NCBI RefSeq assembly: GCF_004010195.1
Contig: NC_057722.1
Location: forward strand, 55,394,295-55,458,294
Source: Chiloscyllium plagiosum
Taxonomy: Eukaryota
DNA length: 64,000 bases
Reading direction: 5' to 3'
Below, one piece after another: positions 1 to 64,000 of this stretch. A model generated the notes under the pieces. It did not search any database. It had not been told where the DNA came from and saw only the letters and a list, made by a program, of their open reading frames with translations. Position numbers and translations under genes: made by a program. Every line of letters begins with the position of its first letter. Within the stretch, counting starts at the first letter, position 1.

Positions 1-468
1 CTGGAATGGCGGGTCTACCTTACGCTGAAAGACTGGAGCGACTGGGCTTGTATACCCTTGAGTTTAGAAGACTGAGAGGGGATCTGATTGAGACATATAA
101 GATTATTAAAGGATTGGACACTCTGGAGGCAGGAAACATGTTTTTGCGCTGATGGATGAGTCCGAACCAGAGGACACAGCTTAAAAATACAGGGTAGACC
201 ATTTAGGACAGAGTTGAGGAGAAACTTCTTCACCCAGAGAGTGGTGGCTGTATGGAATGCTCTGCCCCAGAGGGCAGTGGAGGCCCAGTCTCTGGATTCA
301 TTTAACAAAGAGTTGGATAGAGCTCTCAAGGATAGTGGAATCAAGGGTTATGGAGATAAGGCAGGAACAGGATACTGATTAAGGATGATCAGCTATGATC
401 ATATTGAATGGTGGTGCAGGCTCGAAAGGCTGAATGGCCTACTCCTGCAGCTATTGTCTACTGTCTAT
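1..468 (+). mobile_element. CR1-type LINE 3' end
   Basis: RT C-terminal motifs (RRLRGDLIETYKII, RTRGHSLK, RNFFTQRVV), followed by the 3' UTR and a short tandem tail. Confidence 0.85.
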
Positions 469-494
469 ATATTAGGCTGATGAAAGGTAAAATC

Positions 495-700
495 TCCATC
501 ATCCTACTAGACCATAAGGCTGCTCTCTCATTAGAGAGAGTAACAACTGATAGTGTTTAACCTGAGAGTGACCACATCTTAGATTAAGGGAGATCTTGAG
601 CGGGAGGGTCCTTCATGGTAACCTCAGCTCACGTGGGAACTGAACCTATGCTGTTGGGATCACACTACATCGTGTATTAGCTGTCCAGCTAACCAAGGAT
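495..700 (-). mobile_element. Old tRNA-derived SINE-like element
   Basis: B-box-like ggttcagttccc on the minus strand and a SINE-like body; diverged. Confidence 0.4.
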
Positions 701-739
701 GAAGCCCATAAAATAAAAAAAAAACAGTGGCAGTAAGGA

Positions 740-1790
740 TATACAATATATGCAGAAACAGGAAACAGAGAATAGTGTTGAATAGTTGAAGAAGGTCTTC
801 AGTCTTGAAGAAAGTCAACAAGAGGGTTCCTGGGGCCAAAAATAGGACCACAGCTTTTGTGATATTTATTAACAACTTCATTTGGATATACATAGCTTAA
901 TTCTAAAATTTGCAGAAGACAAATCGTGAAAGTATTGTGATAGAATTCTGTAGTATATTTCTAGGCTCATGAAATGGATAGACACAGAATAGATGAAAGG
1001 TTATGCAGAGAACTATGAAGTGTGTTTTTGGAAGGAAAAAGATGAAGAAGTAAGATGCTCGAAAGTTTATAATTCTAAAGAGGGAGTAGGAACAGGGAAA
1101 CATGGCAAATACATACACAAGTTATTAAAGATGGCAGGGAAGTTTGGGAAAGCATTTTAAAAAGTCTTTGGGATCTTTGAGGCATAATATAAAAGGAACA
1201 AAACTACAACAAACCTTTTTGAAAGACTGGTTTAGACTCAAATAGAGGATTCTATCCAATTCTGAGCATTATACATTAAAAAGAAAGTCAAGCCTTTAAA
1301 ATAAGCTGTAGAAAATGTTTATGAGAATGTCAGTAGAATAAGGGACACGGGTTCAAACGATTGACTAGGTGGAGAAGCTCAGGATGTTCTCCATAGAAAA
1401 GAGAAACTTAAGAGGACAGTGGAAGAAGTGTTCAAAATGGGAGTAAATAGACAGAAACAGTTCCCTTTACCAAAGGGATAGAGAACCAGAGGCACGGATT
1501 TAAAGTGATTGACAAGAAAAGAAAAGTTAACATGAGAAAATATTTTATGTCACAGCAAGTGGTTACGATTTGGAATTTACTATTTGGAAGTTGAGTGAAG
1601 GAGTTTCAGATGTGACTTTCAAAAGGGTATTTATAAACACTTGAGGGAAAAATATTTGTAGGGTTACATACAATGTGTAAGGAACTGGGACGAATTGAAT
1701 TGATCTTCATGACAGCTCTCCTGAATTGTACAGTCCAAATAGTTTTTTGCAGGGCTGTAGGTATTCTTTGACTTTATGGTTCTTATATCC
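740..1790 (+). mobile_element. Degenerate CR1 LINE (RT to 3' end); homologous copy at 42720-43190
   Basis: Remnants of GVPQGSVLGP-like and RT C-terminal motifs with many stops. Confidence 0.65.
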
Positions 1791-2355
1791 CAAATCGCCC
1801 TTGTGCTACAATCATTTCTGATTTACAAGCATTAGATGGTGTAAGTATGTGCTTCTTGCTTACCACCATCCAAGTGCTGGAGTCTGACATGCCAGTGGGG
1901 GAAAACAAGGTGGTGGAATTGTAGGAATACAATGATAATGAAGAAACAGCTTCACTCCTTCTCAAATTTACACACTGCAGCTCAGGAACTGATATGCACT
2001 TACTTTTAAAGGCAGGATCAGCACACCAGACATCAATGGCCCACAGGGTGGCAAACAGTATTCAAGGATTAATGAAGAACTACCCAGTGTGTATTCAAAA
2101 TAACCAGGGAAAAGGCCTGTTTAAAGTTGGAACCAGTATTGTGGTTACAGCCATTTGGCCAGTGAGGTTGGGCAGGCTGTAGAGGCTGCTCTTTTGTCTT
2201 TCCCCCTTATTGAAGGATTACCATGAACTTTAGAGTGTTAACTACAGCCACCTTAAAACAACAAACCTAAGACAATTCTGATGTCTTGCATGCGAGTGGC
2301 CCATGATGTATTCATAAGCAGAAGAGAAGTAAGGTTGATTCTTAAACTTACTCAC

Positions 2356-2469
2356 TTTTATGCCATCAGCCTTTGCATCACAATCAGGAGGAAGATCATC
2401 GGAATCCTCCTTGCTGCATTCAGTTTCCTGGATTGAGAACTTCAATGCATAAATAATTCCAGCTACCAC
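2356..2469 (-). CDS. kng1: Paralog A exon 5 (QVVAG loop)
   Basis: ttaatcag|VVAGIIYALKFSIQETECSKEDSDDLPPDCDAKADGIK|gtgagt; 114 nt. Confidence 0.92.
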
Positions 2470-5400
2470 CTGATTAAAAGGATAGTTTTATTAATGCAAA
2501 CTTGCTGTGAAAAAAACATTATTGGATGTAATCATCATCAGAATGGTCTTCATTTTGCCTCAGTGTTTAGGTTTAGCATTGTTTGATAATACAGCAAGGA
2601 AAAGGGATTACAGACAACAGGCAAATTGAGACACATCAACAGCTATTGAAACATACACTCAAAAATGTAATTTGCTTCTCACTTTTCAAGACAACATCTG
2701 AATAATGAACAGACTGTTCAACCATTGGGTGGAATAAGATGGTGGTACATCACTGGATGATTGATAAGAATCCTATCTTCTGGATTTTGCTGACCAAAGT
2801 TTGGCCAACATAATCCAAAACAGAAATCGCCAATCAGGTGATGTGTTAGCAATGAATCTTAGGGATGAGATAATGGTTCAATTTGATAGGAAAATCAAAA
2901 GTTAAAAACAAAAAAAGGAGCAAATATATAATAGAAAACAAGAAAGTAAGTTGAGAAAAAAGGATAAGGGTGATCAGATTGAATCTTTAAATTTCATATT
3001 GTATTTTAGGAACTAGGTGGCTTAATGAAACATGATTGAAATAAAACCCTTGTGAAATTCAATATTCTCTAAATTTAATATTATTTTTGATTCAGGACAA
3101 GTGAATTAGCTTCAAGCTTATGACGTCATTCAGCTTTTAAGATAAAATAAAGAGAAGGAAGATCTGTTTTGATGGCACAATGGAAATTTCACTTCACAAG
3201 AAAATAACTTATCAGGACCCAACATTGGAGAACAAATCTTCTTAATTCCCTTTTGATTGACGTTGGACGACAGAGAAGATTTTCAGAGCTTTCACACTAA
3301 ATGTGAAATGATGTGGCTGAAGATTAGGAAAGGGAGGTTGCAAATACTCATTGAAGGAAAACCTTGATGGAAGTTATTTCTTGGTGTTTACTCCATCATT
3401 TTTCTAGCCTTAACATTTCTCAGTTGGATATCTGTCTTAAAGTAAAGACTCAAATGGGGTCCTGTCTTCTGAGGTGGGGAATATAATCATAGAATTCCTA
3501 CAATATGGAAACAGACCATTTAGCCCAACAAGTCTACACTGACTCTCCGAAGAGTATCCCACCCAGACCCATTCCTCTACTACTCTACATCTCCGATGAC
3601 GAATGCACCTGACCTACACAATGCTGAACATTATGGGCAATTTAGCACGTCCAATTTACCTAACCTACATATCTTTGGACTCTGGGACGAAATCGGAGCA
3701 CCTGGAGGAAACCCATGCAGACACAGGGAGAATGTGCAAATTCCAAACAGACAGTCGCCTGAGGCTGGAATTGAACCAAGGTCACTGGCGCTGTGAAGCA
3801 GCAGTGCTAACCACTGACCCACCGTTCAAAAAAATGAATATTATCTCATATGGATTGTGTTCCATGCAACAAACTTAATGAGTTGAAAGAAATGCCATCC
3901 TGGGTGGAAGATGTGTTTGTGTTTTACTCTTCCTGGAATACTCAACAAAGAGGGTTATAAACCAACAGTAAGATCTAGAAGATGATCAGAACCAGGCTAC
4001 GCAGAAACATGGAAGATAGCTACACTTCGTGTTGGCACACTTGCAAAGAATGATCTAACCTGACTAGTGAACTTGAAAACGTGGTCACGCTGAAAGTAGT
4101 TTGTATGATTGCTCTCATTGTTAAACTTTGCAATAGCAAGTGCAATTGTTTCATTTAATTTGTGGTGGTCAGTTGGCAAATCTATTGGACATCCAACGCA
4201 GAATCCACGTTTTGGTACAATCGGTGTGTGATGATCTAGGAAACAATGCTAGAGACAATTAGTTTACAAACACACAGATGAAATTATTTATCATGGAACA
4301 ACTATTAATCAGTACCATAAAATCATAGAAGATTACATAGTCCATTGCCCCATTGCTAGTTTCCCCAAGAAAGCTATTCACTCTTTCTCTTCCCTTTCCC
4401 TTAGAAAGGTTTCAAGAGAGAGAAATTGCTCCCAACCACTCCCTTTGTATTTCATATAACACGTGCAGATAACAAGTTGATACATGTTCCATAATTTGCG
4501 TTGTATAATTTGGACAACTAGCTTGGCTTAGTTTGTAGAAGTCCCCCTGCTGGCTTAGACATTTATGCACTCAGTCCACTCTTCACACCAACTTCATCGA
4601 AAGAGATCCAGTTTTCAACAGTTTCTATTACTCAAGAGTGTCTTCAAAGGAATATTAAGAAGTTAATTCACTGGATAAACAAGATGGAGTTTAATGTGTG
4701 AAAATGTGAGATTATACACATTGGTGGGAAAAATAGAAAACAGAATACTACATAAATGGAGTGAGACTACAGAAGTCTGCACCACATAGGAATCTGACCA
4801 TTCTTGTGCATGGTTCAAAACAAGTGAATCTGATTGTTTTGACACTATCTTCATAATAGATCATAACCCCAAATTAATTAAGAATACATTGAACTTTTAA
4901 GTGGAACATATGGTTCTTTTACATAGAAAACATATAGAGCACAAGGTGGCAGAGAACGTAAATTGAATGTTTTTCCAAAACCCCTGTTGTAGTTAAACTG
5001 AGTCCTGGGAAGGAACCATGGAAATTTACACCTGAAGAATGTCAAGGGTACTTCACTTGCACTGTTCCAAATAGTGAAATGACATTCAAAAATTGAACTG
5101 TGATCTCCTCTGGCTTGTGTCCCATTCAACAAGCTTAATGAATTGAAAGAAATACCATCCTAGGTTGAAGATGTGTTTATGTTTTACTCTTCCTGGAATA
5201 CTCAACAAGTAGGGTTATAAACCAACAGCAAACCATGGTCTGTGTATGTGCTAGCTTATTGTTCAATTCCACCAGGCTAAAGTATGCTGGGATGGGTCAC
5301 AGCCGAGAACCTCCCTTAGCCCTTTCCTAGCTTGTGAAAGTAAAAGGAAAAAAGTCTCTGATTGCTGAAAACAAGTCATCAGCAAATCCATTGTTGATGG

Positions 5401-8400
5401 AAACAGGACAAATTCCTTTTAGCTAAATACAAAACCGAGAATCTCTAAACAACCATGAAGACAAAGTCTGTGCTATCCTAGAATCATCCAGTTTAACAAC
5501 TGCCACATTTCATAATCTATTTGTCACTGACATGCTAATGACTGATGTATATGCTCCTTTATTCATTTTACATTGGGACTCCCTCATTGTAACCTGTATG
5601 TTTGTGTATTGTATTTTATTAAATTTGATTATCATACAGAGACCAAAGGAAGATGGTTGTTCATTTCATTCACTTATAAGATGTGTTTGTCATTGGCTGG
5701 CCAGCATTTATTGCCAATTCCTACTTGCCCTTAAGAAGATGGTAATGATCTGCCTTCTTTAATCACAGCAGTCCACATGCTGTAGATTGACTTACAATGC
5801 TGTTAGGGGAAGTTCCAAGATTTTGACCAAGTGACAGTAAAGAAATAGTGATTTAGGATGGAGAATCGCTTGAGGGGAACTTGCAGGTGGTGGTGTTCCC
5901 ATGTATGTGCTGTCCTTGACCTTCGAGATGGAAGTGGTTGTGGGTTTGGTAGATGCTGTATAAGGATCATTGATGGATTTCTGCAGTGCATCTTGACAGT
6001 AATACATACTGCTGCTATAGAGCATCGGCGGTGGAAGGAGTGAATGCTTGTGGATGTGGTGCCAATCAATTGTGTTGTTTTTTTCCTGGATGATGTCAAA
6101 TTTCTTGAATATTGTTGGAGCTGCATCCATCCAGGAAACTGAGGAGTATTCCATTACACTTGTGTCATGTAGATGCTGGCTTTGGGGAAATCAGGAGATG
6201 AGTTACTTGTTGCAGTATTCTTAGCTCCAGACCGGCTCTATAGCCACTGTGTTTCTATAACCAGTCCAGTTTAGTTTCTGCTCAATGGCAAAATGCTTCC
6301 CCAGGATGTTGATAGCGGAGACATACAATTATGGTGACACCATTGAATGCCAAGGGGTGACGGATAGATTGCCTGGTGTTTGTGTGGTGTGGATGTTACT
6401 TGCCGCTTTTCAGCCCAAACCTGGCTAATGTCCAGACCATGTTACATTTGGAGAATGGTTTGCTCCAGTATCTGTACATTGTGCAATCATCAGTGAAAAT
6501 CTCCACATTTGACCATATGATGGAGAGGTTACTGATGAAGCAGCTGAAGATGATTGGGCCCTTGGACACCATTCTGAGGAACTCCTGCAGAGATATCCTG
6601 CAGCTGAGATGACTGACCTCCCACAAACACAATCATCTTTCTTGGTGCCCGATATGACTCCAACTAGCATAAATACTGCACTCCACCCCCACCTCACCCC
6701 ACCCCAATTTCCACTGATTCAATTTTTGCCAGTGCTGCTTGATGAAACTCTTGGGTCAAATGCAATCTAGATGTCAAGGGTTGTCACTCTCACCTGTTGG
6801 AAATCAATCAAATCAGATCCAGAATGACACTATAGGAGTTCATCAAAGTAGTGTTCTGGATTCAACCATCTTCAGTTGCTCCATCTGCTGAAACTTATCT
6901 CATGTTGGGTAAATCTTCTCCCCATTGTAAGGTCAGAACTAGGGATGTTCAGCAATTGATTGCACAATGTTCAGTACGGTTCACAACTCCTCAGATACTG
7001 AAGCGGTTTATACCATTTGCAACAATACCTGCACAACATTCAGCCTTGTGCTAGCAAGTGTCAGCATACACTTGAGCCACACAAGTGTCAGCCAATGACT
7101 ATTTCTAACAAGAGTGAATGTAATCATCACCCTTGGCATTCAATGATTTTACTACTAGTGAATCCCCCACTGTGAACATCCTAGGGACTACAGTTGACCA
7201 GAACTTCAAATAGATCAGTCATAGAAATACTGTGTCTACAACAGCAGATTAGCAGTTAAGAATTCTGGGCAAATAACTCACCTAACTTCCCAAACCCTGT
7301 CAACAAATCAATTCAGGATGTGATAGAATACTCTAATTGTCCGAATTACTACAAAACCAGCAAAACTCAAAACATTCAGAATCTTCCAAGTTGAAGCAGC
7401 CCACTGGTTTAACACCCCATACACAAAATTAAACATTCAGTCCCTCCATGAACATAATAGCAGCAGTGTGTTCCACCTACAAGGTACATTGCAACAACTC
7501 ATGAATGCTTGGAGTTGAGAAACCTCACAGGAAGTGGATGTGTACTTCAAATGTCTTTACAGTGGGATTATTATAGATAGGTGATTGATTTTGTTAATGT
7601 AGATTTATAGGCTACAGGGCCTCTGTGGTCTGTATGGCTCAATAACTGACTCTAATGGGCACAGTTTCAGAATAAGGAGTTAAATCTTTAAGTAGGTTTA
7701 AGGAGAAACTTCCTCCTTCTGAGAATTGTGAATCTTTACAATTCTCAACACAAGACCTGGGAGGATGAGCCATTAAATATATTCAAAATAGCGATGGACA
7801 GATTTTTAAACAAGACTGGGGTTAAGGATTTGTATGGATAAGGAAGGTTCAGGCCAAGATCATTTCAGGCTATGATTTTTTGCATGACAAAGCAAGCTTG
7901 AGGGACTAAATGGCTTAGTCCTCTTTCTATTTCTCATGCTGTTTTGTACCAGATTGCTTTGTAGGTCCTACAGGAACGCTGACTTAGCAGGACAGATGCT
8001 TGAAAGTCAGGCAGCCTGAAAATGATTTGACAGACATGAGTAATGTGCATCCGGAAGCTTGGCAGATCCTGCAAACATACCCAAATTATTCAAAAGAGGT
8101 CCTAGTGTTCTCCTCAAATCCTCCGAGAGTGTGCACTAGCCATTGATTGCATCCCTGAAAGTAAGGCATAACTTATCTTACCCCACAACCTATTAAGTAG
8201 CATTTTAGTGTCTCATACCTGAATCGATGGAGCAATTATATTCAGCCACATCAACTATTCTGTCGGTTTTATGGATGTACACATTTGACACACAGTGACC
8301 TGTAGCCTAAAACCAAACATCAGAATTAAGAAAAATATCTGCAATTTACGTACAAGAATCCGTCCATGCACCAAGTTTGTTTGGAATATTGAACGTTAAG

Positions 8401-11400
8401 AATGAATGCATTAAGATGGAAATGTATAGATGTTCACAGGTGTCAAGTTTTCTTGGGATCTTCCAGCTTCTATTTAGTTGGCCAGCCTACAATCAGCAAA
8501 TAGAGAGTTTGAGTTGAAAAGTGTGTTGCTGGAAAAGCACAGCCGGTCAGGTAGCATCCGAAGAGCAGGGGAGTCAACATTTTGATAATAAGCTCTTCAT
8601 CATATTCCTGAAGAAGATCTCATGCTCAAAATGTCAACTCTCTGCTCCTCAGATGCTTCCTGACCGGCTGCGCTTTTCCAGTGCCACATTTTTCAACTCT
8701 GATCTCCAGCATCTGCAGTCCTCACTTTCTCTTAGAGAGTTCCAGAGCCCAGTACATGGCAATGGTAAAATGACTGGACAGGATAGGGATAAGGCTGCCA
8801 AGACCTGCAGTCAATAGCAAGCACTTAGCATCTGCTCTTTCACTGCTTGTTTGAAGCACAAGGTGTGACACCAAGCAGTCTAGGTATAAATGAAAATTAT
8901 ACTCATATCATGTCTTTCACACACTTAGGATGACCCAAGACACCTTACAGTGAATTAAGCACATAAAATGTACTAACTGTTGCAATGTAGGTAAAGGAGA
9001 TAAGGTAACACAGCCAACAGAAGTATCTCCCCATCACTGCAGAATCTCTTCTAGTATTGTAAACTGTTCCACTCGCAAATCTTCTTTCATGTTTTTATTT
9101 CTTCACAGCAAGCAGCATCCTAATGAATCTGTGCTTTACCATTGCAAACACCTTCCGTCACACCAGGAACTTCACCGCCTCCTACCCCCTCCCCCCGCCA
9201 CCCCCCTTCACCCCTTGCTATCCACTACTGAAATGCAACAGAAATTCTGTTTTTATGTCCAACTGAGGTCCCTGTTACACTTACAGGACATTCCAACAGT
9301 GGAGTTGAAAAAAATTGCTGAAGAAATTCCCTGCCTAAAGAAGTCTCCAAACAGTGTGCTCAACAAGGTGTTTATTAATCGGGTAAAGTTGTTGCAAATG
9401 TTTAGTGAATGGGTGCTCCGAATAAATAATCAGAAAACTTACAGCGTTTTCTTGGGCTTTGTAGCTGCAGTCTTTCCAGATTTTCGCATTGCCAACAGAG
9501 CAATCGGTTTCTTGAATTGAAAATTTGATAAAATAACGTCTTCCACGTAATCCCTATTAAAATAGATTTTTTTCAGACAAACCTTTTTGATTCTGCGACT
9601 AAAATGTTGAAATAAAATTCAGAGAACCCTTGCTTGTATCATTACATTAGTTCATAAGGACTCCACAACAACACTGCCAGGAATTTTCTTAAAAATATTA
9701 AGTGATACAATGGCTGATATTATTCCAACTTCTAAATGGTTGCGCTCTGCAAAAAATGATTACATTAATAGAAAGTCTTATACAGTGTAATAAAATAAAA
9801 GCAAGACGCTGTGAATGCTGGAAATCTGAAACAAAGTCATAAAATGTTGGAGAAACTCAGTAGGTCTGGCAGCATCTGTGGAAAGAAAAGAAGAGTTAAT
9901 ATTTTGAGTCTGTTAATGACTCTTCTTTAGAACTGTCTCTTGCATAAAGTAATCCGTTGTGACAATGCTTATAAATATGTTACTTTTTAGAACTGTTTAA
10001 TTTGAAGTGGTAAAGAGGGGTATAAAATGCAACTTGTCCTCATCCTGTTTGACAACAAGCCTTGTGAGTGGTTGCTATGGGAACAAGTGAGGCACAAATG
10101 GATTCAGTGAGAAGGAAGTGCAAGATGTTTGCACTAGTGTCTAAACTGCAAGTCCTGGAACACAGGGACATTTTATGAGGGTCAGGGTTTACAACAGGAA
10201 AGAATGAAAAAAGACCCTTCTGAAATATGTACCATTCTTTGGGGGCTTGACAGCATAGATAGCAATGCTTAAAAATGTGTTGCTGGAAAAGCGCAGCAGG
10301 TCAGGCAGCATCAAAGGAGCAGGAGAATCGACGTTTCAGGCATGGCTTTCCCTCATGGGACAGTCAAGGACTAGAGGATATAAAATCTCACAGCAAGAGG
10401 TCATCCATTGAAAAAGGATGAGGAGATATGTGGGATATACAAAGACCTGGGGTACAGAATTTGGGGTGAACTGGAGCAAAGAAATTCAAAGAAAGTGGGG
10501 ACTTACAGGTGGACAAAAGGGAGAAAACTATGATTTGGACAGGCTGAGCCAGGCAAAACCTATCTAAAATTAACAGCAGAAGGTTAATAAGATTTAGGAC
10601 ACTTGGGAAGGGAACAACAAACAAAGGTATGATAGAGTGAGGGGAAAGATATAATTTGTATGAAGCTTGTGTGTCAGTCTGTTGACAACAAGCACACCAA
10701 AACAATGTGTACATGAGAGGTGAAACCTCCATAGGCTGCAAGTTTCCTTCTAGATCCTTGACAATTTGAAAAAAAATGTCTTCGATGTTCTCAGAACTGT
10801 GAGAATGTTCATATTCTGGGGAAAATAACAAGAGAATACATTTAAAATATTGAAAGGCTGTTCAGCTACTGAGTATTTCTTTTGCTCGTGTACTGAAACT
10901 GCTGAAGATCTTCCTACTGGTGACAATTTATTCCTCACTCTAAATAATCACAAGCCAATAAAATTACAAATTCCGTCTCTAATATACCTACATTATTCTC
11001 CTCCCACATAATACTCCCAAAATACCAGCACAGACTCTTCATTTCACAATCAATGACTGCTTTCAACAGAGTTATATTTTGCTGGTCTCTGATGCTCAGA
11101 TTAATTGGAGCTGGCAGCAAAAAGTGAGTTTTTAAACCAGGGTTTCTGAGGCAATTTGCACTTCAGGCAGGTTCCACAAGTTTGTGCATTTCATTGTTGA
11201 GCCTCCCTGGCATTCCTGTCATGATACAAATGTCAGAAATTTTCTTAGATTGCATTCATTGAATTACCCTTCGTTAACAGACATTTCTTCCTTCTGGAGG
11301 GGACAGAAAAAGCAGCCTTTGAAGAAATGTGCACCAATGTCCAGTCAGGCTCAGCTTTTGAGCTAATGTAATTTGAGCAGAAAACTTAGGACTCAGACTG

Positions 11401-12287
11401 ACTTGCAACTATATTCTATTACCTCAAGCAGATTAAACCATGATTTTATGTTCAGCTAGATTATTCTTCTTGCAAGTCAAATATATGAGTTGTACTATTT
11501 GCACTCTAAGACAGTGAGTTTTGACCTCACAATCACATAGCACTCTTAATTTGTTTCTTTTTTCCTTTCAATGTGATAAAACATAAAATTGAATTATGAT
11601 AATGTTAAGAATTTGTACTCATTCCAAGTAGTCATAGATCAGTCAACAACGAATCAGCGATATGGCAAGCCGATCCAACATAGCCATTTACTGCATTGGG
11701 TACCATGTTGGTGAAGCATTGAGGTCCTGTGTACTGATGTGACATATTGGAGTTCTTACATACTGAGCCATGCCTCTGTAAAATATAAGTTTGCCCATAT
11801 TTTTCCCACAAGAATCTCAGCTACTATCTAAGGAATGTGTTGAACAGAAGTTAAGTAATGGGAAGACATAGGTGGTAAACCTTCTCCCAGTGATCAGTTA
11901 AAGAATGGCTAAAACCTGATAGCATATCAATCTACATAACGTGGAGAAACCGAAGGCTCAAATATTTTTAAAAATATGCCAAACATGCATTAAGGTTTAA
12001 TAGAGCAAGAAAATGATCAATATGCATGCATTTTACAGCAGAGTAAGGGATCCACTCACCTGTGCCTCAGCTTGTTGGACTTGGTCAAGAGCATATTGAT
12101 GGCCACTTTTCTGCTCAGCATTGAATTTACGGAGCGTGAAATCTGCAGCAACGAGAACCTCTGGATTATTACAGTCAATGGGGTACGGTGGAGAGAGTAC
12201 ACTTATCTCGGGCTCAATTACAGGTTCTGATTCTGCATCTACACATAATAGTTGAATGGTGAAGATTGCAACGTATAGCAGCTTCAT
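2356..12287 (-). CDS. kng1: Kininogen-like gene, paralog A (partial: exons 1-5; exons 6-7 presumably left of the window)
   Basis: join(12287-12060, 9553-9443, 8306-8219, 4235-4060, 2469-2356). GT-AG introns with the same phases as paralog B; frame open throughout; CVGCP and Q|VVAG motifs. Confidence 0.88.
3487..3823 (-). mobile_element. tRNA-derived V-SINE (HE1-like)
   Basis: A/B boxes (gtggttagcactgctg..., ggttcaattcc), central gggtttcctccaggtgctcc domain, CR1-like tail. Confidence 0.85.
3841..5231 (+). repeat. 131-bp direct repeat pair (3841-3971 and 5101-5231) flanking paralog A exon 4
   Basis: Ungapped alignment at offset 1260 with 15 mismatches in 131 nt by hand count. Confidence 0.9.
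4060..4235 (-). CDS. kng1: Paralog A exon 4
   Basis: ttcctag|(D)HHTPIVPKRGFCVGCPIDLPTDHHKLNETIALAIAKFNNESNHTNYFQRDHVFKFTSQ|gttaga; 176 nt; CVGCP as in mammalian kininogen domain 3. Confidence 0.9.
5665..6800 (-). mobile_element. Degenerate L2/Crack-like LINE 3' region
   Basis: MEYSSVSWMDAAPTIFKKFDIIQEK and FSCFISNL..FTDDCT RT motifs; aataaatgctggcc 3' tail. Confidence 0.65.
6860..7510 (+). mobile_element. Second L2/Crack-like LINE fragment, inverted relative to the first
   Basis: The same RT C-terminal segments appear on the plus strand (gatgtgatagaatactct, aaacattcagtccctccat). Confidence 0.55.
8219..8306 (-). CDS. kng1: Paralog A exon 3
   Basis: gttttag|ATGHCVSNVYIHKTDRIVDVAEYNCSIDS+G|gtatga; 88 nt. 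Confidence 0.88.
8510..8732. mobile_element. Penelope-derived fold-back insert
   Basis: Inverted arms gtgtgttgctggaaaagcacagc / gctgcgcttttccag; flanked by a tagagagtt duplication. Confidence 0.8.
9443..9553 (-). CDS. kng1: Paralog A exon 2
   Basis: ttaatag|GLRGRRYFIKFSIQETDCSVGNAKIWKDCSYKAQENA|gtaagt; 111 nt. Confidence 0.9.
12060..12287 (-). CDS. kng1: Paralog A exon 1
   Basis: MKLLYVAIFTIQLLCVDAESEPVIEPEISVLSPPYPIDCNNPEVLVAADFTLRKFNAEQKSGHQYALDQVQQAEAQ|gtgagt. Confidence 0.9.
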
Positions 12288-12339
12288 ACTGACTAGAGGG
12301 ATATAGAGCTCTAAACAGAAATCAACAATAAAGAAAAAT

Positions 12340-12650
12340 CAGGGCAGTAAATTGCATTATGTCAGTAACTCAGGCAAATATTTTGGAAGTTGGGCAAAGC
12401 CAACTTTTCAGTTAATGTTTGAATTTGCTTGTGCAATGTGTCTTATATTTGTTCACCATATTTAAACAGATTTGATATCAGCCTAACTGTAGTTAAAAGG
12501 TGTCCTTGCCCTCAAGATAAGTAGGTTAAATGTTTCAACACTGATGTTGTGCTGGCTCTTCAATCCTCAACCACCCACTCACAATGACACCAAGGTTTGG
12601 CAACTCATAGCCAGAACTGATGGGAATACCATGTGTTGCATGCATTGTTG
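12340..12650 (-). promoter_or_regulatory. Putative proximal promoter of paralog A (liver-type motifs)
   Basis: Alignable with 60960-61240. HNF4-like tgggcaaagcca (12391-12402), HNF1-like gttaatgtttgaa (12411-12423), C/EBP-like ttgtgcaat (12429-12437), NR5A-like caaggaca, GATA agataa (12515-12520). Confidence 0.5.
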
Positions 12651-12889
12651 TGCATAGTTAATGAATAATTCAAAGGTTACCAAATTTTTTGAAATGATTA
12701 TTTCTTTCAAATTTGCTGATCAGTTTAGGAACATTCCATTAGTTTGAACCTTGTTTTGTGATTTCTTGGTCATGTTACCATGCTCACATAACTATGAAAT
12801 ATAGGCACAATTCAAACTTAGTTTCTTGCTTCTAAAATCACAAAGAGGCAGCAGCCAGAGCAGTAAACAGTAGGTCTGATAATATGTAG

Positions 12890-13078
12890 AATAAAATAAA
12901 GAACTGCAGATGCCGACAATCTGAAACAAAAACAGAAACTGTTAGAGAAACTCAGCAGATCTGGTAGCATGAGTTCTGAAGACGGGTCACCAGACATGAA
13001 ACGTTAACTTTGCTTCCTCTCCACACATGCTGACAGACCTGCTGAGTTTCTCCAACTATTTCTGTTTTTATTTCCAAT
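12890..13078. mobile_element. Older Penelope-derived insert with hammerhead-like motif
   Basis: Inverted arms; agtt-CTGAAGA-cgggtcaccagacat-GAAACGTT-aact at 12972-13009. Confidence 0.7.
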
Positions 13079-13224
13079 TATATGTAGGATTGATTTAACA
13101 AATTTTAGGTAAGTAACCTTCACAACTTCTTTAACAATTAAAGGTTCACGAGACTCTGAGCGCAATAGTTAAATTACTAAACTACTAATCTGGAGATGTA
13201 AAATAAGAGGGAAGATGGTGGGTG

Positions 13225-13325
13225 TTAGGGATAATGTCTCTGGATTAGTAATCCAGAACTCTGGGCTAATGTTTTAGGGAGAATCCCACAGTGGCAGATG
13301 GTGAAATTTGAATTCTATACATTTA
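13225..13325 (+). mobile_element. Deu-domain-type SINE, 5' part (3' part at 17490-17670), split by a CR1
   Basis: ctggattagtaatccag...gaatcccacagtggcagatggtgaaatttgaattc here; ctggcctacacgtg...aataaatgctggcc after the LINE. Confidence 0.55.
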
Positions 13326-13359
13326 AAAAATTGAGGTTTTTTTTCTTTTTTTTAAAACA

Positions 13360-16300
13360 GCCCATGAACAGGCCCTTCAGCCCTCCAAGCCTGAGCCGAT
13401 CCAAATTCACTGTCTCAACCTATCGCCCAATTCCTAAGCATCTGCATCCCTCTGCTCCCCACCTACTCATGCATCTGTCCAGACGGACCTTAAATGAATC
13501 TACCGTGTCTGCCTCTACTACCTCTGCTGACAATGCATTTCAGGCACCTACCACCCTCTGTGTAATGTATTTGCAGCATATATCCTTCTTAAGCTTCCCA
13601 CCTCTCACCTTGAACGCGTGACCTCTTGTTATTGAATCTTCACCCTGGGAAAAAGCTTGTCTCTATCCACCCTGTCTATACCCTTCATGATTTTCTAGAC
13701 CTCAATCAGGTCCTCCCTCAATCTCCTTTTTTCTAATGAAAACAATCTTAACCTAATCAACCTCTCTTCATAGCTAGCACCTTCCATACAAGGCAACATC
13801 TTTTTAAACCTTCTCAGCACCCTCTCCAATACGTCCATATCCTTTTGGTAATATGGTGACCAGAACTATACATGGTATTCTAAATGTGGCCGAACCAAAC
13901 TCTTTAACAATTTTAGCATGACCTGCCAGCTCTTATACTCAATACCCCATCCAATGAAGGCAAGAATTCCATATGCCTTCTTCACCACTCTATCCCCTGT
14001 GCAGCCACCTTCTTGAACTCCCAGATCTCTCTGCTCATCAACTTTTCCCAAGGCTCTTGCGTTTACAGTATCGTTTGCTCTAGAATTAGACATGCTAAAA
14101 TGCATCACCTTACATTTGCCTGGATTGAACTCCATCTGCCACTTCACCGCCCAACTCTCCAGTCTATCTATATTCTCCTGTTTTCTTTGACAGTCCCCTA
14201 TGCTTTCTGCTACTCCACCAATCTTCTTACCATCTGCAAACTTACTGATCAGACCAACAGTGTCCTCTTCCAGATCATTCATGTCTACAACAAACAAGAA
14301 TGGCCCCAGCACTGATCCCTGTGGAATACCATTGGTCACTTTACTCCATTTCAAGAAACTCCCTTCAACTACTATTCTCGGTCTCCATTTGCTCAACCAG
14401 TTCTTTATTATCCTAGCTAAAACACCCTGTACACCATGTGACTTCACTTTCTCTATTAGATTACCATGGGGAACCTCATAAAGCACCTTACTAAAGTGCA
14501 AGTATATGACATCTATAGCCCCTCCTTCATCTATCAACTTGGTCACTTCCTCAAAGAACTCTTAAGTGGTAAGGCATGATCTACCCCACACAAAACCATG
14601 TTGCCCAGCACTGATAAGCTCATTCTTTTCCAAATATAAATAGATTTTATCCCTCAGTACATTCTCCAGCAACTTTCCCACCACTGACGTCAGGCTCACT
14701 GGTCTGTAGTTACCCAAACTAACCCTACTGCCCTTCTTGTACAGGGGGACTACACGAGCAACCTTCCAGTCCTCTGTAGTATCCTTAAACACAGGTGAGG
14801 GCCTCAGCTATTTCCTCTCTCACCTCCCTCAGCAACCTGGGATAGATCCCATCTGGTCCTGGGGATTTGTGCACCTTAATATCCTTTAGCCTACCCTACA
14901 CATCTTCCTTCCTTATGTCAACGTGATCCAGAGTAAATAAACTTCTATCTCTAATCTCAGCATTCATCACCTCCCGTTCCTCAGAATCTCACCCATTTTC
15001 TCAGATTCAACACATAACCTTCCTTCCTGATCCTTTAGTGGACAAACCCTTTCTCTGGTTACCCTCTTGCTTCTTATGTAAGAATAAAGGGCCTTGGGAT
15101 TCTCCCTAATTCTGCTCGCCAAAGCTATTTCATGACCCCCTTTTAGCCGCTTGATTCCTCGTGTAAGAATGGTCCTACTCTCCCAATCTTCCTCCAAAGC
15201 CCATTCTGTTCTTAGCTGCCTGGACCTTATGTACACTTCCCTTTTCCTCTTGGCTAGTCGCACAATTTTTCCTGTCATCCACGGTTCACAAATCTTGCCT
15301 TTCCTATCCCTTGTTTTCAAAGGGACATGCCTATCCTGCACTATCTTCAACCTATCGTTGAAAGCCTCCCACATTCCCTTCAAATAATTGTGTCCAATCC
15401 ACATTTCCAAGCTCCTGCCTAATTTTGATATAATTGGCCTTGGCCCAGTTTAGTACTCTTCCCTTCAGATCACTCTCATCTTTGTCTACAAGTATTCTAA
15501 AACTTACAGAATTGTGGTCACTATTCCCAAAGAAATCCCCCACTGCAACTTCTACCACCTGGCCTGGCTCATTCCCCAACACCAGGTCCAATATGGCCCT
15601 TTCCCTTGTCGGACTATTGACATACTGCTGTAGAAAACTTTCCTGGATGCTCCTTACAAATTCTGCCCCATCCAGACCTCTGACACTAAATGTATCCCAG
15701 TCAATGTTGGGAAAATTAAAATCTCCCATCACCACCACCCTGTTGCCTCTACATCTTTCCATAATCTGTTTACTTATTTGTTTTTTTCTACCTCATGCTC
15801 ACTGTTGGGAGGCCTGTAATACAGCCCCACCAATGTAACTGCACCCTTCTTATTTCTCAGCTCCACCCATAACACCTCACTGCTTAAGCCCTCCATAGTG
15901 TCCTCCTTTAGCACAGCCGTGATATCATCCCTGACCAGCAAAGCAACTCCTCCCCCACTTTTACTTCCCTCCCTGTCCTATCTAAAGCGCCTATATCCTG
16001 GAACATTTAGTTGCCAATTATGCTCTTCCTTCAACCAAGTCTCTGAACACAAAAATGTCATACTCCCAGGCACCAATCCAAGCCCTAAGTTCATCTGCTT
16101 TACCCACTATACTCCTTGCATTAAAGTGTATGCACTTCAGGCCGCCAGTTCTTTTGCGCATATCTGCTCTCTGCCTACTCTTCCCCTTGGTAATGCTAAC
16201 TTTGTGATCCTTACAATCTCCGGTTTCCACCTCACTGTTTGGTAGTCTTCGCTTCTGGTTCCCAGCCCCCTGCCACATTAGTTTAAAATCTCCCCAACAG

Positions 16301-17480
16301 CAGTAACAAAAACTCCCCTAAGGATATTAGTTCCAGTCTGGTTCAGGTGTAGACCATCAATTTGTAATAGTCCCACCTTCCCCAGAACCAGACCCAATGT
16401 CCCACAAATCTGAACCCCTCTCTCCTACACCATCCCTCAAGCCATGTGATCATCCTGCCTATTCTTTCATTTCTACCCTGGCTAGCACATGGTACTGGTA
16501 GCAATCCTGAGATCACTACCTTTGACGTCCTCCTCTTTAACATCTCTCCTAGCTCCTTGAATTCTGCTTTCAGGACCTCATCTCATTTTTTTACTTATAT
16601 CATTGGTGCCTATGTGCACCATGACAACTGGCTGTTCACCCTCCCCTTTCAGAATGCTCTGCAGCCGATCAGTGACATCCCTGACCTAAGCACCTGGGAG
16701 GCAACATACCATCCGGGAGTTTCGTTTCAGCCACAGAACTGCCTAGCAACTTCCCTTACAATAGAATCCCCTATGACTATGACCCAACGTATCCTTTTCC
16801 CGTCTTTCTGAACAGCAGTGCCCGCCACGGTGCCATATCCTGGCAACTGCTGCCCTTCCCCAGTGAGCCATCTCCCCCAACAGTACCCAAAATGGTGTAC
16901 CTGTTTTGGAGGGAGATGACCCCAGGGGACATCTGCACTGCCTTCCTACTCTTTCGCTGTCTTTTGGTCACCCATTCACTGTCTCCCTCAGCAATTATAA
17001 TCTGCGATGTGACCAATTCACTAAACATGCTATCCACAGCCTCCTCAGCATTGCGGATGCTCCACAGTGAGTCCATCTGCAGCTCCAGAGCAATCATGCG
17101 ATCAAACAACAGCTGCACCTGGACACACTTCTTGCAAGTGTAAGAGTCAGGAACGTCAGCTACTTCCCTGAGCTTCCACATCAGGCACGTTGCACATGCC
17201 ACAGACCTGAGCTCCCTGCCATTGTAAGCTTTAGTTTTACATCAACTAACTAAAACCACACAATGCATTTAAATATATGAAAGAAAAGAAATTTTAAAAA
17301 AGCCTTACCTTACAGAGTCCTTTTCCTTCTGGTTAGAGGAGGGTGGACAGGAGGGAGATACTACATGTGCAGTATCTCGGGTTTAGCTGCTGCCCAAATT
17401 TATACTAAGTCCTTACCTTCCTGGCAACCTCCTTATCTCCAACGTCACCTCCGCTCTGTCTCCCGCTGCTCCCAGACAGG
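13360..17480 (-). mobile_element. Near full-length but disrupted CR1 LINE
   Basis: ORF1 has a Zn-finger (CATCLMW..CKKC) and an SGNH-esterase region (VVISGLLPVP..WLEGWCRREGFRF). ORF2 has APE motifs (FNARSIVGK, MGDFNFPNIDW, SDHNSV) and RT motifs (NYRPVSLTSVVGKLLE, GIPQGSVLGP, SKFAD). Frameshifts and stops are present. Confidence 0.93.
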
Positions 17481-17729
17481 AAAAAATGTTTTAAAAGTGA
17501 GCTTAATAGCAGCAATTTAATCACTGTTGATTGTTAAAAAAAAATGGTCATCATGGTCTGGCCTACACGTGGCTGCAGAACCACAGCAATGTATCTGGCT
17601 CTTATCTGAGGCCTCATGTGAGATCGGTAATAAATGCTGGCCAAACCAATTAAAGCCTCATTTTGTGAGCATGTTATAAAAAGGAGAATTATGAGCTCAC
17701 AGTCTATCATTGTTGCTGATAAATTTCAT

Positions 17730-18550
17730 GAACAAACTAATTAGGAGCAGAAGGAAGCCATGTGATCCTTCAAACCCGCACTACTATTCAATAAGATCAT
17801 GGCTGATTTGCATGTATTTCGCATTCACATTATCTTTGATTCCCTCTTCTAACACAGTTAAAAATATTCAATGACTCTACTTCCACTGCTTTCTGAGGCA
17901 GGAAATTGCAAAGTCATTTAACTCTAAAAAAAATCCCCTGATTTCTACCTAAAAATGAACAGATTAGAGCCCCCAGTTTTGTACTCGAGGGTGTTGCCCA
18001 ATTCTGATCCACTAGAGGACACATCTTTTCCAGGTTCACCTTGCCACGACCATTCAAGATCTTATACACTTCAATCAAATCACACTTCACTCTTCCTAAC
18101 TCCACTTGAAGCAAACCCAATCTGTCCAATCTTACCTCATGAGACAGTCCCCTCATTTCAGGTATCAATCTAGTAAACTACCTCAAAACCATCCTCAATG
18201 CATTTACATTGTTCAGTAAATAAGAAGGCCAAAGCTGCACACAGCATTTGAGATAAGGTTTCACCAATGCCCTGCATAACTGAAGCATAATTTGCTCACT
18301 TTTATGTTCAATTCCTCTTGTAGTAAAGGATAGAATGCCATCATTTTCTTAATGACTTGCTGTACCTGCATAAGGACTTCCTGTGACTTGCACTTTAGAA
18401 CAAGTAGATCCTTCTGTACTTCAGAATTCTGCTTTTGTTCTCTATCTATATAATACTCTGCTTTTTAAAATTTTTGCATCCAAAGTGAACAACTTCACAC
18501 AATTTGCTGTCTGTGAGGTCTTTGTACACTCATTTCAACTGCTTATGTCA
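17730..18550 (-). mobile_element. Old CR1 3' fragment
   Basis: MIPEMRGLSHEVRLDRLGLL..DLIEVYKIL. Confidence 0.75.
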
Positions 18551-18879
18551 GTATTTTTAATTAATTAGTGGAATAAACACGGAATACAAAAATGCCTGTA
18601 TGAGTAATTATAACCATATAATTACCAGAAAATATAGACACAAAGAAAGTCAGGTAGGGATAAAGCACTATTGCGGTTGCAGGAACATGGTTTAAGAAGA
18701 GCAGCAGTGGAGGCTCACTGTTCTTGGTCATTAATTTTGGTCATTTCAAATGCAATGGGTTTAAAGAAACAATCACAGCTGTGATGAATAATGTATGTCA
18801 GAAAGATCAACCATGTTACCCATAAATTATTAAATATGAATTAAACATTTATTTAAACTGCGTGATTCTTTATGTTAGC

Positions 18880-18975
18880 GTCGAACATGTGGTGTTGGAA
18901 AAACACAGCTGGTCAGGCAGCATCCGAGGAGCAGGAGAATCAACGTTTCATGCATAAGACCTTCATCAGGAATGT
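18880..18975 (-). mobile_element. Penelope-derived short insert
   Basis: Family sequence with minus-strand CTGATGA-aggtcttatgcat-GAAACGTT. Confidence 0.75.
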
Positions 18976-19667
18976 GCTTTGATGTCTTTGTGTTAGGCTA
19001 ACCACTATATTTGTTTTTGATGGTCTCTCCAACACTACTTTTTCCACAAGCCCTGTTATTGTTATTGCATGATTTTCAAAAGTGCAAAGTTGCACAAGAG
19101 TGCAACTATTGTGATATAGTAGGAAGGACTGTACTTGAAGCTACATCAATGTCATAGCAATGGAAGACATTCAAAGTGGAGCTTGAATGGAGAACAACTC
19201 GGGACAAATACATTCCCAAACAAAAAAAAAGGATAAGATACCAATATGTATACATTGGATGTAGATTAAAATAAAATGAGAAAACTTAAGCAAGGTGCCA
19301 AAAGCACAATGGCACAAAAATCCGAGAGCATTATATATAGCGTGGGATTAACCAAAATAAAAAGGAAATCAAGAAAGCAAAGAATGAAAATATTGGGAAA
19401 GAAAATCAAGGAAAACCCACAGATATTTTATAAATATATTAAAAGCAAAAGGTAGTTACAGAAACAGCAGAAACAACTGGAGATTTTTAAAAAATGCAGT
19501 GACTGAAGATGGCAGAATTTCAATAAATACCTTTTTTAAAAATATGTAACATGTGGACATTGTAGTTAAGGAGGATTACTATGAAATATTAGGTGTTATA
19601 AACACAGTGCAGGAGAACATATTAAGGTGTTCAGTATCCCTGATAGTGGATGTAAACTAGGTCCATA

Positions 19668-20928
19668 CAAAGGGAAATCATGTCTTACAAACTTGATTGA
19701 GTTTTTTGAAGAAGTAACGAAGAGAATTGATGAGGACAGAGCGGTAGATGTGATCTATATGGATTTCAGTAAGGCGTTCAACAAGGTTCCCCATGGGAGA
19801 CTGATCAACAAGGTTAGATCTCATGGAATACATGGAGAACTAGCCACTTAGATACAAAACTGGCTCAAAGGTAGAAAACAGAGGGTGATGGTGGAGGGTT
19901 GTTTTTCAAACTGGAGGCCTGTGACCAGTGGAGTGCCACAAGGATCGGTGTTGGGTCCTCTACTTTTTGTCATTTACATAAATGATTTGGATGCGAGCAT
20001 AAGAGGTTCAGTTAGTAAGTTTGTAGACGACACCAAAATTGGAGGTGTAGTGGACAGCGAAGAAGGTTATCTCCAGATTACAACAGGATCTTGATCAGAT
20101 GGGCCAATGGGCCGAGAAGTGGGAGATGGAGTTTAATTCAGATAAATGCGAGGTGCTGCATTTTGGGAAAGCAAATTTTAGCAGAACTTATACACTTAAT
20201 GGTAAGGTTCTAGGGAGTGTTGCTGAACAAAGAGACCTTGGAGTGCAGGTTCATAGCTCCTTGAAAGTGGAGTCACAGGTAGATAGGAAGGCGTTTGGTA
20301 TGCTTTCCTCTATTGGTCAGAGTATTGAGTACAAGAGTTAGGAGGTCATGTTGCAGCTGTACAGGACATTGGTTAGGCCACTGTTGGAATATTGCTTGCA
20401 ATTCTGTTCTCCTTCCTATTGGAAAAATGTTGTGAAACTTGAAAAGGTTCAGAAAAGATTTATAAGGGTGTTGCCAGGTTTGGAGGATTTGAGCGATAGG
20501 GAGAGGCTGAACAGGCTGGGGCTGTTTTCCCTGGAACGTTGGAGGCTGAGGGGTGACTTTATAGAGATTTACAAAATTATGAGGGGCATGGATAGGATAA
20601 ATAGACAATTTTTTTTCCCTGGGTTGGGGAAGTCCAGAACTAGAGGGCATAGGTTAGGGTGAGATGGGAAAGATATAAAAAAGACCTAAGTGGCAACTTT
20701 TTCACGCAGAGGGTGGTATGTGCATGGAATGAGCTGCCAGAGGAAATGGTGGAGGCTGGTACAAGCGCAACATTTAAAAGGCATTTGGATGGGTATATGA
20801 ATAGGAAGGGTTTGGAGGGATGTGGGCCGGGTGCTGGCAGGTGGGCCTAGATTGGGTTGGGATATCTGGTCAGCAGGGATGGGTTGGACCGAAGGGTTTG
20901 TTTCCATGCTGTACATCTCTATGACTGT
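19668..20928 (+). mobile_element. 5'-truncated CR1 LINE inserted into an older CR1 (about 19100-21130)
   Basis: GKSCLTNLIEFFE, GVPQGSVLGPLLF, KFVDDTK, and a complete 3' tail ending catctctatgact. The older element continues on both sides. Confidence 0.92.
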
Positions 20929-21763
20929 AAGTGTATCCCTTACTGCTAAGCGACGCTCAGAAAGAAATAACAGAAACTCTGACCATCATACATGATGATA
21001 CACAGATGATTTTTTTAAATGCAAAAATCTTCACCTGGAATTACTGCAATGAACTTTACAGTGGGGACATACTGCTTGTACATCTCCATCTATCTGATTG
21101 GCTGACAGCTGCATCATTCCAGCAGCAACAGGGATCAGTCGATGATCCCTGAATGGTGGACAAACAGTTGCAACCAGGTCAGTAGGTCAACGAGGAATCG
21201 TTAACTCTTGGGATGGGGATTGTGGGAATGTCATTCTAAATGTTAAGAGGGAGACACTGACAGACTGAAAGGAGTCACTGAGACAGTCAAACTCTTCTGC
21301 ATCCCCATGGCAACATCCTGACCAAATAGAATCTACCAACCTGGTCTGAGAATTAAGAGCTTCTGCTAGTCAGGGAGAGACCAGATGGAGGGCAAATATG
21401 AAGGGAGCACAGCTTGACAGGCCAAGACCTGGGAATGAGGATAAACTTAGAGCAGAGAAGCACTGCTGGCAGCAGCTGGAAAGAACAAGATCAGGGCCGG
21501 AGGTAAAGGCAGTGTGTAAGAACAGTGAGGAGGAACCACAGCAACCATTTCGAGGTGGAACTTCAGAGAGAAGCAAGAGCAGCTTCAGAGTCAGGAACAG
21601 CACAAACAGAGATGGAGCCAGTCAGCTACTGCAATAGCATAAGGGAGGCACAGAGCACGGGTCTTGATATTGAAAATTAAAAGTGCTCAGGGGACACAAT
21701 GGCAGTCAGCACCGGTCTGACTGACCATTTATAAAATTTTCAGTTTGCTGATGTGGCAGCTAC

Positions 21764-21850
21764 TGAAAATGTGTAGCTGGAAAAGCGCAGCAGGTCAGGC
21801 AGCATCCTTTTCAGCTCTGATCTCCAGCATCTGCAGTCCTCACTTCCTCC
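21764..21850. mobile_element. Penelope-derived mini insert with 16-bp TSD
   Basis: ctgatgtggcagctac at 21748-21763 and 21851-21866. Confidence 0.85.
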
Positions 21851-23242
21851 CTGATGTGGCAGCTACCTTGGCTGGTACTAGGAACGGCAATCTTTAGTTT
21901 AGCTGCCTTTGGCAAGACTCACCCTACTGCCCCTAGATACATTACCCCGTTTTCATGAATTCGCTCTCGGCTAGATTTATTAATAAGCCAGCTAACCATA
22001 ACTGTTTAGATAACGCAGCCAATGTTTTACAAAGTCAACAAATTCCAGTCCTAAAATTGGTCTTCTTTTGTTCCTTGTCTCTGATTTCATTTTTCTCCTG
22101 TCATACTATTCTGTGCATGCCAGAGTACATTGGCTGTTGCTCCTAATTTTTTCACTTGTGCTCATTAGATTCAAAATTTGACTAGAAGTTGATCATAAGT
22201 GAGCACTCGAGCTGAAGTCCATTTCAAATCACAGGCACAACCTCAAAGATAACACTGACTATTTGTTCTTGGCAAATAACTTGTCTAAACAGTTTGCTTT
22301 TCTGGCATCTTGTTAAACTAACCTTAAAGGATAAATAGCAGAAAACGTCCTCAACTTTTTATTCACAGTCACAAAGTCTCAGATAATGATCAGAGCCAAC
22401 TCCTTCTGTCACAATTAATCATGTATTAATGGGGCAGCACATCACACTCTAATTTTATAAGGTGACCATTTTGAGCAATAGAAATACAAATAGTTCTCCT
22501 ATAATGTCGTAGTTACGTTCCAGCAAAACTTTGCACAATAGAAAATCTCTTAATAGAAATAATGGTGTTGATGTGAAAAGTGGGATTAGGAGCATACTAG
22601 CAATAAATATCACTTGCTCAAAAATCACCCAAAAGTCTAATGCAAAGTATAACACAGCCTGAATTAAAGTTGAAGTCATATTTGTTAATGAAACAAAAGT
22701 ACATTTAAAAAATGTTAAGTAAGCAGCTCTCACAGAAAGCTGCTGTCTCAGCAGCTGCTATAGGCACATGGCAGTACAGCACAAAGCCTGAAACTGATAT
22801 CACACATGCGTAGGGACTAATGCACGCACAGAACGATAGGGCCACTGGCACATCAGCAGAAAGGAGCATGCAAACTGATCTCCACTAGAATCATGGTAAT
22901 GCCAACAGAGATAACCATTCTCCAAAATACCATTCCCTAATTCTTCAGCGACATTATAGTCAAATAGCATTGCCGAAGCAGGCATTATCCCAGACCTACC
23001 TGTGTATCATTCACTTATGGTCATTCAATTCTCATCATGTATAGAATCCCTGACAGTTATGCAAGGTATTCAGTTTCAGGTAGACTGGTTGAGACTGTTA
23101 TATGTTTTATAACTCAGAAATGCTGAGACAGCTCTAGTTTTGATGTGTAACAGTTCATAGTGCTTAAAATATCTGATAAATGGTTTTACATTCATTCTTT
23201 ATTCTTCTGAGTCCATGCCCAAGTTTCAATAATTAAGTAATT

Positions 23243-23575
23243 AGGCGGAGCAATGGCTCACAGTGACCCAAGTTCAATTCTATCCTTGGGTGACTGTCTG
23301 TGTAGATTTTATGCATTCTCCCCATGTCTGCATGGGTTTCCTCCAGGTGCTCTGGTTTCCTCCCACTGTCCAAAATGTGCAGGTTAGGTGGATTGGCCAT
23401 GCTAAATTGCCCATTGTGTCCAAGGATGTTGAATTAGGTGGATTAACCATGGGAAATGTAGAGTTACTAGGATGGGGTGGGTCTGGGTGGGATGTGATTC
23501 GAAGGGTCAGTTTGGACTTAATGCATCAAATGGCCTACTTCCACTCTGTAAGATTCTATGATTCAATGATATTCT
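23243..23575 (+). mobile_element. V-SINE (HE1-like)
   Basis: Central gggtttcctccaggtgctctggtttcctccc domain and gattctat tail. Confidence 0.8.
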
Positions 23576-24629
23576 ATAGTATAATCAAAATCTGGATGAA
23601 TTAATCCAGGACTACATCAATATTAATAGTCTCTTGTCATCAAACTCAGAACAATTGAACACTTCAGACCACAATGCATTGCAATTTAGAGCAGCACGGA
23701 AGGAACTGAAACAAAGTCACAAATTCACATCGGCAGTTCCCAGCCTCAATGAACCTAAAATAAAGGCACTTAGTAGACTCAGGGCAGGATTTTCAAAGGT
23801 CAATGGAGTGGTCATCACTGTGCTCCAAAACCATTTCAATCAACCTATGAGTTTCCCACAGAGGCAAGGGGACAGACTACATGGACGCAGCCTTTTGATG
23901 TCAGCCCAGATGACCGACCCTGCATAATACTTGTGAGGCTTCCATATCCACTCCGGTTTCTGCCAACACACAAGAATAAAAAGTCAGTGCTTCGAACACC
24001 ATTACTGTGGATCTGGGAGAGATGCTGCACCCATTCCATTTTTGCAGAGCAGCTAAAGTCCCCTCATTGACTTCCAGCTGCTCACTGGTGTGCCCCTCAG
24101 TTGCAGGGTTCATTAAACAGTGAGGGTACAGGGTGGTGCATGGTAGCCATCCAGATGCCCAGGAACTTGTTGGACACACACAGGACCTCCCCAGAAGCTT
24201 CTTCTGAGGACACCACAGAGGTGACTAGACCTTCACTCCCCACCCACCTATAATACTGTAGCCTCAGTCGAGGAGAGTGAACATGCATCTGGGCGAGACA
24301 CTCTCAGTAGGCATGGGCTGTCAATACCCAATCACAACCAGGGATGAAGAAGTCTTCCAGGCCAACAACATAGTAGGCTTCCTCCAGTCTAGCTATGAAA
24401 ATCTTTTAGGGAGCAGGAGAGGAAGAGGAAACTTACTGGGGATACAAAGGTCACATGAATGAAAGTTAATCTTGCAAATTTGTCAATGTATATTTTAATT
24501 GCTCTCTTAAAATGTCTGCTCATGTGTCCTTTTTTGCTAACACTTCTGATTAAATCACACCTATTTGAGAGAGGAGTAGGTCTTCAGACATCCCAGAACT
24601 GAAAGAAGTCGTAATGGGTAAGCCTTGCT

Positions 24630-24850
24630 CATCTCCCACAAGCAAAGAGTCCTGGACGAAAAGTAGCCTTTGACATCAGGGATTCCTTAACGCTCAGGAC
24701 CACAGCTCCTTGAAATGACTTGGTGGGGTTAAAATTCAAACTAGCTGTGACTTTAATGGCCATCAGGATGAAATTGTCACCAAGTCCTTCCAAACACAGA
24801 TCCTGTTCCTGCAGGTAACAGTTTAGTGTTGGTGGCTCAGGCATCCATGA
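24630..24850 (-). mobile_element. PIF/Harbinger transposase relic
   Basis: MAIKVTASLNFNPTKSFQG resembles the Harbinger nuclease motif (V)KVTxALxFxxxGSFQ. Confidence 0.5.
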
Positions 24851-25391
24851 TGTATGTCTTATTAAGTTTTGAAAAAACTGCAGGAAACGACAGTGAGGCC
24901 TGTAGATGCAGGGAAACCTTCATCTTGTGCATCTCTTCTGGAAGCTGAGCAGCAGTTACTGAGTTTTGCTGTTTTCCTCATACTTTAATAATTCCTGTCT
25001 TTTCAGCTTGACCAAGGCCACAAGAATTCCAGTCATAATGATGGCCATATCAGACATTTGAGCACATAAGTTGGGCCTGTCAGAGAGAGAACATTGTCTC
25101 TATAACTGTACTCCCGAGACCTCACATCAATCACATTGCAGCCTCATATCACCCCATGATACAATGTAGAACTTTGCAAGGAGACCAATTTCATGCATCC
25201 ATAGGGACCTCTGAGGTATGTCACCTTATCTAAATATATATTGTATACCCAAAGTGCTCTTGCTACATTGGAGGAGCAAAACTCTGACACACACATGTGC
25301 AAAAATGGCAGCTGCAAAGTTTCCAATGTTACCTAAGGATTATGTTTCAGAAATGCCAAGCCTAGATGATGATTATATGTCAGCTTGCTTG

Positions 25392-26580
25392 ATTATAAGA
25401 GATAGGATTTATAATCATTTAGGAAGGAATAAGTTGATTAGGGATAGTCAACATGGTTTTATGAAGGGTAAGTCGTGCCTCACAAACTTTATTGAGTTCT
25501 TTGAGAAAGTGAACAAACAAGTGGATGAGGGTAAAGTGAAGTATATGGATTTCAGTAAGGTGTTTGGGAGGCAATTGCACAAAATACAGAGGCATGGGAT
25601 TGAGCAGTTTGGATAAGAAATTGCACAGCTGAAAGAAGACAGAGAGTGGTGGTTGATGGGAAATGTTCATCCTAGAGTTCAGTGACTAGAGGTGTACCAA
25701 AAGGATGCATTAGTAAATTTGTAGATGGCAGTAAGCTTGGTAGAATTGTTGATAGTGCTGAAGGATATTGTTGGTTACAAAGGGACATAGATAAGCTGCA
25801 GAACTGGGCTGAGAGGTGGAAAATGGAGTTTAATGCAGAAAAGGGAGAGGTGATTCATGTTGGAAGGAGTAACAGGAATGCAGAGCACTGGGTTAATGGT
25901 AAGATTCTTGATAGTGTAGATGTGCATGTATATAGATCCCCGAAACTTGCCACCCAGGTTGATAGAGTTGTTATGAAGACATATGGAGTGTTAGCTTTTA
26001 TTAGTACAGGGATTGTGTTTCAGAGCCATGAGATCATGCTGTAGCTGTACAAAACTCTGGCATGGCTGCACTTGGAATATTGTGTACAGTTCTGGTCAGC
26101 GCATTATAGAAGGATGTGGAAGCTTTGGAAAGGGTTCAAAGGAGATTTACTAGAATGTTGCCTGGTATGGAAGGAAGGTCTTCCAAGGAAAGGCTGAGGG
26201 ACTTGAGGCTGTTTTCGTTGGAGAGAAGAAGGTTGAGAGGTGACTTAAGTGACACATATAAGACAATTAGAGGGTTAGATAGGTTGGACAGTGAAAGCCT
26301 TTTTCCTCGGATAGTGATGGCTAGCAGCAGAGGACATAGCGTTAAATTGAGGGGTGATAGATATAGGACAGATGTCAGAGGTAGTTTCTTTACTCAGAGA
26401 ATAGTAGGGACGTGGATTGGCCTGCCTGCAACAGTAGTAGACTGTTAGCTAACCTTAAGGGCATTTAAATAGTAATTGGATAAACATATGGATGAAAATA
26501 GAATAATGTAGGTGAAATGGGCGTCAGACTGGTTTCACAGGTCGGCACAACATCTGCGCTGCAATGTTCTGTATTCTATG
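25392..26580 (+). mobile_element. 5'-truncated CR1 LINE
   Basis: SQHGFMKGKSCLTNFIEFFE and ERVQRRFTRMLPG motifs, plus 3' tail. Confidence 0.9.
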
Positions 26581-27096
26581 TACATTTGCTTCACTGGAGT
26601 TAATTAGTAGTCATGATTGTTTGAGACCAAAAGTTGGAATATGCTGCCAATGAAATGCAATTTAATGTCCAATGAGTGGCATTACTGAATCCAACAAGGT
26701 TTTCCTCTTCCAAAGTGAAATATAGTAAGTTCACCCACTCTCCATGCAGTGACAGCTATTGTGCAGTTGACTTTGGATCAAAGAATGAAAGGTTTCATCT
26801 TTGTGTATTTGTGGAGGACTGGGATACAAGATGATCTTTCCATCCTTCACGTTTCTTTCATGTTGGTGTCCCTGTTGTGCCCTGTGACCTTTCAGCATCT
26901 CCCATGTAGATTTAGCCCTTTCATATAAGGACAGGCATTTTTGGATTCTAGGAAGATCAAGTGCCTATGTGACTCTCTGTGGCCAACCCTTTGGTCTGGA
27001 GTTAGACGAGTCCTTGACTGCCTGTAAACCTACTTGACTACTCCCTCCCTTGATTTTTAGACATGGCATGGATAATTGCTTAAAGAATGTGTTTAA

Positions 27097-27229
27097 GCTG
27101 ATGAAGGGCTTATGCCTAAAACATCGATTCTCCTGACCTGCTGCGCAGGATATTGCCTGACCTGCTGCGCTTTTCCAGCAACACACTCTCGACTCTGATC
27201 TCCAGCATCTGCAGTCCTCACTTTCTCCT
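27097..27229 (+). mobile_element. Penelope-derived short insert
   Basis: ctgatgaagggcttatgcc...ctccagcatctgcagtcctcactttctcc. Confidence 0.8.
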
Positions 27230-27297
27230 ATATTATGTTGCTGTCCAGTGACACTTCCATCCCTTGACTGTTCAGTCCTGCTCCTACTGTAATAAGC

Positions 27298-27512
27298 TGG
27301 GTGGGTTTCCTCTAGGTGCTCCGGTTTCCTCCCACAGTCCAAAAATGTGCAGGTTAGGTGAATTGGCTATGCTAAATTGCCCGTAGTGTTCGGTGCAGGG
27401 GTAAATGTGGGGGAATGGGTCTGGGTGGATTGCACTTCAGCAGGTCGGTGTGGACTTGTTGGGCCGAAGGGCCTGTTTTCACACTGTAAGTAATCTAATC
27501 TAATCTAATCTA
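27298..27512 (+). mobile_element. 5'-truncated V-SINE
   Basis: V-domain plus (taatc)n tail. Confidence 0.85.
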
Positions 27513-28377
27513 AAACTGCCAGTTTTTCCCTCTACCCTAAAAAGCAATGTAATCTACAGCCTTCAAGAAAGTGCAAAGTGAGTGAGTGCTAAGAAAGTAA
27601 GTTGCATCATAATATGCTAATACGTGTGTGTGTGTGTCCATGCACATGAAACTTGCACAAGTCATAGGCATCCTTGAGTTCTGAAGTAAGGTCTTAAAGA
27701 GCTGATGTGGGATGTAAGAGGGTCGAAGGACAGGCACAGCGAGTATACCAGTTGATCAAGGTTGCTTCTGCTGGTATCATGACTGCACAAAAGCTGCAGG
27801 CTCTCTCTGAGCTGTGTCCTCCTAGCCTCTGCAGATGCCTGCTGCTTATCCTAGGGGTGCCATTGCCCTGGGATCCGCCTTTGATTTCTTTAGCATGGTA
27901 GCCATAGCTGCCAACATCCCATCAGCAGCTGAGTGCTAGACTATTGGAGGAAATGACCTACATTGGGAACATCAGAAATGAAAGAGGTTCATCGATCTCA
28001 GAGCTGTTGTTTCGGATGGCTTTACCTGCAGATGAAGGCTGAAAATACACTTCCATTCATTAAGGCATATGACCTGTGTTATCAGAAGTTGTATCTCCAT
28101 TATTCATTCATCTTCAGCCTTCATATGTGCAGTAACTTGGTAATATTAGCCTTTGACATCATTAGCCTCATTAAGAATATTACAACAGAGACAGAAAGCT
28201 GAAGCAAAGCATCCTTTCCATCTCTAGATTCACAACACAGTAAAATTAAACCATCAAAAATCATCAATTAGTGATTCCAAAAGTTCCAAACCAGATTTTT
28301 GAATAACCAATCCGAGACTTTGCAAATAATCAATTTTCACACACAAGTTTTGTATCCTAAACAAAAGAAATTAACCA

Positions 28378-28490
28378 TTTGGGCCAGGTGCTGGCAGGTG
28401 GGACTAGATTGGGTTGAGATATCTGGTCAGCATGAATGGGTTGGACCGAAGGGTCTGTTTCCATGTTGTACATCTCTATGAGTCTATGAC
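28378..28490 (+). mobile_element. CR1 3' tail
   Basis: Matches the tail at 20820-20928. Confidence 0.8.
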
Positions 28491-30137
28491 AAGCAGAGAA
28501 AAAAAAAATTGAACAAAACCATAAGCTGATTAATATCTGTTTTAATATCAAAACTTGTATTTTAAGCTCCCAACCTCACAAAAGACTGACAGACAAACAT
28601 AGTTAAAGAATAAATGAAAGAAGATAACAAAACTGGCCAGAGTACTTAAATGTCATTCAGAATGCATTGTTACACAGTCAGAAATATGGAGTCCTTGGCT
28701 GATTTTCTGAAGGATCACCTTCTTCGTTTACCTAGATAAAGGAAATATGACTTCAAACGCAGTTTCAACTCTCTTTGGGCTTCCAGAAGCCAGTGTATTA
28801 CATTAGGCAGGGAGCTTTCAAATCTTCATGCTATCTCAGCAACATCCAGAATTATCTCAGAAAGCATAGTTTAAAAAAAAGACTTAATTCTGGTCCACCC
28901 TGATACACTGATCAACTCCACCTGAAGCTTCTATTGCCATTTAATAATTGTCATCTGCTTCAATATCAGGCCTCTTCCAGACTTGCTGGTATCAATTCCC
29001 AGATACTGACCTCATTAATAACCAATTTCTGCTGTCTGTTTAAATAAAAAGCACTTCCTGGGTTTGGTCAGTCTGTTAAAACCCTTTTAATTAGGGCTCA
29101 GTCTTCAGTTAGCCTCCAGGCCTTACCTCACAAACAAACAAAGCCTATCTGATATGTTCTTTTGCTTTTAATACAAGCTGTCCAAAGCCTATATTCAAGG
29201 AATAATTTCCAATTCAAAATGATTTTAAAAAATGAAATATCAGCAAGGCTCTAACAGGATACCACTGCTAATTTCCACATTATCAGAAGGCAAGTGTTCA
29301 ATTTGGATCTGCCAATGGAATGGTGCAAGTCACCCTTGACAAGCATTTGAACTCATTGCAAATGGTTGTAAATTAAATATAGCTATAGCTTACAAAGGCC
29401 TGCCTCATGTGTTTATCCCTTCACTGTCCTCATATCAAGTAGAAGCAGATCCTGTGTTTTCACCCATCAAACTGATACTAACCCAGCTCACTCTGAGTGT
29501 TCTCTCAGCCATTTTCCAATTGCATTTCACTTCCAGTGATAACATGGAATTCCATCACAGCAAGGAATTCCATCATCACAACTAACCAACATCCACCAAC
29601 TTCCCCACCACTCAGCTTCCATGTCCCTTTTACCATGCACTACCTGACAACCAATTTCCTCCATGTGTCAGATTTTTCTGCTCCTGTCTTCCAGGCAAAG
29701 ATGTCATAAACTCAGTGTAGGTACCCCTGGTCTTAGAAGACATACCTGGCTGAAATGGTAGAAATAGGACCCAGGCTAGAAACCCAAAGGTGAGATTGTG
29801 TGTTAAGGGAATTTTTACGAATAAAAGTTTTAATGCAGTCCCCATCACTAGGTCAGACTTGCATGAGGAAATGCACACAGCCCTGGGTTTTTGAAATTCT
29901 CCGATACTTACAGAATGTTTAACAAGAATAGGTCATCACAGACAGGGTTGCATTTGTTTGGAGACCCGTCATCAGTGTCTGCCAGGTCAAAAACAGAATT
30001 CAGCAATTGGTGCAATCCTTATGGAAGTAAAAAGCCCACCTTCATTGATGTTCAGTGCCATTGAGTTCATGTAGCTCATCTCTGCACAGGCAGAATGAAC
30101 TGAGACTTGGAGGGAAAAAAATCATGTGAGCTTTAAT

Positions 30138-30363
30138 TTTTTTTCTTCTTTTTTTATGCTCAATTTTATTTTTTTATTTTTTTTTCTTCTTTTTTTTTTA
30201 CAGTGAAAGATACAAAGTGCACGAATCTTTATTCAAATTCCACCACCAGGAAGTCAGGAAAACACCCGAGTGGCCAGTGACAAACACTGCCCTTTCTCCT
30301 GGTTTTTTTTTTTCTTTTTTTTTGCAGGTGCGAGACACAAGGTGCACGAATCTTTATTCAATT
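30138..30363 (-). mobile_element. Poly(A)-tailed retrotransposed insert (L1/Tx1-like 3' ends, tandem) with 16-bp TSD
   Basis: tcatgtgagctttaat at 30122-30137 and 30364-30379; two T-tracts, each followed by gtgcacgaatctttattca (AATAAA on the minus strand). Confidence 0.7.
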
Positions 30364-32918
30364 TCATGTGAGCTTTAATGGTGTCCATTAGAGATCTACG
30401 CTATTAATTATAAGATTGAGTATGACTCATAAGACTTTTAGTTGAAAGCAAAGTGGAGATAGCTCACTCCTGACTTTTTCATTGGTGGACAGAGCCATCA
30501 ATTTCACATTCAATTCCAGCCTTAGATTAACGTTTTCGTTTGTTTTCAATTCATAAACATCCAAGTGCCAGCACAAAAAAGGATATTAGTGATTCATACA
30601 CAAGCAATAATTCTGCATATCTACATTATAAAATGTTATTTTTGCTTTAAAACAAAATGAGTCTATCAAAAGTTAGGTAAATAAATGGACTAGAGAGAGG
30701 GACAAATTGATCCATTGCAAGGGTAATGGAGAATTGACTTTGGCATGAACTTGAGAATTTAAAAAGCCTAAGAGATTAATTGAAACAATGTATTTTGCCT
30801 TTTCCAATTCATTTCATTTCGTAAAGATTTCACAATGAAAGGTGTTTTTTAGCTTTGTAATAAATCCTTTCGTTCAAGTAGCATTGAACAGCAATTAGTG
30901 TGTTAGATTTTTTTTTATTGGTTCAGGATTCCAATTAAATTCCAAACAAATGCAGTCAAAGTCACTGATTAAAAGAGCTAATCCTCTTAACAGATGCCAA
31001 GTTCTAGGCACAAGTTCATCCTTTCTCTGTTAATTTGATATAAGGATCATTCATTCTGTGATCACTGATTGCTCCAATTAATTCCAATGTTTCAGCTTTA
31101 TCTCAATGATCTCATTGGTGTTTCATTGTAACTAATTATCTACCTCATTTATTCTCCAGTTTCTGATTAATGGGAGTTTCTAAGCCTTGGTTGAGGCACT
31201 TTCTTCTGAACACAGATTGAAATGAAAGAGGATGAATCTGGAAGAAGACTTCATATTTATCATTTTGGATCCTCCGACTCAACAGATGTCTATGAGCACT
31301 AAATTATAAATAGAGTAAGGAAGCTGGTTGAAAAGAAATGCAGATGATAGGCTCCTGATTTTTCCAATATAAAATTAACTTCTGAATTCAAGTTTTATTG
31401 TACTGTTCCTGAAATGTGTGAAAGAGCGTGTTCTTTCAAATTTTAGTTGCCGAGTGTCTCCATCTGACATCAGGGTACAATATAGAAATGAAAGCCTGAA
31501 TACAATTAATTGGATTTAAGGAATGTTATGGCTGAAAATAATCTTAAAGCTCTTGCTGAATTTCTGTTCCTGCCCACACAAACAAAAATGTTTAAATGGA
31601 TCACACTTAGATCCCACCGGCTCAACAGCTTCTACTGAGAAGAGAGAGCTGGTCAGTGCTGATGTACAGAAACTGCCCACTGGTTATCAGATGAAGGCTT
31701 TTGGTAACCTTAGTGAGACAATAGGGAGGAAATATCTCAGGAACATATGCTCAACTAAGGTATACAAAAACAAAATAGTGTAGATTCTAATAATCATAAA
31801 TGAGCACAAAATAACTTGGATGAGTGCAGGAATCATCAGCTGAGAGCAATGGAGTTAATGTTTCAGACCATAATCTTTTTTCACAGCTGAAGGAAAATAG
31901 AAATGTAAGGGATATTGAAGGCAGAAGAAGAGTGTGATGGGCAGAAAGCACAGTGTAGAATGCTTGTGAGAGCGTGGAGAACAGGGGTGATTATGCAACA
32001 AAGAATTTCATGGTGCAACTACCAAAGTGTGTGGTATTGGATGCAGTAAATAAATATTGGAAATAAATCAATAAACGTTCTGTCCAAATGAGCTGTGAAT
32101 TGTTGCATCAAAACCATCTGAATGCAACATTAGGACTGTCTATTGCTGCCTGTGGAGAACTCTGAGGAAAAGCATAAGTTGGAGACACTCTATAAGGACA
32201 GCAAAAAAAATGGTGTCCACAACTACCAGACCATCACTGTGGAAAAGGCCTTCCCACCCCACAGACTGCTTGTAGGAGCAAATTACTGCAGACGTTGGAA
32301 TCTGTACTGGAAACAAAACATGCTGGAGGTCAGGTAGCATCCATGGAGACAAAGAAAACTAACTCTTTGAATCTAGATGATGCTTCATCAGAGCTCTGTC
32401 AAGTGTTTAGCAGCTACAGTTGTGACCCTCTTGCATTCCCAGGTCTGGATAAGGGGCACCAATATGTTATACGGTAGGTAGTTGATGTTAATCTCATCCC
32501 AGTCCCAACAAAATCAGTTTGAGGTGAGTATATACTGTCTACCACACGTTTAGGTGCACTTCAGTGCAGGATTTTCTAAAGTTACTGCCATCTCCCTGCA
32601 GCTGACCATTTTCTAGGCTACCAGTCACCCATTTGAGAGATCTATTATTTATAAAAGTCTGGTCAGGCACAATTGGGCGATTCTTAGGGTGATTGAATAC
32701 TTTAATTTTACAATGTTGTGAACCCAGTGATAGAAAGGCTGATTTGATTTGACTTAGCCTTAGTCATAATAATGTGAAAATTTGGTCCAATCTTAGACTG
32801 CCAAATGAACTAGGAATAAATGAAACAAAACCACAAGTTTATATTATCAATGATTCTCTTTATTTTACTTTGTGACTGATAAGCATTTCTGAAGTGGACT
32901 ATAAGGTAGCACATTAAC

Positions 32919-33011
32919 CTATTCGTTATACTGTGCAATGACACCTGTTGTTCCATTATTCTGCACTGTTCCACATTTTACAATATAATCATTTTCATCG
33001 CAGTCGTAATC
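32919..33011 (-). CDS. Candidate alternative terminal exon of paralog B
   Basis: Acceptor cgctttcag, then phase-0 DYDCDENDYIVKCGTVQNNGTTGVIAQYNE*. AATAAA (minus strand) lies at 32859-32864, and the downstream sequence is a diverged copy of the exon 7 3' UTR. Confidence 0.4.
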   Translation of the reverse strand, partial: DYDCDENDYIVKCGTVQNNGTTGVIAQYNE

Positions 33012-34227
33012 CTGAAAGCGTGTCAAATCCATGATTATTTATGTGAAATTATTTTATGTATACGCATGATGAGGTTTATGCAAATCAAAAGCAACTATGA
33101 GGAATTAATCAAATAAGCTAGAGGTATTTGCTATATTTTTGCCAGCACCCAAGCAACAAAGTCCAAACTTAACCTGATGGCATTGAGATGCTCATTATTC
33201 TTTTATTTTTCATTGTTTTAATTCTGGTAGAATTGAGGTTGAAGTTTGAACAGCTGCAAGCTTTAGAAAGAGAAGAAAACCAACATGAATATTGCTGTTG
33301 GTGGCTGGCCTGGAAGATAATGCAATTTAATTTCTAATCTAAGGAACACTGGACAATGTGACACCATATGTTGCCATGTCCAGGGCCGGCAGCTAGGTAG
33401 GGGTTGAGCTGCTCAGTCAAAGGAGTATTGATGTTAACCAGAAAACTACAAAGATTATTGATTTTGTTTTTTAAAAAAGAAGAGATAAGTAAATCAGTTT
33501 TAAATGGTTTTGCCAGATGCAGAATGATTTTAGAAGGATTGGCTGCTGCTTTTTTTCACTCTCTAGTTTTATATCAAGTTAAAGAATTGTTGAATGTTCT
33601 GAGAAATGAATCATAGTCTGTAAGAACTAAATACCTAGTATTGGAAGCATAATACAATTACTCACATTCTGTGGTGACTTTGAAATTAGGTACACAGTTA
33701 CATGTTTGTGATTAGCTTATTTTCCAAGGATTACATGAAGGCTTAGCATCCATTGATTGAAATTGTTGTGTTTGAATTGACATTATATATCCTTTTGTTA
33801 TCTTCTTAATTTATCCCTTAAATGTGACAGTCATTCTGCCTGACTGTAAGTAGGGATGTGACAGAATTGTTTAAATTATACATATTAGTCAGATTACCTT
33901 GTTGTTTAGCTTTGTCCTACTAAAATAGAAATATTAATCGAGTAACTTTTGTTTACATTATAAACTCGGTCTCCAAGATCTATTATTAGTAAAAGTTTAA
34001 TCAGGAACAATTTGGTAATTACTAGATCATTGAATATTTTAATTTCACCATGTTGTGAATCCAGCAATAGAAAGACAGATTTGGTTTGGCTCTTACCCTT
34101 AATCATAACAATGTGAGAATTTGGTCCAATCTCTGACTGCCAAAATGACAAGGAATAAATGAAACAAAGTCCAGTCAATCAAGGTTGGTTGCTTTCATGG
34201 TGTTTCGAAGACTCTGATAAGTATTGG

Positions 34228-34374
34228 TTAAATCTTTGGCAAGGGCTTCCATGTCTTTCCTGGGCATTTAGGAAATACCAGACGATCTGTGACTTGTTCC
34301 GTTTGTTCCTGTAGTAATTCTGAGACACCAAATGGCCCCCAACCCACGTATTGAAATGCATCAAACATTGGTGT
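34228..34374 (-). CDS. kng1: Paralog B exon 7 (kinin-like segment and C-terminal CPG motif, stop)
   Basis: ttcatag|TPMFDAFQYVGWGPFGVSELLQEQTEQVTDRLVFPKCPGKTWKPLPKI*; 147 nt. Confidence 0.85.
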   Translation of the reverse strand, partial: TPMFDAFQYVGWGPFGVSELLQEQTEQVTDRLVFPKCPGKTWKPLPKI

Positions 34375-37300
34375 CTATGAAGTAACAGATTTAAAGTTAA
34401 TTAACTACCCTTGAAATCCATCAACAATTACAATAGGTTGCACACCATAGACAACTTGTACATTGTTCTCAGATGCTTGACAAATACTGTCAATAATAAA
34501 ATATTTATCATTATTCCTGATGTGAAAAATTTATCTAAAGATCTGATGGCATTCATTATCAACCTTCAATGTGGAGGGAGGACTTCCTTTGTTGGCTATT
34601 TATAATGAAATTGTAAGCTCATCTGTGAACAATGGGTTTATAGTTAACATGCCTGGGTTAAAATGTTAGTCAAAGGTGGTTTGCATAATCCCTGGGTCCT
34701 TGAAAATTGAACACTAGCATCTCAATGATGCTGAAGTTAGTGGCAATGAGTTAACAAGAGGCCAAATATTAGTCAAAGACAACCCATCAGCAAGTGACTG
34801 CATATACTAAGGCAGAAGCTAAATGATGAATGGGCCTTGTTATTGAGGTCCAGCAAGCCTCACTTTATGGAGGAGTATGTTCAGCTGTTATCTGCAGGGT
34901 ATGCCACCATGACTGCTCTGACAATTAAAAACCTCTTTCACCCCTTATACTGCCAATGGGTTTCACTTCCACTGATAAATCTATGCCCAGCCGCTGGTGG
35001 AATGTTGCAGACTATGGCTGATGGATACAGGAGGATCCAGGCTAGCAGCAAACCCAGGAACAATGACACACCAACTCAAAGGACGAGGAGCACTCAGCTC
35101 AGGCAGAGAGGATAGACTCATGGGCCACTCAGGATACATGAGGCGGATGGGTATTTTGGCTCTAACTCTATTTTTCCTGGACATAAATGAAGAAGCTCTT
35201 CCTATCTATGACAGAGCTCAGCTATATTGGGGGTTAGATCAAAGCTAGGTGCAGCAGACCGTCTTGGAACGTCACTTGGCCATCAATGTCAGCATTTGTT
35301 TTAAATTGTGGAGATGACTTACTAACCCCATACTTTCTGTTTGCTTTTAGCAGCTACAAATGAAAGGTCATTTTTGAGTCTGTCCAATTGACCAGCTATA
35401 TCTGATGTTCCCCTACTGGACCATGACAAGATGCAGGTCTCCAGTGGGTATGGGGACAGGGTAACAGTGACCTTGAAAGGGTTTTCAGATGAGATGTAGC
35501 CAAGATAAACTGTGTGAGCTGATGGTTAAACAGTGACTAGGGTGAGAGAATATCAGCCATGCAGGCTATGTGCCATAAGCAGCTTTACGAATGCTGTGAA
35601 GACCAATGATGGATTGCCATTGTTTGACAAGGTGCACAGTGGCTTTTTAAAGATGGCTCTAGAGGGATCCAGGGTTACTGGTTGTTCAGGGATAACCATA
35701 CAGAGAAAGGTTAATCTGGGAACAGTGAGCAATAAGATTGATGAGAATCAGGCATGAGGACCACCATGAGGCAAGGAAGGGAATTAATGAAGCTCAAGCA
35801 CAGATTTAACGTTTCAAGTACAATCTGACTCTTCTGCAGAAGTTTTCTCAAGTTCTGAAAAAGAGGTCATACCAGATTTTAAGCATCAACTATGTTTCTC
35901 TCTCCACAGATGCTGTCAGACCATTTGCGGTATTTAGCTTTTAGTTAATGAAGTGAAATTGAGTAAGAAGTCTCATTGGGATGGTAAGAAGCCTTCCAAA
36001 AAAAACTCAATACAACTTCCACTTAGCCAAAAACACACAAGATTTGCTCCAATAAGTTTCTTTAAACTTCAGACTTATTAGAATTGGAAGCAATTTGTTT
36101 CTAGATTAGAGTGGTGCTGGAAAAGCACAGCAGGTCAAGCAGCATCCAAGGAGCAGAAAAATTGATGTTTCGGGCAAAAGTTTTTGCCCAAAATGTCATT
36201 TTTCCTACTCCTCGGATGCTGCCTAACCTGCCGTGCTTTTCCAGCATCACTCTAATCTAGACTCTGATCTCCAGCATCTGCAGTCCTCACTTTTGCCTAG
36301 CAATTTGTTTCTGACTAGCTGGCAATTAACTAGTAGTAATCAGCTTGTGAAAATAATTATAAATACAGAAGGCCCTCAAATATCCAAATATCAGATTATC
36401 CGAACGAGATCTCGAGGTCCCGATAGAAACATTATATCAAAGACGTGTTCCAATATTGATCGCGCCTTTTGTTTACAGTGATTAAAAATGAACTCGGCTC
36501 ACTGAAATGCTGCTGAGAATAGTCCTGGACTTTGGTGGGAGCCCAAGCACCGTCTCCAAATGACTTACCTCCCACCCTGTCTCTCTCCCCCCACACTCTC
36601 CCTGGAGTTCTACACAGGCTTGTTCCCTATACCCCCTTCCCCAGGTAATCTCTCCAACATTGTCCAGTACAGGGCAAAGGTGGAACCTGTCAAAAAGTTG
36701 CAGTCAAACGTTGTATGCGTGTGTGTATGTGGAGGGGGTGGGGGGAGTGGTGTTGGACGGGGTAGCACATGGGGGCAGAGCTGGATGGGGGGCAGGTGGG
36801 GGGTTGGTCTTGCATGGGGTTGGGGATGGTGTTGGACAAGCGGGCGGGTGGGAGGGGCGGTGTTGGACGGAGGGCGGGCAGGGGGGGAAGCGGCTCGCGC
36901 ACAGTGTGGTGCTGCCTAGTCTCCTGAACGGGAATCAGACTTAACAGAGAACACCGAGCCCCAGAGGAAAGGCATTGAATCAATTAACCGAATAATCAAT
37001 TATCCAAACAAAATAGTGCCCGCCCATCTCGTTCGGATAATCGAGGTTCTTCTGTAGATCATTTTCAAATGCTGGTTAAAAATCTAATTGATAATATATG
37101 GAGTTTAACACATTAGGGAAAGAATAAATTTTAAAATTACCGGAAATGGCTCATAGGTACAGGTTATATCCACCGCTGTGTAATTCATCCAAATCTGCGT
37201 TATTACTTCTGAGTGGCAGAACATCTATAACACAAAACACATGATCATTTAACCTCAAAAAAGTAAAGATTTTAGGTTTCCCAGTTAATACATCTGTTAT

Positions 37301-40300
37301 TTATGTTCAATGGGCAATTAGGAAGGCAAATGCAATGTTAGCATTCATTTGAAAAGAATTAGAGTGCAAGAGCAGAGATGCACTGCTGAGGCTGTACAAG
37401 ACTCTGGTCAGACTGGATTTGGAATATTGTGAGCAGTTTTGGGTGTCATATATAAGGAAAGATATGTTGGCATTGGACAGGGTCCAGAGGAGGTTTACAA
37501 GAATGATCCCAGGGATGAAAGGCTTGTTATATGAGATGGGATTGAGGACTCTGGGTCTGCATTCAATGGAGTTTAGAAGGATGAAGGGGATTTGATTGAA
37601 ACTTACTAATCACTGAGGCTTGGATAGAGTTAATGTGGAGAATGTCTCCTATGAGAGACTAGGATCCAAGGCACAGCCTCAGAATGAACAGGCGACCCTT
37701 TAGAACTGAGATGAGGAGGACCTTTTGGAAAACATTGCCACAGATTACTGTGGAGGCCAAGTCATTTAAGACAGAGATAGATATTTTCTTGATTAGTAAG
37801 GAGTTCAAGTATTACGGGGAGAAGACAGGGGAATGGGATTGAGAAACGTATCATTGAGAATGGTGGAGCAGACTTGGTGAGGCCAAATGGTCTAATTCTG
37901 TTCCCATATCTTATGGTCTTATGCTGTCTTAGTGAACTTGTTGATTTATAAAGCTTTAATAATTATTGAAATTGCAATTCCCCACATACTAGATGACAGT
38001 ATTAACCTCCATAAAATTACTCCACTAAGTTTACCTGTGGATAAATTGCTATTACAAGACAAAAACGTACTACACTCATATGAAATTCTACTATGCATTA
38101 CTTTCACAGAAGAAATGGCATTGCTTTTTTAACCCTTTCATACCAAGATAAAATGATTCAGTACGATAGCATGATGACCTTAGCTTCTACACTGAGAAAG
38201 TATGACTCATAATATTTATTACACCAGCAACAGTGTTATTTTTCAGTTTCAGTTATTTCCTATATCTCCCCGAATGGCACCCATGAAATTATCTGTACGG
38301 TGGAGGAAATCACAGCGTCAATAAGGAAATGAGGCTTGTCGACACGACCTTTATTCTGCTTCACCCACATCACTCACTTTCAATGTGAAAAGGCCATTAG
38401 TCACCCAATTACTGTTCCTCCCCAAAGTCTAATTACAGAGCCTTCTGCAACTAAGAGTCAGTTAGCTTTAGTCCCCGGGATAATAGTAAGATGGAAAATT
38501 ATAGGCCAATTAGCCTAACCTCGGTTGTTGGTAAAATTCTAGAATCCATCATTAAGGATGAGGTTTCTAAATTCTTGGAATTGCAGGGTCGGATTAGAAC
38601 AAGTCAGCATGGATTTAGTAAGGGGAGGTCGTGCCTGACAAACCTGTTGGAATTCTTTGAAGAGGTGACCAGGGAAACCCAGTAGATGTGAGGTAAAAAC
38701 AATGACTGCAGATGCTGGAAACCAGATTCTGGATTAGTGGTGCTGGAAGAGCACAGCAGTTCAGGCAGCATCCAAGGAGCTTCAAAATCGACGTTTCAGA
38801 AGGGCTTTTGCCCGAAACGTAGATTTCGAAGCTCCTTGGATGCTGCTTGAACTGCTGTGCTCTTCCAGCACCACTAATCCAGAACCCAGTGGATGTGGTC
38901 TATCTAGACTTCCAAAAGGCCTTTGATAAGGTGCCACACAGGAGGCTGCTCAGCAAGGTGAGGGCCCATGGTGTTCGAGGTGAGCTACTGGTATGGATTG
39001 AGGATTGGCTGTCTGACAGAAGGCAGAGAGTTGGGATAAAAGGTTCTTTTTCGGAATGGCAGCCGGTGACAAGCGGTGTCCCGCAGGGTTCAGTGTTGGG
39101 GCCGCAGCTGTTCACGTTATAAATTAATGATCTGGATGAAGGGACTGGGGGCATTCTAGCGAAGTTTGCCGATGATACAAAGTTAGGTTGGCAGGCAGTG
39201 AGGAAGTGGGTAGGCTGCAGAAGGATCTAGACAGTTTGGGAGAGTGGGTCCAGGAAATGGCGGATGGAATTCAATGTGAGCAAATGCGAGGTTTTGCACT
39301 TTGGAAAACCATTTCTAAATGGTGAGAAAATTCATAAAGCCAAAGTACAAAGGGATCTGGGAGTGCTAGTCGAGGATTCTCTAAAGGTAAACATGCAGGT
39401 TGAGTCCGTGATTAAGAAAGCGAATGCAATGTTGTCATTTATCTCAAGAGGGTTGGAATATAAAAGCACCGTTGTGCTACTGAGATTTTATAAAGCTCTG
39501 GTTAGGCCCCATTTGAAGTACTGTGTCCAGTTTTGGTCCCCACACCTCAGGAAGGAAATACTGGCAATGGAGTGTGTCCAACGGAGATTCACACGGATGA
39601 TCCCTNNNNNAGACTAGGACCCGTGGGCACAGCCTTAGAATTAGAGGGGGTAAATTCAGAACAGAAATGCGGAGACATTTCTTCAGCCAGAGAGTGGTGG
39701 GCCTGTGGAATTCATTGCCACAGAGTGCAGTGGAGGCCGGGACGCTAAACATCTTCAAGGCAGAGATTGATAAATTCTTGAAGTCGCAAGGAATTAAGGG
39801 CTACGGGGAGAATGCGGGTAAGTGGAGTTAAAATGCCCATCAGCCATGATTGAATGGCAGAGTGGACTCGATGGGCCGAATGGCCTTACTTCCACTCCTA
39901 TGTCTTATGGTCTTATGGACCCACAAACCTTCCTTTTCAGATTGAACTATGTAAAGCCTATTCCAAGTTTTAAAAATAAATGTATTGACTCCGATATTCT
40001 TGGAAAAGGCAAGTTGAAAATGTATTCATAACATGTCATAATTGAGTTAAATTGAGTTCTCACTACAATGATTTTTGACAGGATATTTTTAGGAAAAGCT
40101 AAAAGACTCCTAAATTGGCTATCATTGACGAAGGAACAGAATTTAGGTGCACTAAAGTAGGTTGTCCATGGATAAAGTGATTTACTAAATTGAAAATATG
40201 GCAACTCAGATCTTACTAAGTTAGCTTTACCCAGAACTTGGAAGCTTTTATCAATTGACAGCTCAGCCATCTGATCTACCACTAAAGCAAAGCAAGAAAT

Positions 40301-43300
40301 GATCATGTGTATCATGACTTCAAAACTTTAAAGCATTCAGATCTGTTAACACAGTTGTGCAATGGAATCCCAAGCCCACTAATGGATTCAGCTCAGCAGG
40401 AATTATGGGAAAGCAGTATTGTCAATCTCTTCCCTGAAAACGATTGTGTTGCCTAAACCAACTGTATGAAAAGTTCACCAATGGTTTCAGATGTTTGTTC
40501 TACCAGGGTTTTCTCGACATTAAGACTTGAAGATTTTTTTCTTGTATTAGGAATAAGAGAACAGTTGTTTCAGCCCAATAAAAATCCGCAGTATATTAAA
40601 TATTGGAAACATGAAAGAGTTGTTTGATACTGATGTAGTTGGTCACAATTGGTGTGTGGTTCTTTCTTGGTTCAGCTGCCATTCTCTTGAGATCAGCTTC
40701 TTGTTCTCTGTCATGTGTCAGGTTCATCAACGGTGAATGCCTTCTTAGTTCGCATCTTTCCTCAAATTTTTAGGGCAAGGCATGCCTTCCTGCTCAGAGG
40801 GGATATTTTCTGGTAATGGGTGATATAAGTAATTTCGTTAGACGATGAGCTTCGTATCATTAGTGCTAGAGTTGGAACATCTGCTCAGAAATGAACAGGA
40901 AATTTGTGTGGGAGTGGAAGGATCTAGTCCTAATGATCCAAAAACATAGGCAGGAAAAAGAAGGAAGTTCCGCATTGCCAGTATGAGGAACTGGACATCA
41001 AATTGAGAAGCAGAATCTCAAAGATAGAACATAGAACATAGAACATTCCAGCACAGCACAGGCCCTTTGGCCCTCGATGTTGCGCCGCCCTGTCATACTA
41101 ATCTGATGCCCATCCCACCTACACTATTCCATGTACGTCCATTTGCCTGTCCAATGACGACTTAAATGCACTTAAACTTGGCGAATCTCCTACCAATGCA
41201 GGCAAAGCAATCCCTATTCTTACTCTGGATTATTAGCTGAGCCATTTACAGATGAGCATTGGGGAAAACAGAGAGAGAGTTTACAGAGAAAAAGCGTGGC
41301 CATGTTACTGGTGTGGGAGAAATGGGTTTGTGGAGACAGGCATCATTTCTGTGGAAAAACTCTTCTGTACAAATGGAACATCTGTGCCTGAACTATGACC
41401 TAGTGAATAGAGAGGATTTTAAACAGAATTGTGAAGGTAAGGGGTCAAACTTTGGAAGAAGTAGTAAATCAAGGAATAGAATCTTGGCTAAAGAACAATA
41501 TATTAATATGAGAAATGCTAAACAGACCATATCAGGAATGGATAGTGTAAAAACCTCAAAATCAACCATAAGAAGACTAGAATTTACAAAGACAGTAAAA
41601 GGATTAAACAAAAGACTCTGTACCTGATGCATAGAGCACTTTACAAAAAAGGATGAACTGAGAGTACAAACAGGAATAAGTAAGTAGCTTTTGTTAACCA
41701 TAACAGACACATGCCCACAGGTTGACATGGACTGGAACCTGAATGCTGAAGGGACAGGAGATTGAGGAATGATGGAAAAGGTGGAGGGTGACTCCATTTG
41801 TGAATGATTGTATTAGTGCAACAGGGAGGATGATCCAAATTCAGAACACCAATATGTGAAAACAGCTGAGGTCGAAATGCAAAATGATAAAGCAAGAATA
41901 CATTGGTGGAAATAATCTACAGGCCCCCTAACAATAAACAGACAGTAGGATGGGGCATAAAGGAAAAGTGAGAGCTTGTTGGAAAATAATAGTGATCACA
42001 ATTGGAGATTTTAACCAACATATTGACAGCCTAGATGAGGAGTTCATAGAATATTCTCAGGATTGCTCCTTAGAACAGCAAGTTCTGGAGCTGATCAGAG
42101 AGCAGTTTATAATAGATCAGGAATCGTTTAATGAGAGAGGATTAATTAAGTGATCTCATAGTGAAGATGCCCTTGGAATAGCAGCTACCATTATTAATTG
42201 AAGTTTCAGCTTGAGGGAGAGAGGAGAGGGACCAAGACCTTTTAAAAATTTTAAATCAGGGCAGTTTCGAAGATATGAAAGATAACTGGCTAAACTGAAT
42301 TGGCAAATTACATTGAAGCATAGGTTAATAGAGATGCAGTGGCAGAAATCAGAAATGTAGGGGATGTATACACAATTTGTAGAAGGTAATACGAAGTTTG
42401 GGAAACAAGTTTTAAAAGGCACTGAGATCCTGGGCTTTGAGGCAGATACAAAAGGAACAAAATTACAATAAGCCTTTTTTAAAACATAGCTGGAAATGTG
42501 TTGCTGGAAAAGCGCAGCAGGTCAGGCAGCATCCAGGGAACAGGAGAATCGACGTTTCGGGCATAAGCCCTTCTTCAGGATTCCTGAAGAAGGGCTTATG
42601 CCCGAAACGTCGATTCTCCTGTTCCCTGGATGCTGCCTGACCTGCTGCGCTTTTCCAGCAACACATTTCCAGCTCTGATCTCCAGCATCTGCAGACCTCA
42701 CTTTCTCCTTTTTTAAAACATATTCAGACTCATGCAGAGATTGTTTCCATTTCTGAGCATTGTACTTTAGCAGGAAAGCCGGGCCCTTAAATAGGCTGTG
42801 GAAAATATTTAAATGAATGTCAGAGATATAAGGGACATTGGTTAGAGGGATTGACTAGGTGCAGAATGTTCTCCATAGTAAAGGGACACTTAAGAGAAGA
42901 GTGGGAAGCATGTTCGAAAGGGGAGTAAATAAACAAAACTGTTCCTTTTGCAAAGAGGGTAGAGAACCAGAAGCACAGATTTAAGGTGATTGACAAGAGA
43001 AGATAAGGTAACATGAGAAAATGTTTTATGACGTAGCAAGTGATTATGATCTGGAATTCACTACTCAAAAGAGTAATGGAGGCAGATTCAAATGTGACTT
43101 TCAAAAGGGAATTGGTAAACACCTGAGGGAAGAACATTTTGTAGGATTACATAAAATGTGCAAGGGACCGGGAATATTTGATTTCATAGTTCTCACATTC
43201 TTGTGCTACAATCTTTCCTCACTTATAAACATTAGATGGTGTAAGTATGTGTTTTTTGCTTGCCACAATCCAAGTGCTGCAGTCTGACCTGACACTGGGG

Positions 43301-46300
43301 GAAAACAAGGTGGAAGATAGTGATAATAAAGTGGAGGTGCTGGTATTGGACTGGCATGGACAAAGTTAAAAATCATACAACACTAGGTTATAATCCAACA
43401 GGTTTATTTGGAAGCACTAGCTTTTGGAGCGCTGCTCCTTCATCAGGTGGTTGTGGAGCATAAGATCATAAGACACAGAATTTATAGCAAATTTGCTCAA
43501 AAAATGCACAATCTGCAGGCAGTCAATCCATTAAATATTTTGTAAATTCCACTTTGGGAATAGAACCTGTCTGACTCAAAATTGGGATACAGCCAGACTC
43601 TAACCTCACACCTCTAATGCATTGTCTAAGCTGAGACAATACCTTTTGTTACGAAATCTTAATTTATTTCAAGACTATGACTTAAAAGAAGTTCTGAGAT
43701 TTACATATTAATGAACTGAAACCTGCAACCCATTCTAAAAGATGAAAGACTTAACAACAATCCAAGTTTGTTTAATATATCATTTCAGTTACATAGCACT
43801 TACCTTTTGCTATAAATTCTGCGTCCTATGATCTTATGGTTCACAACCACCTGAAGAAGGAGCAGCACTCTGAAAGCCAGTCTTCCAAATAAACCTGTTG
43901 GACTATAGCCTGGTATTGTGTGATTTTTTTAAAAATGTTAATGAAGAGACAGCTTTACTCATTCTCAAACTCACTGATTGCAACTCACTCACTGACACTG
44001 CACTTATCTTTAAAGGCAGGATCAGCACATCAGGCATCAATGGCTCACAGGGTGGTAAGCATTACTCAAAGATTAATGAAGAACTGCCCAGTGTGTACTC
44101 AAAATAACCAGAGGAAAGGCCTGTTTAAAATTGGAACCTGGACTGTGGTTACAGCCATTTGGGCAGTGAGGTTAGGCAGGTTGTCATGGCTACTCTTTGG
44201 CCTTTCTCCCTTATTGAAGGATACCATGAACTGTGTCATGTTAACTACTGACAGTTGAAAAAAATTAAACCAAAGACAATTCTGATGTTTGAAACTGTCT
44301 TGCATGTGAGTGATCCGTGAGGTATTCATAAGGAGAAGTGAAGCAGGTTTAATGTTTAAAAGTTACTCACTTTTTCACCGTCAGCCTTTGCATCACAATT
44401 GGCAGCTCTAATATTGGAATCCTCCTTGCTGCATTCAGTTTCCTGAATTGTAAACTTCAATTCATACTTCATTCCAGCCACCACCTGTTTAAAAAAATAA
44501 TTTTATTAATGCAAAATTTCAGTGCAATGTATCATTATTGTATATAATTATCATTAGAATGGCCCACATTTTGCCTCCACATTTATATTTTACTGGCTGT
44601 TTAAAAATACTGCAGAAAATGTGGAAGAAAACAATATGAGTTCAAAGGCAAATTTGACATAAAATCAACAGTTTGAGAAGGTGAGTATCTAGGCCTTTGA
44701 AACACCCAAATCATGTGAAGTTGAATTTTCTCAAGACAGCAAGCAGACAAAAAGTGGTAGTAGATCCCAGCACTTGAGATAATTTTACAATTTACTTTGG
44801 AGATGTAAAGGGGCTTAACTGAGCCAGACACCATGATTATAGTTTTGCAGATAGTGAGCTGGTGATGGCCAGGGCGCACAGACCTCATGTGTACCAGCAG
44901 ATAGTCTGGAGCTCTACTTACAGATTAAATGCAAAATCTGTTAAATACTAAAAGACATTCATCCTATTACAAGCCTTTTTAACTGTTATTTATGCTACCT
45001 ATACTTGGTGCTGCCTATAGCTTTGCGGATTCCACCAAGTATGCTGGGCTGGGGAAAAACATCAAAATATGTTAGTATTCTTAAGCACCTTGGCAACAGT
45101 TGGTAGTTTCTCAAAGATTTTCATATCAAAAAAGTTCAATTTATTATGAAGCTGATTTAATGGGCGCCAATGAAACTATTGAGTGGTTCCTTTTGTTTTA
45201 CAGCAATGTAGAGTGTAAATTACATCATGTTCATGGTTAGACTCTACTCTGGATTGAGCTGGAGTCTCCTGCTTAGCTGGGAAATAGGAAGATCCAAAAG
45301 ATGATCGGAATCAGATCTCTCAGAAAACAAAAAAAAACTACATTAATTGTTGACATTCTTGCGAAGAAAAGTCTAACCTGATAAGTGAACGTGAATACAA
45401 TGTCATGCTGAAAGTAATTTGTATAGTTGCTCTCTGTGTTAAACTTTGCTACAGCAAGAGCAATTATTTCATTTAATTTGGGGTGGTCTAGCTGATGTCT
45501 TGGACATCCAGGACATGGAGGTCTTGGCCTATTCCCTATGGAAGAATGACACAAACAATTAGTATACAGCCAAACAGATAAAACTATTCATAATAGAGTC
45601 ATAGAGATGTACAGCATGGAAACAGACCCTTCGGTCCAACCCATCCATGCCGATCAGATATCCCAACCCAATCTAGTCCCACCTGCCAGCCTTAAAATCA
45701 TACAATGTTATTTAGTCCATCACCCCCATTATGATTTCCTGAAAGGACTTGTCACTTATTCTTATTTCTCTCTCCTTTCCCCATGACTTGCAAAGTGTTA
45801 CTTTATAAAACTAATCAAATTTATTTCTAAATTCTATTATGGATTTGCTTCCACCCTTTTCTGAGGTAAGCTGTTCCATGTTCTAAATAAATTTGAAAAC
45901 CAAAATATGTTCCAAACTATTCCCAGTGTTTGTAATATATCATCTATAGGTAACATGTTCCATTATTTCTGTTATATTTAGGGCTTTTAGTTTGGTTTAA
46001 TTTGTAGAATTCTCCCTGCTCAAAGCATCTGAGCTTGGTTCATTCTCCACAATTTTAGCAAAAGGGATAGAATTTACATCAGTTTCCATAAATTATGAAG
46101 CACAATCTCAGAAAATCTGTTGGACCAACATAAAAGATTGGTGAATCCGAAGTGTGGTGAGACCCTAAAATATTAAGGTGTAACCCACTTCTGATGGAAG
46201 GATAGTGAAGCAGTTTGATTAGATCAGATTCCCTACAGTGTGGAAACAGGCCCTTCAGCCCAATCCTCCAAAGAGTAACCCACCCAGATCCATTTCCCTC

Positions 46301-49300
46301 TGACTAAAGCACCTAGCACTATGGGCAATTTAGCATGGCCAATTCACCTGACCTGCACATCATTGTGATTGTGGGAGGAAACTGGAGCACCCGGAGGAAA
46401 CTTGCACAAACACAGACAGAATGTGCAAACTCCACAGACAGTTGCCCAAGGCTGGAATCGAGCCTGGGACCCTGGTGCTGTGAGGCAGCAGTGCTAATCA
46501 CTGAGCCACTGTGCCACCCCAGAAGACAAACACTTTTTAATTAAAGAACTAAGAGACAGTTTCAGAATAAGTTATCCACTTAAGACAGACTGAGCAGGAA
46601 TTTATTTTCTCACAGTATTGTGACTATTTTTATTTCTCCATCCCAGAGATTTGGGAGGCTATGCTATTAAAAGTATTCAAAACTGAGGTAGAACTATAGG
46701 GGAACCAACAGTTTGAGAGAACAGGGAAGAAAGTGAAGTTAAAGTCTAGACCATATCAGCCATGAACTTATTGAATGGCAGAGCAAGCTTTGTAGAATCC
46801 CTACAGTGTGGAAACAGGCCCTTTAGCCGAAGACCAACCCTCTGAAGGGTAACCCACCCAGACCAATTTCCCTACCCTATATTTACCCCTGACTAATGCA
46901 CCTAGCCTACACATCCCTGAACACTATAGCAATTTAGCATGGCCAATTCACTTAACCTGCACATCTTTGGATTTTGGGAGGAAACCAAAGCACCCAGAAG
47001 AAACCCATGCAGACATGAGGAGAATGTGCAAGCTCCACACAGACAGTCACCTGAGGCTAGAATCAAACCAAGGTCCTTGGAGCTGTGAGGCAGCAGTGCT
47101 AACCACTGAGCTACCGTGCTGCTTAAGGAGTCAAATGACCTATTTCAGCTTCTATTTGTTGTTTTGTCATAGGTTTCCTTACAAACAAACAAAATGGGAG
47201 ATGAAATAGGTCACTCCGCCCCTCAAGCCTGCTGCACCATTCAATAAAATCATGGCAGATCTGCTTAAGGTCCAAATTACAAATTCCCAGCCATCTGATA
47301 CTTTTGATTTCCTTAAAAGGCAAGAACTTGTCTCATGCTCCCATGAGGAGATTTAACAATTAATTTACCAGATCAACACTTTCCATCCCAACCTCAAATT
47401 CACCCGGTTCATCTCCGACACTTCCCTCCCCTTCCTGGACATTTCCTTCTTTGTCTTCAGTGACCAACTCCACACTGATATCTACTACAAACCCACCCTC
47501 TCCCATAGTTACCTTAACTACACCTCCTCCTCCCTGTAAAAACACAATCCCATGTTCTCAATTCCTCTGTCTGCAACAAATCTGTTCTTACTTCAAGGAC
47601 CATAAATTTCCTTGCCCTGTGATCAAAAAGCCCTCAATCACATATCCTCCATTTCTTGCAGCTCCAGTCTTGAAGCCCACCCCCCACAACCTCAATAAGG
47701 AAAGATTCCTTCTGGTCCTCACATTCCACCCGAGTAATCTTCAAATTCCACGCATCATCCTCTGTCATTTTCACCACCTATAGTCAGACCCCACCACCAA
47801 AAATATACTTCCCTCCCCACCCTTATCTGCATTCCATATGGATCGTTCCCTCCATGATTCCCTTGTAAGGTCCACACTCCCCATTAATCCCCTCCACACC
47901 TGGCATCTTCCCAAACCACCATAAGAGGTTTGAAACATGCACCCGCATCTCTTCCCTCAGCCCTGTCCAAAGCCTCAAAGAGATTTACTTGTACATCCTC
48001 CAACATAATTTATTTCATTTGGTGCTCTCGATGTGGTCTCCTGTAGATCAGAGAGACCGAGCACAAATCTACAGAATGGTTCAGGGAACATCTCTGGTCC
48101 TTATGCATCAAACAACCCCACCTTCCAGTGGCCATCCATTTCAACTCCTCCTTCCACTTCCTGAGGACATATCCATTCTGGGCCTCCTCCTCCTCCTACA
48201 CAAGGCCACCTGAAAATTGGAGGAGGAACACCTCATCTTCCACCTCGGGAGACTACAACCATACTGTATGAATATTGAATTCATGAGTTTCTAAATCTCT
48301 TCTCCCCATACCCATCCCAGATCCAACCCTCCGACTCAGATCTACTCTCTTGACCTGACCTACCTGTCCATCTTCTTTCCCACCTATCTGCCCCACTCTT
48401 CCCACCGACCTATCATCATCACTTCCTACCTTCATCCACCTATTGCCATCCCACCTACCTTTCCCCTAGTTCCACTCACTATGTATCTCTCAGTCCCCTT
48501 CCCCTGCCCCAGTCCTGAAGAAGGGTCAAGCCCAAAACGTTGCCTCGCCTGCTCTTTGGATGCTGCCTGACCTGTTGTGCTTTTTTACAGCACCACGCTT
48601 TATCAACTAAGAGTCTGTCAAACTCTACCTTAAAATTATTTCAATGAACCGACTTCTACAACATTCTGAAGTAAAGATTTCCAAAGACACACAGATAAAT
48701 AAAGTTTGAGAGATAAATAAAGTTTCCCTCATCACTGTCCTAAAAGGGTGATCCCTAATCGTAAACCATGCCCCCTAGTTCTAGACTCAAGGAAACATCC
48801 TTCCCGCACCCACTATGTCAAGATCCATTCAGGATCTTAGAACCTTAAACAAATCACCATTGCTCCTCTGATCTCCCGAAGACCATTAGGCATAGGAGCA
48901 GAATTAGGCCATTTGATTCATCGAGTCTACTCTGCTACTCGATCATGATTCATATGTTTCTCAACCTCATCTTCCTGCCTTCTCCCCATAACCCTTGGTC
49001 CTCTTGATAATCAAGAACCTATCTATCTTTGTCGTAAATACACTCAATGTCTTGGCCTCCACACCATTCTCTGACTATGAGTTCCACAGATTAACTGCCT
49101 TCTGAAATTCCTTCCCATTTTAGTTCTAAAGGCTTGTCCCTTCACTCTGAGGCTGTGCCCTCGAATCCCAGTCTCTTCTACTAATGGAAACATTTTCTCC
49201 ATGTCCGCTGTATTCAGACCTCTCAGAATTCTGTACATTTTAACCAGATCCCCCCTCATCCTTCTAAACTCCACAAAGTACAGATCCAGAATCCTCTACT

Positions 49301-52300
49301 GCTCCTCATATGACAAGCCCTTCATCCTCAGGATCAATCTTGTAAATTTCCTCTGTACTCCCTCCATCACTATCATATTCTTCCTTAGATATGGGACCCA
49401 GAACTAGTCACAATACTCCCAATGCCTTGTACTGTCTCTGCTCTTGTATTCTAGCCCTCTTGAAATGAATGCTGACATTGCATTTACCTCCCTGTCTGCC
49501 AACTGAACCTGCTTCTTAACCTTTTGAGAATCCTGAATAAGGACTCCTAAGCCCCTTTGTGCTTCAGATTTCCAAAGCCTTTCCCCATTTTCAAAATAAT
49601 CTACACCTCTATTCTTCCTACCAAAGTGCACAACCTCACACGTTATATTTCAACTGCCCCTTCTTTACTCACGCTCCTCAGCTGTTCAAGTCCTCTGCAG
49701 CCTCCCCACTTCCCCAACACTTCCTGCCCATCCCCTTATCCTTGTGTTATCTGCAAACTTACAATGCCGTCAGTTACTTTATCCAGATTGTTAATGTATA
49801 ATGTGAATAATTGTGGTCCCAACACTGATCCCTGTGGAACTCTACTACTGACTGAAAACAAACCAGATGGTCCAATTTTTCCTTATAAAACAAGCTGCTC
49901 ATTATCAATTTCGTAAAACTCTTATGAACTATGCCCAATGTATTTACATTCTTAAATAAGGAGACCAAAACTATACACAATATTCAAGATGTGATCTCAC
50001 TAATACTCTGTAACTAAAGCATTATGTCCTTACTCTTATTTTCACTTCCCTTCACAAAAAAGGCTAGCAATCCACAAATGTTCCTATTTGTTGCGATTTT
50101 TGAGAAGATTTGTAGCTCAGGTTGATGATAAGTATGTAAGTTAGCTCACTGAGCTTGAAGGTTTGTTTTCAGATGAAACTAACTTACATACGTTCCTATT
50201 TACCTTTGTGTCATTAATGTGCGTTGCCACCATGCCTTCAAACCCTTCATCTAAGTCATTGCATTAAATTGTAAAATGTTGAGGGTACAGCACAACCCTC
50301 TGCAGGTCCCCAATTATCCCAAGCTGCCAATTATGAATCTGACTCATATATGTACATACTCTCTGTTTTCTACCTGCCAGCCAGCCACCCAATCTTCTGT
50401 CTGTCATTGGTATGTTAGCCCCAGTGCCATGAGCTCCTACTTTGTGCAATAATGTTCAATGAAGATCTATGTCAAATACCTTCTGGAAATCACAGTGTAG
50501 TGCATTGATTGACTCCCATAATGCAGAGACTAGGAGAAGCGAGAACTGCAAATGCTGGAGATCAAAGTCGAAAAGTGTGGCACTGGAAAAGCACAGCAGA
50601 TCAGGCAGCATCCAAGGGGCAGGAGAGTCGACATTTCAGGCATAAGACCTTCATCAATAATCCTGATGAAGGGCTTATGCCCGAAACATCGACTCTCCTA
50701 ATCCTCGGATACTGCGTGAGTTGCTGTGCTTTCCAGCACCACACTTTTCAACTCCCATAATCCAGAGCTCATACAATTCCTTCAAAGATACTCATGCATG
50801 GCATCATATAAACACTTGTTTGAACAAACAATTATTGACGTTTGAGATGTAGCTCAATTCCCGACATGCTATTCCAGTGAGCCGTAACAGCTGGCCCATA
50901 GCTTCCGGTTTCCATTTGGACCCAGAGACTTAATAATCTGCAGCTCTGCCAGTTTGCCATTTATACCTTCCCTCGTGATTAGGATTTCATCAAGTTCCTC
51001 TTATTATACCTCATTGGGATGCCATGCTGGAAATCGAGCCCTGCTTTTTCCAGAGGAATCACAAATAATTTTTTTTTATAAACTATGTAATCATTCTCAA
51101 TTTGGCTGACATTCAAACCATAGTTGATAGAAAGCATGGATCAGGTTTCTGTCCAGCACACTAATGCACTAGTTATTTCAAATAATTGGAATCTAGTTAC
51201 AGGTAAACAGTTAGAAACCATCAATACCATGAATTAAAGGTCTAATCCCCTCATAAATCCCCTTATAAACTCCACTTTATGTACAGACAGACAAATGAAC
51301 AGGGAAAATAGGTTATTAGGCAGTGGGGAGACAAACTAGGAAGACAGATCAGTAGTCTTTGTTCTTTGGTTCTGTGACTGAGATGAGCTTTATGATCTTT
51401 CTGCTAGCAATCTTTAATTGTCTTTCTCTGGATGCTTCCACTTATTAGTAAGAGATACAAGGTGGCTGATTCACTTATAAAAATGCTTCTGACTTATCAG
51501 TTAAAATTCACAGTTTACACAACTATTACAGGAAGATAATTTGGCTTTCTTCAGATTTCAAGTTAGTTTTGGCTGCAGACAACAAGAAACATTGAACTCT
51601 TTGCACCCTCTATCAGTAATTGTTCCAACTGTTCATTTATTTGAGAACTCATCTCAAAGTGTTGGCAGAAAAATGGTCTTTGTCATTGATAACTGGTCAC
51701 TAGTCCATATACCAATCAACTTCTTGTTGCCAACTAGAGCTGCACCAGTACACCCAGTTGGATCCAAATCAACTGCATTTCAACCTTCAATTACTGCTTG
51801 TTTGTACAAATGTTTACATGATGTTGCAGTGAGAGTGAGGTTACTGGCTTTAAAAATATACAGCCACCCTTTTAAACACTGATTTTAAAGGACTCATTAC
51901 AGTCCGTGGTGTTTGTTTAAAACAAAACACAATTTAAAAAGCACAGTCCTTACATGCTTTTTCTTTAACCTACAGATTTGTTGGTATTGCTGTGATATTT
52001 TGTGTCTCCTCTTGAGTGATGGAAGCATAACATTTACTCATTATATCCACCATTTCTTTGTTATATACTATTAACCCTGTATCCTCATAGTAGAGGACCA
52101 ACATTCATTTAACATTTTTGTTCCTCTTTAGATTCCACTAGAAACCCTTGCTGTCTTTTTTTTAAAACACTTCTGGCTTCTTCTTATGCTCTAATTTATT
52201 AATCCTGATTAACTTTCTAGTTATTCTCTGTTTTTTGCATTCTGACCAGTCATCTGATCTGCACTTATATGTTCTCTTAACTTCTAAGGAATACAGTCAG

Positions 52301-55300
52301 CCTGAAAATGATTGTTCAGAACAGGTGATCATCTGAGGGTATGACAGAAAGTACAAGCTTTCCCAAGGTATCCAGATGTAACCTTTTGGATCCATTTAGA
52401 TCCTTCTAGCATGTGAATTATTGATTATGCACCTGAAAATGAGATATAACTTATACTTAAAACATACACTATATTGCATTTAGCAGTTTATCATACCTGA
52501 ATTTATTGTGCAGTTATATTCAGTTATTTCAGCTTTTTCTCTGAGTTTTTCGATGAACGTTTTCAACTTACAGTGACCCATAGTCTAAAAACAAGTATCA
52601 GAATTAAGAAAAAGTTGCAATTTACATATAAGGAACACCAAAGTCTGAATTTTAATTAAAGCCTACATTGTGTCAACATGCTGCTGTAACCTATAACTCA
52701 GCACTGTTTGGAATGAGATGTATTTTAATCAAACAATTTTGGAATAGTTGTAAATATTTGTTGATGGTGTTTTCAGAGTAAATAATCAGAAAACTTACAG
52801 CTTCTGCACGTGGTCTAATGTTGCATTCTTTCCAGATTGTTTCATTTCCAACAGGGCAATCTGTTTCTTGGATAAAATAATCAATACTATATATTTTTCC
52901 TTGTAATTCCTGTGAATAACAGATTTATGTCAGTAAGTATTCTTGATGCTTCAGTTTAAACAATGAAATTGAATTCATATAGAACCTGTTTATAACATTT
53001 TGAGTTCATCAAGGTTTAAAAATATTGATACAATCAATGATCTTATTCTAACTCCTAATTTAATATACTCGGCCATAGACCTGTCAAAGTAATAGAATTT
53101 ATACAGCAAACTATATGGTATCCTGTATAAAGTATTTAAGTGTGATGTCTAACAGATACAAAGATTATAAATATGTTAATTATTGGGACAATCTATGTAA
53201 TATAAAATGGAGAAGTTAAGACATGTTTCAACTCTTGCCTACAAGCAAGCCTGCAAGGTTTGTTTTGTATGGAAACAATGGAGCCTAGATTTCTTTACTG
53301 GAAATAAGGTAAAAAGTATTCAAGCACAGGAGAATCGACATTTCGGGCATAAGCCCTTCTTCAGGCTTATGCCCGAAACGTCGATTCTCCTGTTCCCTGG
53401 ATGCTGCCTGACCTGCTGCGCTTTTCCAGCAACACATTTTCAGCTCTGATCTCCAGCATCTGCAGACCTCACTTTCTCCTAAAAAGTATTCAAGCCCATG
53501 AACAACGAGGAGACTCAAAGTTTGTGCGAAGATTTGTAGCTAGGGTGCTCGTTGTTGTGGTTCTGTTCGCCAAGCTGTCCGCTGTCAGTTCCAGCTATCC
53601 GCTGCAGTGGCTGGTATATTGGATCTAGGTCAATGTGGAACTGACATCCGGAAGCGGCAGATTCAAACCACTATAAATGCCAGAGAAAAGATCACAGAAG
53701 CGCTTCACAGGAGGCTCCCAAACACTGAGGATGTCACCTAGACAGGGGACGAAACGTCTGCAACACAAATTCCCAGCTCGGCGAACACAACCACAACAAT
53801 GAGGAGACTAGTTGTGCTAATATTGGGTAAACTATTGGTATCCTGGTCTTATAGGAATGTAAAGCTTTATACATGATTATACTTAAAGTGGCTGTTTAAC
53901 TGGAGATTAAATGAAGTTAGGAGCTGGAAAGACAGCTAATTTATTTTTCAACCATTAGACAAGACATATCAGTTCATGTTGCTTTATCCTGTGCTTTAAG
54001 CCAGTACTGTTACTTGCATGTTGAGATACCAATCTGGAATATCTCTGTACCGTGAGTGCCTGCATGTATACTGTCCCTGAGGATGCTTGCTCCTTACTTC
54101 TACCTCTACTTCAAATCCTCATGTATTATTTACACTCGTATAAAACAGTGTCTAAGTTCTTTCTCTTGTGCTTGTTCTAGACTGGTCACTGCTATTTTAC
54201 TGATGTCTGAGTCATGTGATCAGTGTCATCAACATGATTTACAGAAATCTCATCGCACCATGCACATGATGTGAAGATGCTGGTGTTGGATGTGGGATGA
54301 ACAAAGTTAAAATTCACACATTACCAGGTTAAAGTCCAACAGTTTATTTAGAAGTAAACCTGTTGGACTATAATCTGATGTTGTGTGATTTTTAACCATG
54401 CACATGCTATTGAGATAGACTTGTGAGAGGAGAACAGACTATAAATGGCTGTTGAAGGATTGACTTAGAGGGTTTTCTTATGTTACTTCTGAATCTGTCG
54501 GACATGTCAGTTTGTTAGGATCTGTGAAAGAGAGCAGAGAGCAGTCAGCAGAATTCAGGTTGGAACTTGCATTCAGATTGAAGAAGCGAGGGTCAGAAAA
54601 TTTGAAATGAGGCTGGTAGATTAATCTAGCTTTGGCTAGAAGGATCTATCTCCAGCATAATGCTTACCATGAAAGTCAGTTTGAGGGTTCAAAGTTGAAG
54701 GACGATAATAAGAAAAAGAAAGCAAGCCACTGGGAGCTGAAACTAGCTTTAGACTAGTTCCTGGAGAATTAAATGCCCACTGTAGTAACATAGTATAATC
54801 ATGCAAGGGGATTTTCAACCATTTAAATGTTAAGTGGGAAATGTCTTTTTAGACTCGTAACTATTTACAGTACAGATGGACGCCATTTAACACATCATGT
54901 TCACACTAGTCCACAAAGATTAGTTACTCTAATACCATTTTCCAGCTCTTGGTCAACAGTCCTGAGGCTGTGGCAATGCAAGTGAATATGTAAATACTGC
55001 CTAAATGTTAGGCTAATTTCTGACTCAACCACTCTTTCAGGCAGCCAAACTCCCACCACCTTTCTAGGTGAAAGCATTTTTTTCTCCTCAAGTATCCTCT
55101 TAGCCTTCTACTGCTTGGCTTAAATCTATGTTTCCTGATTATTGACCCCCCTACTGAAGGAAAAGTACCTTCTTAACCAACATCTCTGTGAACCACACTT
55201 CATTCAGGTTCCCTCACAAGCGTCACTGATCCATGCCTTAGCAAATAAAGGCAAGTATCCCTATGCTACCTTAACCACCTTAAGGGATCTATAGATGTGC

Positions 55301-58300
55301 ATACCAAGGTCCCTCTGACTTTTGAAACTCACTAGGGTCCTGTCAGTCAGTCTAATCCTTTGCTTTGATGGCACTCACCAAGTGCATTACCTCACATTTT
55401 TCTGGGTTGAATACTATTTGCCACTGACCTCCCCACTTGACCAATCATGGATATTTTCCTGCAGTTGAAGGTTAACCCCTTACTACTTACCACCGTGAAA
55501 GTGGTTGTGTCAACCTCTTACATTTGCATTCAAATTATCAATGTGCACCATGAGCAGCAGAGCCGAAGGAGCATGTCTTGCAGAACCCTACTGAAAACAG
55601 ATTTTCAATCACAGAAACATCTTTCAACAATCACCTTGTGCTTCTTGCCTCACTACCAATTTGGATTCAGCATGCCACTTTGCTCTGAATCCCGTGGACT
55701 CTTACTTTTCTTGTCCAGTTTGCCATGTGGGATCTTAATGGAAACCTTGCTAAAATCCATGTAGACCATATCAAATGCATTGCCTTCATCAACACCACTG
55801 GTTACATCCTCAAACATTTGATCAAATTTGCCAAAAATGACCTTCCTGTAATAAATCCATGCTGAGTGTCCTTGTTAATCTGTGCCTCTCCAGGTGCAGT
55901 CTGTCCTCAGAATTCATTCTAAACTCCCCCACTGCTGACTAGGCCTGTAATGTCCTGGCTTATCCCTTCCTAATAATGGGATGACATTTGTAAACTTCCA
56001 ATCCTCTGGCAACTTACCTGAAAGGACTTCAAAATTACTATTAGGGTCCCTGAAATGTCCTTCCATGTCTCATTCATTAGCCTGGAATACGTCTCAACCA
56101 AGAACAATGGATATGTCCATTTGGCATGCTGCCAAATTCACTGGTATCTCCTCTCTCTTTTTGTTAGTTTCTTCTTCTATTTAACAGTCTTCCATCCCAA
56201 TATCTATGCCTGTGTTGTCCCTCTCCATTGTGAAAACCAATGTAAAGTGTTCATTGAGGACAATCTTCCGGCTCCACACACAGATTACCTGTATAGTCCC
56301 TAATGGGATGTTTCCCTATATATATATATAGAAATTTCCTTTGTTCTCCTTTTATTCTAGCCACCAATGCTTTCTCATGACTCCCTTACATTTCCTAATT
56401 TTTTTTCTAAATTCCCCTCTGTATTTTTTATGCTCCTCCAGGGACTCAGCCATATTGAGCCTCTGCTATGTGAACGAATCTACCCTTCTTATTCCTGTCC
56501 TTTTTTGTCTCTTGACATTTAGGGTTCTCTGGTCTTGGTCCCATCCTTTGTCTTTATGGGAACATATTTGCTTTGCAGTCTTACTATTTCCTGCTAAATG
56601 CCTCTCACTGCTCTGATGCAGTTTCATCTGCTCCAAGCAGCTGCTCCCATTCCATTTAGGCCAAATCGTGTCTTATCTTAGAAAGGTTAGCCTTCACCCA
56701 GTCCTGAACTTTTATTCTTGACCTATTATTGTCCTTTTCCATAACTGTTGTAATCTAACAGTGTTATGGTCACTATTTCCAAAATACCCTTGTTTTGGTA
56801 CATCTTTCACATTGATTACTTCATGGAATCCCTCCAGTGTGGAAGTAGACCATATGGCCCATCAAATACACATCATCCCTCTGAAGAACATCCCACTTAG
56901 ACCCAGCCATCCCTGTAACCCTGCATTTCCCATGGATAACCCACATAATCATAGACACTAAGGGCAATTCAGCATGGCCGATATTCCTAACCAGCACACC
57001 TTTGAACTGTGGGAAGAAACCAGAACAAACCCATGCAAACACGGAGAGAATGTGATTTTAACTTCAGTTCTATATTTCTGGCTTATCACCCATTTCAGCC
57101 CCTTGGTAATCAGCCTTAAAAATATATAAAGGTTCTGCAGCCGCTATCTTTTTGAGAAAGGAATTCCAAAGACACTCAACTCTCAGAGAGGGAACATTTT
57201 TCATCTCTGTCTGACATCAGTGCAACTGGCAGTAAAAGGTCAGTTTACAACTAGCAGTTCCCAGTTAATTGTATTTTAGGCAGGCACCATAAGTTGACCA
57301 TCCAGCCTGTTTAGCACTCCTGACTAACATGACACAAATATCAAAAGATTTCTTAGATTGGGTCATTTTCATCTCCCTTCCTCTACAGTGATATATTTTC
57401 GATTGGGAGGGGAATGACTAAAGATTAGATTCCCTACAGTGTGGAAACAAGCCCTTCGGCCCAACAAGTCCACACCAACCCTCCGGAGGGTAACCCACCC
57501 AGACCCATTTCTCTTTGACTGACATACAAACACAATGGGCAATTTAGCATGGCCAATTCACCTAACCTGCACATCTTTGGACCATGGGAGGAAACCCACA
57601 CAGACACAGGGAGAACCTGTAAACTCCACACAGACAGTCACCCAAAGCTGGGTCCCTAGTTCTGTGAGGCAGCAGTGCTAACCACTGACCCACTGTGCCA
57701 CCCCACTAAAGGAACAGGGAAATATGATAGAACAATTGTAAGACCATGAAAGGATGGTAAAACCACCATAGGATAAAAGTAGCTCCAAATCCACTCAAGT
57801 TAAGCTGATGAACAAATGTAATTTGAACTGAAAACTGTTACGAAGTTGTGGGTGCACTGTATCATTAAGGGAGCTGAAATTTCTGGCGAGTACAAAGTAT
57901 TCTGAACAAGGTAACAATGTAACATTTGGTCAAACAGCAAGCTGTTGTTGGGTTGCAATAAGACAAAAACAAATTCAAATTCAGCTAATCAGTTTAAATT
58001 ATGCGCCAAGATACCAAACTCCAATCAAATTTGAATTTAGTATTTTGAAAATAGTAAACCAATGAAACGATCCAATGTTTTGGGGTACAAAAACAGAAAA
58101 AATTGAACAACTGGGGAAGAACTGCCAAGCCACCACCAAGTACAGACTGCCAGCAGAAGAGCTCTCTGAGTAGTACCTGTCTATAAGATTGTGCAGCAGA
58201 ATATCAAGACCGACTTGGAGAGAGAATCTACAATGGAAAATCTATAGAGAACACTTGGAAATGCTGACTGGTTTTGAAATTTTTATTTGTAAATCTTATT

Positions 58301-60903
58301 TGAGATTTTTATTGGACTAGCTGGTGGCACAGTGGTTCGCACTGCTGCCTCACAGCGCTAGGGACCCAGGTTCAATTCCAGCCTCGGGTGACTGTCTGTG
58401 TGGAGCTTGCACATTCTCCACGTGCCTGCCAGGGCTTCCTTTGGGTATTCTGGTTTCCTCCCACAATCCAAAGATGTGCAGGTCAGGTGAATTGGTCATG
58501 CTAAATTGCCCAGATAGGTACATTAGGTAGGAGAATGGGTCTGGGTGGGTTACTCTTCAGAGGGTCAGCGTGATGAAGGGCTTTTGCCTGAAATGTCAAT
58601 TTTCCTGCTCCTCGAATGCTGTGCTTTTCCAGCACCACTCTAATGTTGACTGTAATCTCCAGCATCTGCAGTACCCACTTGTGCCTAGAGGGTCAGTGTG
58701 GACTTGTTGGGCCAAAGGGCCTGTATCCATACTGTAGTGAATCTAATCTAATCTAGTATTGTAGAGTGGGAGATAAAAGATATGCTTCAGAGAAAGGAAT
58801 TGCAAATAGTTGTTAGTTAATATTCTCTGTTAGACTTACAGAATACAGTTCTTAAAGTTTTACTTCAAATAGTGACTTTTGGGATAGTTCTTTGCCTCTC
58901 GAATTTTAACAGATTACAGCATGGGGTGAATCTTTTCTGTGTGGCCAGTTGAAATTAGCAGAGGCAGTTACCCCATGTCATAATAAAACCCAGACCATGA
59001 ACTATAGCAGCAGGTCAATCTATTAGCTCAAGCTGATCTGTTCATGATCTATTCCTTTTGTATGGGCAGCTAGGTATTTTGGAAGGGCTTCAGAGGACTG
59101 ATCAGAGGCCATCATGACAGAGAAGCTAAGACTACCAGTGCATGTATTCTGCCTTTTAAATGTACATCATTCTAGAGCAGCAATAGAATGGATGTCAACA
59201 CTAGAAAAGGAAGATGGGGATGGCCATAGAAGATCTGGCAAAGTACATTTTAAGGAAGAATTTTGAACACAGGAGACTGGATTGGCATGAAAGACATTGC
59301 AATAGATTGAGACTTGTGGCAGTGTCTTGCTGCCTATTGTCCAATACGAGACCAGAGAAATCAAGTCTATGTTTATTATCCTTGCAAGCCAGCTTGCAAT
59401 ATGTAAAACAGAGGACAGTGATTATTGGCCTGTTTCTTTAGAACATAGAACATAGAACAATACAGCACAGAACAGGCCCTTCGGCCCACGATGTTGTGCC
59501 GAACATTTATCCTAGCTTAAGCACCTATCCATGTACCTATCCAATTGCCACTTAAAGTTTGCCAATGATTCTGACTCTGCCACTCCCACAGGCAGTGCAT
59601 TCCATGCCGCCACCACTCTCTGGGTAAAGAACCTACCCCTGACAGCTCCCCTTTCCTTCCACCCTTCACCTTAAATTTATGTCCCTTNNNNNNNNNNNNN
59701 NNNNNNNNNNNNNNNNNNNNNNNNNNNNNNNNNNNNNNNNNNNNNNNNNNNNNNNNNNNNNNNNNNNNNNNNNNNNNNNNNNNNNNNNNNNNNNNNNNNN
59801 NNNNNNNNNNNNNNNNNNNNNNNNNNNNNNNNNNNNNNNNNNNNNNNNNNNNNNNNNNNNNNNNNNNNNNNNNNNNNNNNNNNNNNNNNNNNNNNNNNNN
59901 NNNNNNNNNNNNNNNNNNNNNNNNNNNNNNNNNNNNNNNNNNNNNNNNNNNNNNNNNNNNNNNNNNNNNNNNNNNNNNNNNNNNNNNNNNNNNNNNNNNN
60001 NNNNNNNNNNNNNNNNNNNNNNNNNNNNNNNNNNNNNNNNNNNNNNNNNNNNNNNNNNNNNNNNNNNNNNNNNNNNNNNNNNNNNNNNNNNNNNNNNNNN
60101 NNNNNNNNNNNNNNNNNNNNNNNNNNNNNNNNNNNNNNNNNNNNNNNNNNNNNNNNNNNNNNNNNNNNNNNNNNNNNNNNNNNNNNNTTTAAACCACCAA
60201 ATTGAAACTGCTTTATGCTGACTTTCTGAACATAAATTCATTCTAAGTAGCTATGAATCACTGAACAGTAAGTCAATGATGTGGCCTGGTGGTCCAATAT
60301 GGACATATAATACATTGGGTAGGATGTTGGTGAAGCATAGAGGTGTCTTGTATTGGTGTGGCACATTGGAGTTCTAATACAGTGTGTATGGCTCTGTAAA
60401 ATATGATTGTCAATATTATTTCCACAAGCAAATTCCTCATCTCAACTACTATCTAGTGAACATATGGACCAGAAGCAAAGTAATGGGAAGCTATGGGTGA
60501 TATATTTTCTCCACATGATCAGTCAAAGTAACTACAACCTGACAACTTACATATATATGCTCAAAATGTTTTCCAAAAGAAATAGAAAATGCACTTAAAT
60601 ATCATAATGCAAGGAGAAATATTATTACACTTGTATACACATATTACACAATAATAGAGTAAACGATTTGCTTACCTTTGCTCTAGCCCTGAAGACATAG
60701 TGAAGAGCAAATTTATGACCACTTGTCAGGTTGGCATTTAATTTACGAAGAGAGAAATCTACACCAGCTAGAACGTCTGGATCATCACAAGAGATAGGCT
60801 CAAGTGCAATATCTGGATGTGACTTAAGTAATGGTATTGGTGGTGAATCAGTATTAACATATAACAGTTGAATGATAAAGAAAGCAATGTGCAGAAGTTC
60901 CAT
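34228..60903 (-). CDS. kng1: Kininogen-like gene, paralog B (complete, 7 coding exons, 309 aa; two cystatin domains, kinin-like segment, CPG tail)
   Basis: join(60903-60676, 52909-52799, 52584-52497, 45535-45378, 44484-44371, 37224-37141, 34374-34228). All introns are GT-AG with phases 0,0,1,0,0,0. The 930 nt give 309 aa plus stop with no frameshift. Motifs: signal peptide, ISCDDPDV, QETDC..IWKEC, CPGCP, Q|VVAG, QETECSKE, PKCPGKTWK (human HMW kininogen has PKCPGRPWK). Confidence 0.88.
36103..36298. mobile_element. Penelope-derived fold-back insert with 14-bp TSD
   Basis: agcaatttgtttct at 36089-36102 and 36299-36312; inverted arms. Confidence 0.85.
36366..37054. mobile_element. Non-autonomous Tc1/mariner (Tigger/pogo-like) DNA element
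   Basis: TA-flanked imperfect TIRs cagaaggccctcaaatatcc / ggataatcgaggttcttctg, with internal gattatccgaac repeats. Confidence 0.7.
37141..37224 (-). CDS. kng1: Paralog B exon 6 (end of cystatin domain 2)
   Basis: tgttatag|MFCHSEVITQIWMNYTAVDITCTYEPFP|gtaatt; 84 nt. The C..V..xW..C pattern matches the last cystatin exon of kininogen, and it ends in phase 0. Not in the ORF track. Confidence 0.85.
37305..37922 (+). mobile_element. CR1 3' fragment
   Basis: RT C-terminal motifs and a cttatggtcttatg tail. Confidence 0.85.
38472..39916 (+). mobile_element. 5'-truncated CR1 LINE interrupted by a Penelope-derived insert
   Basis: NYRPISLTSVVGKILE, YLDFQKAFDKVPH, GVPQGSVLGP, KFADDTK; a 5-N gap at 39606-39610. 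Confidence 0.92.
38691..38882. mobile_element. Penelope-derived fold-back insert with 15-bp TSD
   Basis: aacccagt(a/g)gatgtg at 38676-38690 and 38883-38897. Confidence 0.85.
41025..41225 (-). mobile_element. CR1 3' tail
   Basis: (atagaac)n tail followed by caggccctttggccc. Confidence 0.75.
41400..42420 (+). mobile_element. Old CR1 endonuclease-region fragment
   Basis: IYRPP and IGDFN remnants. Confidence 0.6.
42488..42706. mobile_element. Young Penelope-derived insert: perfect 187-bp palindrome with hammerhead cores
   Basis: 93-bp arms at 42488-42580 and 42582-42674 with no mismatch; flanking repeat ccttttttaaaacata at 42473-42488 and 42707-42722. Confidence 0.92.
42584..42611 (+). ncRNA. 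Minimal type I hammerhead ribozyme motif (mirror copy on the minus strand)
   Basis: CUGAAGA-a-GGGC-uuau-GCCC-GAAAC-GUC; palindromic ACGU replaces helix III. Confidence 0.7.
43330..43930. mobile_element. Second-family Penelope-derived element with long inverted termini, absent from the homologous intron of paralog A
   Basis: Inverted arms at about 43365-43500 and 43805-43930, each with a cac-CTGA(T/A)GA-aggagc..-(G/A)AAAGC-type motif; A and B homology resumes on both sides. Confidence 0.75.
44371..44484 (-). CDS. kng1: Paralog B exon 5 (QVVAG loop)
   Basis: taaacag|VVAGMKYELKFTIQETECSKEDSNIRAANCDAKADGEK|gtgagt; 114 nt. Confidence 0.92.
45378..45535 (-). CDS. kng1: Paralog B exon 4 (start of cystatin domain 2)
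   Basis: ttccatag|(G)NRPRPPCPGCPRHQLDHPKLNEIIALAVAKFNTESNYTNYFQHDIVFTFTYQ|gttaga; 158 nt. Confidence 0.9.
46217..46518 (-). mobile_element. V-SINE (HE1-like)
   Basis: tRNA head, V domain and tail. Confidence 0.85.
46793..47122 (-). mobile_element. V-SINE (HE1-like)
   Basis: tRNA head, V domain and tail. Confidence 0.85.
47335..48608 (+). mobile_element. Penelope-like retroelement, 5'-truncated and degenerate (RT thumb, GIY-YIG, 3' repeat)
   Basis: FHPNLKFT..LPFLD..TDIYYKPT, LVLTFHP, FTCTSSNIIYFIWCSRCGLL*IRET, PVAIHFNS, LIFHLGRLQP..MNIEF. It ends in the same sequence as the short inserts, with a decayed hammerhead at 48515-48541. Confidence 0.88.
48878..49850 (-). mobile_element. CR1 LINE 3' fragment
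   Basis: MEFRRMRGDL and GVPQGSVLGP remnants, plus 3' tail. Confidence 0.85.
50529..50750. mobile_element. Penelope-derived fold-back insert with TSD
   Basis: actcccataat(g/c)cagag at 50512-50528 and 50751-50767; CTGATGA-aGGGCttatGCCC-GAAACATC at 50663-50690. Confidence 0.85.
52497..52584 (-). CDS. kng1: Paralog B exon 3
   Basis: tttttag|TMGHCKLKTFIEKLREKAEITEYNCTINS+G|gtatga; 88 nt, phase 0 to 1. Confidence 0.88.
52799..52909 (-). CDS. kng1: Paralog B exon 2
   Basis: ttcacag|ELQGKIYSIDYFIQETDCPVGNETIWKECNIRPRAEA|gtaagt; 111 nt, typical second-exon size for kininogen/fetuin cystatin domains. Confidence 0.9.
53326..53479. mobile_element. Penelope-derived insert with 16-bp TSD
   Basis: taaaaagtattcaagc at 53310-53325 and 53480-53495. 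Confidence 0.88.
53516..53794. mobile_element. Third-family Penelope-derived insert with hammerhead motif and 15-bp TSD
   Basis: aacaa(c/t)gaggagact at 53501-53515 and 53795-53809; partly inverted structure. Confidence 0.8.
53725..53758 (+). ncRNA. Minimal hammerhead ribozyme motif
   Basis: CUGAGGA-u-GUCaCCU-agac-AGGgGAC-GAAAC-GUC, with ca/ug closing helix I. Confidence 0.7.
54269..54394. mobile_element. Penelope-derived mini fold-back (family 2) with 12-bp TSD
   Basis: accatgcacatg at 54257-54268 and 54395-54406. Confidence 0.75.
54860..56820 (-). mobile_element. Old degenerate CR1 LINE
   Basis: Remnants of YMDFSKVS and QHGF motifs, plus a 3' tail. Confidence 0.65.
56825..57052 (-). mobile_element. 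V-SINE fragment
   Basis: V domain and tail. Confidence 0.8.
57423..57704 (-). mobile_element. V-SINE (HE1-like)
   Basis: tRNA head, V domain and tail. Confidence 0.85.
57836..58985 (+). mobile_element. Probable solo LTR (Gypsy-like) containing nested inserts
   Basis: tgttacga ... tcataata termini (decayed inverted repeat) with a 4-bp aaac duplication on both sides. Confidence 0.55.
58322..58755 (+). mobile_element. V-SINE inside the LTR, itself interrupted by a Penelope-derived insert (58573-58686)
   Basis: Full tRNA head and V domain; TSD agagggtcag(c/t)gtg at 58559-58572 and 58687-58700. Confidence 0.85.
59440..59687 (-). mobile_element. CR1 3' end running into the gap
   Basis: (tagaaca)n tail and FFTQRVV motif. 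Confidence 0.8.
59688..60187. other. Assembly gap (about 500 N) in intron 1 of paralog B
   Basis: Run of n. Confidence 0.99.
60676..60903 (-). CDS. kng1: Paralog B exon 1 (signal peptide and start of cystatin domain 1)
   Basis: MELLHIAFFIIQLLYVNTDSPPIPLLKSHPDIALEPISCDDPDVLAGVDFSLRKLNANLTSGHKFALHYVFRARAK; donor AAG|gtaagc; 228 nt, the same length as paralog A exon 1. Confidence 0.9.
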
Positions 60904-60959
60904 ACTGATTTGTGGATATAAAAGTTACACTGCCTCCAACAAGGTATCAGCACCAAAGA

Positions 60960-61240
60960 GAATGTTAAACTGCTTTATATAAATATGATTTGTAAATAGG
61001 AAGCATGACAAAACCAACTTTTCAGTCAATAGTTGAAATTGCTTGTGCAACATGGTCTCACATTTGTTCTCGTTAAACAAGTCAGAGATCAGCCTAACAG
61101 GAGGGATAAGTGACCTTGGCCTGAAGATAAGAAAATAAATGTTTCAACATTGATGCTACCTCTCCATTTCCTGCCCACTCATCATCAATATCTGCTGATA
61201 ATCAGAATTGATGGGAATAATCTTTGTTGTATGCATTTCT
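60960..61240 (-). promoter_or_regulatory. Putative proximal promoter of paralog B with TATA box
   Basis: TATATAAA on the minus strand at 60981-60974, about 70 nt upstream of the ATG. Conserved ttgtgcaa (61043-61050), ccaaggtca (NR5A-like) and agataa (61125-61130). Confidence 0.55.
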
Positions 61241-61424
61241 TTTCCAGTAGAACATGGGTTTCACTGGCGTGGCCAGCAATTATTGCCTGTCCTTAAATGC
61301 CGTTGAGAAAGTACCTTCTTGAACCACTGCAGACCATATGCTTTGGGTAGACCCACAATTGCTGTACAATTGTTTGCGAGTATTCAAATATAATATTTTG
61401 TTATCTCTTCTTTTGAAAAGATTT

Positions 61425-62505
61425 TGATTTGATTTATTGTTGTCACATATATCAAGCTACAGTGAAAAATATTGTCTTGTGTAATCAGGAAAATCATATC
61501 TTACATAAGTACATCAGGGTAATAGAACAGAATACAGAGCTACAGAGAAGTTGCAAAGAAAGATCAACTTTAATATATGAGAAAGCCATTCCTAAGTCAG
61601 ATAAGAGGATAACAGCACCAAAGACCTAGAATTTATTCTAGCCCCAGGTGACCTGGTTGTGTGCAGTTCTCACATGCTCTCTGTGTCTGTGTGAATTTCC
61701 TCCAGGTGTGCTGGTTTCCCCCCACAGTCCAAAGATGTGTAGCTTAGGTAGATTGGCCATGGGAAATGAAGGGTTACAGGGATGGGATGGGTCTGGGTGA
61801 GATGCTCTTTGGAACATCAGGATGGGTTGAGTGGCCTGATTCCACATTATAAGGATTCTATAATTCGACAATATGCTGTACTAAAATCTGTTGGCACATG
61901 TTTTCAAACTTTTGTATCTTCTGCCTGATGGAAGAGAGTAAAACTGGAGCAGGAGAGGTCTTTGATTATGTCAGCTACTTTCCCAAAGGAAGCAGGAAGT
62001 GTAGACATAGTCAGTGGGAGGAAGGATGGTTTTCATGATGGACTCACCTGCTTTCACAACTCTGTGTAATTTCTTACCATCTTGGGTGGATCAATTGCCA
62101 TACCAAGCTGTGATACCTCTGAATAGGATGTTTTCTATGGTGCATCTACAAAAATTGGTAAGGGTTATTGCGGACATGTCAAATTTCCTTAATCTTCTGA
62201 GAAAGTAGAGACATTGGTCTGCTTTCTTGATTGTAGCATCGATGTGAATGGACTGGGATAGTTTGCTGGTGATATTTACTCCACGGAACTTGAAGCTCTT
62301 GACCACTTCCACCTCAACACCATTGATACAGACAACTGGGGGGCGAGGGGGGGTCTTTCACTCCACTTCCCGAAGTCGATGACCAGCTCCTTTGTTTTTC
62401 TGACATTGAGGGAGGAATTGTTGTCTTTACAACATGCCACTGAGCTCTCTATCTCTGTCCTGGACTCTATGTCGTCACTGATTGAGATCCAACCCACTAC
62501 AGTGA
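61425..62505 (-). mobile_element. Rex1/Babar-like LINE 3' fragment with an inserted V-SINE (61638-61870)
   Basis: LNVRKTKELVIDF and LYFLRRLRKF..FCRCTIENIL..ITAWYGN. Confidence 0.8.
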
Positions 62506-63241
62506 TTCAAAGTTGCAGATGAGGGTTCAATGGCTGCTGCCTAAACTGAAAAGTAATTATTATCAGGGAGGCCACATGACTCTGGCAAGGCAACATATAC
62601 AATAGATAGATGTACTTCTCCAAACATCCCTTTTCTCACCAAAGATGCCAAAAGTGCAATTGTAAGTTGTTTCATTAGCATTCAAAACAATACTTTCCAC
62701 TTGCAATTATACATTCCATGGTCCACAAAGAAAATGAAAACTCATTAACACAAATTAATTGTTCATTTTACTCTTTCTTTCTTTAAGGCTATTTATTTGC
62801 TATCTGCTAGTTACTGGGCTGGTGATACTTCACTGAGCATGTCTCACTTGTATGGTAATTGTTATGGCTGATCCATTCCATATGTTGGGAAATAGGGACC
62901 TCTGGGACGATGGTCATTCTGTAGTTTGTGCTATGTCATCAGTAGTTGTATGATTGTCCATGAAAGTTTCTTTGTGTTCTGTGGACCACTCTTACAGTTG
63001 TAGGCCGGCATAGAGTTTGCACTCCGGTGCCAAATTAGACAAGATGTTTGCTGGATGGTTTACAAATCCAACAAATTATTGTGCTGCTACTCATATCTGT
63101 TGGTCCCTGCTACAATTCTCATCCTGGATCTCAAGATCCAAAACAGGTTATTTCACTTTTAGTACATAGCCCATGTGCTTAACATCAGACATTTTCAATT
63201 ATTCAATTTTTTCTATCCAGTTTCAGGATTATTTTATTAGC

Positions 63242-63947
63242 TGGGTCCTCTACTTTTTGTCATTTACATAAATGATTTGGATGTGAGCATAAGAGGTACA
63301 GTTGACACCAAAATTGGAGGTGTAGTGGACAGCGAAGAGGGTTACCTCAGATTAGCTCAAGATCTTGTTCAGATGGGTCAATGGGCTGAGAAGTGGCAGA
63401 TGGAGTTTAATTTAGGTAAATGCGAGGTGCTGCAAGATGTTGTGAAACTTGAAAGGGTTCAGAAAAGACTTAGAAGCATGTTGCCAGGGTTGGAGGATAT
63501 GAGCTATAGAGAGAGGCTGAACAGGCTGGGATTGTTTTCCCTGGAGCGTTAGAGGCTGAGGTTATAGAGATTCATACAAACCTTATCGAGGTTTACAAAA
63601 TTATGAGGGGCATGGATTGGGTAAATAGGCAAAGTCTTTTCCCTGGAGACCAGAACTAGAGGGCATAGGTTTAGGGTGAGAGGGGAAAGATATAAAAGAG
63701 ACCTACGGGACAACTTTTTCATGCAGAGGGTGGTACACGTAAAGAATGAGCTACAAGAGGAAGTGGTGAAGGTCAGTACAATTGCAACATTTAAGAGGCA
63801 TTTGGATGGGTACATGAATAGGAAGGGTTTGGAGGGACATGGGCCAGGTGCTGGCAGGTGGGACTAAATTGGGTTGGGATATCTGGTCGGCATGGATGGG
63901 TTGGACCGAAGGGTCTGTTTCCATGCTGTACATCTCTAAGACTCTAA
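63242..63947 (+). mobile_element. Internally deleted CR1 3' fragment
   Basis: Same subfamily as 19668-20928. Confidence 0.9.
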
Positions 63948-64000
63948 GTTAACTCTAGCAGTTGCACCAGATTCCAATGGTGGGCTGCAAAACATTCACT

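Follow-up and report, generated by a model that had tools for sequence, protein, structure and literature searches.

A 64,000-nt stretch of shark DNA (the window) carries 18 short inserts that are probably 5′-truncated 3′ ends of coding Penelope-like elements (PLEs), consisting of the pseudo-LTR (pLTR) and an optional 32-nt tail and likely dead on arrival. The swarm of short inserts that had been predicted here is borne out: it extends from 8512 to 58686 and comprises 12 inserts of group A, three of group B, two of group C and one of group D. The predicted size of 90–600 bp fits 17 of the 18 inserts approximately (85–609 bp) and fails for one of 1.2 kb (47364–48608). The inserts are listed below, with arm coordinates counted from C3 of the hammerhead core, which is taken as 0; TSD denotes target-site duplication.

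8512–8731, plus strand: group A, putative Neptune-type PLE 3′ end; inverted arm, direct arm and 32-nt tail; core decayed; 9-bp flanking repeat
9807–9935, minus strand: group B single arm with tail; core decayed; TSD not found
10272–10356, minus strand: group A single arm without tail, starting at +14; core lost; TSD not found
12888–13075, unstranded: group B fold-back with motif at 12972–13009 (plus); helix I AGUU/AACU, helix II decayed; 11-bp flanking repeat with one mismatch
18884–18974, minus strand: group A single arm, about −5 to +85; core intact, helix II decayed; TSD 12 bp (one mismatch)
21763–21850, unstranded: group A mini fold-back without motif, inverted +44 to +88 and direct +86 to tail; TSD 16 bp
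27098–27229, plus strand: group A single arm with tail, starting at C3; AAAA for GAAA; TSD not found
35770–35930, unstranded: group B decayed fold-back; motif remnant at 35839 (minus)
36100–36298, plus strand: group A fold-back truncated within helix II; one arm tailed; TSD 14 bp
38690–38884, minus strand: group A fold-back in a LINE remnant; one arm tailed; TSD 15 bp
42488–42709, plus strand: young group A fold-back, a 94-bp perfect hairpin with intact motifs on both strands (C3 at 42584 plus and 42578 minus); predicted cut after 42611; tail 42678–42709; TSD 16 bp
43322–43930, plus strand: group C insert; tailed inverted arm 43322–43491 with motif at 43446 (minus), direct arm of 437 bp with motif at 43851 and TATAAA at −40; TSD not found
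47364–48608, plus strand: old 5′-truncated putative Neptune-type PLE (group A); RT-thumb and GIY-YIG remnants and pyrimidine-rich 3′ UTR; decayed motif at 48515 with helix I AGUC
50532–50754, minus strand: group A fold-back; plus-arm core intact (50663) with ACAU for ACGU; TSD 17 bp
53326–53480, plus strand: young group A insert; 40-nt inverted arm and tailed direct arm from +9; TSD 16 bp
53515–53800, plus strand: group D, Poseidon-type PLE 3′ end; two inverted pieces and direct arm 53636–53800, which contains an ORF end and the motif at 53725; TSD 15 bp
54268–54397, unstranded: group C mini fold-back without motif; TSD 12 bp
58569–58686, plus strand: group A single arm with tail in a SINE-like repeat; TSD 14 bp

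The origin from Penelope elements is supported by what lies upstream of these ends. Elsewhere in the genome the ends of groups A, C and D are joined to RT/GIY-YIG coding sequence, and for this reason we read the inserts as truncated ends of coding elements. The sequence upstream of the group A end is a pyrimidine-rich 3′ UTR followed further upstream by GIY-YIG/RT coding DNA, as one window insert shows (47364–48608), and the same continuation is found in 29 other fetched loci at 70–80% identity. Young long group A copies have the same end at 97–100% identity; since these copies run into gaps (assembly gaps lie upstream in 23 of 30), no intact full-length source element was recovered. A near-complete, broken Neptune-type copy (L105:3175–6990) has an inverted arm, an upstream tail, a 5′ region and a 3′ pLTR, and its interrupted ORF retains a frame of 341 aa with RT-thumb and endonuclease. 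The inserts had been described as non-coding, which does not hold for 47364–48608, an RT-thumb/endonuclease remnant, nor for 53636–53800, which carries the last codons of a Poseidon-type ORF.

As judged from sequence, group A is Neptune-type; the assignment rests on a CX2-5CxxC linker before GIY-YIG, which also marks Nematis and is present in A copies L105, L089 and L147. Group D is regarded as Poseidon-type because this linker is absent (D copies L070 and L078), the ORF reads through the motif (L074, L076) and an RVT_1 domain is matched in L076 (Pfam, E 3.5e-12). Group C is joined to an endonuclease C-terminus in L107; its clade placement is presumptive, drawn from this short endonuclease tail and from clade motifs. 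Group B has body and tail in common with A and is tied to coding DNA via this homology only. Pfam scans of 17 fragments gave no GIY-YIG match, and RVT_1 was matched only in L076, L100 and a LINE in the window; similarity look-alikes of two frames were GIY-YIG/HTH_animal clusters at 0.93–0.96, which serve as leads only.

The four hammerhead motifs predicted in the window were found where expected (42584, 53725, about 43415–43450 on the minus strand, and 12976). Their sequences support an identity as minimal type I hammerhead ribozymes (min-HHRs), as described in the pLTRs of metazoan PLEs by Cervera and De la Pena 2014 (PMC4209133), and all traits listed in the accessible part of that paper are matched: a type I core without helix III and with an additional nucleotide that lies between 9 and 10.1, the G10.1–C11.1 pair, palindromic 15.2–16.2, many families in one genome, motifs that are mostly single and stem from truncated PLEs, and pairs on opposite strands. 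In copies of groups A, C and D, the majority bases comprise CUGANGA and GAAA, the NUH triplet and palindromic 15.2–16.2, with no helix III. A descriptor of core plus helix II yields five matches in the window versus 0.16 in 50 shuffles, and 50 matches in 580,595 bases of a blind sample (sixty 10-kb stretches placed at round coordinates along the 39 largest contigs) versus 1–4 in five shuffles; the strictest descriptor yields two in the window and 28 in the blind sample versus 0 in shuffles. Both strictest matches in the window lie inside the 42488–42709 palindrome, and most other motifs there are decayed, the 11-nt core being kept on an arm in 6 of 18 inserts. The motif at 43446 (minus) has AAAA in place of GAAA, and its partner at 43851 has GCCA in place of GCUA. 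The predicted helix II GUC/GAC at 12976 is present, as the inner part of a decayed 5-bp helix. Instead of four sequence families, the four groups represent three independent lineages, because A and B have body and tail sequence in common.

Across six lineage representatives the core is identical at 165/165 positions versus 70/300 and 94/300 in the 20-nt flanks. As three of these representatives had been picked by the core itself, the comparison was repeated on copies picked by a downstream anchor only, a set that omits window copies and arms not reaching −4. Among these copies the majority bases spell the same core, which is intact in 38 of 54 A, 10 of 16 C and 13 of 17 D copies. Conservation of the core above its flanks is thus supported, and the sequence-based refutation offered with the prediction does not apply. 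Covariation is likewise supported: helices I and II differ on both sides between lineages yet still pair, helix I as AGUC/GACU, AUUC/GAAU, AGUU/AACU, CAC/GUG, GCA/UGC, CCA/UGG or UCA/UGA, and helix II as GGGC/GCCC (4 bp) in group A and GGAGC/GCUCC in group C. The helix II of just 4 bp in group A, as well as a U-U mismatch in helix I of its youngest lineage, departs from the motifs in the available text of PMC4209133. A group A sublineage (L081, L096, L101, L135) has a perfect 4-bp helix I, AUUC/GAAU, and two more min-HHR lineages that are absent from the window (L088, L093, L112, L123) have a GUUACCU-type helix II and helix I CCA/UGG and UCA/UGA. An Rfam scan matched no hammerhead family and gave only hairpin-driven miRNA matches below threshold. 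The RNA of the 42488 insert is predicted to form a single 94-bp hairpin (−200.6 kcal/mol) in which the motif is buried. When five motifs were cofolded as dimers, the hammerhead fold was never the energy minimum and helix I formed in two, a result that is uninformative because such programs do not model the core.

Fold-back structure occurs as predicted, two-arm inverted inserts being present in the window in groups A, B, C and D. Of 21 two-arm loci, 19 carry the tail on one arm and not on the other. Forty of 40 scored genome matches to the 42488 insert are 94–100% identical, and 20 copies of this element at 96–100% identity have at least 13 distinct fold-back centres, several with short templated additions. 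Ten of the 18 window inserts lie between direct repeats of the predicted 12–17 bp (one mismatch at most), and two further inserts have shorter repeats of 9 and 11 bp. In a strict test on 79 loci from blind genome samples plus the window, TSDs of 12–19 bp with a mode of 14 were found at 23/79 loci versus 3/152 random positions. The tail is followed by element sequence in 2 of 116 cases (L105, L119), none of them in the window, and diagnostic variants of the short palindromes are present also in a copy that reaches −215 (L117). The variable centres, the hairpin-buried motif, the tails at which the inserts end and the variants in common with a long copy speak for dead-end products.

We propose that the inserts are likely products of the reverse transcriptase and GIY-YIG endonuclease encoded by the elements themselves. 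The enzyme would nick both target strands about 14 nt apart and prime one cDNA per nick, using the two start sites on either side of the tail, one for each cDNA; both cDNAs would reach the same stop and then be end-joined to a palindrome. The variable centres show that the fold-back is rebuilt at each insertion. We infer the two start sites and the extension of both strands from the anole Poseidon element PAc, for which they were shown in vitro in the available part of Frangieh 2024 (PMC11167929): two RT start sites bound the tail, both target strands undergo cutting and extension, the RNA serving as template is uncut and no reads end at the cleavage site, all as in our model. The PAc motif overlaps the ORF start, whereas the group D motif overlaps the ORF end; furthermore, unlike in PAc, the group A ORF likely starts after the tail. 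The layout also resembles EN+ PLE insertions, described in the accessible portions of PMC8557442 and PMC3846280 as an inverted 5′-truncated copy with a tail of 30–40 bp. Alike are the inverted arm on the 5′ side, the tail at one end, the variable TSD, the strong 5′ truncation, the partial tandems and the assembly gaps, whereas most inserts here are reduced to the pLTR alone and stop sharply at the motif, a stop of which those portions make no mention.

This stop is evident from the 5′ ends of the arms. With arms beside gaps and four B-type arms dropped, the blind sample has 29/48 group A arms ending at +5 to −12 versus 0/19 in the next 18 nt (Fisher p 1.5e-6), and 7/14 group C arms versus 0/7 (p 0.047); including incidental and window copies, the counts are 55/80 versus 2/25 for A and 12/24 versus 1/12 for C. 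The most frequent group A stop is −4 (13/109), and about two thirds of group A arms stop at or before −12. An initiator-like motif, YYANWYY with its A at −4, is present in 19/24 long A copies, and a TTTATC-type motif at −35 to −37, 31–33 nt upstream of −4, in 22/24; TATAAA lies at −36 to −40 in 9/9 long C copies. We read the pile-up at −12 to +5 as marking, somewhat more likely than not, the 5′ end of the RNA, that is, the transcript start. In the Neptune-type groups the stop would then be the likely RNA 5′ end, at an initiator-like site overlapping helix I. Against a transcript start speaks that TTTATC is no canonical TATA box and that group C has no matching initiator near its stop. A smaller stop at the foot of helix II, which suggests a role for RNA structure, and the internal promoter of D. 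virilis Penelope count against it as well. Group D has TATAAA at −53 in 12/17 copies and shows no pile-up (0/16 arms at +5 to −60), and the transcript-start reading is therefore not extended to the Poseidon-type group. A splice acceptor as cause of the −4 stop was rejected, the AG being present in old copies and not in young ones.

Alternatively, the pile-up could reflect arrest of the reverse transcriptase on folded RNA (helix I/II or a hammerhead dimer) of a full-length transcript, in which case the inserts would still be dead ends. This we judge rather unlikely, even though the main stop falls on helix I, on its 5′ strand, and a second, smaller stop lies at +13 to +25, the 3′ foot of helix II, where the stop hazard is 0.011 per nt in A and 0.016 in C versus about 0.004 elsewhere. 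The main stop is located beyond the hairpin and not ahead of it, no pile-up is seen in group D, whose helix II is longer and whose core is the same, and the initiator/TATA spacing that a transcript start calls for fits in A and partly in C.

Only 2/103 group A arms, and 0/33 of group C, stop at the cleavage site (+26 to +30), and the template was consequently uncut RNA. The same counts rule out cut-site truncation as proof of in vivo activity, and an apparent group C stop peak near the cut site was gone once better references were used. The hammerhead would be selected in the source elements and, in the short copies, merely carried along uncut. According to the available text of PMC4209133, min-HHRs described so far show no activity as monomers and weak activity as dimers; in that of PMC11167929, cutting by the anole motif requires protein, and insertion in vitro can proceed without the motif.

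The original prediction viewed the inserts as a non-autonomous ribozyme-bearing system, which is not supported for the window inserts and fits a small class outside the window, namely internally deleted tandem units. If the short inserts themselves were SINE- or retrozyme-like elements, short masters would be transcribed and copied in trans by Penelope protein. Short copies are indeed more numerous than long ones and have a common start point, trans-mobilised deleted units do exist outside the window, and for D. virilis Penelope an internal, TATA-less promoter is reported in the accessible part of PMC2377424; with such a promoter short copies would remain transcribable. We nevertheless consider this explanation improbable. 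The fold-back centres differ from copy to copy, no tested variant is private to short copies, the window inserts lack what longer copies have beyond the tail, and the anole element needs RNA beyond the RT start site, as stated in the part of PMC11167929 at hand. A short-only subfamily was rejected for the one variant pair tested, which also occurs in a long copy, and a short master with fixed ends and private variants was encountered only as the deleted-unit subfamily outside the window. That the palindromes are MITE-like DNA elements, moved by cut and paste between terminal inverted repeats, is highly improbable: the near-perfect inverted arms and near-identical dispersed copies that suggest it are accompanied by TSDs of 11–17 bp, an unpaired tail on one arm, differing centres, and single-arm and 1-kb coding versions in a continuous length series into RT/GIY-YIG coding DNA.

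Direct tandem units that each have a complete motif are absent from the window; L119 has two, 334 bp apart, and in this locus from the blind sample (L119:2135–2709) 137 nt of the element 5′ region are joined to the 3′ UTR. In L119 and L171–L191, the deleted unit reads tail, 124–137 nt of 5′ region, junction, 3′ UTR from −60 to −93, motif and tail. A junction search gave 40 matches, and all 20 fetched loci have such a junction; one junction with private variants is common to 9 of these 20, and about 10 top matches agree with it at 96–100%. The query itself accounts for part of this clustering of junctions. In L187+L191 one unit occurs twice, as a tandem, and L189 has the same junction on both arms (L184 has different ones); hence the junction was in the template. 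Copying of internally deleted units in trans implies that trans-mobilisation does occur. By their sequence, the internally deleted tandem units of 325–345 bp appear to behave like a true non-autonomous, retrozyme-like derivative, a minor class with 1/90 sampled loci and none in the window.

A broader, tentative model would regard the swarm as a record of 'strong-stop' retrotransposition and the deleted units as retrozymes at birth. The Neptune-type RNA would begin at the initiator, which is the 5′ strand of hammerhead helix I; the reverse transcriptase would prime at the first tail that it meets and integrate run-off cDNAs of 95–130 nt, often two per site. Recurrent junctions about 125–137 nt past the tail would give rise to the deleted units of 325–345 bp, and these would regain tandem motifs and be copied in trans. 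Non-LTR retrozymes, as far as the accessible texts of Cervera 2020 (PMC7229834) and Li 2026 (bioRxiv 10.64898/2026.07.22.740005) describe them, resemble the deleted units in having two motifs in direct tandem and in being derived from the pLTR, whereas the window inserts are monomers or inverted pairs with minimal instead of canonical motifs. The L119-type tandem agrees with the tandem arrangement by which non-LTR retrozymes are defined in the available text of Li 2026, where the mean retrozyme consensus in one chondrichthyan is 363 bp.

High copy number, also predicted, is supported for the host genome of 3.56 Gb. A profile search detected 90 A/B loci in the blind sample, from which about 5.5 × 10^5 are extrapolated for the genome, and 14 in the window; with about 10 expected, the window is ordinary for the genome. 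Extrapolation from strict anchors gives 3.4 × 10^5 A, 1.0 × 10^5 C and 0.4 × 10^5 D loci, so that roughly 3–5 × 10^5 loci of this kind are estimated overall. The min-HHR hosts given in the accessible part of PMC4209133 are Neptune and Poseidon of fishes, coelacanth (about 4,000) and Xenopus (about 9,000); cartilaginous fish are not named there, whereas the extrapolation here is about 1.7 × 10^5 strict motifs per genome.

Class, motif and architecture of the inserts are already published; added here are the pile-up of 5′ ends on an initiator-like site and the internally deleted tandem class. Our literature search found no shark-specific description of such inserts, although Repbase/Dfam and the supplements of papers may name them. 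Their value is that of a test bed, as the copies map where the Penelope template begins and where the reverse transcriptase starts and stops. Hundreds of thousands of copies would also show whether cleaved RNA is ever used; the present sample indicates uncut RNA as template and suggests that transcription begins at helix I. A concrete path by which a coding element could become a retrozyme is provided by the deleted tandem units.

Other repeats surround the inserts. A broken LINE occupies 13866–17241 (minus strand; endonuclease PF14529, E 2e-10; RT PF00078, E 4e-13), and more LINE remnants lie near 20273–20932, 25215–26238, 38600–39617 and 63434–63949. A second abundant short repeat family, which we take to be SINE-like, is present at 3486–3843, 23261–23412, 27297–27501, 46221–47135, 56820–57714, 58323–58512 and 61621–61772, and the 58569 insert sits within one of its copies. 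An assembly gap spans about 59690–60190, with 505 N in the window overall. Two copies of another repeat, 1931–2218 and 43934–44222, are 88% identical; as the group C insert 43322–43930 interrupts the latter, the copy at 1931–2218 may show the empty site.

Follow-up and report, generated by a model that had tools for sequence, protein, structure and literature searches.

The window, that is, the whole 64,000-nucleotide stretch of Chiloscyllium plagiosum contig NC_057722.1 that was analysed, carries kininogen genes on its minus strand. The first, termed paralog B, is a seven-exon gene running from 60903 to 34228, with GT-AG borders at all exons; its spliced exons reproduce the 309-residue protein P0001, labelled kininogen-1-like. 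Exons 3 and 6 had no candidate in the splice-site scan and were placed using P0001. A second copy, paralog A, lies downstream of B on the same strand and extends beyond the window, its exons 6 and 7 being located about 15 and 21 kb to the left. The features are as follows.

60676..60903, minus: paralog B exon 1, coding part, with a hydrophobic leader and the start of the first cystatin domain
52799..52909, minus: paralog B exon 2
52497..52584, minus: paralog B exon 3
45378..45535, minus: paralog B exon 4, CPGCP linker and helix of the second cystatin domain
44371..44484, minus: paralog B exon 5, VVAG of the QVVAG inhibitory loop
37141..37224, minus: paralog B exon 6, end of the second cystatin domain, spliced to 34374
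34228..34374, minus: paralog B exon 7, coding part, with linker, kinin slot, short tail and stop, predicted to be disordered
34354..34356, minus: Phe at position 0, P1 of the putative N-terminal cut
34330..34353, minus: kinin slot, octapeptide QYVGWGPF, bradykinin positions 1-8 as aligned with skate GITSWLPF and rodent RPPGFSPFR
34330..34344, minus: conserved core GWGPF, from column counts over 22 rows
34249..34266, minus: CPGKTW motif near the C-terminus, with the tail cysteine typical of kininogens
12287-12060, 9553-9443, 8306-8219, 4235-4060 and 2469-2356, minus: paralog A exons 1-5
L003:4729-4646 and L004:9059-8784, left of the window: paralog A exons 6-7

A 500-base gap of N letters occupies 59688-60187, inside intron 1 of paralog B. 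Upstream of B, some 26-33 kb to the right of the window on the minus strand of L009-L010, weak cystatin-type exon matches were observed; they probably stem from a relative of fetuin or of histidine-rich glycoprotein.

The junction of exon 6 with position 34374, on which the sequence-only reading had depended, is borne out by assembled sequence: the joint 37141 to 34374 is present in the contigs of two of the four runs examined (X1 and X8), and loose contig ends at 34375 in the other two (X2 and X6) match exon 6, all four runs being presumed to be RNA. A raw-read run, X19, gave 0 reads here. The X8 contig comes from a diverged organism, and its slot is identical to that of paralog B; the coding differences downstream of the slot number three, two silent and one from Arg to Pro. 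A mis-spliced or intronic origin of the slot was rejected, because the GT-AG exons rebuild P0001 and the exon 6-7 joint occurs in contigs. As a separate observation, run X5, labelled as a mouse metagenome, shares a 0.47 fraction of its sequence words with 33900-34500: it contains that part of the words of the interval, and mislabelling or contamination is the probable cause.

Paralog B is thus a spliced, fish-type kininogen with two cystatin domains. The family PF00031 is on record for P0001, and the AlphaFold model shows two cystatin-type helix-and-sheet units followed by a tail, residues 262-309, which includes the slot and has a pLDDT below 50. The second cystatin domain carries the QVVAG loop (QxVxG) and the CPGCP linker (CxGC); by analogy with other kininogens, it is likely to inhibit papain-like proteases. 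Further marks of fish-type (type 3 cystatin) kininogens are the tail cysteine and a slot encoded by the exon that follows the final cystatin domain. A His-rich segment, as in D5/D6 of high-molecular-weight kininogen, was looked for in the protein and none was found. In a tree of 27 kininogen rows, built with no fetuin rows and with a bootstrap that had not fully settled, paralog B groups with the kininogens of other cartilaginous fishes.

The minus strand from 34374 to 34228 translates as TPMFDAF-QYVGWGPFG-VSELL...CPGKTWKPLPKI-stop. The proposal that QYVGWGPFG fills the kinin slot holds, as the segment falls at the bradykinin position when aligned with skate and rodent kininogens. Its first codon, Gln, is read from 34353-34351, and position 9 is encoded by 34329-34327 as Gly, not Arg. 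Compared with the canonical bradykinin nonapeptide, paralog B has Gln1, Tyr2-Val3 and Gly9 in place of Arg1, Pro2-Pro3 and Arg9. The canonical hallmark of basic residues at the release sites is also lacking: there are 0 Lys or Arg residues between positions -7 and +20, in line with the lack of neighbouring Lys/Arg noted in the first reading of the locus, and the tryptic fragment that contains the slot is 59 residues long. The stop lies 33 codons past the octapeptide. Beyond it, at 34143-34220 on the minus strand, another frame gives a weak match to an A-type tail (35% over 26 residues, E 8.6e-4), and the short tail of B therefore likely arose by truncation.

Comparison with other kininogens changes the meaning of these absences. 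A tryptophan-centred W-x-P-F/L motif is present at the slot in 22 of 25 cartilaginous-fish kininogens, the exceptions being the chimaera, the B model of the whale shark and an alternative isoform from thorny skate, whose counterpart does carry the core. When cluster members are added and the chimaera is omitted, 27 of the 29 sequences from sharks and rays carry the core; some of these rows are closely related or paralogous to one another, so they do not count as independent. The conservation on which a signalling role had been made to depend is thereby confirmed. Among the 27 slots, Arg or Lys at position 9 occurs in none. In bony vertebrates, by contrast, the slot was found in 66 of 73 kininogens and ends in Arg in all 66. 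Among 144 unnamed representatives, the motif occurs in 31, with 31 of 32 hits Arg-ended and the N-terminal three residues variable. Loss of Arg9 thus marks sharks and rays, whereas loss of Arg1 and of Pro-Pro is widespread and not confined to them. The missing Arg9 and Pro-Pro, which had been read as peculiarities of paralog B, are therefore the general shark and ray state. The chimaera model P0243 lacks the W-x-P-F core, shows a His/Gln/Arg-rich, faintly D5-like stretch behind the slot, and may be a genuine kinin-less case.

For conservation scoring, the three rows without a core were dropped beforehand, leaving 22. In these, W and P are each present in 22/22, F in 20/22, and G4 and G6 each in 19/22. 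The conservation of the five-residue core is 0.93, against 0.31 before and 0.36 after it, and the core is the sixth-best five-residue window of the protein in the same rows. The GWGPF motif is not due to chance; it forms a conservation island within a disordered tail, as for a released ligand. The residues ahead of it are freer: position 1 is Arg in 11 of 27 slots and Gly, Ser or Ala in another 11, with the Gln of paralog B found as well in P0008 and P0248. At position 0, 15 of 27 slots have Phe, Leu or Met, and the others have Pro (5), Arg (3), Ala (3) or Thr (1), a mixture that argues against a single N-terminal protease rule. On these alignments, the shark and ray consensus ligand would be x-x-x-G-W-G-P-F.

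The closest known relative of this putative ligand is skate bradykinin, which was reportedly isolated by Anderson et al. in 2008 from plasma with porcine kallikrein and is said to be more potent than its Arg9 form. The sequence GITSWLPF, named as a divergent skate kinin when the locus was first described, does occur in the same slot of the little-skate kininogen P0018, flanked by Met and Ala; we take it to be the isolated peptide, with ends at Met|Gly and Phe|Ala. In four of ten skate-cluster sequences with GITSWLPF, the Ala is followed by Val-Asp and not by Lys, so an adjacent Lys is not required. A second little-skate kininogen, P0249, carries REAGWGPF, which indicates that the skate kinin comes from the more divergent copy. 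Placed in the shark and ray comparison, GITSWLPF appears as an outlier of x-x-x-G-W-G-P-F and GWGPF as the common form. Paralog B displays the sequence mark of a skate-type (des-Arg9) elasmobranch kinin, W5-x-P7-F8 without Arg9, in a family whose definition rests on the skate peptide and its sequence in P0018. Accordingly, the suggestion that paralog B is a kinin-less kininogen is unlikely, given the lineage-wide core and the skate kinin in the same slot, and the shark peptide is likely to be an ordinary member of the skate-type family.

The reading preferred here, with a probability of roughly 0.6, is that paralog B gives rise to a skate-type kinin with a C-terminal Phe, which is probably freed by cleavage behind Phe residues and would act on a charge-altered B2-like receptor. 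This reading has to be weighed against the history of the tandem pair. The slot context of paralog A is AAP-RYVGWGPF-SMPQ, so that YVGWGPF is identical in the two paralogs, whose whole proteins are about 49% identical. A B-specific loss of the kinin was rejected, since the core is also present in paralog A and in another 25 sequences from sharks and rays. The comparison of the same exon in A and in orthologs, which had been proposed for this locus, showed that the core is shared and that position 1 differs. Position 1 is encoded by CGA (Arg) in A and CAA (Gln) in B, and the B orthologue of a sister species, P0247, which is 95% identical, reads DSF-RYVGWGPF-G; Gln1 is therefore a recent change. 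In the 27-row tree, B and the whale-shark model (100/100, stem branch 0.79) are sister to the carpet-shark A group (97/92), from which the duplication is likely to have been a carpet-shark event followed by faster change in B. The whale-shark B model, P0002, has another C-terminus and lacks the slot, which may reflect a model error or a real loss.

Several of these features fit relaxed selection on B and count against the preferred reading. On an alternative view, the slot would still function as a kinin in A, as it did in the ancestor, and would be decaying in B, which would then serve mainly as a cysteine-protease inhibitor. The long stem branch, the truncated tail, the recent Arg1 to Gln, the slotless whale-shark B model and the retained QVVAG loop all speak for such a course. 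Nevertheless, YVGWGPF has stayed identical in A and B while the remainder of the proteins diverged, the slot is unchanged in the diverged organism of the X8 contig, position 1 is occupied by Gln in P0008 and P0248 and by Gly, Ser or Ala elsewhere, and B has no inhibitor feature that A is missing. Decay in B is hence considered unlikely, at something like one chance in several.

A second alternative concerns the manner of release. Trypsin-like enzymes could cut at the nearest basic residues, with exopeptidase trimming afterwards or with a longer active peptide as the product, and B would then be a poor precursor. The kinin of teleosts is made by trypsin-like enzymes, according to the accessible text of PMC3835742, and in 8 of the 22 kininogens trypsin would leave the core on a short fragment of 9-14 residues. 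The other 14, however, would yield fragments of 23-59 residues, and no downstream column holds a conserved basic residue, the best being 6/22 at position 11. From -7 to +1, no basic residue occurs in 9 of 22 rows, and in 2 of 22, paralog B and a sevengill-shark protein, there is none on either side. The reported ends of the skate peptide, Met|Gly and Phe|Ala, likewise argue against cuts of this type. Tryptic release is accordingly regarded as improbable, more so than decay.

For the Phe-ended kinin favored here, a different route may be envisaged. Paralog B would be secreted, as its hydrophobic leader suggests, and the slot would be exposed in the disordered tail. A chymotrypsin-type or tissue-kallikrein-type enzyme would then cleave the Phe|Gln bond and, at the other end, Pro-Phe|Gly, so that QYVGWGPF would be left with its C-terminal carboxylate free. 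Pro-Phe is a classic site for chymotrypsin and chymase. Release from B by cuts after Phe through a non-tryptic protease is likely and is the best guess at present. The literature offers indirect support. KLK1 is targeted by the Phe-Phe-Ser loop of kallistatin, and thus P1 Phe is accepted (PMC7356578), and kinins can be set free by enzymes other than kallikreins, chymase among them (PMC13331952). Prekallikrein, FXII and HK are all listed as missing from whale shark (PMC10499198). In PMC3835742, the enzyme that produces kinins in fishes lacking plasma kallikrein is described as unknown, and the kininogen of cartilaginous fishes as a key gap.

Candidate receptors for such a peptide are encoded in the same genome. 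By motif search, two intact B2-like receptor genes were located on C10:

L032:580-1635 and L033:580-1605 (G000:C10, 3.33 and 3.38 Mb): near-identical B2-like bradykinin receptor genes
L066:1465-2061 (G000:C10, 3.35 Mb): third, broken partial copy between them

The two intact genes differ at 6.55 (Arg vs Gln) and in the C-terminal tail, and both have Arg at 6.58 and Ser at 7.32. The open frame of L066 stops in the second extracellular loop. The best solved match of the shark receptor is B2R with 334.6 bits, followed by B1R with 221.5 and AT1R with 176.9. Among the 21 matches, there was no B1R orthologue, with 116 of 1314 candidates scored and identification by search extending to the next two matches after the B2-like cluster, which were best to AT1R and AT2R. 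No receptor frame adjoins GSKIP in C10:1-180000, the receptors sitting near 3.33-3.38 Mb. A gene taken from the first receptor motif search was rejected, since its frame, judged by eye, reads chemokine-receptor-like.

The receptor residues were compared over eight sequences from three species and one shark family, seven of them with TM6-7, numbered according to the accessible text of bioRxiv 10.1101/2021.05.27.446069. The pocket for Pro7 and Phe8 is kept, with L2.53 and W2.60 (each position readable in 6 of the 7 with TM6-7), I3.32, W6.48, F6.51 and F7.40, and the shark receptors retain Arg4.64 and Glu7.28. Arg6.58 and Ser7.32 are present in 7/7 receptors with TM6-7 and Arg6.55 in 6/7. In other peptide receptors, C-terminal carboxylates are bound by an Arg or Lys at position 6.55. 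Human B1R and B2R are described as having acids at 6.58 and 7.32 (bioRxiv 10.1101/2021.05.27.446069). A B1-type pocket, with Lys3.33 and Arg5.38, had been predicted beforehand and was rejected, as the shark sequences have neither residue (Tyr3.33 in 8/8, Val or Met at 5.38 in 7/7). Shark receptors are also changed at Tyr7.43 (to Cys), Arg6.62 (to Phe) and Thr7.35 (to Asn), residues that matter in human B2R by the account available in the same preprint, and so the shark receptor might prefer another ligand.

In the last step of the proposed mechanism, the B2-like receptor would take up Pro7-Phe8 in its conserved hydrophobic pocket, and Arg4.64 and/or the new Arg6.58/Arg6.55 would hold the carboxylate. 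With Asp6.58 and Asp7.32 gone, the N-terminal three residues would be loosely read. Co-folding of the receptor with B residues 247-276 gave a score of 0.39, against 0.02 for the best of three controls; its runs agree in at least 42% of contacts, with a partner pLDDT of at least 41. In validation, which does not extend to peptides, 51 of 78 solved pairs attained the mark, as did 2 of 108 mismatched pairs, and passing scores of 0.60 or less came from 5 of the 78 solved pairs and from all 4 mismatches that passed. The prediction lends weak support to the pairing, and its signal may derive from likeness to solved kinin-receptor complexes.

Least probable of the alternatives is a non-hormonal role of the motif in the intact protein, as a docking site, protease bait or modified Trp: the absence of a conserved N-terminal release signal and the resemblance of W-x-x-F to a C-mannosylation site would suit it, but it is very doubtful given that the motif coincides precisely with bradykinin in position, that its segment is not predicted to pack against the domains, that the B2-like receptor has been retained with its Pro-Phe pocket intact, and that vasoactivity is reported for the skate peptide from the same slot (Dasiewicz et al., 2011).

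Beyond the skate-type precursor proposed for paralog B, it is conceivable, at less than even odds, that sharks and rays have a separate kinin system. It would consist of an Arg-less octapeptide ending in G-W-G-P-F, a Phe-specific, non-tryptic kininogenase and a B2 orthologue that acquired its des-Arg preference independently of B1R (Asp6.58 to Arg, Arg6.55 and loss of Asp7.32). If so, paralog B, having no basic site at all, would be the cleanest substrate for finding the kininogenase. The paralog B peptide by itself is one more of a kind known from skate; more weight falls on the lineage-wide pattern and the charge change of the receptor. With a consensus ligand and receptor residues open to mutation, the co-evolution of ligand and receptor can be tested directly, and so can the identity of the kininogenase. 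No description of the shark and ray slot consensus or of the receptor changes was found in the accessible literature, subscription journals being mostly outside the search, and alignments of shark kininogens may already be in print in the Ponczek et al. 2020 supplement.

The known systems each share part of this arrangement. The fish-type kininogen kng1 of teleosts resembles paralog B in its two cystatin domains, with QVVAG in the second, its kinin slot in the last exon and the lack of a His-rich D5, as far as the accessible text describes it (PMC3835742; PMC8706920). Unlike B, the teleost slots are Arg-ended and preceded by Lys or Arg; moreover, the B gene is a tandem duplicate in carpet sharks. 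The mammalian des-Arg kinins, acting on the B1 receptor, have the Pro-Phe end with a free carboxylate that is proposed for the shark peptide (bioRxiv 10.1101/2021.05.27.446069, accessible text). In mammals, however, the des-Arg form is a trimmed metabolite, whereas in the shark it is the encoded form, and the shark receptor is B2-like without the Lys3.33 and Arg5.38 of the B1 receptor. Rat T-kininogens are, like the shark pair, duplicated and of low-molecular-weight type, with a kinin released by unusual proteases according to the part of PMC13331952 available; T-kinin retains the bradykinin sequence, and the shark duplication is independent. Skate bradykinin of Leucoraja erinacea, for which vasoconstrictive actions are reported (Dasiewicz et al., 2011), comes nearest: it agrees with the slot of paralog B in position, length, W5, P7, F8, the absence of Arg9 and non-basic ends, and differs from it as GITS-W-L from QYVG-W-G.
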